NCBI GenBank assembly: GCA_905178155.1 | Contig: CAJINV010000001.1 | Span: 7,547,506 to 7,611,505 of the forward strand | Length of the DNA stretch: 64,000 nucleotides | Source: Amoebophrya sp. A120 | Lineage: Eukaryota; Protista; Dinoflagellata | Direction of reading: 5' to 3' | Shown here: positions 1 through 64,000 of the stretch, piece after piece | Position numbering within the stretch: position 1 is the first letter of the stretch | Layout: the number at the start of each line of letters is the position of its first letter | Position numbers and translations under genes: made by a program | The notes under the pieces: generated by a model | Told to the model about the DNA's origin: nothing | Databases searched by the model: none | Seen by the model: the letters and a program-made list of their open reading frames with translations, nothing else

Positions 1-93
1 ATCACGCACTGACACTTTGTCGAGTTCCTTTTCCAGTGCCCCTGACGAGCCGTTCTCCGCGGACAGAATGTCGCATCTGTGCATCCGCCTTAT

Positions 94-224
94 GATCTGG
101 TCAGAAGAACAGAATATCGTTGAGATCAAGCGCAAGGAGACGATCTACAAATCCCAGGTTGAACCAATTCGAGATAGAAATTATCTGCAAGATACATCCG
201 TTCGATCCTCAGTCATTTCCCTCA
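94..224 (+). repeat. Diverged ~130-bp direct repeat, copy 1 (copy 2 at 2041-2180)
   Basis: GATCTGGTCAGAAGAA...GAGATCAAGCGCAAGGAGACGATCTACA...GATAGAAATTATC.GCAAGAT...TTCGATCCTCAGTC.TTTCCCTC is present at both loci. Confidence 0.9.
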
Positions 225-740
225 GTGATGTCCGGTCGCGGAAGCAGCTGCACCTAAATCTTTCGAAAAGGATCAATTTGACGGTCGTGTGACGGAGGCG
301 AAAGTGCCAAGTCATTGTCTTTGAGGTTCTGGTGGGGCCGTGCCGCTGCTGACGATACTTTCTGACGAGATCGATAATCCGACCTGATCCTCTTCCGTTT
401 TCGGTTTCCGAAGTTGACGAAAATGATCCAGAGTTTCTCCGTCGGTTCTGAAACACGTCGGTCCGATGACTTTCCGCATTGAAATGAATGGAAACCGATC
501 TTCGTCCTGAAGCAATGCGGAACGCATGAAAAATTTTCACTTTTCAGATGGATACCAGGCGTGGTTTAGATCTTGAAAACGAACACAAAAATAACGGACT
601 GTGCCCTTGGAGTTCAGCACTTTCCTGCCCAGCTTCATGCAATTGTTCTGCTTTTTTCCTGAATGCGAGTCTGTCTATCCCCTACTTAAAAATATGCTGC
701 GACCGATTTTGGTTTTTGATTTTGAAGTGGAACATTGAGT

Positions 741-1868
741 ATGCTCCTGAGAAGTGCTTTCCGGCGCAATTGGTTTGGCCACGAAAGAACAGGAATTCTT
801 GGGCGCCGGACTTCGTCATTTCCTCATCGACTACAACAAAGAGAACGCGCCTGCATAAGCCGGCCTCCTGCGGTACTACCAGCTCCAACATCAGTGGCGT
901 CACTCCATGATCGTGTAACTTCTCACTGCCACCACATACACTTTTTGTCGACATCCCGTAAGAGCCCCCCTGATACCACCCGTACCCTCGCGGAGCACGT
1001 GTCGGAAATAGACAGAAAGGAAATGGGCAGCCCTGAAGGGTACAACCACGATCATAATGCGCAGGAGTCTTTCGCGTCTTTTAAAGAGATCGCGAATCGG
1101 CGCCGGCACCAGAAGCACTTCGACCCGGAGAAAAAGGTGCCCGAGGCGTTGTTGGTCGACATCCTGCGGACGGCTCAGCGGGCGCCTAGCAGCTTCAACA
1201 CGCAGCCGTACAAGGTGATTCTCGTCCGCGATGCAGCCTTGAAAGAGGCGGTTGCGGCGCGCGCCATGTCCAACGAAAAGAATGCAGACGTTGTGCGCAA
1301 GGCGGACACCACGGCCGTTTTCCTGGCCGACTGCGAGATGATGGACGAGGTTCCGCGGGTGCAACAGCTGTTCTGCGACACGACGAATGCCCCCGAGGAT
1401 TACATAAGAGACGCCCTGCCGAGGGCGATCGGCGGCCTTTCCGTTGGGTACGCAGGCGGGTGGTTGAAAAAAACGATCATGTACACGATTCACAGCTGGG
1501 TCATGTGGGGCATGCGCACGTTCGGGGGAACAAACATTGACTTTTGTCCCGTGCCGGGCTGGGCGTACCGCCAGACGGGGTTCCTGGCGGACCACTTCGT
1601 ACTCGCGGCCACGTCGGCAGGGCTAGAGACGGCCGTCATGGAGGGGTTCAGCGGAATAAAGGCGATGGAGATCCTCGGCGTGCCGGCGGATAAGCGGACG
1701 AAGTACAGCTGCTTCTGCATGGTCTCCGTGGGATACCCAGATAACACAGAACCAAAGAGCAGAGGGTACACGAAATCAGCAAGGTTTCCATTTGAAGAAG
1801 TGTTTTCCCTAGACGGATTTGAGAAGCCTTTCGCTAGTAGTACCGCGGACGGAAAAAAAAACAAGTGA
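741..1868 (+). CDS. Nitroreductase-family FMN oxidoreductase with an Arg/Ser-rich N-terminal extension (possible organelle targeting)
   Basis: RRHQKHF, RAPSSFNTQPY, LAATSAGLETAVMEGF and VSVGYP motifs; first ATG at 741; intronless. Confidence 0.88.
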   Translation: MLLRSAFRRNWFGHERTGILGRRTSSFPHRLQQRERACISRPPAVLPAPTSVASLHDRVTSHCHHIHFLSTSRKSPPDTTRTLAEHVSEIDRKEMGSPEGYNHDHNAQESFASFKEIANRRRHQKHFDPEKKVPEALLVDILRTAQRAPSSFNTQPYKVILVRDAALKEAVAARAMSNEKNADVVRKADTTAVFLADCEMMDEVPRVQQLFCDTTNAPEDYIRDALPRAIGGLSVGYAGGWLKKTIMYTIHSWVMWGMRTFGGTNIDFCPVPGWAYRQTGFLADHFVLAATSAGLETAVMEGFSGIKAMEILGVPADKRTKYSCFCMVSVGYPDNTEPKSRGYTKSARFPFEEVFSLDGFEKPFASSTADGKKNK

Positions 1869-2040
1869 GCACGGGTCTGAAGTTGTCTGCCAGATGAAGA
1901 ACTCATATTTATGATCGGGGCGCACAAGAAATTGCCTCGCCGCAGTTCTTGCGCCGACAATCTGCTGTGCTGGATCTAGACACATGCATGTTCTTTCGGT
2001 CTCCCGCTCCACTTCCAGAAGGAAGAGGACCGTCGTCATC

Positions 2041-2180
2041 GATCTGGTCAGAAGAAAATATCTTCGAGATCAAGCGCAAGGAGACGATCTACATCAAAGC
2101 CGAGGTTGAGCAAATTCGGGATAGAAATTATCCGCAAGATCCACCAGTTTTTGTGTTTTCGATCCTCAGTCTTTTCCCTC
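2041..2180 (+). repeat. Diverged ~130-bp direct repeat, copy 2
   Basis: Aligns by eye to 94-224 with scattered substitutions and indels. Confidence 0.9.
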
Positions 2181-2533
2181 TGGACTTTTTGTTATAATAC
2201 GCTCCTAATCTCGTTGATCACGATCAATCCAGAGACAGGCCACGAGGAGCATGACAGTGTAAGTAGTACTGCGCGGCTAAAATTTGAAAAGCAGTGCAAG
2301 GCAGGACAAGTAAGTTGAAGTTTAGAAAGAGCACACTGAATGCAAAAGTAGAAGAGAAAGATAAATTTAGAAGATTCGTACAACACAAGACTTCCGCTAT
2401 GAATATGAAGTTTTATTTTAACCAGCACTTTCGCCACTAATTGTTACCCTGTTCTTGTTGAGTTGCACCAGCTACTCGCGCGTACTTGTGCTTCCTCGTA
2501 ACGGTACATGTATACGGCGTCCAAACAAAAAGA

Positions 2534-4291
2534 ATGTCCAAGTCGCCCATGCAAATGACCGCAAAAGAAGGCGGCGCAATGGGTGCCGGTTTCATCGCGA
2601 TCGCACTTGTGTACCTGGTTTCCAGTAGTACCTTCCTTCCGACCTTTTCTTACATGAAGCACGAGCTGAAGTTTCGACACCAGGCCCTCCTGATTACCTG
2701 TTTCTTCTTGTTTCAAGCGATCTGCCTGCCGGTCGGGTTGGCCATAAAATTCGTTTCATGGGGGTGGGCCAGGTGCAAAGGGACGAAGCGGGATGCCGCA
2801 CAGAAGAGTGGAGAACACACGGGAGACAGATCATATGATTCGACTGATGAGGAAGATCAACATGTCGGACCGGAACAGAATGATTGCGCAAAAGAGAAAA
2901 GTCAGAGCCGTCGCGGCGCCATCCATCGTCGTGAAGAGATGAAGTCATCTGGGGATCTTGGTGAAGATGACCCAGGATTTGCAGACTTGGAGGACCCGAG
3001 CACAGCGACTGGAGTTGGGAAAGGAGAAGAAGATGCGCTCGTGATAGCAAAAACGCAGGAGCGGTATCAAGCGCGACTAGCTCTAGGTTTTGGAAACGCA
3101 TCATATGGTAACACCGTAGACGACGAAGAGGCGGAGCGCCAGCAGCTTTTGCGGGATGAGGAGAAAATCCCTGACGCCAAGGTGGAAGCTGAATATCCGG
3201 TGAAAGCGACGGCGTACCTGATTGTAGTCGGCATAATGGAAGTAGTGAATAAGGTGTGTCAAGCCTACGCGACGGACCACTTGGGGTCCAGCTACGTGAT
3301 GCTGTTGGCAGCAACCAAGCTCATCTTCGTCGCTTTGCAACGTGCTGCGATGCTGAAGGAGCCTTGGCCACTAAAGATTCAGCTGCTTGGCATGGGCATC
3401 GTCTTGATCGGGTGCGCAATGAGCGAAACAAGCGTCATCCTAGACAACCACTTCTTCCCAGAAGACCAGCCGCAACTACAGGATCCACACAGAGCGGTCG
3501 CTGGGCAAGTGAACATCCGGCCGGTGACGCAGCGGGTGCGTAACAGTGGGAACGAGGTTGGGGCAAGCGCGGGTGAGAATACTAATCATCTGCAGCAGCA
3601 ACCACCAGCAGCCCAGAACGATCCGAATCCTGTGCCGGCTCGTCGTGTAAAGAGTTTCGGAATCGGCATCGCGCTGGCGCTTGCTGCTCCGCTGGCGAGC
3701 TCGTTCGGCTTTGTGTTTCAGGAGTTGGCCGGGAGGGTGTCGCCGACCTACTCTTCGTTTCTGGGAACCGGCGTCCAGGGCATGACGTCATTTGCCCTCG
3801 CAGTAGGTGTCTACGCGGTTCTGATCCTGAAAAAGAAACAGCCGTCGTTTCCTTCTGCGCTGGAAGACATCGGACAATCGACAATGATGCAGGTCCTACT
3901 CGTGGTATTTTTCGTCCTCGTCCTCACGGGGGCGGTGACCGGACTCGTGGTGAGCAGAAAAAACGCGACAATCCGGGTACTGCTCGAGAACGTGCGACCT
4001 GTCCTAGTGTACTTTGTCGAGCCGCTCATCCTAGTGTCTGACAACCTCGGGCGGACGCGGTTCTGTGCGGATAGGTTCGAGGCCTGGATCTCGCCGACGG
4101 GGCACGTGCTAATCATTTTCGGCGTACTAGCATTCTTCCAGTGGTGGCCATTTCACGGGAGAAACGGAAAAGGAAGTGCGAATGGGATAGAATCAGATGC
4201 AGAAAAGGACGCGGAAGAGGATACTGAGCCACTGAGTCATTCGCTGGTGGCACAGAAAAGTCGAAGACAAGATATGCTTGGAGGCAGCTGA
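2534..4291 (+). CDS. Multi-pass DMT / nucleotide-sugar-transporter-like membrane protein (SLC35F-like)
   Basis: About 10 hydrophobic segments with two long hydrophilic loops; YVMLLAATKLIFVAL and ATIRVLLENVRPVLVY resemble SLC35/EamA repeats; first ATG at 2534. Confidence 0.65.
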   Translation: MSKSPMQMTAKEGGAMGAGFIAIALVYLVSSSTFLPTFSYMKHELKFRHQALLITCFFLFQAICLPVGLAIKFVSWGWARCKGTKRDAAQKSGEHTGDRSYDSTDEEDQHVGPEQNDCAKEKSQSRRGAIHRREEMKSSGDLGEDDPGFADLEDPSTATGVGKGEEDALVIAKTQERYQARLALGFGNASYGNTVDDEEAERQQLLRDEEKIPDAKVEAEYPVKATAYLIVVGIMEVVNKVCQAYATDHLGSSYVMLLAATKLIFVALQRAAMLKEPWPLKIQLLGMGIVLIGCAMSETSVILDNHFFPEDQPQLQDPHRAVAGQVNIRPVTQRVRNSGNEVGASAGENTNHLQQQPPAAQNDPNPVPARRVKSFGIGIALALAAPLASSFGFVFQELAGRVSPTYSSFLGTGVQGMTSFALAVGVYAVLILKKKQPSFPSALEDIGQSTMMQVLLVVFFVLVLTGAVTGLVVSRKNATIRVLLENVRPVLVYFVEPLILVSDNLGRTRFCADRFEAWISPTGHVLIIFGVLAFFQWWPFHGRNGKGSANGIESDAEKDAEEDTEPLSHSLVAQKSRRQDMLGGS

Positions 4292-5089
4292 GGAGAGTCT
4301 CAGTTTGCACTATCACCAGACGCTCACCGGAAGCGAAGGTAGTAGCAGAAGAGCGTCGATCAGATTGCGCTAGACCTGATCCCCTGATTCCGAATACCTG
4401 TTCGGCTGGGCGCGTTCCGTGGGCTTGGGACCTCCTTCACGACAGGCTCTTCATACGCCGTGCAAAGCATGCGCTCCACCGAAAATTCTTCCGCCCTTTC
4501 CACATAAAATCGCAAATCCCACGCTTTTTGCCTCAATGATTGGTTCTCTAATCCTAAGGATGCTTTCGAAGCAGCGACATTTTTTTGCCTACGAGGATAG
4601 ATTGCCGTTTTTGGGACAGAGGCACAATTTTCAAGGATATTTGGATGCGACGGGGTTTGTAGATGTTCATTTCATAGGTCTTATCATCCGCCAACCGTCA
4701 TGAGTACTCATGTGCCGCGTCAAGCCTGCTATTTCTTTTCGCGTTCTTGTCTTGAATTCTATAAATATTTCTGTGCAGAAGTCGGTGTACAAGTGCTTTT
4801 ACCTACTTACAACGTGACGTCTTTTCGGCTTTCTAGATGCTTCGATCCTGGTAGATTTTTGAAGATCACCAGAGTGATCTGGAGTTTCTTGATCCTGCTT
4901 TTGGATCATATGCTTTGGCTTTCGTTTTGCTTTGTCGTGGTAAGAATTTCGTGTGTGCTTTCTCGTCGTTTAACGACCTCTTCATATTCTTGTCTCTTCT
5001 ATTTGATCTCCATACGTCGGTGTAGCAAGACGGAAAATTGGCAAATACACACGATTGTGACCAGGCAAATCTCGAAACCCCATTCCAGG

Positions 5090-6088
5090 ATGCGCGCTGT
5101 TGCGATCGGAGTTGCCTCGCTCGCTGGGTTGACAGCAGCGGACTCAGTGTGGCCATCCTGCATTGAACAAAACACAGTAATTCGAAATGCAGGAAAGGCT
5201 TTTTTCACCAACGTGGCCGGTTACGGAGCAGCAGCAGGGTAGATGTCTTTGTTTGAGCTCGTATTTCATGCGTGCTTCGTAGTCTTGTCTTATCGCGATG
5301 AAAAGTAGACGTCGGTAGACCCAATACTTACTTGCATATGAATGCTTAGATCACACTATTAACACAGGTGCTTTCTCGACGACTGCAAAAATACGGACAA
5401 GTTCGCGGTGTCTTCAATCGAGTCTTGCATCAACGTGTGCAACTCCGAACCGGAGTGCGCCTGGTGGGTCTTCGGAACAGAAGAAGGTGCAGTGTTGTTT
5501 TGTGATTCTTGCATATGATAACATTAGTTGTACCAATCAAGGTCCAGAGACCACGAGGAATGGCCGCAGCGAAGTCGAAAAGGAAATTCGGACAGACTTT
5601 CACTACCATGATAAGTCGATCATTCATTGTGGCATCAGAAGTACTATTCTTTTCCGACATATCAGGTATGACGAAGTGCTGGATGCGAGTAGCGGATGAC
5701 GGCCGCGAGGCAGGAGACGGATGGTCCAGCGGTGCCAAGACCTGCGCGCCACCAGGTACAATATTTTTGGTGACGACGTCTTGGTTGAACCTATAGCGTG
5801 CTAGCTCCTATTGCTGTAATCTTTTTTACAGTGTGGCGCTTCATGATGACATCACGTAGCATGTTGCATCGGAGCTGTTTCAGGCCCCGGGGCAAACGTG
5901 ACAGCAAATCTTGACGAAATTTGAATACAGATGTGCAGAAGCTGACGATGGGAAACACCGAGTGCTGGATCGACGGGTTTGACTACCACACCTGCTGCGA
6001 CCCAAAGTTCGGACCCAACGGAAACACCCAGTGCTGGGATGGCATGTTCAACTACAACCGGTGCTGCTTCCCCCGACACGAACTGTAA
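5090..6088 (+). CDS. Secreted or ER-luminal Cys-rich protein with a PAN/Apple-like domain, CW..CC repeats and C-terminal RHEL; 4 exons
   Basis: GT-AG introns 5239-5367, 5487-5665 and 5756-5930 give an open frame: signal peptide MRAVAIGVASLAGLTAA, then SIESCINVCNSEPECAWWVF...KCWMR...WSSGAKTC, then CWIDGFDYHTCCDPKFGPNGNTQCWDGMFNYNRCCFPRHEL*. Confidence 0.8.
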
Positions 6089-6794
6089 AGACGTGAATCT
6101 TGCAAGTCTGGCGCGCTGCGCCGTGTTTTGAATGCATTATTACAAAATTACACACATTACAAACCAGGCGGCGAGTCGTACATAGGACAAAGTATCTATA
6201 AAATGCACCATCCGTTGTATGCGCGCACCAGCCATTTAGTAAACTTCAATTCTGTCAGATAACAGCCTTGAGCTTCCTTTTGATGTGCATTAACGAACCC
6301 TTGTTACGCATGGTACAATCCGTATTGCAATGAAGATCATGGTTTTGAGCTGCACTGGCTATTCACCAAGTCGTGGCTTCTCTGGTTTGTCCACGATACC
6401 AGGAAACTACCTGGGCAAAGTACGTATAAGGAGGCTTTAGCTAGTACCTCAAGTCTTCCGGTCGCGTCTCGGAAGAAGCTTAGATGAGGCCACTCTGTAT
6501 TGAGAAACCAAATCTAGAACGCAGGTCGTTATAGACACAGCGTTAAGTACGCAGTAATACGAATGCATTTGTTTTCTACGCAGAGCTGTTTCTTCGGATG
6601 CAAAGTCAAAAGTGTTCGCGATAGGAGACCTCCGTAAACTTGTTGACCGTTCCCGAAAATTCAAAGTGGCACCAACTACCGTTCGTATACGCTTGTACCG
6701 TCCTTGTAGAGACTGCATTTCGAGTCCGTTCACATTTCTTCGTAAGTCCGTTCCCCCTCAATTTCAAAACGTCCGTGGTTGAGCCCTGTAGATG

Positions 6795-6879
6795 ATTTTG
6801 CTGTACGTCCCTGTTGAATTTTGCTCTACGTCCCCGTTGAATTTTGCTGTACGTTCCCGTTGAATTTTGCTGTGCGTCC
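6795..6879. repeat. 23-bp tandem repeat (~3.7 copies) upstream of alpha-tubulin
   Basis: ATTTTGCT(G/C)TACGT(C/T)CC(T/C)GTTGA at 6795, 6818 and 6841, partial at 6864. Confidence 0.9.
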
Positions 6880-6896
6880 ATTGTCGACTCTGAAGG

Positions 6897-6940
6897 TATA
6901 AAATGCTCAACACGATTCTTTCTCTCTCTCTCTCTCTCTC
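6897..6940 (+). promoter_or_regulatory. Candidate core promoter / 5' leader: TATAAA followed by a (CT)n tract
   Basis: TATAAA at 6897 and a CT dinucleotide run at about 6920-6940, 120-165 nt before the tubulin ATG; function is inferred. Confidence 0.35.
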
Positions 6941-7060
6941 AAATTCCATTTCACCAAAAAACCGTAGGGCAGATTCTGTAGGAGGCATTCGTTCGGTCGA
7001 AGTCTTTTACAACTCCAGTTCTTTTTATTTTCTCTCTCTCGAGGCACCAACTCCAACAAA

Positions 7061-8640
<1,580 letters not shown>

Positions 8641-9426
8641 ATCTAGAACGCCTCACGAACTGTTGGTATTGATTCACAGCAGAGCTTTGTGACCTGGTGT
8701 CATAACGTTCTCTGCCACTACACTGCTTTTGAAGTGAGCTTTTCCTTCTGATCGTTTAGTCGAAAGGCCACATGGACGTTCAAAACAACTTCGACTTTGA
8801 CTTTGTAGAGTGAAACAGTACTACAACTTCTTCTTTAGACGCAGATTTCCTGTTGCCTCTGCATCTAGTCATAGATGTAGCAGGTTCACAACTCGATTTG
8901 TGCGTGCAGCTGCCGCTCCTTCGGTGGAGCGTCGGTTGCGAAAATGGTAATTTGAATCCCACAGACTTTGCGTGGAGCTGCAGTTGTGTTTCAAACGCAA
9001 GCCACTGCTTCTTCGAAAACACAAAGGACGTTGATTGTTGCCATTGACCACTTAAAATCTGAGACCAAATGTGCCTCAGCGAAAAAGATCAAAACACAAA
9101 AGCCGTCGCAGTACTGACGCAATGAAAGCCTTGATGCATTGATACACATACGTGCTGTCTTGTTCTTCAGCAGTTGGATTTGATGCTGAGCCCGTAGGAT
9201 TTTGGATATGAGTTTCAAGATTGAGGAGATGTGAAAGTAATGCAGTGAGTGTGACGTGCGTGCAACGAGAGAAAGTGCAAAGTGGGTTCCTGACCAGAGT
9301 TGCCTCTTGCGTGACATTGCATCTGTGTCTGTAAAACTAGCATGCCTTTTCTCATTAATTTTGACCCCAACAACTGCGTATCCGTAGGGAAATTTTTCGT
9401 AAGAAAAACCACCAAACATTCTCAAA

Positions 9427-9510
9427 ATGGCCAAGATGATGATGTCCATGAAGGCGGCTGCCAAGCCGATGAAGAAGATGTCCAAGATGATGGCCATGAA
9501 GAAGAAGTAA
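9427..9510 (+). CDS. 27-aa Met/Lys-rich micro-ORF MAKMMMSMKAAAKPMKKMSKMMAMKKK (DVNP-tail-like; may be the first exon of a spliced gene)
   Basis: A/C-rich leader CAAAATGG as in tubulin; all Lys codons are AAG and both Ser codons TCC; a GTAAGT donor-like site overlaps the stop at 9507. Confidence 0.55.
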   Translation: MAKMMMSMKAAAKPMKKMSKMMAMKKK

Positions 9511-10235
9511 GTGCAGTCGTTGTCTTTGGCGACGCGCACAGGTCAATGGTACCGTCAGGGTTGTCAGAAAGGCGCTCGCGTGGTGTGGTGTCTATCCACG
9601 AACGCTTGTAGCTAATGCCTTTCATCAGTAAGTGAGAAAGAAATCCATACGTAGGTACGTTCTACGGACGGTCAGTTTGTCACGATTGACTTCTGAGAGG
9701 CGTCGCGGCGTGCTTCGCCTATCGTCTTCGAGCTACTGTGCAGGCTTCTTTTCTGAGATTCCATGCAGTGTTCCAGACACAGATATTGATCGGCGACCGA
9801 GTATGGTAATGAGTGCAAAGGATGAATATGCACACCAGGAAGATCTTGAGTTGTGAACTGCAGTAGGCGTTCGCTCCGCGTTCGTATAATGCGCCGGGGC
9901 GGATAATCATAGTTCGATAAATGTCGAAGAAGTCGTGTTTGAATTTTAGAAAGCGCCCAGATCAATCGCTTTCGTCTGTGTCGCGCGTGTCGTTGGGGGG
10001 CATCAGCGCGTCGAAGCAGCCAGCTGTGGATTCTAACAACTCGGTTTCGTGTCGTCTGTGTTGGGGCTCGATGATTCACTGATGAAAGGTGCTTGTGATC
10101 AGTGCCAACGAAGGATCAGGATCGATCACCTCTTTACGAAGCTTACACTTCAACCTCAGCGTTCTATGGAGCTTTACAAGTTACTCATTCACGTAGACAC
10201 ATGCAACTTTAGTTGACTTATTCATTTTCAGGCAC

Positions 10236-10979
10236 ATGATGGTTCGATTGGAAGAGCTTTTACGAGATGCGAACGAGACTCTCGTGCAGTCCGACTACGG
10301 CTACCAAAATAATACCTCATTCCCTTTTCTTCCTCTTACGCGAGTCGCGAGGACGTTTCCGCTGACAACCTCATTTTCTGAAACACCCGAGGACGACGGA
10401 CCAACGGGAGAAGAAATGCTGCCTTGCTGCGCGAAAAACAAATGTGATGAAAACGGCATCTCGTGGAGGTGCAGTCGTAAAACGGCTTCAACCGTAGATC
10501 TGCTCCGCTCTCAGCTAGGGAGAGGTGACAAGGCCAGTGACAGTGGTGCGCTGCCGGACACAGATCCCGAGGAGCTGGGCTTCACGGATCACAAGTTCTG
10601 GAAACTATTCGTCTACGGAGGCTTTGTGGGTGTCGTCGCAGGATTTTGTCTGCGCCAGGCTGCGCAAACAGCCCGCGTCCTCGAGCATCTCCGCAGCAAA
10701 ACAAGTGGACGCATGACACGCAAGGAACAAGAGGAGCTTGCAAAAGCAATGGCGTCCAGCTCTTCGTCCGGCAGATCGGCCCCGGACTTGACATCGGACG
10801 TGTCGATGCCTTCGTACAGCGATGACGACGATCCTATTGGCGGGAAGCAGGGCAAGCAGAATCGAAGTAACAGCGGTGCCGGAAAGCCTGGAAAAAAGAA
10901 AGGTGGCAAGAAGAAAGGTAAAGGAAAGAAAGGGAAAAGCCCCAAGGGGCGGAGTAAGAGCAAGGGGAAAACTAGGTAA
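10236..10979 (+). CDS. Hypothetical single-TM protein with a Lys/Gly-rich basic C-terminus (probably the last exon; 5' end unresolved)
   Basis: 247-aa ORF, TM segment LFVYGGFVGVVAGFCL, tail GKKKGGKKKGKGKKGK; TTTTCAG acceptor just upstream. Confidence 0.6.
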   Translation: MMVRLEELLRDANETLVQSDYGYQNNTSFPFLPLTRVARTFPLTTSFSETPEDDGPTGEEMLPCCAKNKCDENGISWRCSRKTASTVDLLRSQLGRGDKASDSGALPDTDPEELGFTDHKFWKLFVYGGFVGVVAGFCLRQAAQTARVLEHLRSKTSGRMTRKEQEELAKAMASSSSSGRSAPDLTSDVSMPSYSDDDDPIGGKQGKQNRSNSGAGKPGKKKGGKKKGKGKKGKSPKGRSKSKGKTR

Positions 10980-11577
10980 AATTGCTCAGAAGCTGAGGAA
11001 GAAATTGCACCACGTCTGTTACCACAACTTCAGGATAAAGATCTCCACATGTGCATGCAGCCAGGTGCATTCGTCCAGTTCGCGAAAAAGAATGTATATC
11101 GTACTTGGGTGTGTGGTTTTCGTCGTCTTTCCGTGTCGTCCATTGTGTCTTCACATCGTGCGCTGGGTCATTCCAGTCATACAGGCGAGACTGATTCGTT
11201 CGTTTTGGTTGGTTCTTTGTCGTGCTCTTCCTGCAGTATTGGAAACATCTTCTTGATTTTACACACAGGATCCCCCTCGCCGCTGTATCTATCCTCAATG
11301 TTCTAGTAACAAAGAGAGAATGTTGTTGAAATGTATTGCCTACTTGCAGTTCTCTGCATGTGCATCACTAGGCCTTTCACGGCTCGTAGGAAGAAAAGTA
11401 GTTCGTCTCAGGTAGACACGGGTGGCGCAGCGTCGGAGTCTGATTCCTAAGGGGTTCATAACATGCAGTGCTGGCTTCACTTTTACAAATCCCACATTTT
11501 GCATCGATCTCCATTCGTATAAGATACTTATTCCGCAAGCCAAAGAAAGAGGTACGCGGCTTTGAAATAGCAACAGC

Positions 11578-14500
11578 ATGTCAACCGCCAGCACGCGATC
11601 GTCCCGATTACCTTTGCTCGGTGTGGAGATCATGGCTGATGTCGGCGCGGGCAAAATCCAGCCGAAGTGGCTCGTGCTCGCCGGGATGGGATCGTTTTAC
11701 GCAATCCGAACAGCGGTCCTCTACTACTACAGGAAAAAGCAGAAGCGAGCATTTGAGGACCTTCGAACGCAATTCCTGATCGAAAGATTGTCGCGGCTAC
11801 GACAAGTGATTTCAAAACACGGCCTGCACGAAAAATTCACGCGCGAGGAGGAAGCAATCCTCAAAGCCCTGCAGGAGGATAGCGCGAACGATGCGACGAG
11901 TGCTATTATTGCGACAGGGGGTTCATCTTCCGGACCTACGAGACAAAACTCCACTGCCAAGAAGGCAAAAAGCAAAAAGTCTTTCTGCAAGGAGATTCGA
12001 ACGCTCTTGCAGAAGAAGTCCGTAACGGTCGCGCAGATCACGCGCGTTTTCCTGAAGGAACTAGTGAGGAAGTGCGGGCCGCCAGATTTGATGTTTTCGG
12101 AACAAACTACACCAGTTGTAACACGGGCCGACACTTTCCTGCATTTGAATCACTTCACCGAGCTGTGCGCGGATGAGGCGCTGAAGAATGCGAGGGCATG
12201 GGATCACGCGATTCGAAAGACTCCGGAAATTCTTAATGACGTGAGTCGATACCCGCTGCTCGGAGTGCCAATAAGTGTGAAGGACCAGTTTCGCGTGTGC
12301 GGGTCCATGTTTGAGCAGGGCTGCACCTTCGGCGGTTTGGGGCGGTTTTTGGTCCACGCAAGTAGCACAGCTACGTCCACCAGCGCAGGAGTACTTCCAC
12401 CACGGTGGACGAGCTCCTCGAACACTGGCAAATCTTCTCCTGGTGGTGGTGGAACAAGAGCGACGGGCTCCAGTTTTTCTCTTTTATCCTCATCACAGAC
12501 GCTGCAGGAGGCTCCGTGCGTGAAGGTGCTGAAACAGGCTGGGGCGATTGTGGTCGCTCGCGGAAATGTGCCGCAGATGATGTTTTCGTTTGAGTCCAGC
12601 AACCCGATTTTCGGCGAGTCGCACAACGCGAGCCAGCTCGGCCGGAGTTGCGGGGGCTCCTCCGCCGGGGACGCAGGAATGATTGCTGCCGGTGCGGTTT
12701 TCGGCACGATTGGCACCGACGTCGCGGGCTCTCTGCGCGTACCCGCCGCCTTCTCGGGCATTGTGGGGTTCAAACCGACGTCGCGGCGCCTGAACCTGTA
12801 CCAAAGTTCTAACGCCCCGGGCATGGGCCGGGAGTTCGGTGCGCCGTTGTTGGTGCCCGCGGTCTTTGGCCCAATGGCCCGACGCGTGGCGGATCTCGAG
12901 CTGTTCATGCGAGCATGGTATTTTTGGAACACTGGAATCATGTGGCGTCTGCTTTCTGTTTTTTCATATCCTATTATTTAAAACTACACCAGCGGCCTAT
13001 TGAGGTTGAATACAGACAGTTGTGAGTACTAGAGTGAATCGCCACGATGGGCCAGCAGGAGAGAAAGGCACTGAAATGTTTATCACAATTCACTAAACCA
13101 GGCTAAGCCCGCCCGCAAGGAAGATCGCGAGAAAGCAGGCCGGGGAGGAGCTTGCTCCGTTCACCTTCGCACTCGGGCAACAGACAAACCCGAATACCTC
13201 GACACCGCGCAGCGAGCGTTCCTCCCGAGTCACCGGGTTTGACCACATCGAGCAACGAAACTCCCTGGAGGACGAGAACGTCACCGACGTCGTGCGCGTC
13301 CTACCGAAGAGAATTTTCGCGTTTGACCGCACCCTTCCGCGGCTGCACTGGAAACCCTACTCCCAGCTGAAGATTCGGACGAGCCGGCTGCGCATCGGGT
13401 TCTTCGTGCAGAGTGGGTTTTTCGCCCCGTGCGAGACGTCACTACGCGGGATGAAGGAGGCGCTGCACGCGTTGCGGCAAGCGGGACATGAAATCGTGCC
13501 CTTTGACATTTCCGCGGAGTTGTCGGGCCGCGAGGTCTTGCGCATCTTCCTCAATCTCACGGTGGGCGAGGGCGACCTGCACAGTCTGCAAAAGCCGCTG
13601 CTCCCCGGGGAGCAGTTACCGCGAGACTACGACTACTTACATTTCGCAACCAAACTCCCGCCCTTGCCACGAATGCTTGCCCAGTTCGTGCTGCGGCACT
13701 TTTATCAGGAGGAGCGCGCGGCGTTTCTGCTTTCGTTGTTCCGACGTAGGAAGGGGAACACGCAGACGCAGAGGGAGCTCTTCGACTCGACGTGTGATTC
13801 GCTGAAAAAGTTTCGCGACGCGTTCGCCTTGCAGTACCAGAGAAAGCACCTGGACTGCGTAATTTTTCCGACCGCGCCCTTCCCGGCCTGGCTGCACGGG
13901 CAGGGGTGCGAGCTGTCCGCCGCACTGGCGTCCTACACCTGTTACGCGAACCTGCTGCAGTGGCCTTGTGGGTCGGTCCCGGTCGCGACGGTGCGCAGTC
14001 CGAGCAGTGTGTACTATGGGGACCACGGTGGAGCAGGCGGATCGGCGAACGCGACAGATGCGGCCGACGTGAGCCATCCGCTAGCGTCAATGGTCGACGA
14101 AGAGGTGTACAGCCCCGATCTGAAGGCGAAAAACAGCAGTGTCCTCAGTAAACACTCTGTTCTATCATCCCGAGAGGAAAGCAGCAACGTCACGACCTCG
14201 TCCCGCGTGCCCGACTTTATAGACCGCGCGGCGCAGAAGTGTCTCGAGAACAGCGCGGGGCTGTCGGTTTCAGTGCAGGTCATGTGCCGGGAGTGGGAGG
14301 ATGAAAAGTGTCTGGCCATTATGCAGGAATTGGAGCGTGTGGTGGCGGAGAAAGTTCTGCAAAAGAGTGGAAATAAACCGAATACCAGTCCTCGAACGAG
14401 AAGCGCCAAACTGAACGAGCGACGGCGTCGCACCAATTCGGCGAGAAGGCGAAGTAGAACTGTGTCCGCGACGCGGTCGTTTGAAAGAGCCATGTCCGCG

Positions 14501-14653
14501 GTCAGTTCGCGGCGCGGAAACAGTTCGCGTTTGACACCTTCCCCGACGAGGAAGCGCGCGGTTAGTGACAGGTCTCTTAGGGCGACTTCCAGGTCTAGCC
14601 CGGTAAGCGGACGGACAGCCACCTCGGGAAGGAAGAAGAACGCGAAAAAATAA
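11578..14653 (+). CDS. Amidase-signature family (FAAH-like) protein, 2 exons (intron 12918-13101)
   Basis: PLLGVPISVKD, GGSSAGDA and GTDVAGSLRVPAAFSGIVGFKPT (Lys-cisSer-Ser triad); the GT-AG intron joins ORFs 11578 and 13292 in frame. Confidence 0.92.
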
Positions 14654-15317
14654 ACGCGACGGTGTGACTGATCGTTATTACCGTAGTCTGAGCCTGCACG
14701 CGAAAAGAATTCACCAAGAAGGACCACACTAAGCGATCGGAACCACTTTTCCTAATGCGAGCGTATGATTTGCTCATTTGTTTCGATGAGAGTCAATCTC
14801 AAAAATGTGTTCGATACGCAGCTCCGATGCTTGAGAGTTTTGAAAGCCAATACTGCACCTCGGTTTTTTTTACAGAAGTTTCCTGCGCTGTTTCGTATAG
14901 CATGCGAGCTTCAGAGCGCTGATAATTACTTCGAGTGGACCGTTGAAGCACAAAATAAAAGCAGGATTGGCGACACCCCCGATTTACTGGATGGCGTAAT
15001 TTGAACTGTGGTAAATTTTTCTATTGCTGGAAGGAAAACCAAAACTTTCAGTTTGAAGTGCATACACTTTGTCATTTTGCTGCAGAGCTGTCGCGTATAG
15101 CGTCTGTCTCACCACCCCGATGGTCAGTCTACTTGTTCCAAGAAATGTTAAAGCGATATTTTCGAATTTCGCTTCCTCTTTCTTCAAAGGCGGGCCGGAC
15201 AAAATTGATCCAGTCCGATAAGATGGCGAACGCTTGAGGTTTGTGTCCATCGATTGCTCGGATTAAAATTGGCGGCTGTGTCGTGGTTGTAGAACTCGAC
15301 AGCTACTTCGTTTTGCC

Positions 15318-17500
15318 ATGATCAGGCACGCGAAGGCCCCGGACCGGATGCGCATACGGCGCAGACCGGTGAAGGGGAGAAAAGAAGGCGAGGAGAGCGC
15401 CCCGACAACTCCTGCTACGCCGATGGATCACGGGGGATCTGCGTATGATGACGAACAGCTCTACATGTCACCGCGCTTGAACCAACAAGCAATCGAGAGA
15501 TTCGAAAAGTTCGGGCGCGCAACAGAGGTTTGGAACATTTTTGGTTGAAGCAATACGTGACGTTGATGTTCAGGATGCTAGTGATTAGATTGATAGGATC
15601 ATAAGTATGTTGAACCACCACTGATCAGGATCAGTGCCCTTTTTTGTACGACTAACCTTTTGTCGGAGTCGAGGTTTATTCCACCTGGAAAGCTATTAAA
15701 CAGAACTTCTTAGCGTTTATGGAGAATTTGGAAAAGGCCGTATCTACCGACGAGGAGGAGCAAGAGATGCAGGAAGAGGTGGCCGATGTTGCGGTCACCG
15801 TGGATGGCGAGAATGCGCCGGGGGAAAAGACACAAGACACGACAAGCAGCACCACCTCCAGCCGGGGACGTGCGGCGGAACCACCGACCACGAAAGTGTC
15901 TCCGGAGATCGCGACGGTATCCAGACCGCGCTCGAGCTCTGAACAGCTGCGCCGGGCGATCAGCAAGGACTCCGATAGTAGCAAGGAGCAAGTGCCCGTG
16001 GTCGCCTCGGAGTCCGGAGCGACGGTTCCCGACAGCTCATCGGGGATTCCGCGCGACAATTCTAAAGCAGACTCGGAGGGCTCCAGAGGCAGGGCCGCGG
16101 AGAACATCAAACCAAGTGGCACGTCTTCGCCCCAGCAAGGGCAGCGGCGACACTCCGCACCGGCCTTCATTCGGACCACTTCGCAGGTTCTCATGGAGAA
16201 GCTGAAGGCACAGGGCGAGAAGGCCACGAAGGGGAAGAACAAGCGACAGCTTGTATTCGGCGGGAAGGCCGTGGTGGACGACAGCACTCACGACATTCCG
16301 CAGTTGCGGAAACAGTCCGCCAAGGACGCGCTGCGCGCCCTCCGAACGCACTTGGCGAAGGCGAAGCCGGAAGACATCACCAACGGCCGGGCCTTGGTGG
16401 AACTGCTTTTCGGCGCAGTGGCAGAGGTGGTGCAGACGAACCTGGAGGACGACAGCACGCAGGATTGGTACCGCAAGACGGCGGGGATGCACACCGTGCA
16501 AAAGTGGCTGGAAAACTACCAGAAGCACCCGTACGGGTGGGGCGCGCTCATGATGATCCACGGCACCGACGAGGTTTGCTTCCGGCTGCGCACAAAGGTG
16601 GAGAACTACGCGGTCTACGCGGCTCTGTTTCTCAGCGCCAGCATCGTCCTCATACTAGCGCCCCAGGATTCCGTTGGATCGCTCTGCGAAAAGGCGAACT
16701 CGGAAAAACTTCGTTCAGAAGGTATGGTTGAGGAGCTTTATTTCGACCTTTTTGTTTTTCATTTTTTTTTCCGTTGGTCAAGCGGAATTGATGCTCTATT
16801 TCTTTTTTTGAGAGCTTTAGGAGCTGAAATGTAGATGTCCATAGCACAAAAATCAGGTGATCCGTTTTGGTGGGTGTGTCACATGCAGCAGAGGATTTAT
16901 TTCTACTCACTGGCGGGAGCGACCTGTTCGCACGTGTTGGCTATTCTGCTCGCAATGGCCTTCATCAACGCCTTCAACGAAGCAGGTACCGCTTTTCGTC
17001 GCCTTTTGTTTCGTGAAACCTATTTTTGCAACAGAAAAATTAGTTTGCGACGATGTAGTGTCAACTGCCCGTCGTCTTGCGTGAGCCGAAACTATCTTTC
17101 AAAAACAGGGCGCGACTGCGACATTATCCGGATGTTCGGCGAGGGCAAGGGTTACCTTGCCACGGTGAAGTGCGAAAAAGCGTTTACCTACGGCCTTTGC
17201 CTCCTCTTCCTGGCACTTTTCGACGCGGTGTGGATTTTCTTGAGCATATTCGACGCGGTGGGGCTGTTCCTGGTTTTGGGCTTCGTCTGCTACTACGGGG
17301 TGTACAAGGAAACCGTGAAGCTGCTCTTCGAATCCTCCTCCATAATGTGGTACTGGCGCTGGGGCCGGGGCCACGCGTCCGGCCGGGACCCGTTTGTGTT
17401 GTCCCTGCCCATCGAAAGGCTACAGCAGAAGACCGCGGTGTCCCGACTCATGCACGCACAGCTCGTCGACGACGTCGAAAATATTTGGAACATCACTTGA
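15318..17500 (+). CDS. Hypothetical membrane protein with a long low-complexity N-terminus and about 4 C-terminal TM helices; 4 exons
   Basis: GT-AG introns 15528-15673, 16722-16856 and 16986-17108 join the ORFs in frame. Confidence 0.75.
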
Positions 17501-18101
17501 GGAAGTGATTGAATTATTACTTTTTGGAAAATTGATTTGGAATTGTTAACACTGTACAATCATTTCTTTGTCAAGACAACCACGATGACAACTCAAGCTG
17601 CATTCGTGGTGCACGAACACCAAATCCATGTACGATTCTTGGACAAAAATTTGAAAAACATGCACACCTTTTTTTGGCAAATGAAAGATTCGTGCAAGAA
17701 ATAATGCATCTATCATTGTTTCTCTCGTCAACCTACCCCGACCCTGTACACGAAGAGAAACCACTACCCGAGGTATGGTTTCCCATTTTGCGGTTCTCGG
17801 ACTGCGCACCTCTCCCCCGATTTTCTCACCTATCGGCTTGGAAAAATCCGGCGCAGAATCATTTTCGGAATTTTTTCGTGTTCGCGGTCGGTTCTCTACT
17901 TGTTTCATGGGTAGGCTTACTGAAATGGAACCTCGCAAGGGTGATCTGCAAAGGCTGATGCACAGCTCAACCAGGAAACAGTTCTCAGAAAGATCCACAC
18001 GGAAACACTACACACCTCTGAAGTTAGTTTTCGTTCTCCTGCGTTGCATGAACTACTTGGGAGTGACCTTGCGATGAGGTACTAACCAAGGGTATTAAAA
18101 G

Positions 18102-20552
18102 ATGCTGAAAGCACTATTCGAAAACCCGCAACTGGTGCTGCGACGGGATATCATTATTCCGTTGACGACGTACCTGCACGACGTGGAAGTATACCTTCTG
18201 CGCGTGCGCGGCGGAGTGCTCTCGCGCTACGGCAAGCAGTTGCAGGGGCTCTCACCTGAAACTGCCGCGGGTCTGCTCGTCCTTGGTGTCGCAACGCTCC
18301 TCTACATCCTGATAACGCTACTCCGATGGCGCCGAGTATCACGATTGATGGAACCGGCATGGCGGTTAGTTGCGAAGCGCGACGCGCAACTGGTGAAGTC
18401 GCGCAGGCTCTTGGTGGACGAGCAAACGCCTGCGTCTGCCGATATAATGGAGACTAGCGGAGGAAAAGCGGCATCGTCAACGAAGATGAAGTCAGCGATG
18501 AAGGCGGTGCCGAAGTCTTCCGCTGCACAGAGGGCGAAATCAACTTCGCGATCGCGAAGTTCCTCATCCAGAAAAAATAGCAATAATGATCAAGAAATCC
18601 TAGGGGCAGCTGAAAATCCATTACAGGTGAGCCCAAATGACGCCGAAATCATCAATCCATCGGGGAAAAAGTCCAGTCCTACGACCGCAACCGCCGGAGG
18701 GTCTTCCTCCTCCTCTTCTTTTCAGCCGAAAACGGCCGACGGAAAAACTCGCCGATCGGTGGAGAGCATCCGCAAGCTTCTCGTGCGCAAGCAGGCCACG
18801 GTGGAGCAGATCGTGCGCGCATATTGCAAACAGCTGCTGTTAGAGTGCGGCCCGGACAAACTCAACTCCTTCACCGAGGAGATGGTGGCCGCCGCAGTGG
18901 AGGAGGCGCAGGAATGGGACGCGAAAATTGCGGAGCACGGCAAGGAAATCCTTTTGGACATCGAGAACTACCCCTTGCTCGGCGTACCGGTCTCGGTCAA
19001 GGACTGCATAGCTGTGAAAGACTGCCACACCACCTACGGCGGTCTCGCGCGGTGCTGCGCCGAACCGGCGAGCGCGGACAACGTGCTTGTGCAGTGCATT
19101 CGGGCGGCTGGGGGAATCCCGATCGCGAGGGGGAACTGTCCCCAGCTCCTCATGCTCGCAGAGTCGAACAACGACGTGTGGGGGTGCAGCCAAAATCCCT
19201 GGGACCCCACGCGGTGTTCCGGAGGAAGCAGCGGCGGCGATGCCGCGCTTGTGGCCGCCAATGCGGTCGTGATCGGATATGGTATGATGTTCAGGAAAAT
19301 GAAATCATTTTCCGCGCCGATTGAAGGTTGGAGATCGATGATGAAATAGAGCGTCCTAGTGTAAGTGATGAAGGAATGTTGAAACTACACAATGAAAAAA
19401 AAAGCGAACAGATTTACTCCCCAAACAGGCACAGACATCGGTGGATCTGTGCGGATTCCCGCTGCGTTCACGGGCCTCGTCGGCTTTAAGCCGACGTCTC
19501 AGCGGCTGAACGCTTCGCACCGCACCAGCGGTCCCAGTGTGCGCGAATACGGCTCGCAGCTATACATTCCCGGAGTCCCCGGCGTCATGGGGAATTGCTG
19601 CGACGACGTGGAAGCGGGGATGTATGCGCTGCTGTACGATTTCAAAACGCGCAAATCGCTGTACGACCTGGATCGCTGCATTCCGAAACAGGGCTGGCGC
19701 CCGGTCGACGTGGATGCCGAAGCGGACACCCTGCGGATCGGATATGTCCTGAACGACCGGTTCCTGGAACCGTGCAAAACCTCGAAGCGTGCGATGGAGC
19801 GCACGCTGGCGGCATTGAAGAAAGCTGGGCACGAGCTGGTTCCATTTTTTCCAGGTCAGCAGGCCGAAATGCCCGAACCGGACGCAGACGACCCGCTGTC
19901 GATTTGGCGGGCGTACAAGCTGTACTGCGGCCTGTTCGCAGACGGCAACATGTACGGGTTCAAGCACAACGGACTACAGGGCCAGCCCTTGTTCCGGGAC
20001 TACGCCACGATGTCGCTTGCCGCTAGTATACCCGAGGCGTTTGGGTTGCGCAAAATCATCCTCACCGTGCTTCGGTACGTGCTGTGTGAAAAACGAAAGG
20101 CCCACGCCTTCTCGGGCGTGACCCGCAGCCCTCGAAGCGTCCGGGAATTTTGGAACGTGTACACGAACGGACAGCGGGACTTTCAGGACAAGTGGCTGAA
20201 AAACTACGAGGATTTAAAGTTGGACTGCCTGATATACCCCTGTGTCCCCATTCCCGCGTTCCCGCACGGGGTGGGCAAGACGCTGGTCCTGGTGCAGAGC
20301 TACACGTGGATCTTCAACCTGCTCAAGTGGCCCTGCGGCACCATTCCGGCGGCCTACGTTCGAGAGGACGAACAAGAGTACGCGCCGGCCTTGTTCCCGA
20401 ACGACTCACTGTCCAAAGCAGTGCGCCACAGCATGAAGCGCAGTCGGGGACTGCCGGTGGGCGTGCAGGTTGCGTGTCCCGAGTACGAAGACGAAAAGTG
20501 CTTGCACATTATGACGTACCTCGAAAAGCTGTTAGCCAAAGAGAGAAAATGA
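18102..20552 (+). CDS. Second amidase-signature family (FAAH-like) protein, 2 exons (intron 19282-19428)
   Basis: PLLGVPVSVKD, GGSSGGDA and G|TDIGGSVRIPAAFTGLVGFKPT; N-terminal TM anchor. Confidence 0.93.
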
Positions 20553-21159
20553 ATACCTACCTATGCGCAACTGTTTTTTCATCTGGGCCGAAACGGAAAA
20601 ACGCAATCAATCGCAAAACATATGTAGAAGATAGTCCTGTTGGAGGTTCGCTTCTGCAAAGCGAAAGGGTCGTTTTCGAAGGGTCGTTGCTTAAGTTGCT
20701 TTTGTCCCGATGTTCTTGAATCCATCTGTCTCCGTCATGACGTCGTCTGGGGTGCTGCAATTGATACCGTACAGTGAAACAAGCAAGGCTTTTTTGATGA
20801 GACTAGTCTACAATGCTGCGTGCGAAACGAACGCGAAGCGCATCATAGCGTCCGTCTCGAGCGTTATACCGGACACCTCTCTAAGTAATGCAGCTAGAAG
20901 CATTAATGCGACTTCTGAACCAAAAGCATAATAACGAACATTACAAATTCCGAATCTTATTGAAAAATCAGGCAGGCGTTTTTTGTTTGAAGAATTTGGT
21001 AGGGTTTCCATTTCGATTTTTTCAACCTGGTATAATCTATGTTTGGGACGCGTATAATTGTTCTCGCCACACAAAAGCACTCATTGCAAAGCTAGTCTAC
21101 ACTTCAACAGCACTGCACACGCTTGGAAATCTTAGAGTACAACTACACTTTGGCACCCA

Positions 21160-22782
21160 ATGGCCGGCGGGCGGAACCAGACGCCAAAGGCGCGCGGGAG
21201 CGCCACCAAGACGGCGAAGAAGCTCGCGAGCGAGGCGAAGGAGCCGAAGGCCGACATGGGATCGAGCAGCGGGTTGAGCGAAAACGAGGACGGCAGCACC
21301 GGCGGCACGCTGAACGGCAGAAGTAAGATTCGGGGTTTTTTCATGACCAGTGAGGGCGCGCGATCGCTGGCCCTGTACGAGTACCACAGCGCGCCGCTGT
21401 CTGCCATCGACCGCGTGTTGAACCCCTACTGGACGCTCGCCGCCTCGGTCATCCCGAACTGGATTTCCCCCAACATGGTGACGTTCCTCGGTCTGTGCGC
21501 GCAATTCTCCGCCTTCGTGCTCGGGATCGTGCACGACCTCGGGTATCTGCTGCAGTTTGTCGTCTCCCTCACGGAGTCGATCCCCCTACTCCAGGGTGCA
21601 GACATCACCACCATTTCCTACTGCCTCGACCTCTTCGTCTTTTACTACACCATGGCCTGCTTCGTCTTCTACCACGTGGCGGACGCGGCGGACGGGAAGC
21701 ACGCCCGCAACACCGGGCAGAGCACCCCGCTCGGCGCCCTGGTGGACCACGGCTGCGACGCCTGGTCGGTGCTCTGCGTGTTCAACTGCGCGCTGAGTGC
21801 GATCTTCCGCAAACCGAACGCGCTCGCGGTTGCCAGTGTCGGGGGAACCGCAAAAACAGCAGCCGGCCTGTTCAACAACGACTTCAACCCGCGCACGCAC
21901 CCGCTGATGCCGTTGACGCTCATGTGCTACCACTTTGCGGTGTTCGCCTCCTTCTTCGTGGCCCAGTGGGCGCACTACCACACCGGCGTGCTGGACACGG
22001 CAAACGTGACCGAGGGGCAGATTGTCTACCTGCTGATGCTGTTCCTGCTCTCCTTCGCGACTCTGCGCCACTGGTCGCACTACTACACGGGGTACGAGGT
22101 GAAGGAGTACAACACGGAATTCATGACCTGGATCATCTGGGCCTCCATCGTCATCCCGCTCTACGTCACCTGCAACACGATGTGGATCGTGAAGAAGGCG
22201 AAGCGGTTCCGCCGCACCGCCGGTACGTTTCTCATCCCCTACGGCATCCACATGATCCAGTCGCTCTCCTTTCTGCGGATCCCGAACTTTTGGCAACAGC
22301 ACTTCTTCAAACTCATCGTTCTCATGTCGCTCACCGTGGTCTACATGAGCTTGCGGGCGATCGTGGCCCAGCTGTGCGCCACCAAAATTCCCAAGGTGTA
22401 CGCGGAGCTGCTGATCCCGGTGTCGATGCCCATCGCCGCCTACCATTTGCTGCTGAACAAGATGGTGCCGCAGGCGCTGCTGCAGTTCCTCCTCGGCGTG
22501 CCAGCGTTGAGGAAGGTGTTGAACAACCCGGTGGATCTGGGCGACAAGCTGATGTGGTGGTGCATCCTTTACACGTGCAGTCTGTCGCTCTTTTTCATGT
22601 TCGACGTGATCATGACCATCTGCCGGACGCTGCACATTCCCTTCCTCGCCCCCCTGCGGAAGCCGTGGCGAAAAACCAACTTCGAGCTGGCCGACCGGTT
22701 CACGGCCGCAGAAACCGAATCGGCCGCCAGCCGCGCGGGCAAGGCCGCCAGTGGTCCCTCCTCGCCGAAGAAAAACAAGTAG
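21160..22782 (+). CDS. CDP-alcohol phosphatidyltransferase (choline/ethanolamine phosphotransferase, CEPT/EPT-like)
   Basis: PNWISPNMVT and DAADGKHARNTGQSTPLGALVDHGCD motifs; multiple TM helices; intronless. Confidence 0.95.
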   Translation: MAGGRNQTPKARGSATKTAKKLASEAKEPKADMGSSSGLSENEDGSTGGTLNGRSKIRGFFMTSEGARSLALYEYHSAPLSAIDRVLNPYWTLAASVIPNWISPNMVTFLGLCAQFSAFVLGIVHDLGYLLQFVVSLTESIPLLQGADITTISYCLDLFVFYYTMACFVFYHVADAADGKHARNTGQSTPLGALVDHGCDAWSVLCVFNCALSAIFRKPNALAVASVGGTAKTAAGLFNNDFNPRTHPLMPLTLMCYHFAVFASFFVAQWAHYHTGVLDTANVTEGQIVYLLMLFLLSFATLRHWSHYYTGYEVKEYNTEFMTWIIWASIVIPLYVTCNTMWIVKKAKRFRRTAGTFLIPYGIHMIQSLSFLRIPNFWQQHFFKLIVLMSLTVVYMSLRAIVAQLCATKIPKVYAELLIPVSMPIAAYHLLLNKMVPQALLQFLLGVPALRKVLNNPVDLGDKLMWWCILYTCSLSLFFMFDVIMTICRTLHIPFLAPLRKPWRKTNFELADRFTAAETESAASRAGKAASGPSSPKKNK

Positions 22783-25114
22783 AAGGAGCAGACTTTTGCG
22801 GAAGGAATTTCAGCACTGGAAAAAGTTTGTTGTCGTACATTCTTTTGGTTGCCGCAATGTGCGTTGTGCCACCTCCAAGGCGCGACATTTCATTGTTGCG
22901 TCTGCAGTGCTTTGAGTACGCTTTACGATTTTTCTAAACTACAAATTCATTGTACGCACATTCGGAGGTCATGAGTATCACAGCTCTTACTGCGGAACAG
23001 TTTGTCCACCAAAAGTACACCCTCCAATGCCTACTTTGCCGCCAAGAGGCGCGGTCGGACTTCGTCCGAGGTGTTAGCTCGGCGGCGTCTAATCCTCACG
23101 AACCACGGTCTCTATTTTCCGCCATGCAACTGTTTACAAAAATCTTGTATACCCGTAGCGCGTCCTCATTACTGCTTGCTCCTTCCCCTTCAGATGGTTT
23201 CGCGTGCCTTGTTGCTGTAGTGTCTTTGCGAACGTGTGCTGGGGCTGATGGTGTGTGTCCAGGTAGAAATTTCTACTCTTTTCACTCGACAGGCAGCTCT
23301 ACTTTCTTAGTGATTTGTGTGTACTGCCTTTACGTATAATCATCCGTTGATTGCCGCACATCAGATCATCGTCGTGCCGAGAAATATGGTTTTTGTTGTC
23401 CACATTAGGGGTAAGTATAGAGAAAATCCGTCGAAGAAGTTTACTCAGTTAGTAGTTGCAAACTACAGCATCCAACAAAGAAATTCTCTATCTACACCAT
23501 AGCCATCGAAATTTTAAAATTAAAATGTACATGTTGCTTTTGTGTCGTGTCTATAACAGAAGTCCTGCCTCCGCAGATGAAATTCGCTGCAATCAATGGT
23601 TTTCTTTAATAAAAAGCTTCAACTCATCTACGAGTTATCGGCCGCTGGTGTTTTCCATTGTCTTTTTCGCACATTTTTAAACCGCCACAGCGCACAGAAA
23701 TATCATAGACACAACCACTTCCACCTCTTGTTCTATGTCGTCGGCACAACTCGGGTGTGAGGATCATCGGAGAGAGAGAGCGATGTAGAGTTGTAGAATT
23801 CGATAACAACTATCGAAATGAGGTCTTCTTGCCGTACTTTATGAGTTGTCCGCCGATGCAGGCTTATTTCCATTGACATTTTGAACCCAAACGACGATGA
23901 GAATAGCAAAAAACGAATTGGGAAATCGATCGCAATACATAGGACGTTGTTGTGTTTCTATTGAACTTCGTTTCTTCGGAGTTTTTTTTCAAAAGGAGCA
24001 AGATGATCACGTTTTCTATGCCCCTTCCGAAGGCACCGAGTGCTACTGACGCGCCCGCCCCGACTAGGGCAGCAGACGAAAGCACGGAAATACGGAACGA
24101 GACCTGTCACTGCTGCACCTGTGGGCGCCTGCTGGGCGAGAAGGTTTCTCAGGTAAAATCGTGTGGCTTGTTGCTATTGCAGGCATACTCCTCTTGTCTT
24201 TGCCGTGCGATTTCATTCCTAGCGTTGCCGCGCATCACAGAGACAACAGCGAAAGCAAATCAATGGTCCTGCCAAACTTCAGGTAACGTCCGTCGCGGGC
24301 ACGAAGCAACTTATCGTGTGGCCTCCTGGAGGTGGGACGAAAAGACGGAAGCTGGAGCAGTGACACGATAAAATCAAGATTTTTTCAAAAAAAAGTATGC
24401 ATTCTTTAGCTGTCGATATTGATGAAAATTCAACTTGACGTTGTTTTGTGATACTGCAACTTTCGATGAAGAAATTTGAGAAACAATAAAACTAGACGTT
24501 TATTCTTTCGACCTTCGTGGACTTTTGAACTTCAACTTTTGGATGCCGGGAGGAGGAGGCCATCGTCATTGCTGGAGTCCCTGAATTCCTCCCATCCAGA
24601 CAGCAATGCACATATTTCTATGCGTGGCACCATTTATTTTGCGAAGAAAAATATCTTGCACGCTTGTCATTGTCTTTCTGTCTCTAAGCACCAGATTCAC
24701 TGAGGCCAATTATGCCGATGAGACTCTCATCTTCGGGTATGGTTTAGCTTTGACTCAGTATTCAACTCGTTTGTAGTTGTCACGTGCGTTATCGCTGTTT
24801 TTCGGAGAGCGAATTTTGTCAGAGTGTCACTCTGTGAAACTGTTTGCATCGAGAGGTAAAAAGAACCGAATTGCAGCTGCTCGGGTGTGGTCGCGTTGAG
24901 AGGTAAAAACCCTATGAACTTGCGAGGGGTTGTTTTTTCGGCTCTAGTTTTTATTTCGAGCGCGTGATGCAAATTTGCTCGTGAACAGACAGACAAGGAA
25001 GACACGGGAACCAGAAGCAACATCATATTTCACTTGTTGCAGCTTGAACCAAACAAAACGAGCGAAAGGAACTTGAATAAAATCGGTAGCGAAAGAACAG
25101 TACAAGATTTATCT

Positions 25115-28011
25115 ATGCCGAAGGACACGACCACGATGTCCTCTAGCAAGGGCGGCGCTCCTGTCTACCTCGCAAGCGCGGCGGAGAACGGGTCGGAGCC
25201 CGACACTGCCACTCACTCCGGCACCGGGACCAGCAGCGGCTCGGATGCAGAGGCCTACAGCTCGCCGGACCGGAAACAGAATACTTTCTACCCGCCAGCC
25301 AGGGGCGACGACAGCGAGGAGCGAGAGCCCCTGACGTCCAGCACCACTATAACGAGCGCCGCAACCCTGTCCTCGTCGTTTGTGGCGGGCGGGAATCCGA
25401 ATGACCAGAAGCTGAAGTTGCGGAATTTTGCCGCGCCAAGCAGCCCCACGGACGACGAGAAGGAGCGCGCTGACTATGCGGAGGAGGTGCTATTCAAGCC
25501 CTTTCGCTGGCTCTCAGACCTGAACGAGCTGTACGGCTTCCGGTTACTCTTCATGCTCTTCGTTGCACAGCACATCATGAAGGGCTTTGCAGGTACTTAA
25601 TTTTGCTATATTCATTCTTAGGAATTTTGGGAGCACCGGAGAGTCTACCCCAGACAGAAGTACTTACTTGAGATTTGTGTTTTTATCTTTTCATCGCGGA
25701 CTCAGTCAACATAGAACGAAGCAAAAGCTGGACATCCAAAATCGGTCAGGCACCTTCGTTGGGCAACCGGAGCGGTTTATCTACAAGTCGTATCACATCA
25801 GCGGTCCGCAGGTGCAGATTTACATGGGTGTGTCGGGGCTACCGTGGGCGCTGAAGCCCATCTTCGGGCTTCTTTCCGACCTGGTTCCGATTAACGGGTA
25901 CAACAAGCGGCCCTACATTCTGGGCGCCTCCTTCCTGGGTGTGACGTCGATGCTGTTTCTGGCGTTTCTGGAAGTCCCTGTGACCATGATCGTGATGTTC
26001 TTCTTCTGCATCGCCCTGCAGCGGTCGGTGTGCGACCTGCTGACGGAGGCGAAGTACGCCGAGGCACTGAAAAAGAAGCCGGAGCACGGGCCGGACTTGA
26101 TGACGTTTGTGTGGGGCGGAATCGAGATGTTTGGGCTGATCGCGCTCACTATCAAATGCAAAAATGTCTGGGTCTGGAAGAATGCAACATTTGTCATGCA
26201 CGTTTTGTATGACGTGTGAGGTCTGTGATGCATGCCCTAGCATCACAGATTCTGTGAGATCTTTTCCATGCCTTTTCCGCATGAGAAACTGCCTCTCGGC
26301 CTGCTCAAAAGTGAATAGCTTTAGTGGTGATCATGCAACACAGATTTTTGCATGATCCAGAATTAGCATGACAGGTTGCAACCTTCCAGACCCAGACATT
26401 TTTGCAATCCATACTCATGTGCGTCGGTCCGCTCGTGGAGTGGATCGGGCCACGGAAGCCGTACTTGCTGCTGATGCCGTATCAAATGTAAAAATGTCTG
26501 GGTCTGGAAGAATGCATGTTTGTCATGCTTGTCTGGCATGACTCTTAAATGTGTCATGCACGTTACCCAAGAGCTCCACTCTTCTGTGATGCAGGAACGC
26601 AGTTTGTCATGCAAAATAGGCAACACCTAGAAGCTCAGAAACTTGTCATGTTGAGCCAGCATTTGTGGCCTCATCATGAGACGCCACCCAGCATCACAAG
26701 TTTCCAGACCCAGACATTTTTACATTTGATATGCCGTTTGCGTCACTGATTCTGTACCCGACCTACAAAAATTACCTCGACGAGACCAAGCGACCGGCGG
26801 CGGAGACCCAGGCGCACCGGAAGAAGCTGGTCACGGAGAATAAGGAGGTGTTCATGCTCTGCATTCTGATCACCATCTGCACTTTGTGCATGACGGTGTC
26901 CGGCACCCTGTTTACGTCCGTCCGCCTGCACGCGTTGACGGCCCTAGTTGTTCTGGTGGTCATCCTCTTCTCCTTCTCTGTCATCCTGCGCCCGGAAATC
27001 GCAAAAATGAACGCATTCTACGTCTTGCAGGGAAGCTTAAGCATCGGCATCGGCGGGGCGTCATTCTACTTCTTCACCGACGGGCCAAAAGAGTATAGGA
27101 GCTGTTAAAAATGTAGTCGTGTTCAATGCGTTTGCGAGTTTTTCCAAAAATTTGTAACCGCCTACAACTAGAACTACAACTTCTGACATCTTCACTGTCA
27201 TGATTCCCTCTGCGTAACCAGCTCCGCAGAGAACTACATTTGATCGCAGGAGCTAAAACTCCTGACACCAACACCTCCAACCTGCAGGTATCCCACAGGA
27301 CCCCACTTTTCCACCTTCTTCTTCGTGACCGTCCTAGGCGTGACCGGTACATTGTGCTCCCTGTGCGGTTTGTGGTTTTACAACCGGTTCTTGAAGAACT
27401 ACAGCTACATCACTCTGTTGACGCTGACGAATCTGCTCGGGGTGGCGTTGTCCATTCTCGACATCGCGATTTTCACCCGTTCCAACGTGGCCTGGGGAAT
27501 CAGCGACCACCTGTTTGTCATGGGCGGGACGGTGTCCGCCAGCTTGATCGGGAACTGGCAGTGGATGCCCGGCGTGGTGATGCTCTCGCAGATGTGTCCC
27601 CGGAACATGGAGGCCACTTTGTACGCGCTGCTCGCCGGCTGCCACAATTTGGGCAACAGCATTTCCGAGTACCTCGGCGCGTTCGTGCTGGAGGAACTGG
27701 GCTGCACGCCCACCGGGCAGGGTGACGAAACCACGAAATTCGACAACCTGTGGGTGGCCGCTTTGATCCAAACCGTGGTGCCCATGTTCACGATCGCACT
27801 AATCCCCTACATGATTCCCAACAACAAACAGACAGACACAATTCTCGTCGACGCGCCGGACTCCGCAACAAAAGGGTCACTGTACAGCAAGTGGTTTCCA
27901 GACACCACAGGCTACCAGCAAGTTGCCCGCATGGAATCCCAATCCCCGAGATCATCGGGAGATCCAGGATCTAAAGATTCCCCAACTGCGGCACGAGGAG
28001 CCTCTGTGTGA
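25115..28011 (+). CDS. BT1-family folate/biopterin transporter (MFS), interrupted by two canonical introns and two introners
   Basis: LPWALKPIFGLLSD..PINGYNKRPY and MCPRNMEATLYALLAGCHNLG; GT-AG introns 25593-25749 and 27093-27287; removing the introners gives GLIAL(M/T)CVGPLVEWIGPRKPYLLLMPFASLILYP. Confidence 0.93.
26150..26413. mobile_element. Introner/MITE-like element, family A (divergent copy), 264 bp
   Basis: Left TATCAAATGCAAAAATGTCTGGGTCTGGAAG, right CTTCCAGACCCAGACATTTTTGCAATCCATA; flanks CTCAC/CTCAT (5-bp TSD, 1 mismatch); sits in a coding exon. Confidence 0.9.
26480..26731. mobile_element. Introner/MITE-like element, family A, 252 bp
   Basis: Perfect 30-bp TIR TATCAAATGTAAAAATGTCTGGGTCTGGAA / TTCCAGACCCAGACATTTTTACATTTGATA; TSD TGCCG (26475-79, 26732-36). 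Confidence 0.95.
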
Positions 28012-30169
28012 AGCATCCATAAAAACTAGACGGGCCGCTGCCACGGCACACAGCTCCTGTCATAAGATTTTTTGCAACGAGAACTTTTTCTTCCTTTAAG
28101 ATTGATAGTACCGAGGTTTTGAATGGGTTTCGCATTACCTTGCCACATAGATAAATTGCAGAATAACATGCGCAGGCACACGTCTGCTATTCATTCCAAG
28201 AATACAGTATTGTAATAACTACTGATACGCAGTCGCAGCTCGCGACGTCGGGCTTTTCTTGAGAGCTATTTCCGCGGCATACAGACGCCTTTTTGCGTCT
28301 GATTGCTTCGCGCTGCATGCGCTTGGCTTAGCTTTGAGAATAAAGATAAATGATCGCTTTTATCGAGCTGTTTTTGCACAGATAGAACTTCATTCGAGGC
28401 TGTCGGCAAGATTAAGATTTATCGAGCTTCATGATATAACTGGCCACCTTCGAAACTCAGAACTTCTTCGGCTGTATGACCACCTTTTTTCGATATGGCC
28501 TTCATTTTGAAGAAATTTCCCGATGCCGACCGAGAATCAAGATTGTCACTACAGTGAATTTCGGTTTTTGCCATACAAGAGAACTTGGGCTACCACGGAC
28601 GCTTAGCATTTCAATTTTCCGAAAGGACAAACAATACAGCGAGAATACGAAAGTTTATACTTGCGCTTTTTTAGCCGATATGGCGATAATTTTTGTCCTA
28701 TCGCGAGCAAGACCAAGATTGGGCAACTACATCGATTGCAAGTTATTGCAAACTCCACTGTTGCACTAGCTGTAGCCGGAGGTGTCCTCCTCCGTAATCG
28801 TTATCACCAGGTCGGTCTACTGCTTTGCGGAGCGATGGAGCGTTTTTTCTTCTCGACTCGTTTGCAGAAGCAGAGCTCTGTACATAGCTTGGTCGATGAG
28901 CGTTGTTGTCGAATTCATTCTTCGTGAGAGCTGTCGCTTGTCGATGTCTTGTGTCGTTGTAGACTTTTTCGTGGTCGTTTTGTCGTCGTTGTGTCGGTGC
29001 CGCGATCGTTCTTTATCGGAAACTTCATCACTTTCACCTATCCCTCTGTGGACGACACTGCGATTCGAAAGACAAAGACTACGAGCCCCCTTCCGTGGGG
29101 AGTGCTGCGAAAATGTATCGCGGCGAAACAAGATGAGGCCTAGGGTGGAGGTCGATATTTTTGAGGCAGTTGTTTCCGTACTGCACTGATATTTACACCA
29201 CGACTTCGCCCGGAGGAGAATCTAGGTAAGGACATTTCCTGATCAGCTCGTCGCGCGTTTGTCTCTCGAACCTTCGCGATCCAGCTCCGGGGCCGGGAAA
29301 CAAAAGCAGAGTTCTTTGAGTCACCAGGCCCGAATCTGAGCTGCAGCGCAGAAATTCAGGGAGAGTTGGTTGCACGACTGAGAAGTGGAAATCAGTGAAG
29401 CGCGCTTTCTCGGTTTCTCGTAGCGGAAGCAGAGAGCAGGAGTAAGTAGCATTTCTTGACCCGCGCGATCTGCTGCTCAGGAACGCAGGGAGATTCCAGT
29501 CGATCAGTAAGTGTGGGTCTGGCTGTAAAAATACATACCGATTGTTTTGGCAGCCGGAAAGACCGATTCTTTGTTGAGCAAACGAGCGGGTCCGCGACAC
29601 CAGTACGAACTTCTTGTTGAATCGTGGAACTAGGGAACAAGAAGAAGCGCGACCTACTTCACCCGGCAATAACGGAGTGTAGGTTTGCTTCCCAAAAAGG
29701 AGACCCAGTCTTCGTCTGCGTTGCTACCTGAAACGAGACACGCCGCCCTGATTCAGAAGGTCATTGCGCTTTCTGGGTATCAAGATTTGCCGCTCACATC
29801 AGAGATCGACTACGCGATCACCACAATCCCGAACGGAGATTTTTTTCAAGTTTTTTCTAACGCTTCGCGTTCTTGGAAGCGGGACGAGCAAGCTGCAGTG
29901 AGCGCAGGATCAACCTGTTCTTCTAGAAGTAGCTGTGGGCTTAGAAGAAAGTCGTACTTTCGTATTAAGAAACGCGGAGGAGCGCAGTCGGTCTAACCGA
30001 CCTGGCCAGCCTTGGCGAATTTTCAAGCTAGGCGTGTCTGCCTGTACATCGCCGGAATCCAGCAGTAGAGGCAGCATCTTCTAAGGATCGCAACAAGACT
30101 GCTAAACGCGTACTACTAGCTGACACATCTTCAACTCGGAGCCCGTTTTTCTTGCAACCGTGCGGCAAG

Positions 30170-33100
30170 ATGAACAAGGGCAGGAAGAAGGATGACTTCG
30201 AACCCGCCGTGCCGGCGGATGCGTTCGACCAGCTGTCTATCAAATGCAAAAATGTCTGGGTCTGGAAGAATGCATGTTTGTCATGCTTGTCTGGCATGAC
30301 TCTTAAATCTGTCATGCACGTTACCCAAGAGCTCCGCTTTTCTGGATGCAGGAACGCAGTTTGTCATGCAGAATAGGCAACACCTAGACGCTCAGAAACT
30401 TGTCATGCTGAGCCAGCATTTGTGGCCTCATCATGAGACGCCACCCAGCATCACAAGTTTCCAGACCCAGACATTTTTATATTTGATACTGTCCCGGGAT
30501 TTCCAGGAGGTCATGGAGGAGCTCACGGGCGAGGAAACTATCAAAAGGAAAAATCCCCCCACCCCATATCGAAATGGAAATCTGTGATGCGGGATTTGTG
30601 TACACAAATTGGCTTTCTATTGCAGGAAGGCATCGCGGCCAGATCCCCAGGCTAGGTAGGGCCGTATCGGTCTAGTTGTTCAGCATGGCAAACGGCTGCT
30701 CTTTAGGCCCAGCAGCATGACAAATCGCCTCTGTAAAGGGGGCGAAGCTTTTGCCCTTGTCTTCTTGCAAGACAGATGCGATTTGTGACCTGAAATCAGC
30801 AACGAAATTTTCGGAAACATGCCTTTTCGATATGGGGAGGGGGGATTTTTCCTTACAATAGAAACCCTGGAATCTTTTCGCGTGGAATACGAGAAGCTCC
30901 ACGGAGCCTTGGCCACCAGTCACGAATCAGAAAAGAAGCTCATCACCAAGTGCAAGGCACTGAACCAAGAAATTGTGCAAAACGCCGTGAAGGTAGATTT
31001 TTTGGAGAAGGAGCTGCTTTGTCGCGGTGCATTTCGTTGTCGTGTTAAAGTTTGCATTTTGATTCTTGCCGGAACGGTATAGAACAGCACGAAGAAAATG
31101 AAAAAGCTGACGGAAGTAGGCATTTCTTTATCTTTGTACTCCTGTTTCATCAGGTACAAACCGCTCTGAAGCTTTCTTACGAGGACCAGCAGAGAATAGC
31201 AGCACTAAAAAAGGAGGTCGAGCGCGCATGGCGAATGGTGGAGACCAGCCACGAGAAAGAACAGCGAGCCTCGGACTCAATCACCGTTTTGAAGACCGAG
31301 GCGGACAACTTGACAAAGATAGTGGAGCAAGGTAAGATGAGTGTAGTTAAATGCTCTTTTCCAGCTGAAGATGCAGCGAACTGCGTTGAACCCTCGTCGA
31401 CGTTTACAAAACCAAACTCATTCATCTACAGGTGCTGGAAAAAGCGTCAACCAGGAGCAGATGGTAATACAGCTCAGCCAAGAGAAAGTGGACTTCAGCA
31501 AGACCCGTGATTTGCTCCAGACTCAAGTCAACAACCTTGCAGCAGCAAAAACTGAGTTCGAGGTATAGCGAAATTCTCATGGCGATCGTGATTGAAAAAA
31601 GGAAATTCCCATTGCGCAAAAGGAAAATGTAAATGAGCAAGCGTGAAAAAAAAACTCAGGCACAAAAGCAAAAATCTTCAACAGGAAAAAACGGAGCGAG
31701 CGCAGCTGGAGCTGCAAAATCAAGCCTCCGAGGTGGTGCGACTACAGCAGGAAATGGCAAGAAGGAAGACGCAGGGCGAGGATTCACAAAAACGAAAAGC
31801 AGAGCTTAATGAAGAACTCACGGTATGAAAATAAAATAGAAATTTAGTGCATTTTCGAGACAGGCATTAGCTTTACATCGAGGCTGCTTGCGGTCCTTGC
31901 GTCAGTTGCTTGCCTCCTATCGTATGAAGAAAGCGGAAACCTTCAAACAATCGAAAACAGTCCGTCCGCCTAAAAATAGACGACATGACGAAGGAGGTTA
32001 ATCAGAACAAAATTAGTCTGGACGAACAGAAAGCCGTCATGCGCGAGCTCGAGCAAAAAGTAAAGGCTGAAACGGAGCAAGTTGCCGAAGGTAGTGACAA
32101 TGAGTTAATTATTGCTCTCGCTAGTAGTTTTGGACAGTTACAGTTTATTAACGCTCATCGCACTTGCAATGGTGAAAACGAATCCATGCTTCCTCGTAGT
32201 GAAAATTTTTCCCTTGCGGACATAAATCACAGGCTACAGCCGGCAAAACAAGCTTGAGGACGACATCAAGAAGAGGAAGAAGCTGACCACCGAGGAACAG
32301 GCCATGAAGTCGAAGCTCGGTGAGGAGCAGGCCGGCTTCGAACAAAAAATAGATGAGTTGAACAAGGAGAGGGCGTATTTTCGAAGGCAAAAAAAGCTTG
32401 CGGACGACGAATCCAAGGAGATCGAGGAGTTCAGGCACAATCTCGCAGAAGACAGTAAGTAGCACTTTTGCTTTTGATGAAGAAGTGCACTTTGATCTGA
32501 ATTCGTCTGAATGATAATCATGCAGGTTTTCTAGTTCTATCACATATGTAATGCTTCGCCATTTTTTTCTTCCGACAAAAACAAAACAGAGAAGGTCGAG
32601 GAAGGGATAATAGCAGAGTTGAAAGCGGAGGTGGCTAGTCTGAAAGCCGAGGCCACCGACTGCCGAAAACAGGCCGACACCGACCAGAAATATACCAACG
32701 AGATCACCCGGGAGCGCGATCTCCTGACGAAAAATGTCGCGAGCGGGGACGATCGGGGTAAGAAACAAGCGGAGATGGTCGCGGGGCACGAAAGGCAGGC
32801 AGAGGAGCTCGAGAAAGAAGTTTTGCGGTGGAAGCTCACCACGCAGAACACGAACAGCAGAATAGAGAGTCTGGAGGCCATGAAGGATAAATACCAGCGG
32901 GAGTTGACAGAAGCCTATCAAAAGTAGTTTTATTTCGCTTGTTTTTTTTTTCGTGAATCACAATCTTCACTTCACTACAGGCGGGTAAAGGTGGCATGCG
33001 GAAGAGCCCCTACTCTCTCGCCTGGGCGGTAGGTGTAGAGCTGGTTGTCGGTTGAACACAGTACAACTTCCAACACCAATCAGGTTCAACCAAGGCCAGG

Positions 33101-34708
33101 AGAGCCTGCAATCAAGAGAGGAAACCGTCGCCGACTTAAACAAGCAGCTCGCGGACATCAAGCAAAAACTGCACCAACAGAAGAATCTCTACGAGGCGGT
33201 GCGGACGGATCGAAACCTTTACTCAAAAAATCTCGCCGAGGTAAACTGCGATACTGTGTTTAGTGTCCTCTTCGTTGTATGGAAATGTACGACTATGAGA
33301 TACTTAGGTTTATCGGTTATGGTTGACATCAATTTTTCCTTTTACCAAAATCGACAGGCGCAAGAGGAGATAGGCACTATGAAGGAGCGGTTCAGGACGA
33401 TGCACCACCAGATAGAAAACTTGCGAGACGAGATCCGCAACCGGGACTCGGACCTTATCAAGAAGCACTGCGACCACGTCAAAGTATCGAAGGAGATGGA
33501 CCGCGTGGTAGATCACCTCGACAAAACGAGGAAAAGGCAAAACCAGCTGCAGCACGTATTTCTTGAAGAACTTTTTTTTGATCATTCTAAAGACGCGCAT
33601 TTCGTTCAGCGAAATGCTACTTTTGGTTCATCCCGGCGACCACGGTAGTGGCAAACGTCGCAGCCATAGATATCGGAACAAACGCGAAAACAACCACAGA
33701 TAACCGAGCTACAGCACCGCGAGATGAAGAAGATAGAGAGCACCATCGCGGGCGCGGAGTTCGAGCGGCTCGCGCAGCGGAAGGAGCTCACCGCGGTGTC
33801 CGGACAGCGGAACATCCTCGCCACGCAACTGATCAAGCGCAACGACGAGCTGAACCTGTTGTACGAGAAGATTAAGATCCAGCAGTCTACTTTGAAGAAG
33901 GGCGAAGCGCACTTCAAGAAGAAGCAGGACGAGCAGACGCGGCTGCGGACCATGATTAAGCAGCTGGAGGGCAAGATCCACGGTGCGGGGAACGGCGGTG
34001 TGGACAAATATGAAGAATTGAAGAAAGAGATGAACGCCCTGGAAAGAGAAGTGTTCGCGGAGAAGCACAAGGTGAAGGCACTCGCGGAGGAGCTGGAGAA
34101 CCCCATGAACGTGCACAGGTGGCGGAAGTTGGAGGGCAGCGACCCGCAAATTTACTCGCTGATCAACAAGATAAAGACCCTGCAGCAGCGGATAATCCAG
34201 AAAACCGAGCTGGTAGTGGAAAAGGGCGAGACGCTGGAGCGAAAAGAAAAGACGTACCAGGATCTACGGAAAATGCTCGCGAGGCAACCGGGGCCAGAAA
34301 TCACGGACAGCTTAGCGCTGTACCAGGAACACGTCAGGAAGAAAAAAGCGCAGTGCGAGAAGATGACCGGTAAGGATTTTTGTTATCGTGAGGACATTGA
34401 TTTATTTCGAAATGTGTTTGGCAGAGATTCAGATTGAGAAAAGCACAGGGCGCACTAAAGAACGCTACCTACAAGTACGAATATAGAAAATCTGAATAAT
34501 CAATCTTTCAGGTGAATTGCAAGTGTACACGGCGAAAGTCGGAGAGCTGAAGGAGGAGTTGCAGAGACTGCACCGTGCTAACGTGGACGTTCGGAAGAAG
34601 CTCTATGAACAGCGGAAGAAGGAAAAGACGGTGGAGAAGAAGGTCATCCACACTCTCCTTCCGCAATTACCGAGGTTCACCGGCGGTGGCTTCAATCTTT
34701 CACTGTAA
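30170..34708 (+). CDS. CFAP58: Cilia- and flagella-associated protein 58 (coiled coil); two introners plus 10 canonical introns
   Basis: Spliced N-terminus FDQLSRDFQEVMEELTGEETLESFRVEYEKLHGALATSHESEKKL; LYEAVRTDRNLYSKNL, QLIKRNDELNLLYEKIKIQ, ELENPMNVHRWRKLEGSDP, PRFTGGGFNL; GT-AG introns start at 30993, 31332, 31563, 31823, 32091, 32455, 32924, 33241, 33556 and 34370. Confidence 0.92.
30238..30488. mobile_element. Introner/MITE-like element, family A, 251 bp (near-identical to 26480-26731)
   Basis: Same TIR and internal sequence; TSD CTGTC (30233-37, 30489-93); interrupts the CFAP58 coding sequence. Confidence 0.95.
30539..30860. mobile_element. Introner/MITE-like element, family B, 322 bp
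   Basis: Left TATCAAAAGGAAAAATCCCCCCACCCCATATCGAAA, right TTTCGATATGGGGAGGGGGGATTTTTCCTTACAATA; TSD GAAAC (30534-38, 30861-65); contains an in-frame stop. Confidence 0.93.
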
Positions 34709-35905
34709 TCAATGGTGTTGTAGCTGCGCCATTTGCCTATGCACATGCTACGCAATACGTGACAGCCCAGAGCAGCGGTCCTGTTTTGTGCCGTCGCCAA
34801 CGGTATCTGACTAAGCTGCTGCGTGTCATGAAAATTAGCTTTACGCTGTGAGAATCCGAATTTATGCTTGACAAATCGAAAAGAACGGAGGTATTTGATT
34901 GATCCGAATTTATGTAGCTTGACAAATCGAAACAAGAAATCCGAAGAAAAAGTTTGTTTTTGCTTGACAGTCCGACAATGCTAGTTCACTCAATCATAAT
35001 GGCTAGCACTGGTTGCGCAATTGATTAGTTGACAAATTTAGCGAGCCCAAGACGGCAAAACTCAAAGAGCCTGTGCATGATTCCGATGTAACGGGGCTTG
35101 CCGTCTTGGATGAGTGTTGCTGTGAGTAATTCGCAGTCGCAGAAATATTTATAAAATGAAAATGTGAAAGAACAGACCGAACGCATTTTTTTGTACAAAA
35201 CCCAAATGAAAGTGAAAGAATCTATCAGTATGAAATGCGCTCTATCCGCTTGCGGTAGATGTATCGCCAAAGATACCACAATGTTTCCCTGATTTGCGTA
35301 GACAAGAGAAGATGTCTTGTTGCGTTTTTTCACTGGAAGTAGAATTCGGATGAGTACAAGCCTAGTGTCCATCGGTCCGAAAGTTTTTGTGACCTGCTGA
35401 AAATGCAAATGGTACCAATCAGTGATCGTCGTCCTGTCCAACATCCCCGAAGAGTCATCGCCGTGCTACTTTCGTCTGTCGCACGTTTGTACTCCACGCG
35501 CTTGTCTGCGACACTTTTCAGGCTACGTGAAAACATGATCCCCGTCCCCCCCATTTGATGAGTTTTTGAATCTGCCGCGTCGACGCAGGAAGGTTAGACA
35601 AGAATTTTCGTTCTACTCGAAACCCTCAGTAGTCACTGAACACCTTCAGCAAAGCGATTTCGTTTGAGAATTTTATTTAAGTACTCCTTCTCGCCAAGAT
35701 TGCGATTCTACACTTGCAAACAAAAAAACAGCACTACATGTCAATAGATACTCGTGTAAATATAGTCACTCGTGTAAATATTCTGAATGCTAAGTTAACT
35801 TTTACTACTGCGATGCATAATTTTGATATGTACGATACTTACCCTTACTCTTCATGTTGATGATGAGGTTGGTTTCTCCCTGACGGCCACCGGTCTGTCT
35901 CAACA

Positions 35906-37144
35906 ATGTCGCAGCAAAAAGGGGGCTCGTCCTCCTCTTCCCCGGGTACGCTGGCCAAAACGCCCAGCGAAAATTTCCGACCCGGCGTTTTTTACCGAAG
36001 ACTGGGAAACGATGTGGCGGCCGCGGCGTTGGCGACGCTAGCGTTGTCGCCCTTCGTTTGCGTGATCGACAAAAGCATCATTTCGAACGCATCCGGCAGG
36101 CAGAGTCTCGGGTCGTGCCTGAGCGAAAACTTTCGTCTGCTCTTCACGCGGCCCCATCGATTCGCGCTCTTGCCGGAATACCATCTCATTTACGGGGTAA
36201 GTACCTACAATGTGATTGAGTTTGGTGATGCTGACTGTGAAGATGATGGACAACTTGATACAGGCTCTCGAGCTCCCCCACGTTTCAAGCAAGAGAAAGG
36301 AATGTTTCACCAGCACAACACGTAATTCGAGCCTCTTATTGACTCCAGTTGTAATATCGTGATAAAAAAATCAAAAAAGGTCTACCTCGCCACCTACATG
36401 TCTGCAAACATGACGGATACCATCTGCAAGGAGCATGGGATAAATCCGCTTTCACCGGTTTTCTTCGCTACCTCCGCAACGAACATGGGATTCTCGATTA
36501 TGAAGGACCGGGCTTTCACACGTATGTTTTCCACGTTGAAAAGTCCCAAACCCCTGCCGCTCCTGTCCTACGCACTCTTCGCCGTGAGGGACTCGCTGAC
36601 GATTCTCGGATCTTTCACTTTGGTGCCGTTTGCGGGGAAAAAGTATTTCGAGTGGATGAACGACGACAGTAATAGTTCTGCCGCCGCTGCTGGGAACAGT
36701 TCGAGTAGAACCAGACCAGCACCGCTACCTGTCACAGCGCTCGCCGCCTCACCGGGAGGAACGAATAGTGCGTCTGGGCTGCAGCAGAGTCGGAAGATTT
36801 CGCAAGCTGGGGCACTGAACCTAGCGCAGCTCACGTGCCCGATGCTGATCCAACTGGTGTCCACGCCACTTCACCTGACGGCACTGGACTTGTACAACCG
36901 ACCACAGGCCACGGCCGGCTCGAGGCTCGCCTTCGTGGGGTCGCAGTACCTCGGCGCCATGACGCTGCGAATGAGTCGCATAGCACCCGCGTTCGGCTTT
37001 GGCGGATTGGGAAATAGGATCCTGAGGGAAAGCTTCAACGCCGAGCTGCTGGAACCAGCGATACCCCCGAGCGATCCAGGTGAGCTTCACAAAGAATCGA
37101 GCGTAGGCACGCTGGCGCGCAAGCATACCGCCTACCACACATAA
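35906..37144 (+). CDS. Conserved-looking uncharacterised membrane protein, 2 exons (intron 36197-36379)
   Basis: LSPFVCVIDKSIISNASG, YG|VYLATYMSAN, KDRAFTRMF, LFAVRDSLTI, QLVSTPLHLTALDLYNR, RIAPAFGFGGLGN; the GT-AG join is in frame. Confidence 0.8.
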
Positions 37145-37994
37145 AACTTTAAATTGCTAAGCAACCGAAGGTAGACGAAATTTGGAATTGACGCAGAATT
37201 GACACAATTTTCTAACCATATCGCATACGAAGTTTCCTGGAAATAAAACATCCTTTCTGTCGCAGGCTGTTGTGGCGTCTCAAAGTGTAGGAACTTATTT
37301 TCCGCGGTCACTCGGTCGCCTATTGCAAGCTCAATGTCATGACCCTCATGTTTTTTTGTTTGCGAACGAGAGAGGCTCCGGCTCGGTAGCTACTATGAAG
37401 ACAACACATCGTTTGGCGAATGCGAATCAGAAAAAGACACAACAGATGTCGGTCTCGTGCAAAAGTTTTGGAATTTTTTTCTTGAGGGAGATGATAATAA
37501 ACACTTTTTTTTCTGCTTGCAACCTTCTTATATCGTACGTATCAATCTACCTGTACCTGTAGGTACTCTCGTCCTGAAAGACTGATTTTTGCTCGTCCCC
37601 GTCGCTCGTCATTGGATCTGCATTCGTGAAAAGAAATGTTTCTGATCAAAACACAACAGCAGCCTAAAACTGAAACTCGGAATTTCCGAAAGCAACTGTC
37701 ACACACACCCCTTGCTGTAAAAGCAAACCACTTTCACACAACTCGTTTTCACACGAACACTACATCTCTTTCACACTTAAAACCATTTTTCGAGTAAACT
37801 GAAAAGCTTACTCTTCATACTCTTGCTCACATCTTGCTCCTGTTTCTCACTGCTATTTGCTTGCTTCAATTCGTAGTTGCATTGACTTCTCATTTCCTTC
37901 TCGCACAAGCTTATTACCACACCACAAAGTTTGGTTTCTGTACTATCCTCCACTGTTTATCAACATAACAACGAACCAAAGGCCACCGAGAAAA

Positions 37995-40251
37995 ATGTTT
38001 CGTGCGGGCCAAATTTTCGCTACCGCTTCGGCGGTTTTCGCCCAGGATGTCGCTACCACGACCACGGCGCCGGTCGCGGTAGTTTCCACCACCACTACGG
38101 TGGGGCCGATTGTGGTCGTGAGTACTACCACGGCCGCGCCGGTTGTGACCACGCAAGCCCCGGTAATCACCACCACGACCTCCTCCGCGGCCTCGACGGC
38201 TGCGGCCACTACCACCGCTAGCCCGCTGCTCACGACGACCTCCGCGGCCTCTACTACGGCCGCGGCCACCACCACCGCCAGCCCCGTGATCACGAAGCAA
38301 CCGTTCTTCTCTACCACCAAAGCGCCAGTGGTCGGCAACACTCCGTGCACCAAGGAGTGGATGCCGGTGTGTGCGAAGGAGGACCCGGCCGCGGAGCAGG
38401 GCAAAACGTTTCCGAACGCCTGCGTCGCGAAGAATTTCGGCTACGCGGACGCGCAGCTGACCGCGGGCAAGTGCGAACACGGCTGGTTCAAGCGGTGGGC
38501 GCGCCGTCTGCGCGAAACCATGAAGAAGCGCAAAGCCAAGCGGGGCGGAAAGAAGGGGGGTCGCAAGGGCGAGGATGGCGAAGGACAAGCGGAGCGAAAC
38601 AATGGTGAGAACAAGGAAAACAACAAGGGGAAACATGATCGCAAGGAGCGGGACCACATGAACCACGACGATGCTGTTGAACATCACAACGATGTTGCGC
38701 CGGCCCAAGCCAATCTGCCGGTGGAGCGCGAGAAGCAGCACGGTGGGAACAACGGGATGAACGCCGGAGGACCTCCTCGCGGGGGGGACAACGATGACTC
38801 GCTGATCGATGACATTGGGTCCTTCGCGGAGGACACGGTGGAGCTGATCGAGGAGGAGATCATCGGGAAGATTTTCGCCGCCAAACTCGCGCAGATGCCG
38901 GAAGACGCCTCGGTGGAGGAACGATTGCTGATGAAGATGCAGGTCCTGAAAACCACGGTCATGGACGAGAACAAGGAAGTGGCGGACTGGGACCCGGAGC
39001 AGTTGCTGGACAAGGAGATGCTGTTGTTCGACAAGAAGAACAGCACCGACCACCACGGCAAGCACGGCAAGGGTAAGGGCAAGGGAGGGAAAGGCAAGGG
39101 AGGCAAGGGAAAGGGCGGCAAGGGGAAGGGCGGCAAGGGAAAGGGCGGCAAGGGTCATCACCACGGGGGTAAGAACCACACCAAGCACGGTGATGACGAA
39201 GAGCACGAGCACGACCATTCGTTTGATCATGAAGAAGATCATTCTTCCCTGGACGACGTCGCGAAGCCGGAGTTGGAGAAGCCCGAGCCGGTGGCTGAGC
39301 AGGAGAAGGACGCCAGCACGCCTCTGCTGACCAAGCCCGAAGAATCCGTGGTGCTCGTGAAGGGCACGCGCCGCTTCCTGCAGAAAACGCCCACCGCCGT
39401 CGAAGACAAGACCGGCTACACTGCTGCGGACAAGGAAGCCTGGACCGGTGCTACGGACAAGTCGGCTTACACCTCCGGGGAGAAGGCAGCTTACACTGGA
39501 GAGAAAGCAGCTTACACCGGGGACAAATCGGCTTACACGTCTGGTGAAAAGTCTGCTTCAACCTCGGCCGTCGACAAGGCTGCGTACACCGGGGAGGAAA
39601 AGGACGCGACTTCTACCCGGTCGCGCGGAGGCAAGAAGGGCGGGGCCCAGGCCGAAGGCAAGCCCTCCGGTGAGAAGGGGCAGATGAAGCCGCCCAAGCC
39701 CACGGAACCGGGCATGATGAACGCTGCGTCTGTGAGCCAGGAAGAGGGCCTGGGCGCCTTCTCTGCGGACTTCACGCCAGAAGAGCAGCGCGTGATGGAA
39801 GACCAGGACGGGTGGATGTACGCCGCGCAACCGCGCGCGGGACCGACCAGCGACGCATCCTCAGCGTCGAACGCGGTGGGGCTGGTTCGCTGGGAAAACC
39901 TCCTGGTCGACCAGGAAGACGAACTGTATGATTTTTTTTACCTTTTCGATGTTTTTTCGTTTGTCATGCACAGTAGATGTGAGGATCGCCTGCTTAGATT
40001 TTTTTGCGTTTCGTTGGAGTTCTCGCCTCAGGAAGAACGACCCCGAAGTCGTTGAGTTGTTTGAACTGAACGGTTAACAAAAAAAAAACAGGTACACTGG
40101 TTCGCCTTTGCCGGAGTACGAAGTTTCGCGGGCAGCGGGTGCTGCGTACCAAACGGAGCTGGACGACGGACGCACTACGTCCTCGGCCGCTTCGCTCAAG
40201 GGACTGGGCCTGTTCGTAGCAGCGGTGTCCGGCGCAGTCATCTTGTTTTAA
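37995..40251 (+). CDS. Surface glycoprotein-like protein: signal peptide, Thr-rich mucin region, Kazal-like domain, GKGGK and AYT repeats, GPI-like C-terminus; intron 39926-40091
   Basis: CTKEWMPVC...KTFPNACVA...GKC; the last exon ends TSSAASLKGLGLFVAAVSGAVILF*. Confidence 0.82.
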
Positions 40252-40882
40252 GTGTTTCAGGGAACAAACGATGTAGGGTTTTTCGAAACCACCGATGTGA
40301 AAAGAAATTTTGAACTGTTTTTTTGTTGTTTAGTTTCGACAACGACCGCAGAATTCATTGTGAAAGTGTACACGACAGTTGCTTTTTAGTTGCTACGGCA
40401 TGATTGAAGGTCATACATTCTTTTTGTGATTGAAGGTCACGGGTCATGATTGAGGGTCATAACATTACGTGGAATTCCGGGAACATTTTAGTAGTTTTTT
40501 CGTTGTATTGTCCCTGAATAAGGGATAGAGTTTCTGAATTCATGACTGAACGTAAACGACAAGGATGTTAATAATATGCCTAGACTTTAGTTGTTTCTGC
40601 ACGTTCCAACGGACTGTAAGAAGAGCTACATTCATACGGATCTTCTCATGAATTCAAAATTTTGCACGATGCACAGAATACCTTCTTGTGCCTTTGACGT
40701 TTCAGGAACTTCATTGGAAGACGTACTTGCACGACTGCGAAGCCGTGGATAACAGTATTTCATACTAGCAAAGCCAGCTTCGCCTGGAAGTAGGCATCAG
40801 AAGAAACGCAAATGTCAGTTAGCATCATCGACATCTAGATAACAAATCAAAAAGAAAAAAGCGCCGGCCCCAAAACAAGGCC

Positions 40883-41437
40883 GCGGCGCGCCCAATGTGG
40901 TCGTCGCGGCTCCGGCGCGCCCAGATTGGTCGCTCCATTTCCGGCGCGCCCAGTCTGGTCGTCCCGGCTCCGGCGCGCCCAGAGTGGTCGCCCCAGCTCC
41001 GGCGCGCCCAGAGTGGTCGCCCCGGCTTCGGCGCGCCCAATCTCATCAACCCGGCGCCGAACGGCCGTTGGACAACTTCTGGCCGTCCGACGGCCGTCGG
41101 ACGACTCTGGGTTGTCCGACGGCCGCCGGACGACTTTCGGCCGTCGGACAACTTCTGGCCGTCCAACGGCCGTCGGACAACTTCTGGCCGTCCAACGGCC
41201 GTCGGACGACTTTTGGCCGTCCGACGGCCGTCGGACGACTTTTGGCTGTCCGACGGCCGTCGGACAATTTTTGGCCGTCGGACGACTTTTGGCTGTCCGA
41301 CGGTCGTCGGACGACTTTCGGCCGTCGGACAACTTCTGGCCGTCCGACGGCCGTCGGACGACTTTTGGCTGTCCGACGGCCGTCGGACAACTTTTGGCCG
41401 TCCGACGGCCGTCGGACGACTTTTGGCTGTCCGACGG
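40883..41437. repeat. GC-rich composite satellite: ~30-bp units with GGCGCGCC, then units built on the 18-bp palindrome GTCCGACGGCCGTCGGAC; runs into an assembly gap
   Basis: Direct reading of the tandem units; N run starts at 41438. Confidence 0.95.
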
Positions 41438-41727
41438 NNNNNNNNNNNNNNNNNNNNNNNNNNNNNNNNNNNNNNNNNNNNNNNNNNNNNNNNNNNNNNN
41501 NNNNNNNNNNNNNNNNNNNNNNNNNNNNNNNNNNNNNNNNNNNNNNNNNNNNNNNNNNNNNNNNNNNNNNNNNNNNNNNNNNNNNNNNNNNNNNNNNNNN
41601 NNNNNNNNNNNNNNNNNNNNNNNNNNNNNNNNNNNNNNNNNNNNNNNNNNNNNNNNNNNNNNNNNNNNNNNNNNNNNNNNNNNNNNNNNNNNNNNNNNNN
41701 NNNNNNNNNNNNNNNNNNNNNNNNNNN
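41438..41727. other. Assembly gap (290 N)
   Basis: Run of n. Confidence 1.
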
Positions 41728-41732
41728 GAAGT

Positions 41733-41836
41733 CGAAACTGAAACTCAAACTCTAACTTAATTCTCAAACTCAAACTCAATGTTGAAACTCAAACTCAATG
41801 TTGAGACTCAAACTCAATGTTGAAACTCAAACTCAA
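41733..41836. repeat. AAACTC-based tandem repeat (higher-order unit AAACTCAAACTCAATGTTG)
   Basis: Direct reading. Confidence 0.9.
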
Positions 41837-42742
41837 GCTGACATTTGCATTCTTTTCTGCCAAGGTAGTTAATATCTATACCATGATAAGATTAGAAAAC
41901 TAACCTCTGAGCGTCAAAATCAAAATTTCAACACGACATAAATTTATTCACGGGCCGTGCTGGTTGCGTGACCGTGACTGTGCCATGTGTTTTTGGACAT
42001 CCTTCTTGTAGTTCCTTTATTGGTATTCTTATTCATTGCTTTCGTCGACGCACAGTGGGCCGGGTCAGAGATTTTTGCCTCGTCGGTTTTTTTTTCGTTT
42101 TTGAGTGGTCGTGATCGAGAGCGAGGTCACCACACAAGCGCACCTGCGTGCGAAAGTGGAACGAGTCACATGTTTCGTTCGCGAGGTCTGAGTGGTGTCG
42201 TTTTTGAATATTTCGATAGCAAGAAAAAGTGTGACTGAAAGGGGAAAGAGGAAGAATGTCGTGCTGCACAAATTGCAAAAATGCTACTCCAGAAGTTGCA
42301 GCAAGTAGGAAGTCCTCTAGCCATAAGCAAAATTGTTGTCCTTCTGTCTCTTTTTCTCTCTCTTTCTCAACGAGTGGAGCTCTAGTTGCCTCGCATTGCA
42401 AACGAACAGGCAGAACTGTTTACGTCGTCTGTGTGGAGGAAACAAACCAAATGAAGCTAAATGAAAAACAACAGGAGCATTCGTGTAGAACTAAGACGAG
42501 CTTTCGTGTGGTATTCCCCAGACAAGCTCGCAGACTCCTCAAATTGCATTCATATCTTGGCTCCACATCCACAACATAATGATTTTGGCTGAAATGAACT
42601 GTACTAGGGGCTTTGTGAGAAGCGCGCATTAGGTTTTATGACAACTGCATTTGATGCGGTGCCTTTGCGTTCTAGTGTGAAAGCACCAAACAACTCACTT
42701 TGAATTTATTTATTGTCCGCAAGTCAAAAGGACGAATACGAA

Positions 42743-44782
42743 ATGACGAACATGCTACCCCTAGAGGATGCGTCGAACGTGCCAAAAATAGAATATGCTA
42801 GCGTCGAAATCGACCTGGAGTGCAGTATTTGTTACGGGAATCCCGTTTCACGAGGCCCGGAGGACGAAATGCCAAATCCCGTCTTGACAAGCTGCTGCCG
42901 TCAAACTTTTTGCGAGGAGTGCATCAGTTATTGGCGATCGAAACCAAATCCGCATGGAGAGAGCGCGAACACGTGTCCAACGTGCAGGGCCAGAGACTGG
43001 ACCTGGCATCCCAATCTTGATGTGAAGATGCATTGCAGCCTCTGTTTATCCACGTTCCTTCGAGCTGAAGCGGAGCACCATCTGAGAACTTGTCCGGCGG
43101 TTCGCGGCAAATGTGTTCATTTTGGACGGGGCTGCGACTGGGTGGGAACGCGTGATGAGTTTCTGTCGCATCAAGCGGGTTGCGCCTTTTCCGACGAGGG
43201 TGGCAAAGCGGCTGCGCGAAAGATCATCGAGGAGGACGCCGATCACACGAAGAAGATCAAGAAGTTGGAATCACTGTTGACGGGGTCCGATGTCGCAGCG
43301 GGGATAGTGGGCAACAAAAATCACTATCACTATTTTTCCCCGTTTCCGACAGTTTCGCCGGTTACTTTGTTTGGAGAAGCGAAAGCGCTTGACGTGTGTC
43401 TCTTGCCGGACGAAGCGGAGCGACTGGTGGAATTAGCCAGGAAGCAACGGCGCGACGAACCGAGTCCACCAGAAGTCCAGCGCGAACATAATCCGGCAGT
43501 GCTGCGCCAGCGTGTTATCGCCAATAGGCGAAAGCGCCGGGGTATTGCCGACTGCGCGCCGGTCGTTCCGGGTCTTTCGGGGAACCAGGCAAAAATGCGC
43601 GTCAGACGGCCTGCGCGGTCAGCTCTGAAGTGGGGCGCACCACCGGCGGAAGAGGAGCCTAGTTTTCCGTCGCATGTCCCTGTTTTTGATCGGGCAATGG
43701 TTTTGTTTTTGCGAACCTTACGGGACGGCCCAGGAAGAGTGATGTGGTTCCAGCGCTGGGAACTGCGACTGGTATGCGAGATAGTTGAGGCTTGTAGTAT
43801 TCCCCTGAAACACGAGCCAGTGCTTCTCGAACCTGCGTATTCGTCGCTCTTTTCGCAGGCCCTCTCGAATTTCGTCGTGAACGCGGCGGACTTTCCGGTC
43901 CGGCCCCCCAAGGTCCCATCGGTGGACACGAAATTGGTGAAGATGGTCTCGGCGTGCGAAGTTTACTGTTCGTGGTACCTGTTTGAACAGAATCTCGTGG
44001 CGCAGCTTTCGGCAAAATTAATCAACCGCAGCGTCGCGACACACTCTCCGGATCTTGAGGTAGAGACACTACCCAAGGTGATTCAGGAAGCAGCCGGACA
44101 CATTCGCGGAAAGGACAACGAAGTGCTACACGAACACCAAATGAAGACTCTTGACGACACATTTTTCACTGCAGCGCGGCTATTTCCAGTCCCCGCCTCT
44201 AACGAGAGCATCGTCTCCTTGATGCCCGATTCACTGCTGTTAGCAAACAATTTTTCCTGCAAGGAGACGAAGATTTCCTGTACCGACTCCTCCAGAGGAG
44301 TGAAACAACTGGCCGACGACCTTTCAACGCGCAGCCAAGAGTCGGACAATCGGGACGCTCTCCTAGAGATTGGTACAGAGCCGATGAAGGCTGCCCTGAT
44401 GAAGTACGCACTAGCACTTGGCGCGCGACGCGTGTTTCTGAAAATTTTTCCAGCCCAGTCCAGCACGAACGCCGTGACGGAGAGAACAATTTTTTTGCCC
44501 GATGCGCTCTTTCTGGTGCGGCTGCGGCACTACCTGTCGCCGGCTGCTTGCGGTTTCTGGCTAGATACCGGTGATGATGATGCAACGATCTGCTGCAAGA
44601 TGCAGACCGCCTTGGAAGACTCCCTCCCACAAATGGACTTTCGAGGAAAATGTGTGTATTTTACCGTGAATACGAACACTGACATCGAGCCGGTGTACCT
44701 CAACAACGTGAAAACCGCATTGGATATGTTAAGCCAAGCGAAAACAGCCAAGAGGGTGCGCGTTTCCTTGAGTGGTGTTTGA
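42743..44782 (+). CDS. RING finger plus TRAF/SIAH-type zinc-finger protein (putative E3 ligase), paralogue 1
   Basis: CSIC...CCRQTFCEEC...CPTCR; CSLC..HLRTCP..CVHFGRGCDW..H..C; intronless. Confidence 0.8.
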   Translation: MTNMLPLEDASNVPKIEYASVEIDLECSICYGNPVSRGPEDEMPNPVLTSCCRQTFCEECISYWRSKPNPHGESANTCPTCRARDWTWHPNLDVKMHCSLCLSTFLRAEAEHHLRTCPAVRGKCVHFGRGCDWVGTRDEFLSHQAGCAFSDEGGKAAARKIIEEDADHTKKIKKLESLLTGSDVAAGIVGNKNHYHYFSPFPTVSPVTLFGEAKALDVCLLPDEAERLVELARKQRRDEPSPPEVQREHNPAVLRQRVIANRRKRRGIADCAPVVPGLSGNQAKMRVRRPARSALKWGAPPAEEEPSFPSHVPVFDRAMVLFLRTLRDGPGRVMWFQRWELRLVCEIVEACSIPLKHEPVLLEPAYSSLFSQALSNFVVNAADFPVRPPKVPSVDTKLVKMVSACEVYCSWYLFEQNLVAQLSAKLINRSVATHSPDLEVETLPKVIQEAAGHIRGKDNEVLHEHQMKTLDDTFFTAARLFPVPASNESIVSLMPDSLLLANNFSCKETKISCTDSSRGVKQLADDLSTRSQESDNRDALLEIGTEPMKAALMKYALALGARRVFLKIFPAQSSTNAVTERTIFLPDALFLVRLRHYLSPAACGFWLDTGDDDATICCKMQTALEDSLPQMDFRGKCVYFTVNTNTDIEPVYLNNVKTALDMLSQAKTAKRVRVSLSGV

Positions 44783-45114
44783 TGAAAAGCGATTTCGTTT
44801 ATTGTATGTAGTTTACGATGTAGAAGTTTCGAGCTTTTTTGGCAGAGCCTTTAAACTCTCTAGGCAGTGCTTTCTTTACCTTTTCGCTTCGCCTATTTGT
44901 GTTGGTTTTGGAGTCGTAGACGAGTGCGTTTTTTCTCACTCGCTTGCAGTGCTATGCTTTCTTGCGTAAATGAAAGCGAGCGGAAAACGGAATGAACATA
45001 CGCAATCGCAAGTTGAAGCTTTATACCAGCGAATGAATATCGTGCGACTTCGACCTTGAGAACTGATTTCAACATGTACGAAGAACTTATTTTGATTTTT
45101 CAATTTTTTGATCT

Positions 45115-45198
45115 CTCCTGCAGATGTTCTTACCTTTAGGAGTACTTAATAGTATGCGAGAGGATTTTTCCCGCTCACCTTAAAGAGCGCACACGTCA
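45115..45198 (+). mobile_element. Short retroposon-like insertion, copy 1 (84 bp) with 16-bp TSD
   Basis: Flanked by TTCAATTTTTTGATCT at 45099-45114 and 45199-45214; body homologous to 57481-57586. Confidence 0.8.
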
Positions 45199-46231
45199 TT
45201 CAATTTTTTGATCTGCAGATCTCGGAGGTGACAGGTTGAGACACCGGTCACCATCTACTTACGCTCAGGAACATAGACCACAGTACGGTAAAAAGTTACT
45301 CGCTCGCCACAAGAAGAAGCGAGCACGCAATTGATTTTCCAATTTGAACTATTTTTGCTCACGATGTCGAACCAAATTTACTTAGAGGCGGAGGCGGAAT
45401 CAGGAAAGATTTGGGCCTGCCTCGCGTATAAATCATACATTTTTTTGTTCTTGAGAACTAAGAACTTTCTTTTCAACCTTTCCCAACGAATTCTCGTCCA
45501 GGTGTATGATCACATGGATGTGAAAATTAGATTTCACTGACGCTAATATCAAATTACAAACTAACTACATTGTTGAAGAAGAGTCAGTATCTTTGTATGT
45601 TGACCGTTGCCAGGTGCAGGTCGTTTTGTTGACGAATTAGCATCGGGCGAGGATTATTTTGATGGTGTAGTGCTTGTTGACGAAGTCGAAGGTCCACAAG
45701 AGGGCTTCAAAACAACGGAGCTTGCAGCTGTTTTTCGAAGTTTTTTGTCGCTCTCTGAGAAAAATCGAAAAGGAGTGAGTGACCAATCAAGTATCTAAGT
45801 ATTCATTGTTGATGGAGATGTTGTTTCTTTGCAGGAGGAGTGATGGACACCGACAATCACGACTACAGTGATCATTATCGAGATGCCTGGAAATTCCCAC
45901 GATTTCACGTTTTCTGGTGCTGAGGTTTTTTTTGGATGCCCTACGACTTCCTCGCTAGTACACACGGGCGTTTGTAAGTAATGATATTCAAGTAACTACA
46001 CAGTAACGCAATCTTCTATCATCGGTACGTACGCCCACGCCATCGTACACACACTTTCGCGGACCGTACTCCATCGTACACACACTTATGAAATGTCAGA
46101 AGTGCCGTCATGACTCTAGTCTATTAGCAAATTGCAAATCGTTCTGATGCTGCGCAAAAATATTACAGTTCCCCAGTTGAAAAATCCACGAGCCACCTCA
46201 ACATCGTATTCAATATTGTACGGCCCTTGCT

Positions 46232-46263
46232 GGGTTTAGGGTTTTCTTTGGGTTTAGGGTTTT
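46232..46263 (+). repeat. Short interstitial telomere-like motif (GGGTTTAGGGTTT twice)
   Basis: GGGTTTAGGGTTTTCTTTGGGTTTAGGGTTTT about 50 nt upstream of the ATG at 46311. Confidence 0.45.
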
Positions 46264-46310
46264 GCACGCAAGAAATCGCTAGAACCAAACAGATTGATAC
46301 TTACGAAATT

Positions 46311-48347
46311 ATGCCAGCTCCTGCGGAAAATCCTCCAGATTCGCCCGGAAAGGCGGTCGAGACGCCCGCACTGACTTTTGTGAGCGAAGTTCACAACGGC
46401 ATTAAGTGCGGAATTTGCCTCGATCATGTGATCGACGCCGCTGCGACGACGTGCTGCGGGCGGAGTTTTTGCCAGGCGTGTTTGGCGGATCTCGTTCAGC
46501 GGGCAACTCGGGATGATCCTGAAGCCACGGCCAAGTGTCCCTGGTGTCGTACGGGGGGCTTGAAATGGCACCCGAATCGAGAACTCCGCATACTCCTGGG
46601 GCAGGCGGTGGCGAAATGTGGTGGCTGCTCCGCTACTTTCAAACACGACGACCGCAAGGAGCATTTTGCGCACTGCCCGGCCGTCGTCGTAGAGTGTGAA
46701 CACAAGGGACGAGGCTGTAGTTGGCAAGGAAGACGCGAAGCAGCGCGAGCACACCTGCTAGAGACGTGCGAATTCACGGACCGCGCTGCGGCACAGAAGG
46801 CCGCGGAAATCGTGAAGACGGATTCGAGCCACGCGCAGAAGGTCGCCAAACTCGAAGCGTTGTTGCGGTGCAGGTCCTCGGCGGGTCCGAATTTTCCGAC
46901 GATTGCGCCGGTTAGCCTCTTTTTTGAGGCAAAGGCACTGCAGATCCTTCTTCTTCCAGAAGAAGCAGATCAGCTTGTGGCCCTGGCTGTGCGGAGCGAA
47001 CACGAGGAAAAGTCTACAACGGGGCGGGGCCTCGTCTGTAGTCGCAAGCGGGACGGGAGTGAAAACATCAAACGCCCACGGGGTGCTATTGCTACTGAAG
47101 AACCGAGAACAGGCTCTCTGGTCTCTGCCGGTGGTCGTGCCGCGTTCGACGCCACAGTATTTCCACGCAGTCGTGACGCCTTCGATCCCGAGATGTCCTT
47201 GCTCGACAAGGTTATGATTTTACTGCTGAAGCCCTTCCGAAGCATGTGCCCTCCTGCGTTCCTTGAGAAATGGGAGTTGGAGCCGGTCCGCAAGATTGCC
47301 GAAGCCTGTGGTTTGCTGCCGAAAGTCGCACAGATGAAGGATCTGTGCCGATCGCTGTATGCGCACGCATTGCGGTACTTTGTTGTCTCTCCCAGTAAAT
47401 TTCCCGTCGCGGCAAAGAACGTTCCGGTCGTCTGCGAGACACTGATCGCTCTGCAGGCGTCTTTCGAGAGCACCACGCAGCACCGAAATTTGCTACTGCA
47501 AGCTCTCGCAAGCCAATTTCCTCTTGTTGCACCGCAGGCAGATTTTTACAAGAAGAGCATCGTGGAATGTTTCTATGAGTTTCCCCAGGAAAACGAACCA
47601 GACGCCGAGCGCATGCGCACCCGGTCTGCAGCTCTGGAAAAGATGAGAATGATTCACCAGGCACTAGCCAATCCGGCTGCTCTGTTTCGGGATAAAAAGG
47701 ACCCGGCGGACACCGATGAGGACGTTGAAATCGACAGCAGACGAGCATCGACGCGCGAGGGCCGACGCGCCGGACCGACGACAGAACAGACGCCGATGCG
47801 ATGCAGACCGGACGGCGCCCCCGACTCACTCTCACTCTCACCCGCGCACGAGACGCCGGATCGACAGGACGGGCGCGAACAGCAGAACTTTGTGGCACGG
47901 GTAAGCTACACGATCGTGCAGTATATGCTCGCGAACGCTGCGCGGAAGGCGTTCTTAGTGTGCCCGCGTCGCGACGAGTTACCCGAACGCCACGGAGACG
48001 AATTGATATTCTCCGACATCCAATTTCTTCGACGCCTGTACGAAAGTTTACCGGAAGTACTGCGAGATAAAATTACAATTACCCCAGCGCGGCAGCAGGA
48101 TGGATTCGTAACCCTTGACTATGAATGCAACAAATTAAAGAGCTTCCTTACGACGAATGGCTTTTTGCCTTTGTCGTGTCGCGCGCTTTCCGTTCAGTTT
48201 TCCGGCAGGCGCCTGGCCTCGCTCAATGCTCAAGCATCGGACTGTGATCCAGGATTCATCGAAAGCACGCAACCACACACCTTCGATTCGCCCAAAATCT
48301 CTGCAGAGGATTTGCGTGCTAAGAAGCGGAAACTCAACAATGCTTGA
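46311..48347 (+). CDS. RING finger plus TRAF/SIAH-type zinc-finger protein, paralogue 2
   Basis: CGIC...CCGRSFCQAC...CPWCR; shares WHPN, FPT.xPVxLFxEAKAL..LLPxEA and WEL..V..I.EAC with paralogue 1. Confidence 0.8.
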   Translation: MPAPAENPPDSPGKAVETPALTFVSEVHNGIKCGICLDHVIDAAATTCCGRSFCQACLADLVQRATRDDPEATAKCPWCRTGGLKWHPNRELRILLGQAVAKCGGCSATFKHDDRKEHFAHCPAVVVECEHKGRGCSWQGRREAARAHLLETCEFTDRAAAQKAAEIVKTDSSHAQKVAKLEALLRCRSSAGPNFPTIAPVSLFFEAKALQILLLPEEADQLVALAVRSEHEEKSTTGRGLVCSRKRDGSENIKRPRGAIATEEPRTGSLVSAGGRAAFDATVFPRSRDAFDPEMSLLDKVMILLLKPFRSMCPPAFLEKWELEPVRKIAEACGLLPKVAQMKDLCRSLYAHALRYFVVSPSKFPVAAKNVPVVCETLIALQASFESTTQHRNLLLQALASQFPLVAPQADFYKKSIVECFYEFPQENEPDAERMRTRSAALEKMRMIHQALANPAALFRDKKDPADTDEDVEIDSRRASTREGRRAGPTTEQTPMRCRPDGAPDSLSLSPAHETPDRQDGREQQNFVARVSYTIVQYMLANAARKAFLVCPRRDELPERHGDELIFSDIQFLRRLYESLPEVLRDKITITPARQQDGFVTLDYECNKLKSFLTTNGFLPLSCRALSVQFSGRRLASLNAQASDCDPGFIESTQPHTFDSPKISAEDLRAKKRKLNNA

Positions 48348-49204
48348 TTGTCGACATTTGACGCAGACAAGTAACTGGGCTTGGTTACTCAATTTTGCTG
48401 AGCTTTTGGATAGTCTTTCGATCTCTATTCAGTTGATGAGCTATTTAACTACGATCTCCGGATTGGGTATTCATCTAATTTGCAAGACCATGACAACTAA
48501 ACTTAAATCATCACTCGCGGCTGGCAACGATGGACGTTGACCACGCATACGCAATCGCAATAGAAACGCTGAGCTTTCATTTTTGACGGAGCCTATTGAA
48601 ACACATCGGTGGGCGTCCATCAGCGTATATGCGCTGAAGCTACGATTTGAAATGCAGCTATTTACTTGAGCAAGAAAAACAAAAAGTAGAAAAGGAGGAA
48701 AGTACCTCCTAGCTTGACTCTGAGACACACTCATAGGAAGCGAGTTCATTTTCAACGAAAGAGAAAAAAGATGTACTCTGAGTGTCAAACAAGCAAGAAT
48801 GAGGAGCAATCTGTGTGTGAAGGAGGAAAATCCTGAGAGTGTGAGAGTTATGAGGATGCTTTTTAGATAAACGTTACTTTTCTAGGAGTGCCATTTTCGT
48901 TGGTTCGACTTGTTTTTGAGGATGACACAGCATCGATCTGGCCAATTTTATAGGTGAACTGTTTTTCGTGGCCGTATGTTTCATTGAATTCTATTCTCCA
49001 CCACCACGCACCTCTCAGTGCTTGACTCTAGGTTTGTACTTACCCATGTATCTCGTGTTGGTCCCACATTAATAAACGTTGTGGTTTTTGATTTTGACAC
49101 CGTGTCCGCTCGAAGTCTATTCGCCTCCCCATCTTTTACGTATTGCGGCCTATGAAGTCGTAATTTTCTCTGAGAAGTCTGCCAAGAGTCATTTTTTCTC
49201 CAAA

Positions 49205-50944
49205 ATGTTTGTCGTCTTGCACGTGATCCACCCACTCCTTGGCGAGCCAATCAAGGTGGACGTGAACACGAAGAAGCGCACGAGCCACTTGCGGCAAATC
49301 CTGGCCACCGAACACGGGATCGCGCGGACCAGCAAGCTTTTCGTCCGCAGCGTGGAGCTGGAGGAAAAGCCCCTGCAGGAGCAGGGCGTCCGGGACGGAA
49401 CGCAGGTGATGGTGAAGCTCCCCGAGCAGTTGACCATGACCAATCAGTCCAGCCCCCGAGGAGGTAATTATGGGTCCGGTTCTCCGCGGCAAATGCACCG
49501 TCGGAACCGGCAGGAAACCTCCTCGAGTCCGATGACCACTAGAAATCACGACTTTTCCGCCATGTTTGCCTCGCCGCTTCACGGCGGCACAACAGCGGCT
49601 CAGGGAAACCCTAGTTCCACCAGCACAGAGCAGCTGTTCGCGCTACCGCCGCACTTGCAGATGTTGCAGAGCCACTTGGAGCGGAACCCGGAGGTGCTGC
49701 AGCAGATGCTAAGTTCGCCCGCGATGATGACTTTGCTGAACGACCCAGATTTGCTGTTTTCCGCCTTCAACCCCTCGACTCGCGAGGCGGTCCAGAACGT
49801 GCAGCAGATGGCCGCGCGGCAGGAGCAGGCGAACTTGAAGAAGAAGAAGAAGAAAAACGGGCAGCAACAGCTGGTCAACCCCTTCGCCAAGTACGGCTAC
49901 GGGGACAATAAAACCGCGAAGAAGCTAGACTTCGGCGACGGTGTGGACTGGACAGTAGAGGGGAATCATGAGAAAAAAGTCTACGACCCGCTGTTGCAGC
50001 TCAACCCCGAGATGCACGAGCAAGTGCGGCTGGACTTCCGCGACCCGGGCGCCGTGCGTGACAATCTGCTGCAGATCGAGCAGGGTTTCGGCAGTTTGCT
50101 GGACGGTGGGGACAAGTTGAAAAAGGTCACCAACCTGTACGACGGAAAGTTTTTGCTAAGAGAACTGGAGATAGAGGACGAGGGGGAAGAGCTGCAGCAG
50201 AATTATGCGGCGAAGCCAAACGGGTACGGGGCAAACCCGATCTCAATTGACGAGTATAACAAAAGCAATACAACGAACGGAAATAATCGCGACGACGCTC
50301 CCGCCTACGACCCGAACGCCATCGCCTCGCTGCTGCAGGACAAGACACTGCAGGCGCTGCTGAGCCAGTTCATGGAGGTGGCGGAGCGGAAGAACGCCCA
50401 ACTCGCGGACCCGCAATTGGTGGCGACGCTGTTCGACCCGCGCACGATGGAGGCCTGCGAGGCGGTCGAGAAGGCCGTCGGGGATCTGCAGGAGGAGGGG
50501 ATCGGGAAGAGGAAAAGAAGTGCGGCAGTGAACTTTGACCAGACCAGCATTGCCTCCAGCGCCGGGACAGGGACCACGACGAGTCAGGGCACTTCTACTG
50601 CGAACGGACACGGTAAGAAAAAAGGCAAAAGTCTACTTCGTGTTGGCGATGAGGAGCTGCAACAACAGCAGCAGCACAAAGCGGCCTTGATGAACAACTA
50701 CATGCGGAATCTGGATTCCATCGCGGAGTTGGACAAGCGGGGCGAGTTTTCCTCGAAGTTCGGAATTTTTCTGGAAGCGAACCAGAACAACCCGGAGAAT
50801 TTTTACAAGTCGCAGCTGCAAAAAATGCGCAACGCGGGTTTTTTAGACACGCAGACGAACATCGCGGCCTTGGATCGCAACGACGGCAAGGTGCAGCGGG
50901 CAATCGAAGCGCTGTTGCTCGAACAAACGAGGTGCTATGGCTAA
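49205..50944 (+). CDS. Ubiquilin/Dsk2-like protein (UBL, STI1-like, UBA)
   Basis: N-terminal ubiquitin-like ELEEKPLQEQGVRDGTQVMV; NPEVLQQMLSSPAM; C-terminal YKSQLQKMRNAGFLDTQTNIAALDRNDGKVQRAIEALL. Confidence 0.85.
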   Translation: MFVVLHVIHPLLGEPIKVDVNTKKRTSHLRQILATEHGIARTSKLFVRSVELEEKPLQEQGVRDGTQVMVKLPEQLTMTNQSSPRGGNYGSGSPRQMHRRNRQETSSSPMTTRNHDFSAMFASPLHGGTTAAQGNPSSTSTEQLFALPPHLQMLQSHLERNPEVLQQMLSSPAMMTLLNDPDLLFSAFNPSTREAVQNVQQMAARQEQANLKKKKKKNGQQQLVNPFAKYGYGDNKTAKKLDFGDGVDWTVEGNHEKKVYDPLLQLNPEMHEQVRLDFRDPGAVRDNLLQIEQGFGSLLDGGDKLKKVTNLYDGKFLLRELEIEDEGEELQQNYAAKPNGYGANPISIDEYNKSNTTNGNNRDDAPAYDPNAIASLLQDKTLQALLSQFMEVAERKNAQLADPQLVATLFDPRTMEACEAVEKAVGDLQEEGIGKRKRSAAVNFDQTSIASSAGTGTTTSQGTSTANGHGKKKGKSLLRVGDEELQQQQQHKAALMNNYMRNLDSIAELDKRGEFSSKFGIFLEANQNNPENFYKSQLQKMRNAGFLDTQTNIAALDRNDGKVQRAIEALLLEQTRCYG

Positions 50945-51879
50945 AAAAGGTTGTGTAGTTGGAAACTTTTGGAATGGCATGCATAGTAGCACAAGATCTA
51001 TATTATGACCACTTTGATATTCACTTCATGCCGGTTTGCATGATTCACATAGACTTCGCGCCAGGTTTTTTTCACTCTTTTTTGCGTCAGACATTCATTG
51101 GAGCGAAGCATGAACCCCGGCATTCATATTTCACAGAATGAACAAAGCTCAAGCTGCTTACTAAATTCTTTGACGGAGGAGTAGTTCGTGACGTCGATTG
51201 AAAACTCTGAATTTATCATGCATGTATTGAACGAAGTCGAAGGTCTCGAGGAAGACCGAGTCCGCGGGACAGGCGTGGTGCTTGAGTTATAAGGCAAACA
51301 CGTAGATCTTCTAGATTACTTAAAAGTTCGCATTTGCACATGGAAAATAGAAAAGATGTTCACGAGTAAGAAATAGACATGGAGGAAGCTCGCGAACTCG
51401 ATGCTGAGTTGCCTCCTGCGGTGTCACAAAAAGAGCACAGAGAAGCGACAGTAGAGTGTGACAGAGAGAGTGGAACCGCATCAAAGTCGCGTTCGTTCAG
51501 AGGCATTGATAAAGAGCAAGTAAAGACGCCAGCACGAAATGGAGACTTCATTTGGAAGGGACACGTAGGTGGCTCGACCTCGAGTGTATCAAATCAATTC
51601 CTCATCTTTCTCGATACATGTTCTTTGAGGAGTAGGGCTTTGAAATTTGAATTTCGAAGGCTCGGTCTGTACCGTCGAAGAAGATACAAATAGAAAAAAC
51701 TGCAGCGCGCTATTTTGAGCGATGGCAGGGACGCGAGAAGAACGTCGAGTCACTTAGTACTTGGACCTAGAAGTTGTAGAATATTTGTAATTTTGCACCG
51801 AAGAGACTTAGAGGAAGGAAGAGGATAATCTAAGGGGACTGCCTCGAATTGATTTACATCATCACTTCTGATTTTGCAG

Positions 51880-54800
51880 ACTTTACTATCTCGGTTTCTG
51901 TGCAGCAGGCGGGAATAAAGGGTGCAGCGGCATCCCTTGCAGGGAAAAACTTGACGCCGCAACGCCGGATTACAACGAGAACAATCGTGAGCTGATTTTC
52001 GTCGCAGGGATGGATGCTATTACAGACCCAGCTGCTCTGGTGAAGGACGCGCGCCGCCCCCTTGCAGAACCTTCGAGGCCCCAACAGTCGGACAGAAAGT
52101 ATGAAATTTTCGACACTGTTGCGGAGAGGGAGTGCCGCCCTGATTTGGACAAGCTAGATCGCATCCCGGGTAAGAGTGACGCACCGTGCAGGGGAAAGCA
52201 ATCCTGCGGAGCCTGGGACGAGATGGCTTACTACACGTCTGCGTTTGGTGATAAATCTGCAGCCCCTCTCAGAGAAAGACAGGAGGCTTGTACTACCATT
52301 GCGGGCGAAAACGCGGATGCCTACGATCCCAACGCATCCGCAACTGCTTACTTCTGGTCGCGTGGGAGGCGCGGCGGAGGCAGTTGCCGAACAACGTTCG
52401 CTGAGGCGGATCAGAAGTCGCCGAAGTCCAAGGAAAAAAGAGTGACAGGCGACCAGGCTCAGGGACTGGGTGCATTCCTGGAGGAATCTACGTGTGATCG
52501 AGAACAGGACGGACGGACGGACGGACGGACGTTGCAGCTGAACCTGGTGTATGGCCGCCCACTAAGCCATGCGGCCCGATAAACGCGATTGGAGTTTCGC
52601 GCTCGCAGAAAATCCCAATTTACCGGCATAACGACCTTCTGTACCGTAGAGTTTTTAGTAAGTACTCTGTTCTCATGAACGTGCGCAGCGCACGGGGGGT
52701 AGGATGACACGAGATAGTTCTGATTCGAAATGATGAAAATGATCGCGATGTTCTTCAAGCCGTTGCTTGCAAAGAAAATGAAGAGAACTGGACCTTTGAT
52801 GTGATTCCTTGGCTTGTGAAAAAACGGAAAAAATAAAAGGTGTACTAGTGGCTTGCCATTTCCGAATGACGAATTCGCACGGGAGGCCTGCGCTGGAGTC
52901 CGACCTGGAAATCGTTCGCAAGGCCTGTTGCGGGAATACGTTGAGTCACGGCCAGCTGAAGGGGAGACGGCTCTGCGCGAGACGTTCACTCCACGTGGGG
53001 CAACCACGACTGCACCGGGATCCGCGGTTGGGAGACAAGACTTATCGCGCACGACGGATGCCACGGTCGACAAGAAGAAGCTTCCGGCCAAGGTGCAGAT
53101 GTTGCTTGCTGCGGGGAAAGACAGCGGGAAGGGAGAAGAAGACGGGGAGAAGCAAGTACTGGCGGAAGAGATGCGGTCATGGAGGACAAGGACGACCCGC
53201 GACCACAGCGGCAAGCATGAGAGGGGCTGCGAGGGAAAAGGCAAATGTGGCTGCAGTGACAAGGAGTGTGCACGACGTGGAAGTTGGCACGGATTCGGCT
53301 TTTGGAACACGAAGAGTCTGGCGAAGCGCGACGGTGCTGAAAAACGCGATCAGGAACACGAGTTTAATGCTGAAGAACAAGAGTGCGGAGACAGCAAAAG
53401 AACAAGAAGACTTTTAGACGGCACGACGCCCCGAGCCCATCACTGTCGACATTGCGAGAAGGACGTGTGGGAGTCTGACGAGTTGAGGACCTCATGGCTG
53501 CCCACTGAGAACACAGGGATGAAATCGGTGTTCCTCGTGGATTTTTTGCGCTGCTCTCTGCAGAAAGGGCTTCGCAGCCCAGGCTACCATGCCGATGGAG
53601 TCTGCAGTGATGCTGCTCGTGACGATGCCTGTGATAGCGCTGCTGACCAGATTCCGATTGCTGGCATAACTCCTTGTGAAAAATTCCGGTTTGAAGGTAG
53701 CAGATCGAGATGCTTGGCTTCCAGCCACAGGTGCTGGCGCAGAGGTCGCAAGATTCTGTCACTGGACAGAGCCGGCTCCTTCGGCGAGGAAGACCCGAAG
53801 CTGTCGCTGCGATCCTGGAAGAGCGAGGGCACGCAGTCGGAGTACAAGTCTGCTGAAGATGTTGCAAGAGAAAATTTGTCCGGGTTGAAGATACAACATG
53901 GGGTTGCCGCTTCGTCTCGGTCTCTAGTGCAAAAGTTCAATACCAGAGGACGCAATCTCATCCGCAAGGCTACACACATCCGGTTCCGCGAGTCAAAGCA
54001 GTTGCACGTGCGGAACTGGCGCTTGAATGTGGGTGTTCTTCTTGTACTGCACGCAGTTCGGTGTTGCCAGACGGTTCTCTCGACCACTCCCAATCAAGAA
54101 CACGCGAAGCCGGAAAACAGTGGAGCTGCAAAAGAGCCCGCCCGGAACGAAGACGCATTGCTTGAGGATGATAGCACGAGTGCTGCTGGCCGGAGTGCGT
54201 CAGAGGCCAGCCAGGGAGCCGCCGAAGGATCTACGACGTTACATCTAGGAGAACAACCGGAAGCAACAAGAGGAGCCGTGCTGTCGTTCTCGCAAGAAGG
54301 ACGTAATTTCGTGCAGGCGCAAGTGTGCGACGCTGTTCAAGCAGACACGAAGACTCTGCAGATACTAAAAGATCTTCTTGATCAACATCAAAGCGGAGGA
54401 TCTTCGTCAGAAGGAGAAAGTTCAGTTGAAAGTAGCTCTGCCGACGAGAAGAGCAAGACTGGGCCATTGGTCGAGTACCTCCAGAAAAAACTCGTGGAGG
54501 CACCGGGGGGTACAAAGAGCGGTAAAGGCTGCATAAAAGCGGGCACTGTCGCACGTTCGCTCGAGCGCCTACTGTGCCAGGAAGAAAGCAACAAGGGCCA
54601 GGTGGGGAACGCACAGCGTAGTACAATCACAAGCAAGTTCTGCCTCAACGAGCTGGACGCGAAAAAAAAAGAAAATCAAAATCCACGAACTGAAGACGAA
54701 CTTGCCACAAGCCGGCAAAGAAAATGGTTTGAAGCGCTGCTAAAATTTCGTGGCGGACAGCGCGAAGCAGAAGCACAATTGAGGAACTCCTGGCATGAAA

Positions 54801-57370
54801 TATTTGGAGGACGAAGCGGCGAGACTCACCACATCGACGAACACTCGGGCTCGGAGTCCGAGTCGGACGAAAACTCAGACTCGAAGCCAAACTGGAAGAG
54901 GGTCGTAACGGAGTTCAACAAGGCAGAAGTACAGCACATTGAAAGTCGCTGTAACATCATTCCTGAAGTGCAAGAACCACAGTGCAAGCACATTTACCGA
55001 AGGGCCTTCGACCAAAGATTTCTCTTCAAAAATCGAGGAGGAGGACGTCGACAGTGGAATCGCGTGGAAATACAAGCACGAGCAGCACCCGATGCCCGCG
55101 TGTCCAATCATGGTGGGAACATTGACAAAAACGCTGCAGCTGCGAAGCCTTTTTTGGTAGTCTCCGTGCGTAGCAGGTCATTCGGACCCGGACGAATCGC
55201 GCAGCATCACTGGGTCAGGATTCTAGCCTTCAAAGACATTCAAGATCCGAATCCCAAGGCGTTGTACACATCTTTCGGAGGGTACGGAATGAGCTGCGAG
55301 CTTGCGGAGCTAGATCCTTCTTCAATTCCGGCGCTCCAACGCGCCAATGAAGATGAACAGGAGATGTTGCCACCTTTTTGCCGCGTTGCACACCTGGAGG
55401 TGACCACCGGGAAAGATGGAAAATGTTTTGGGAGGGACTTGAGACAGTGCGGTGATCGAGCAGAAGGGAAGTATCTTAAGCTTACAGAAGAAGTTCTCGA
55501 AGATTTTACTTCAGAGGATGAGGGGGAAGCTTTCCTTCTGTCGGCTCGAAAAGCTATGAGCCGGTTTGTTGAAAATATCAACTGGTCCTTTCGTCTATAC
55601 GATGAGGAGGAGAAGGAGGATGAGGAGGAGTTCGAGGAGAATGAACAAGTTGAAGTTCAAGACCAGGACCACTCGGAGTCTGCTACTCGGTCTTACAAAA
55701 CAGCGAGGAACGAGTTTTTTCAACAACTGGAAACGTCTTGGGGCCTGGAGCATGTTCTCGAAGACAATCAGGAGGAACTTTTGCAAAAGATCTTCGACGC
55801 CTTTCTCCTGGACAGGAACAACCCGAGAATGTTCGACGTCGACGGACGCATACTTTTTAGGAGAGGATCGAGCAAGCTCCAAACGATAAGCGAGTCGGTG
55901 GTTCCTGGTCTGACCCTCGACGACGCCTTAGTGGTTCTGCACTTCGCATACAGAACTTTCTTCCGAACTGGATACTCAGCGGCTGGCGAGTCAGGAAGTA
56001 ATCCGTCCCAGATCGAGCAATATATGGACTCTGCTGCGTCGCCCAAGAACTGCCAGTCGTACGCCCTCTTTCTGTTCAACTTCTTTTTCGACGATTCTGT
56101 TTGCAGAGCGCAGGCACAGGCAGCTCGTTTTCCTTACGAGAGTCTAGAGGGGAAGTTCTTTGTTTTCGACACGCGACAGAAAGGAATGCGGCACAAATTT
56201 GAACGTTTCTGGTCGGACATATCGTACTGGCAAGGGAACCTATTTTACAACGATGAGCCGCGTTGCCATCTCTACCAGGTGGCCAGTCCCGATCGCGGTG
56301 AAGGCTCGGCGGTGGTTGAATTTCCAGCAACCATTCCTCTGCGCATCCACCAACAGAAGGACGCCGAAGAAGCTGAAAGTGCGCGACTACTCGGAGAAAG
56401 TTCCACCTCCCCTGAAATTCGGGGCAGAAGAAATGCACGGAGAAGAAATGAGCAGTCGCAAGAAATGCACGGAAAAACAAAAAGCGAAGCTGAAACGGCC
56501 TTCGACCCCCAGGGCGCACTAGAGTTTGTGCCGACTTCTGAGCTGGCGGAGACGTCGCGAGCACCACCAGCACCGACCAGCCCTGTGCAGGACGTGCGCG
56601 AACAGCTGGCGAGCAGTACTCTGGAGCTCTCTGCTGCGCACGCCGACAGCCAGGATTCGGTTACCAGATCTTCCGCAGAAGCGTTTCAGTCGCCGCAGCA
56701 TCCTACTTCATCCACGACAGCCAGCAAAAGATCGACGGCAACATCGCCCACTGCTTCGGAAATCTCGTCGCAAGGCGACTTGAATGATCACGGTGCTCTC
56801 GAATCGTCTTCAGTCGATGCTGGTGTCGTGGAGGATTCCAATTCATTCCGCCCGAACCTACGGCAGGAAACGTCAGACGGAGTTGGTCGTGCGAAGGAAC
56901 ACCACTACACAGCTGACACTGGGTACTTGGATTTTCCCAGAGGAGCAGCAGCTTTCCTGCAGGAGTGCACACAAGGCTTCGACCGGGGCGGTTTGGTTTT
57001 CATCCTTGCGCTCTTCGGGTTCGCGGTATTCTGCTGTGTGTTGTCGAGCTTGCGTAGATGCGTTTGCGCTCTAGTGGAACGCTGTACGGGGGGCCGGATC
57101 GACATTTACCTCGGAGAGAACTGGTTCGCGCCGGGCAAGGAGGGTCAGCAACTTTTACCCACGCAGAATGAACCCGCGGCCGCGCGCACGAGCAGAGAGT
57201 ACTACGGAGCCGCTGGAAACACAGCAAATACAAGTACCAGTAGGTGTACCCGTAGTTACGCCGCGAAATGCGTCAAGCGGGGCGCCACAGAGTCAAGTTC
57301 GCAGGACGATATGCCGAACGCACAAACGAGCAGAGCCGCATCTGACCACGAGGAGGACGGCTTTCCGTAA
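51880..57370 (+). CDS. Large hypothetical protein with a C-terminal TM segment; the 1505-aa ORF (52853-57370) is probably joined to an upstream exon through intron 52549-52839, with further 5' exons possibly from 51379
   Basis: 4.5-kb uninterrupted ORF; TM GGLVFILALFGFAVFCCVL; a GT-AG join keeps frame with ORF 52010; no recognisable domain. Confidence 0.6.
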
Positions 57371-57480
57371 AGCCGGTCTGCAAGAACTATCACGAACCTA
57401 GCTGATCTTGACGGATTCGGTATCGATGCGCAGCAGAAGCAACCAGAAAGCAAGTGCTAATCTTTTCCTTTTCTCGTGAA

Positions 57481-57586
57481 AGCAGAAGTGTTCCACACCT
57501 CTGCAGATATTCTTACCTTCTTGGATCACTTAGTAGTATGTGCGAGGATTTTTCCCGCTCACCTTAACTAAGAAGCGCACACGCAA
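57481..57586 (+). mobile_element. Short retroposon-like insertion, copy 2 (106 bp) with 16-bp TSD
   Basis: Flanked by TTCCTTTTCTCGTGAA at 57465-57480 and 57587-57602; shares CTGCAGAT.TTCTTACCTT...GAGGATTTTTCCCGCTCACCTTAA...AGCGCACACG with copy 1. Confidence 0.8.
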
Positions 57587-58186
57587 TTCCTTTTCTCGTG
57601 AAGGATTGCGCGCCTTCACAGGCTGCTGGCACTAAACGGCTTTAGTGCTGTTCGTTACGAGTACAGGTCGAGGCACTTCATCGATTTGAAAATAAGTGCA
57701 TACGTACGACCGTTTGCATTTTTCGCAGACGGCAGCGATGCGACTCGTCGGAAGACCTCATCATTTAGGAGCTCCGGTTTTCGTTGTCGTCGCCGAAACA
57801 AAGCTCGATTGACAAAAGAGCGACTTTTTAAGAAGAGTTGTTGGTATTTGATCAGAGAAGTGGATGACTCGCAAAGGAATTCGTTGGATTCGCTGAGAAG
57901 ATCCGCAAAGCAGAAACGCGTTTTTTCGATTTTGCTTGGCTCGATGATTTGTTTGAACCCACCGAGGATACCTTGATTTGCTCGGAATTCAAAAAGTAGC
58001 TGCGGGACTTGATCGTCAGATCGTGAAGTAGAGGTACTTTGGTTTATAAATATACGTCTTTTCGTGAGTAGGACAAAAGTGCTCATCCCCACATACCTTA
58101 CTCAATCTGATTCGTCGCGAAAACACTTTTGTTCACGATCTGAAGCTGGAAGTGGAAACACTTGCTACTTCTCCTAGACAGAGAAA

Positions 58187-60989
58187 ATGAGTTGGGCTCG
58201 GAGCCAGCCCACGGGGCGGCTGCCTCCCGCAACGCGAACCACCGGTGCGAACAAGGGGGGTTCCGCCAAAGCGTCTGGTTTCAGCCGCACTCCAAGCCCG
58301 TCCTACAATCCGGGAAACCTCCGCGGACCGAAGGCAGCTACTGGCGCGGCCGCGCGGGGCGGCGTTTCGCGAGGCGCCACGTCAAGTCACACGGCCCTGG
58401 CTAACAAGCCCATCCCGCGTAGCGGAAACTTGAAGCAGTACTGGGAGCAGGATCTGTCGACCACTTTGATCCCGATGCGCGATCGCCTCGCGCCGATCGC
58501 GCGGAAGGCCGAACTCGACCAGAACGACCTGATGCACGCCGTCTGCGCGAAGAAGAAGAAGACCGACGCAGCGGAGGCGGAACGGGATAACGCCGAGGAA
58601 GAGTATCTCGCCTTCATATCGGAACAGGCCGCCTTTTGGAACGACTTGACCGAAGTGATCGCCAATCTTGAGGAGGAGAATGAAGCTAATGGGCCACAGG
58701 TGATCAACAGATGTTTATTCAGATCGTAACACAAGTACAGTGATTTCGCTCTGAGGAGGACGGACGCGAGGTTTTTTTTCGGTCAGCTGTTTCTTGTGAG
58801 GTATCCGTCTGAATGAATGACTCTGAAAATGAAAATGAACCAAATCAGAAAAGCTGCAAGTATCGAATTCATACCTCAGACTCGCCAGCTCCACGCCGCC
58901 AGTGTGGCTACCGAGGACGAGATACTGGATCTGCGGAAGGATAAGGAAGTGGCGAAGGAACGGGCGGACCACGCGAACAAGCGTTCCAAGCAGATGATTG
59001 CCGACATGGACGGATTCGGCAAGGAGATGAAGAAGCAAGAGGACGTCCTGAAGGAGGAGCGGAAACGCGCCACCGCGATGGCCGACAGCCTGCAGGAGGA
59101 CCGCGCCCACCTGACCGACCTGCGACACATGTGCCATTGCATCAGGAACAACGTCCAGGTCTTCTACGTGGGCAATTCCTGTCTCTCGTCCTCCTCCGCC
59201 TCGAGCGGCTGCGTCGCACCCTCGTCGTCGCCGATGAAAAGTACAGTTTTTCTTTGCGCCTACTTGTTGGAACTTGATTCGCCTGGTATGCATGTTCATT
59301 TGTTATGGTAGTGTTCTTCTGACTCTGCCTAAAACTACATTATGACCCCAATCTCTCTCGTCATTCACATCAGTTTCGGGCACGACTCCTCCGGCCGCGA
59401 GCCATGCTGGTACTACCGCGAACGGCACGCCGCGGGACCCGGCGCGCGCCGGGTCCGGCAAGGTGGTGAGTCCGGACGCGCTGGTGCAGCTTTCCTACAT
59501 GAACCGCGGCTGCGAAAGCAGCAAGGACAACTGGGTAAAGCCAGACGAGCACTGGTACAAGGACGAACTGTACCTGGAGCACTACACCACGGCGGAGTTG
59601 TATCGCACGAAAATTATAAAACTGTCTCCGTCTCAACTTGTAAAGCGGGTGTTGTTCCTTGAGACACTTTTGTGTCATGCTGAATGGACGTCGAAAGGTG
59701 TCTTTCGTAAGGCGTCTTGTTTTTGTGCCTGACGCAACATCACAAGTTTTGCGTGTCACGACGCTGGCCGAGTTCGTGTTTTATGCTGACCGAATTTGTG
59801 TTGCTGAGTCTGCAAATCAATATTTGAGACTGAAACTACATTTTTTTCGTACGATAAGTTGGTGGACTGCGGGCCCTGGGACGCGCACTACCAGTACATT
59901 AAGCAGCTGGAGGAGGAGTCCGCAACGGAGGACGTCGAGGACGAGGATGAGGACATGGATGCGTCTTCAGGCGGGGCGGACGAGGACCCTCGCAGCCCCG
60001 AGCCCAAGCTCACCGACGAGGAGCACCAGGAGCGGTTGGCACTGGGCCGGATCGCGGAGTTCGTGCTGCAGACGGAGCTACCCTACATCCGGGCCCGCAT
60101 GGAGCACTGCCACGGCTCGGCCGTGGTGCTGTTCTTCAAAAACAACCATAATTTTCCCGCCGCTTCGTCATCATCCAGTGCAGGAGTAGGAGATGTTTTC
60201 GCCAGCGGTGGGAACAACAACACGAACAACAGCAGTCAAGACAAGAGAGATGTTGAACCTGCGAACAGGGGCTTTTTGTTCGACACGGTGGCAAAGAATT
60301 TCGAGAAGTGCTTCCGCAACAATGCCACGCGCGAAAAGGACTACATCGTGCGGCAGCAGCCGTTCACGACGGGGGCCGGGCAGCCGGTGCTGACCAACAG
60401 CAAGCAGAAAGCGGCGCTCCGGCAGCAGATGCGGCAGGAGGCTGACCAGTACGTGTTCGAGGGGTATCGGGCAAGCAAGGTGAGCGCCAACCACATCTGT
60501 CTGCTCGGCAGCCGGAAGCGCAGCGCGCCCGCCGCCACCGGTGAGGACGTGGCGGAAGCCGCGATGAACCCCAGCGAGCAGAGCAGCTGCAGCCTGATTC
60601 AAGTAGACAGCGAGGAGGACCAGAAGGCGATTTGTGAAATCTTGCAGTCTTCACTGGCGACGAAAAAGAGCACCAGTTCTGCGAACGCCATGGCGTCGTG
60701 GGGGAACAACTCCAGTAGGGCCAGTGTGGATGGGCCGTTGAGCGGAGATGGCGCTGGTTCGCCGAGTGGCCAGGTCTTGCGGTTCCTGCGCCAGTTCTTC
60801 AGTGCGCCGGGAAAAGCAGTTTACGTCGCGATCATTGCAGAAAATCCGACGGTCCCCGTCCTCAGCCAGGCGCTGCGGCTGCGCGCCCTAGATTCGCGCG
60901 GCGGCCCCGCCCTCACAGAGCACGACCGGAGGGGAGACGCCTGCAAGGGGACAACGGAACACGAAAGAAAAAATGTTGTGAATACTTGA
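58187..60989 (+). CDS. Hypothetical coiled-coil protein; GT-AG introns 58700-58879 and 59286-59373 plus one introner (3' end uncertain)
   Basis: In-frame joins by eye; removing the introner gives HYTTAELVDCGPWDAHY. Confidence 0.7.
59601..59856. mobile_element. Introner/MITE-like element, family C, 256 bp
   Basis: Left TATCGCACGAAAA, right TTTTCGTACGATA (12/13 complementary), inner GTCTCAA/TTGAGAC pair; TSD AGTTG (59596-600, 59857-61); in-frame stop inside. Confidence 0.88.
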
Positions 60990-61237
60990 CTTGAAGGATT
61001 TTTTTGAGTTGAACAGGACTAGAGTCGGCTGATCAATAATACTTGTCTCGACCAGTAATGGCAAGACCACTGTCTGGCGCAAACCCTGTTTGTGTATTCC
61101 AGGGTCTCATCGCCTGACTAAAAGACTGAGAAGTTTCATCGGCCAGCCTTTGTGCTCGGAGAAAACTCATTAAAGATAAGGAAAAGCTCCGAAATTCAAG
61201 CAGGCCCAGTTCCTGGGATGCTTGTCAGAGTTTGTTG

Positions 61238-61335
61238 TTGCTGCCTGAAATGAGAAGATCGGTTGTTTGCCTGAAATGCTTGTCAGAGACCTGAAATGAG
61301 AAGATCGGTTGCTGCCTGAAATGCGAAGAGATCTG
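61238..61335. repeat. Degenerate local tandem repeat (CCTGAAATG...AAGATC)
   Basis: CCTGAAATG occurs four times and TGAGAAGATCGGTTG twice. Confidence 0.7.
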
Positions 61336-61862
61336 CGCTCGACCACTCTGACGAGAAAAAAAAATGGGGCTTGGATTCGTTCATTGTTTTCGGTCACAAA
61401 TAAACTACTTGAAACTCAATAGCGAAGGATCGTTCCGGTTCGGTTGTTGGAATCCAAGATGAAAATGCATATTGCAACAGTGCCTTCGGTGTCGTGCGCA
61501 CTATTACACACAGCAATAGTTAGAGTTGGCCAATGCGTATCTCTTGCACATCTGTACCACATCGGCTCGTCTTCGTTTGCATCAGCTCGACGTCTAAATG
61601 TAATTAAGTAGCCAGATTCTTTGCCGGACTTTGACGCGCGTGTGAGTAGGGCAACAAGCAACATTCCTGCAGGCCCCAAGCGGTATACGTAGACATCTTC
61701 TGAGACGAAATGCAAATTAAATTATATGATGAATTTAAGTCGGAAAGTGGCCTGATTTGATCGCTCAACCGAATCTGGAGTACAGTTTTTGAAGCTTTGT
61801 TGCGGCTGAAATTCTTGTTTGCGGAAAATATAGTTTAGGATATACAAGTGTGGAGCAGCGTC

Positions 61863-64000
61863 ATGGCAGACCTGCCGGAGGGAACAGACGCCAACATGGC
61901 CGCAGTGGAAGAAGAAGAGACAAGCTCGGAGTCCGAGACTTCCACATCGTTACACGCAACAGAGCCGACGCCGGAAGCGACGGAAGCAGCATATGCAGAA
62001 AGTGTTTATGTCGACGACGGAAGAGATGGCATCGGCAGTGCTGCGTCCGCGAAGGCCGTGCGGCTTGCCAGGGACAACTTCACTGCAATGATGCAAAGTG
62101 GGGTTGACTCGGGGGAGTACGTAGCAGCAATTAAGGCAATCGAGCTCGACGCGTGTTTTGAAGACCTGCGGAAGTTGCTCTTGGATTACGAAGAAGAGGC
62201 GCACCGCCTCGCATCTGAGGAGTATAATCGAGCTCGAGCCAGCGCCGACCCCCGGCTTTTGCCGCTCACCACAGTCGGAATCGAGCGGCTGGGCAGCGAA
62301 CTCAACGCGGAACAGGTGGCGCCTTGGCTCTGGAAATTGCGCGAGCTGCTGACGAAGATTGTCAGTAAAAGCATGCCCCTTCAACGGATCTACTGGGACC
62401 CGGAGACAGGAGTTCTGTGCGACTGGCAGCGGCGCGCCCGTTTTTTTGCGGACTACCGTGAGGATGCGCGCGGCCGTGAGCGGTGGCCGGTAGACTTTCC
62501 CTACCACCGGCTCGGAAACCTGTATTATCTGTTAGCCAGCGGTGCTATGGGCCCGGTGCTCGATTTCCTCGCGCGCCCGGCGCCCGGGGATTCGGCCGCA
62601 GCGGGCTGTAGCGATGCCACGTCCGGCGAGCGCCGCTTTTTGATCGTGAAGCGAGTAGCCGCCGTCTTTACATACCACAGCCTCCGTGTGGACGACGCCG
62701 CCTATTTTTCAGAGGAGTATGCCAGTGGAAGCCCGCAGCTCGATATTGATGTGGCAAGCATTTTGACACTCCCATTTCCAGCGATTGGCGTTGCGCTGGC
62801 TCGGGGAGACTATAACGCGGTTGAGCTTCTGGAAAAGCTGGGGGCAAGCGTTGCGCCGAAGAGACTCGTTCGTGACGTCGATCCCATGAATGAAGACGAT
62901 TTCGTCTATGGATCCGGGCGTGACGTGCGAAATGCGTCCGTATACGGCGTACTGGTGCGGCTACTAAATAGACAGACGAGGCGCGACTGGTTGGCCGCCC
63001 ATGGGCCCGGTCGGGGTAGCACTTTGCTGAAAGCCATGGAGTATATCAGTTCCAAGGACGACGAGATGCGCAGAAAACAAAGAGAAAGCGCCAAGCGACC
63101 GGACGCGCAGACACAGGAGCGGAGTTTGGACAGGGCTGTTATCCAATTAGACGAAAGCGGTTTGATGGAGCTACCACTCAGGGGCCACGACGAAATTTGG
63201 CACAACATGGCGACGGACACCTACTCCCTTGACGGTTTTCTTGCCTATATGGATACATTCAAGCTGGACATCAACAAGCCCGACCCCTCCCACTTCGGGC
63301 GCGGGCACATCATCGGGCACTTCGTGGGCCGCCCCTTAAATTTTCTCCAGCTGATGCGACGGGGCGCGCGCTGCCCTGCTGAGCTGAACGGCACAGAAAG
63401 CCTGCGCGACATTGCGGCGGACAGCCAGAACATCCACCATAGCACTGTCATGACTGGGCGGCTTACGCAATGCTGGGCGCAAGCGCAGCGATTTATCGAC
63501 AGCCACAGGAAAGACCACGCGAAGGATTGCAGTGTGGCGCCGGTAGAGGTGCAGGAAGTTTTGCAAGACAGAATAGCGAAGTTGACAAACGCAGACTTTG
63601 ACCAGCTGAAAGACGCCGAGCCGAAGGCCCGAGTGCTGCCGGACCTTGCCGCAATGCAGCGGTGTCTGCGGTCGCAGCTACAGCGTTTGGTAGGGCGCAG
63701 AGAGATGCTTGGCGACGAACAAAAGAAAGACCCGTTCAGAAGCGGCGAGTTTGGTCTTCAGCTAGTTTACAACTTTTTGCGACTACGACTGTCGTCAGAT
63801 GATCCGGTGAAGCCGATCTTGTGCGCCCTGCTCCAGTCCGGAAATGAATACGGGCTGGGTGCGCAGTCCTGTGACCCGCAGCGAATGATCCTCGCGATTC
63901 TCTTGGGGAGGACGGACGGTCTGGAGAGCTCCGACGCAGAGGATGGAGAAGGCGCAAGAGCGAGGGGCAGCGGCGCCAGAGAGTACGAGGAAGCGCTGGC
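61863..64000 (+). CDS. Hypothetical protein, 3'-partial (runs off the window, so absent from the ORF track)
   Basis: Hand translation from ATG 61863 (MADLPEGTDANMAAVEEEE...) stays open to 64000; ankyrin-like ALARGDYNAVELLEKLGA and a DSQNIHHSTV motif. Confidence 0.8.
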   Translation, partial: MADLPEGTDANMAAVEEEETSSESETSTSLHATEPTPEATEAAYAESVYVDDGRDGIGSAASAKAVRLARDNFTAMMQSGVDSGEYVAAIKAIELDACFEDLRKLLLDYEEEAHRLASEEYNRARASADPRLLPLTTVGIERLGSELNAEQVAPWLWKLRELLTKIVSKSMPLQRIYWDPETGVLCDWQRRARFFADYREDARGRERWPVDFPYHRLGNLYYLLASGAMGPVLDFLARPAPGDSAAAGCSDATSGERRFLIVKRVAAVFTYHSLRVDDAAYFSEEYASGSPQLDIDVASILTLPFPAIGVALARGDYNAVELLEKLGASVAPKRLVRDVDPMNEDDFVYGSGRDVRNASVYGVLVRLLNRQTRRDWLAAHGPGRGSTLLKAMEYISSKDDEMRRKQRESAKRPDAQTQERSLDRAVIQLDESGLMELPLRGHDEIWHNMATDTYSLDGFLAYMDTFKLDINKPDPSHFGRGHIIGHFVGRPLNFLQLMRRGARCPAELNGTESLRDIAADSQNIHHSTVMTGRLTQCWAQAQRFIDSHRKDHAKDCSVAPVEVQEVLQDRIAKLTNADFDQLKDAEPKARVLPDLAAMQRCLRSQLQRLVGRREMLGDEQKKDPFRSGEFGLQLVYNFLRLRLSSDDPVKPILCALLQSGNEYGLGAQSCDPQRMILAILLGRTDGLESSDAEDGEGARARGSGAREYEEAL

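What the first reader, a model, noticed from the sequence alone, without database searches (positions are those of the whole stretch)
26145..59861. Five TAT...ATA hairpin elements from three families act as non-GT-AG 'introns' in coding exons
Seen: elements at 26150-26413, 26480-26731 and 30238-30488 (family A), 30539-30860 (B) and 59601-59856 (C). The three families have unrelated interiors but one architecture: 251-322 bp, terminal inverted repeats starting TATC and ending ATA, and a 5-bp TSD of free sequence (CTCAC/T, TGCCG, CTGTC, GAAAC, AGTTG). Each frameshifts or stops an otherwise intact gene. Removing the element plus one TSD (269, 257, 256, 327 and 261 nt) restores the protein, including conserved CFAP58 and BT1 sequence. 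I slid the junction through every TSD register and none gives GT-AG or GC-AG; the only shared signals are TAT/ATA and the hairpin. Known: inverted/direct-repeat introners and abundant non-canonical introns are reported in Amoebophrya, but to my knowledge the removal machinery is unresolved. Inference: excision is guided by the TIR stem and a 5-nt measured offset, through a second splicing or excision system alongside the ordinary spliceosome used by about 26 GT-AG introns in this window.
Basis: partly seen in the sequence, partly recalled or inferred. Interest (0 to 1): 0.92.

Follow-up and report, generated by a model that had tools for sequence, protein, structure and literature searches.

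The report
Hairpin transposon introns of Amoebophrya parasite
Five small hairpin-ended transposon copies sit inside three protein-coding genes of the marine parasite Amoebophrya and lack normal splice signals; they belong to an intron class described in 2021, and they are likely cut out of the RNA by a still unidentified, direction-blind machinery that reads their paired ends.

Summary
Observation confirmed; class already known. All five elements, their inverted repeats and 5-bp duplications are at the stated places. All ten ends match the TAT-N7-AAA motif published for Amoebophrya A120 introner elements (PMC7789003). Two deposited, transcript-based A120 proteins map letter for letter on the window with four elements removed as element+5 nt; the fifth restores a gap-free match to an orthologue. 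No RNA reads were seen here.

Added here, from 172 elements in 150 loci of another assembly: 148 have a perfect 5-bp duplication; removing 5 nt beats 4 or 6 in 120 of 161; family A sits in coding exons in both orientations (24:28 of 52); only 5 of 68 offer a GT/GC-AG register, and AG/GT are not enriched in the duplication. The interiors are not unrelated: the octamer TGT[CG]ATGC occurs in 167 of 177 elements, in all 13 clusters, which points to one mobilising protein.

Best reading: MITE-derived introns removed from pre-mRNA by a stem-guided cut-and-join route (0.5), a precise counterpart of animal SOS splicing. Main rival: a relaxed spliceosome reading N-TAT as a donor (0.35). The scan noted similar hairpin introns in other genomes, but not this family.

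The parts
25115..28011 (+). BT1 folate/biopterin-transporter gene (PF03092); 2 GT-AG introns plus elements A1 and A2
   Evidence: P0001 (672 aa, deposited for Amoebophrya sp. A120) maps letter for letter in five segments
26145..26418 (+). Element A1 (26150-26413, 264 bp) with duplications 26145-26149 and 26414-26418, which differ at position 5; 269 nt removed
   Evidence: P0001 has Met at residue 293, which only registers starting 26144-26149 give; 4 octamer copies
26475..26736 (+). Element A2 (26480-26731, 252 bp), perfect 30-bp terminal inverted repeat, duplications 26475-26479 and 26732-26736; 257 nt removed
   Evidence: 93-95% identical full-length copies in other loci
30170..34708 (+). 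CFAP58 gene (PF21771); 10 GT-AG introns plus elements A3 and B
   Evidence: P0054 (864 aa, deposited for A120) maps in 13 segments
30233..30493 (+). Element A3 (30238-30488, 251 bp; 96-97% like A2), duplications 30233-30237 and 30489-30493; 256 nt removed
   Evidence: RNA fold z -5.5
30534..30865 (+). Element B (30539-30860, 322 bp), duplications 30534-30538 and 30861-30865; 327 nt removed
   Evidence: 7 near-full-length relatives at up to 85% in other loci
58187..60989 (+). Gene of unknown function, coiled-coil-like N-terminal part (by eye), interrupted by element C; start approximate
   Evidence: tblastn of three homologues P0174-P0176 covers 58208-60980; ORFs
59596..59861 (+). Element C (59601-59856, 256 bp), imperfect terminal repeat, duplications 59596-59600 and 59857-59861; 261 nt removed
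   Evidence: gap-free alignment to P0174 only at element+5; no relative among the 150 loci; fold z -1.4

Best explanation
These are short non-coding elements of the Amoebophrya A120 introner class, each with TAT-N7-AAA inverted ends and a 5-bp duplication, that likely arose as MITE-type transposon insertions and are likely removed from pre-mRNA, with one 5-nt copy, by a non-spliceosomal cut-and-join activity guided by the paired ends. Step 1, insertion (footprint shown, enzyme inferred): a DDE transposase makes a 5-nt staggered cut at nearly any sequence. It likely binds the shared ends and the repeated TGT[CG]ATGC sites inside all families. Step 2, hairpin (predicted): in the transcript the two ends pair and bring the two 5-nt copies side by side, whichever way round the element lies. 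Step 3, removal (product shown by deposited transcript-based models, chemistry inferred): both cuts fall at the same position within the two copies, the 5' cut at least 1 nt before TAT, so the exon is restored exactly. The likely chemistry is endonuclease cuts plus RtcB-type ligation, as in animal SOS splicing but precise. GT-AG introns of the same genes go through the ordinary spliceosome.
For: Exact element+5 removal in deposited models for 4 of 5, built from transcript alignments because canonical-site tools failed (PMC7789003 section 25); gap-free orthologue match for the fifth. PMC7789003 reports 66,565 RNA-seq-supported A120 introns, over 60% non-canonical. In other loci: perfect 5-bp duplication in 148 of 172 called elements. 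Without any duplication filter, 143 of 203 end pairs matched perfectly at 5 bp, against 2 at 4 bp and 0 at 6 bp. Frame restored by 5 nt in 120 of 161, and in 26 of 29 independent left/right frame calls. Retention tolerated in 0 of 68. Orientation 24:28 in family A, and 8:6, 4:3, 3:3 in tight subfamilies. Exact GT/GC-AG register in 5 of 68; AG in 32% of duplications against 26% of flank 5-mers, GT in 19% against 18%. Terminal arms pair in register in 60 of 68 predicted folds. Precedent: SOS splicing is triggered by paired transposon ends, rarely uses GU-AG and needs RTCB (PMC12779559); Euglena non-conventional introns depend on paired ends (PMC12501133 passages).
Against: No RNA reads, intermediates or enzymes were seen here. 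Inverted ends give the same signals in either orientation, so orientation symmetry does not exclude a spliceosome. Starting the intron 1 nt before TAT gives N-TAT, which shares T+2 and A+3 with all 12 checked GT-AG donors (all begin GTA), and the A1 junction is compatible with that register. SOS splicing is imprecise, whereas these junctions look exact. C folds no better than shuffles, and A1's outermost 7 positions are unpaired in the predicted fold. A test for purifying selection on the terminal 13 nt was not significant (10/832 against 18/960, p 0.34). No transposase was found; PMC7789003 found none in A120.
Confidence: 0.5

Rival explanations
1. A relaxed U2-type spliceosome removes them. 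It would read N-TAT (one base of the duplication plus TAT) as a degenerate GTA donor and place the 3' cut at a fixed distance from the T-run and ATA of the right arm, or from the stem, without needing G+1 or AG.
For: All 12 checked canonical donors begin GTA, 4 of them GTAT. The A1 junction fits a cut 1 nt before TAT. A120 keeps nearly all spliceosomal proteins, but U1 snRNA was not detected in A25 or A120 (PMC7789003), while a strain with GT-AG introns has U1 (PMC12005148 passages). Fritillaria shows that altered U2AF and snRNA m6A can carry non-GT-AG introns (PMC13326754 abstract).
Against: No 3' dinucleotide is preferred in any register beyond what the element itself supplies, while all 12 canonical acceptors end CAG. 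The would-be donor and acceptor signals are predicted to be buried in a 30-bp stem in family A. The nine NT-.. classes in the paper's Table S4 cannot be counted in favour, because an aligner cannot place a junction inside a perfect duplication.
Confidence: 0.35
2. Removal is imprecise, SOS-like. Cuts scatter near the ends, and only the in-frame exact product survives decay and dominates the assembled transcripts.
For: SOS splicing gives many isoforms, some in frame. PMC7789003 describes splice sites as variable relative to the hairpin. Assemblies report majority forms.
Against: Several elements per gene, 33-70 nt apart, in conserved proteins would multiply the losses. All four deposited junctions are exact. 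The reported variability is what sliding inside a duplication produces.
Confidence: 0.08
3. The elements are excised from DNA at some life stage, as ciliate internal eliminated sequences are, and transcripts come from the cleaned template.
For: The ends and subterminal octamers look like DNA-binding sites of a transposase. Loss of element plus one copy equals precise DNA excision. The signals are strand-symmetric.
Against: No second nucleus or germline/soma split is known to me (recalled). Cut-and-paste excision usually leaves a footprint (recalled).
Confidence: 0.05
4. The genes are disrupted alleles, or are spliced at nearby GT/GC-AG sites.
For: In-frame GC-AG alternatives exist beside B and C, deleting two further codons.
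Against: Deposited proteins use the exact junctions; orthologues show no gap; exons stay open and conserved; 120 of 161 other insertions follow the same 5-nt rule.
Confidence: 0.02

Closest known systems
Introner elements (IEs) among the non-canonical introns of Amoebophrya sp. A120 (Farhat et al. 2021, PMC7789003; also Gozashti et al. 2025, PMC12130899)
   Same: Same organism label on the encoded proteins, TAT-N7-AAA inverted repeats, direct repeats at the boundaries, about 250 nt long, repeated families, no shared splice dinucleotides, four of five already modelled as introns.
   Different: Nothing in kind. The paper gives direct repeats of 3-5 nt in varying positions, whereas here 5 nt directly against the ends is the rule. 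Orientation symmetry, lack of AG/GT co-option and the cross-family octamer were not in the sections, term searches or supplement parts I read; its figures were not visible.
SOS splicing of DNA transposons from animal mRNA (Zhao et al. 2025, PMC12779559)
   Same: TIR transposons in exons removed at RNA level, triggered by paired ends, rarely at GU-AG.
   Different: SOS is imprecise, leaves indels and serves rare insertions; here removal appears exact and serves tens of thousands of introns. AKAP17A, CAAP1 and RTCB were not tested in Amoebophrya. The paper does not contain the words Amoebophrya or introner.
Non-conventional introns of Euglena (PMC12501133)
   Same: Abundant non-GT-AG introns beside spliceosomal ones, paired ends set at a fixed distance from the cuts, direct repeats that make junctions slide, proposed MITE origin.
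   Different: Different signature (CDG...CHG, purine at exon start) and an asymmetric spacing rule proved by knock-in; unrelated lineage.
Spliceosomal TIR/TSD introners (Micromonas, Aureococcus, Symbiodinium; PMC9860276) and Fritillaria non-canonical introns (PMC11282704, PMC13326754)
   Same: MITE-like origin with inverted ends and target duplication.
   Different: Those carry or co-opt GT/AG-type sites, or keep dominant end classes such as AG-AC and AG-AT; here no co-option is seen.
IS3EU/GingerRoot and hAT5 DNA transposons (PMC10045372, PMC12730594)
   Same: IS3EU/GingerRoot: TA..TA (TAY) termini. hAT5: 5-bp duplication.
   Different: IS3EU/GingerRoot usually duplicate 6 bp; no transposase was found here, so the superfamily is open.

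Membership tests
Amoebophrya A120 introner elements | Inverted-repeat motif TAT, seven looser bases, at least three A | tested here: met
   10 of 10 ends against PMC7789003 section 11
Amoebophrya A120 introner elements | Direct repeat of 3-5 nt at the exon/intron boundaries | tested here: met
   5 nt in 5 of 5, one mismatch in A1
Amoebophrya A120 introner elements | Repeated in families | tested here: met
   A and B have 50-108 and 7 near-full-length hits in 150 loci; C has none there and may be a singleton in this sample
Amoebophrya A120 introner elements | Non-GT-AG boundaries, absent from transcripts | tested here: inconclusive
   Boundaries met. Absence from RNA shown only through deposited transcript-based proteins for 4 of 5; no reads examined
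MITE (non-autonomous TIR DNA transposon) | Short, terminal inverted repeats, constant duplication length, no coding capacity, many copies | tested here: met
   109-352 bp for most; 148 of 172 perfect 5-bp duplications; the four longest have no open frame over 118 aa
MITE (non-autonomous TIR DNA transposon) | Cognate autonomous element with transposase | not testable with these tools
   No whole genome held; none in the window or in 221 kb of loci
U2-type spliceosomal introner | GT/GC-AG ends carried by the element or co-opted from the duplication | tested here: not met
   0 of 5 in the window; 5 of 68 in other loci; no AG/GT enrichment
U2-type spliceosomal introner | Lariat intermediate, snRNP dependence | not testable with these tools
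   Needs RNA data or experiments
SOS splicing substrate | Paired terminal inverted repeats in an exon, any orientation | tested here: met
   Predicted pairing in 60 of 68; orientation 24:28; weak for C
SOS splicing substrate | Imprecise junctions with indels | tested here: inconclusive
   Deposited junctions are exact, but minor isoforms cannot be seen without reads
SOS splicing substrate | Dependence on AKAP17A, CAAP1 and RTCB | not testable with these tools
   No genome or proteome of the organism was searchable
IS3EU/GingerRoot | TA..TA termini | tested here: met
   against PMC10045372 passage
IS3EU/GingerRoot | 6-bp duplication (usual) | tested here: not met
   0 of 203 end pairs match at 6 bp, 143 at 5 bp

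The most novel reading that the evidence does not exclude
Amoebophrya A120 runs a second, spliceosome-independent and base-exact mRNA splicing system that recognises only the paired ends of one transposon lineage. One transposase, binding TAT-N7-AAA ends and TGT[CG]ATGC sites, spread all families into exons in either orientation at little cost. This would be a domesticated, precise SOS-type splicing serving tens of thousands of introns.
Probability: 0.4. Interest if true: 0.85.

Novelty: already known. Interest (0 to 1): 0.5.

Why it matters
The elements are known, but how Amoebophrya removes most of its introns has been open since 2021. The added regularities narrow the question. A strict 5-nt rule, both orientations and no borrowed splice sites are what a structure-reading enzyme predicts. 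They make elements with mismatched duplications (24 of 172 here, plus A1) natural reporters of the true cut site in existing RNA-seq data. The octamer shared by all families argues for one mobilising protein, against the published doubt about transposase mobilisation in A120. If the route is RtcB-type and exact, it would be a precise natural version of SOS splicing and a way for transposons to become introns without a spliceosome.

Tried and rejected
Direct RNA test: no sequencing runs could be obtained, so no reads were laid. Genome-wide scan: no whole genome is held for the window and the loci's records are not searchable, so the exonic-versus-intergenic ratio is only estimated. The 120/161 result implies at least about 62% in coding exons, against 40.6% coding bases in A120, but in a sample chosen by family A. 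Viral contigs: 0 matches to the family-A end. Rfam at gathering scores: 0 matches in the window. Homologue search for gene C at near length: none among 7991 candidates; the profile-free full search then gave 3. Selection on TAT and AAA: an apparent signal was circular, because coding roles had been given only to elements already filtered for the motif; redone without that filter it was not significant (one misregistered row, L146, dropped; 23 anchors had no partner and 28 lay at locus edges). Cut register from the 13 oriented elements with mismatched duplications (16 mismatches, 9 synonymous and 7 not, read by eye): no homologues were available to polarise them, so inconclusive. Published splice-site tables rejected as evidence for the register, since aligners choose arbitrarily inside a perfect duplication. 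A1 lying opposite to A2/A3 in the same gene: suggested by the family network but weak in direct alignment (61% against 56%), so not relied on. Low duplication divergence (3.3%) against nearest-neighbour divergence (about 10%) as a sign of constraint: rejected, because rare variants in the arms run at 1-2% per site, which fits neutral decay. No fold or complex prediction was run; none bears on the claim.

Full report
Observation. Sliding the junction through every register that restores the exon gives no GT-AG or GC-AG. All ten ends read TAT, seven looser bases, then at least three A. Only these five such pairs with a duplication exist in the window up to 1000 bp, and 300 shuffles give 0.02 on average. 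Looser scans for T...A or TAT...ATA ends found no further convincing element.

Host genes. An exon of the first gene is 99% identical to P0001, deposited for Amoebophrya sp. A120, and an exon of the second matches P0054 from the same source. Both proteins map letter for letter on the window, with introns of 269, 257, 256 and 327 nt at A1, A2, A3 and B and 12 others that are GT-AG. According to the genome paper the models were built from transcript alignments because canonical-site tools failed (PMC7789003 section 25). The four junctions therefore probably reflect RNA, although I saw no reads. At A1 the deposited residue is Met, which requires the last base of the right-hand copy: the 5' cut lies at least 1 nt before TAT (one case, through annotation). 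Orthologues align without gaps across the four sites. For C, three homologues were found, and among removals of element+3 to +8 only +5 aligns gap-free with P0174. GC-AG alternatives two codons longer exist beside B and C but are not used by P0054 and would open gaps.

What is known. PMC7789003 (abstract, sections 5, 11, 12, 16, 25, passages of 10, supplement parts 3 and 4 and term hits; figures not visible) reports that over 60% of RNA-supported A120 introns are non-canonical. It gives 29,850 repeated introner elements in 1954 families, with inverted repeats starting TAT, seven less-conserved bases and three or more A, and direct repeats of 3-5 nt. It proposes a hairpin and a distinct mechanism. 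U1 snRNA was not detected though U1 proteins were. PMC12130899 (passages; 22 of 58 A120 rows of one supplementary table; two supplementary files not searched) classes most of those families as TIR DNA elements of unknown superfamily and describes one family with an integrase-like ORF. The class is thus known.

Larger sample. None overlaps the window's flanks. Without a duplication filter, 143 of 203 end pairs have a perfect 5-bp duplication, against 2 at 4 bp and 0 at 6 bp; most of the rest are cross-pairs between neighbours. Resolved, there are 172 elements: 148 perfect, 20 with one mismatch, 4 with two. With a codon model trained on 27 kb of window exons, removing element+5 scores best among 4, 5 and 6 in 120 of 161 (p about 1e-26 against one third), and independent frame calls on the two flanks agree in 26 of 29. 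This test fixes the removal only modulo three. Of 167 scored elements 68 had a confident coding strand. None of these could be retained: 66 carry a stop and 2 shift the frame. The sample is biased towards family A.

Three added regularities. First, orientation does not matter: 24 against 28 in family A (p 0.68), and 8:6, 4:3 and 3:3 in subfamilies at least 80% alike. Second, no splice site is borrowed: 5 of 68 offer an exact GT/GC-AG register, and AG and GT occur in duplications about as often as in flanks. Spliceosomal introners, by contrast, carry or co-opt such sites (PMC9860276 passages). Third, the interiors share an octamer. TGT[CG]ATGC is about 200-fold enriched in the window's elements, present in 167 of 177 elements and in all 13 interior clusters (some clusters have similar ends and are probably related). 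It points inward from the nearer end 353 times against 161 outward, and lies equally on sense and antisense strands, 98 against 104. That pattern fits DNA-binding sites of one transposase better than an RNA signal (inference). A search for the motif together with Amoebophrya found no paper, and term searches of PMC7789003 for orientation, strand, subterminal and RTCB found nothing relevant; subscription papers such as Roy et al. 2023 were not searched.

Mechanism. The footprint (inverted ends, constant 5-bp duplication, near-free target, young copies) is that of cut-and-paste transposition. TA..TA ends recall IS3EU/GingerRoot, which usually duplicate 6 bp, and 5 bp recalls hAT5 (passages); no transposase was found. 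For removal, predicted folds pair the arms in 60 of 68 elements, strongly in A3 (z -5.5) and weakly in C (z -1.4). The stem sets the two 5-nt copies side by side, so equal cuts in both restore the exon. Animal SOS splicing shows that paired transposon ends alone can trigger RTCB-dependent removal from mRNA, but imprecisely (PMC12779559 abstract, first part of the main text and discussion). Euglena offers a second precedent (passages). I give a stem-guided, non-spliceosomal route 0.5. Against it, symmetric ends give the same signals both ways round; a start 1 nt before TAT resembles the GTA donors of all 12 canonical introns checked and fits A1; U1 is missing just in the strains with these introns; and tunicates show that spliceosomes can be relaxed (abstract). 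That rival gets 0.35. A test for selection on the terminal motif was not significant once a circularity was removed. Imprecise removal with decay (0.08), DNA excision (0.05) and disruption or nearby canonical sites (0.02) fit less well.

Verdict. A real feature of a known class, partly annotated already, with an unresolved mechanism. The 5-nt rule, orientation symmetry, absence of co-option and shared octamer sharpen the question and point to a direct test in existing RNA data. Earlier notes of this scan describe comparable hairpin-bounded introns in other genomes, none for this family or genome; I did not test them.

Noticed in passing
Loci L001-L150; window 26414-26479 and 30489-30538: Neighbouring elements cluster closely but rarely touch: of 29 exon gaps under 100 nt only 1 is shorter than 33 nt (p about 2e-4 against uniform); the window's gaps are 61 and 45 nt. 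This could be a minimum exon size for removal or target exclusion by protein bound at element ends.
   Followed up: partly
68 coding insertions in loci L001-L150: Insertion phase is biased 38:17:13 (p 3.5e-4): most duplications are centred on a whole codon. Base composition by position did not clearly explain it.
   Followed up: partly
L071:1201-2172, L044:1515-2145, L043:571-1051, L022:1514-1970: Longer elements (457-972 bp) with the same ends; none has an open frame above 118 aa. They may be composites or internal duplications.
   Followed up: partly
window 40884-41437 and 41735-41836: Two G+C-rich 29-bp tandem arrays, one of near-palindromic units, and an AAACTC-type array flank the 290-N assembly gap.
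   Followed up: no
window 1-64000: Elements cover only 2% of this window, against 17% reported for the A120 genome, so density is very uneven; most long ORFs lie on the + strand, as in the co-oriented gene blocks described for the genus.
   Followed up: no
window 11566-14653 and 18099-20552; 42704-44782 and 46128-48347: By eye: two amidase-like genes close together, and two similar RING-finger-like ORFs in tandem; names recalled, not tested.
   Followed up: no
window 45139-45183 and 57523-57567: A 45-nt direct repeat (89% identical) 12.4 kb apart in apparently non-coding DNA.
   Followed up: no

Follow-up and report, generated by a model that had tools for sequence, protein, structure and literature searches.

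A mismatched target-site repeat as a marker of the splice register in an Amoebophrya sp. A120 introner, with a likely cut one nucleotide before and four nucleotides after the element

The introner elements of Amoebophrya sp. A120 are reported in 29,850 copies of about 240 nt with non-canonical ends (Farhat et al., 2021, PMC7789003). According to the text of that study, their inverted repeats start with TAT, followed by seven looser letters and AAA, and direct repeats of 3–5 nt flank them. No clear splice signature is described, and the position of the border ‘remains unknown’ (PMC7789003) because the flanking repeats hide it. About 65% of Amoebophrya introns are reported to be removed without GT-AG. 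A120 retains 83 of 89 spliceosomal proteins along with U2, U4, U5 and U6, while U1 was not detected and the text names no putative transposase (PMC7789003). In A25, the element ends are described as TTA followed by two purines (PMC7789003). A marker of the splice register bears on how Amoebophrya splices such introns, seemingly with neither GT-AG ends nor U1. Such a marker is not a new idea, as non-slidable junctions have served to solve the borders of the nonconventional introns of Euglena (Nomura et al., 2025, PMC12501133). For A120, a search of mainly open-access literature, covering the text of PMC7789003, found no study fixing the register.

The element described here lies at 26150–26413 on the forward strand of a 64,000-nt stretch of A120 DNA (the window). 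It interrupts a gene for a 672-residue transporter of the BT1 folate/biopterin family (25115–28011, forward strand; PF03092, E 2e-77), which carries two introners and two GT-AG introns (25593–25749 and 27093–27287, both skipped by RNA contigs). The host exon matches, at 100% identity, the protein P0001, labelled Amoebophrya sp. A120 by its source. The target-site repeat reads CTCAC on the left (26145–26149) and CTCAT on the right (26414–26418), and these flanks, together with the ATA retained at the right end (26413), are as the preliminary description had read them.

With a length of 264 nt, the element starts with TAT and ends with ATA. Its terminal inverted repeats (26150–26188 and 26375–26413) pair at 34 of 39 positions without gaps; if a gap of 2 nt is allowed, 42 of 50 positions pair, which makes the earlier estimate of an imperfect stem of about 50 bp a fair one. 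The interior (26189–26374) is predicted to form several small hairpins, and the RNA fold of the whole element reaches −130.8 kcal/mol (z −10.6 against shuffles) with the terminal 7–8 nt unpaired. Stops occur in all three forward frames (7, 1 and 5). When the bases of the window were shuffled ten times, each shuffle contained 0 pairs of arms matching at 15 or more of 20 positions with a repeat of at least 4 of 5 letters.

The interior is only 54–63% identical to those of the second and third introners of the window, which are 96% alike, in agreement with the different interior first described. The right end had also been called decayed, a view that has to be given up. Its last 10 nt are found at 21 of 474 element ends (its own counted), and a like interior occurs in 46 of the other 236 elements, with up to 90% identity over ~270 nt. 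The recurrent end and the common interior type place this copy in a subfamily, and the right end is a variant of that subfamily instead of a product of decay.

Each property by which A120 introners are defined was found at this locus: a non-GT-AG intron removed from RNA at 26144→26414, TAT-N7-AAA at both element ends, a direct repeat over the junction (4 of 5 letters), and repetition in the genome of the host strain A120. The terminal inverted repeats, the target duplication of fixed length and the lack of coding capacity are those of a MITE or non-autonomous TIR transposon. The G(T/C)..AG ends of U2-type introns are absent, the ends being CT..CA at the register proposed below. The element is an Amoebophrya A120 introner, and the T of its right-hand repeat is kept in RNA.

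Four other introners lie on the forward strand of the window, all with perfect repeats. The second (26480–26731, repeat TGCCG) shares the BT1 gene and is spliced; its register is hidden. A coiled-coil gene contains the third (30238–30488, CTGTC) and the fourth (30539–30860, GAAAC), which belongs to another family, and both are spliced. The fifth, also of another family (59601–59856, AGTTG), is located inside an open frame. Upstream of where the coiled-coil gene probably starts, RNA contigs cover ~1.1 kb without a joint (29069–30170). Elsewhere, a tandem array rich in GC, built of units of 11, 18 and 29 nt whose cores are palindromic (40879–41466), is followed by a 19-nt array (41728–41841). 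Run X10, which bears the same species label, has 27 raw reads with 90–95% identity to element interiors (26331–26418 and the arms) that cover no exon, and a more distant relative may share the element family.

Contigs from runs X1 (depth 22.4) and X4 (depth 325.1) connect 26144 directly to 26414; four letters can be assigned to either side, and the contigs therefore read CTCAT. Both runs are RNA by guess and come from a single study as two samples, and rare variants are lost in contigs. The same contigs also skip the two GT-AG introns of the BT1 gene and the neighbouring introner. It had been anticipated that keeping the whole left copy would encode T at this codon, and that a cut within or before it would encode M, both of which hold the 672-residue frame. 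The proposed check of the cDNA base comes out in favour of M: the contigs keep the right-hand T, and the spliced joints translate exactly to P0001 (L-M-C), from which the left-copy version differs by its T. In the three closest homologues this column holds L, which is nearer M than T. Sequencing error, one of the refutations that had been considered, does not account for the mismatch, since the left C recurs in a contig of run X6 (run kind not on record), unspliced here, and the right T in the RNA contigs. The X6 piece (25654–26163) has one other letter (25835) and 3 gaps, and 26149 is 14 nt from its end.

The cut falls ahead of letter 5 in the left copy. At 26145–26418, RNA alone permits every intron start from 26145 to 26149, and no register at this locus yields a GT..AG intron. 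If the register is counted as the number of left-hand letters kept, the mismatch does expose the surviving letter, as the preliminary description had hoped of a cut marker, while this element by itself allows registers 0–4. The same description spoke of the repeat copy that survives excision; the letter is indeed marked, but the process is RNA splicing and not DNA excision, and neither copy would survive whole.

Splicing is indicated by the absence of the element from the spliced RNA contigs and its presence in the unspliced run X6. Direct repeats combined with a hairpin are a known signature of template-switch artefacts, and ‘TA’-like ends recall the DNA elimination of ciliates. The joint might accordingly reflect a switch of reverse transcriptase across the hairpin repeats, or an element excised from DNA, to which we give hardly any credence. 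The element, with stops in every forward frame, sits within a conserved gene. An enzyme arriving from the 3′ side would tend towards right-hand letters at position 4, where the left letter is kept, and X6 has no joined form at any of four elements, an observation to be read with the fact that contigs show presence and not absence.

A search of metagenome contigs with a 20-base arm pattern gave at least 151 loci (L001–L151), 80 of them with wide flanks. The invariance of TAT in this collection is by construction of the search, and it is reported independently in PMC7789003. The source of these contigs is near-identical to A120: the two exons compared with A120 proteins are 100% identical to them, and another stretch of 141 residues (L001) differs by one amino acid. 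Among the matches listed, together with the window, there are 237 distinct elements, of which 189 have perfect repeats, 39 have one mismatch and 9 have two. In the collected loci, exact 5-mer repeats flank 181 of the 215 elements whose repeat matches at 4 or more of 5 letters. With a one-letter mismatch in ~17% of elements (39/228, selected loci), thousands of natural markers are to be expected among the 29,850 reported elements. Well-oriented single mismatches are spread evenly over the five repeat positions (6, 6, 7, 7 and 7), and the arms of mismatched elements are a little weaker (15.8 vs 17.0 of 20), as expected of older copies. Elements resembling the second introner of the window run along the gene in 10 cases and against it in 7, so both orientations occur. 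Strand assignment by the masked model was wrong for at least one element (L001 1790, low margin), which puts some error on the oriented counts. Codon positions 3, 2 and 1 receive the first letter of the repeat in 75, 54 and 47 elements, respectively (p 0.027), a skew that at register 4 makes phase-0 introns commonest. The fourth letter of the arm is C or G in 132 and 44 elements at the gene-5′ end vs 106 and 64 at the 3′ end (p 0.015, uncorrected).

Seven of the 48 mismatched elements, picked by testability, were tested for the letter kept. The element at 26150–26413 is the sole position-5 case, and there RNA keeps the right letter. The left letter is kept in the other six, as indicated by one RNA contig for two elements and by conserved residues for four. 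The former are in L001 (gene on the reverse strand), where an X1 contig of depth 4.8 keeps left letters at positions 4 and 2 across joints with one and three letters fitting either side. At position 2, the V of P0040 and the I of the A25 homologue agree with the left letter. This RNA test comes from one low-depth contig in one of four runs, its position-4 change is silent, and it sets RNA from A120 beside DNA from a near-identical source; the strain from which the RNA came may lack these mismatches. The X1 contig has 2 other letters in a 56-nt piece (L001 2056–2111) that stops at the repeat of another element, which begins at 2112. Runs X2, X3 and X4 have no joint at the L001 elements, and the double-mismatch element at L001 693–968 is without RNA cover in the runs compared.

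The four remaining elements interrupt conserved codons. The junction at L030 268–571 has to encode K, the residue present in the A120 model and in three relatives, which requires the left letters at positions 2 and 4. A G in 5 of 5 aligned rows calls for the left letter at position 1 of L030 1795–2050. L070 667–876 interrupts a Rab1-like protein, and its junction codon is that of the P-loop lysine (residue 22 of 2rhd_A), again with the left letter, at position 3. For L040 1265–1530, the homologue P0075 has the left-hand E, likewise at position 3. Another prospective case, L038 (an EF-hand-like guess, position 4), was dropped as it had no Pfam match. Pfam searches of exon pieces gave matches in 5 of 27, none of them deciding a position-5 case.

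Register 4, with the cut between letters 4 and 5, is the only fixed register that fits all seven tested elements. Since position 5 rests on one locus, 26145–26418 supplies the only upper bound; without that element, registers 4 and 5 both fit the remaining six. The element in the window allows 0–4 and the others allow 4–5, so that only together do they give register 4. From these sequence comparisons, a fixed register 4 appears quite probable: the exon would carry the left N1–N4 and the right N5, and the intron would read N5-TAT...ATA-N1..N4. At the BT1 locus, the excised intron would then be 269 nt long (26149–26417) with CT..CA ends. Letter 5 of the left copy (C, 26149) is removed from the mRNA and letter 5 of the right copy (T, 26418) is kept, letters 1–4 being presumably exonic on the left and intronic on the right. 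Under register 4, neither repeat copy survives whole; the mRNA would contain a hybrid of four left letters and one right letter, and any 5-bp duplication would be restored without a scar.

As the six other elements permit 4 or 5, the whole left copy might be kept (register 5), with the T at the 26150–26413 locus made by C-to-U editing. C to T is the type of change that editing makes, and possible editing near 2–4% of intron boundaries is reported in the text of PMC7789003. This explanation is very unlikely, as editing must yield exactly the letter of the right copy, seemingly to completion in both X1 and X4, and the homologues favour M as the state before insertion.

A further reading is that the register varies by element or molecule, for instance by sliding to the nearest GT/AG-like letters, in which case the fit of the seven elements would be luck. 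The text of PMC7789003 calls the splice sites variable relative to the hairpin. With random registers, the chance of this seven-element pattern is 0.013, and some fixed register fits in 8.3% of simulations. A GT..AG intron at register 2 of L030 1795–2050 also agrees with its protein. Even so, all seven elements fit one register, 15 mismatches are at first or second codon positions, one of them at the P-loop lysine, and the repeats are without GT/AG enrichment, which together render variable cutting improbable. Third codon positions carry mismatches 2.4 times as often as the other two (18/295 vs 15/560, p 0.023). Variable cutting would favour such an excess; silent change of the exonic copy fits it as well, and alone accounts for about a twofold excess. 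For the exonic copy of other mismatches, tests of codon usage (20/35, p 0.25) and GC direction (15 vs 15) had no power.

Where a junction is ambiguous, BLAT slides it. The published A120 junctions come from a study that names both BLAT and Hisat2, and 9 of the 9 top junction types have N-T donors, as register 4 predicts (PMC7789003, Table S4). Sliding the junctions of 140 elements to the best GT-AG match places 52 of them in the published top nine, vs 31 under a fixed register. Because sliding yields a similar list, Table S4 was downgraded as independent support. GG-AG and GC-AG are rarer in the published list than pure sliding predicts, which leaves a little support for register 4.

The junction letters are free of bias. 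Among 140 oriented elements with perfect repeats, N5 is G in 41 (41.1 expected) and N3N4 is AG in 12 (10.3 expected). A preference for canonical-like targets was considered and rejected, given that the repeats are biased towards none of N5=G, N3N4=AG and NNAGG. The lack of bias in the first base and the last two bases suggests that the cut is measured from the hairpin ends. At register 4, the 5′ end of the intron reads N-T-A-T-(C/G), and all six ordinary GT-AG donors seen begin with GTA. One element, L030 1490–1758, whose repeat is CCAGG, has the GT-AG ends of an ordinary intron when cut at register 4. In L030 1795–2050, it is the mismatch in the right copy that makes GT..AG at register 2, whether by chance or by drift towards the canonical form. 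The element ends and TT-xx junction calls of A25 have T+2 and A+3, apparently resembling a GTARR donor with +1 changed.

The cut is likely placed at a fixed distance from the hairpin ends, 1 nt before TAT and 4 nt after ATA. In such a mechanism the stem would join both ends and serve as a ruler in place of U1 and acceptor recognition. N-T-A-T-(C/G) would substitute for the GTA donor through T+2 and A+3, leaving +1 and the last two bases free, and the symmetric ends would permit both orientations. The putative enzyme is the spliceosome, which we favour by a small margin. A spliceosome indifferent to the bases at +1, −2 and −1 would be out of the ordinary.

The same −1/+4 register might instead be set by a stem-guided nuclease and a ligase outside the spliceosome, as proposed for Euglena, where fixed spacers are measured from a paired motif and the authors suggest non-spliceosomal factors (PMC12501133). 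Splice positions without base preference, a strong stem and an undetected U1 are what such enzymes would lead one to expect. T+2 and A+3 match the GTA donors of the A120 genome, the TTA-R-R ends of A25 are also donor-like, and most of the spliceosome is retained in A120. These points, all of them indirect, make this main rival rather unlikely. Overall, we put at about 0.65 the probability of the reading in which an A120 introner is RNA-spliced with the right letter kept, its family being likely cut at −1/+4 and likely by a relaxed spliceosome.

We lean slightly towards the wider proposal that a ruler code needing no junction base splices tens of thousands of A120 introns, in either orientation and at any 5-bp target. 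If true, this code would explain the invasion and point to a splicing route without U1 or terminal G and AG. Public RNA reads can settle the A120 register genome-wide now. If the −1/+4 cut is fixed, searches for lariats or circles would have exact ends to work from, gene models could be set right, and the spacer code of Euglena would have a counterpart.

The class to which the element belongs is already published. The border was left open for A120 introners in that work, whereas here the mismatched repeats make −1/+4 the likely register. In Fritillaria borealis, MITE-derived introns are described as removed by an adapted U2 spliceosome, with preferred ends (AG-AC, AG-AT) and U1 both kept (PMC13326754; PMC11282704); A120 has neither preferred letters nor a detected U1. 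The introners of Micromonas, Aureococcus, Symbiodinium and Polarella are reported to be MITE-like with a target-site duplication, and to have splice sites at a fixed position relative to the element, as in A120 (PMC11282704; bioRxiv 2020.10.14.339549). These algal and core-dinoflagellate introners carry or recruit G(T/C/A) and AG, which constrains their targets, in contrast to the 5-bp target of A120. In Euglena, the code for nonconventional introns is N3CDG...CH′GN5-6|R (Nomura et al., 2025, PMC12501133). This signature is absent from the element in the window at register 4, where TCA occupies +4 to +6 and T is the first letter of the next exon. Euglena also prefers a purine after the 3′ junction, whereas N5 of A120 is without bias, and its spacers are of 3 and 5–6 nt from another motif, compared with 1 and 4 nt in A120. 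If the A120 register is fixed, both systems combine paired ends with fixed unequal spacers, and in Euglena, as in A120, the spacer on the donor side is the shorter one.
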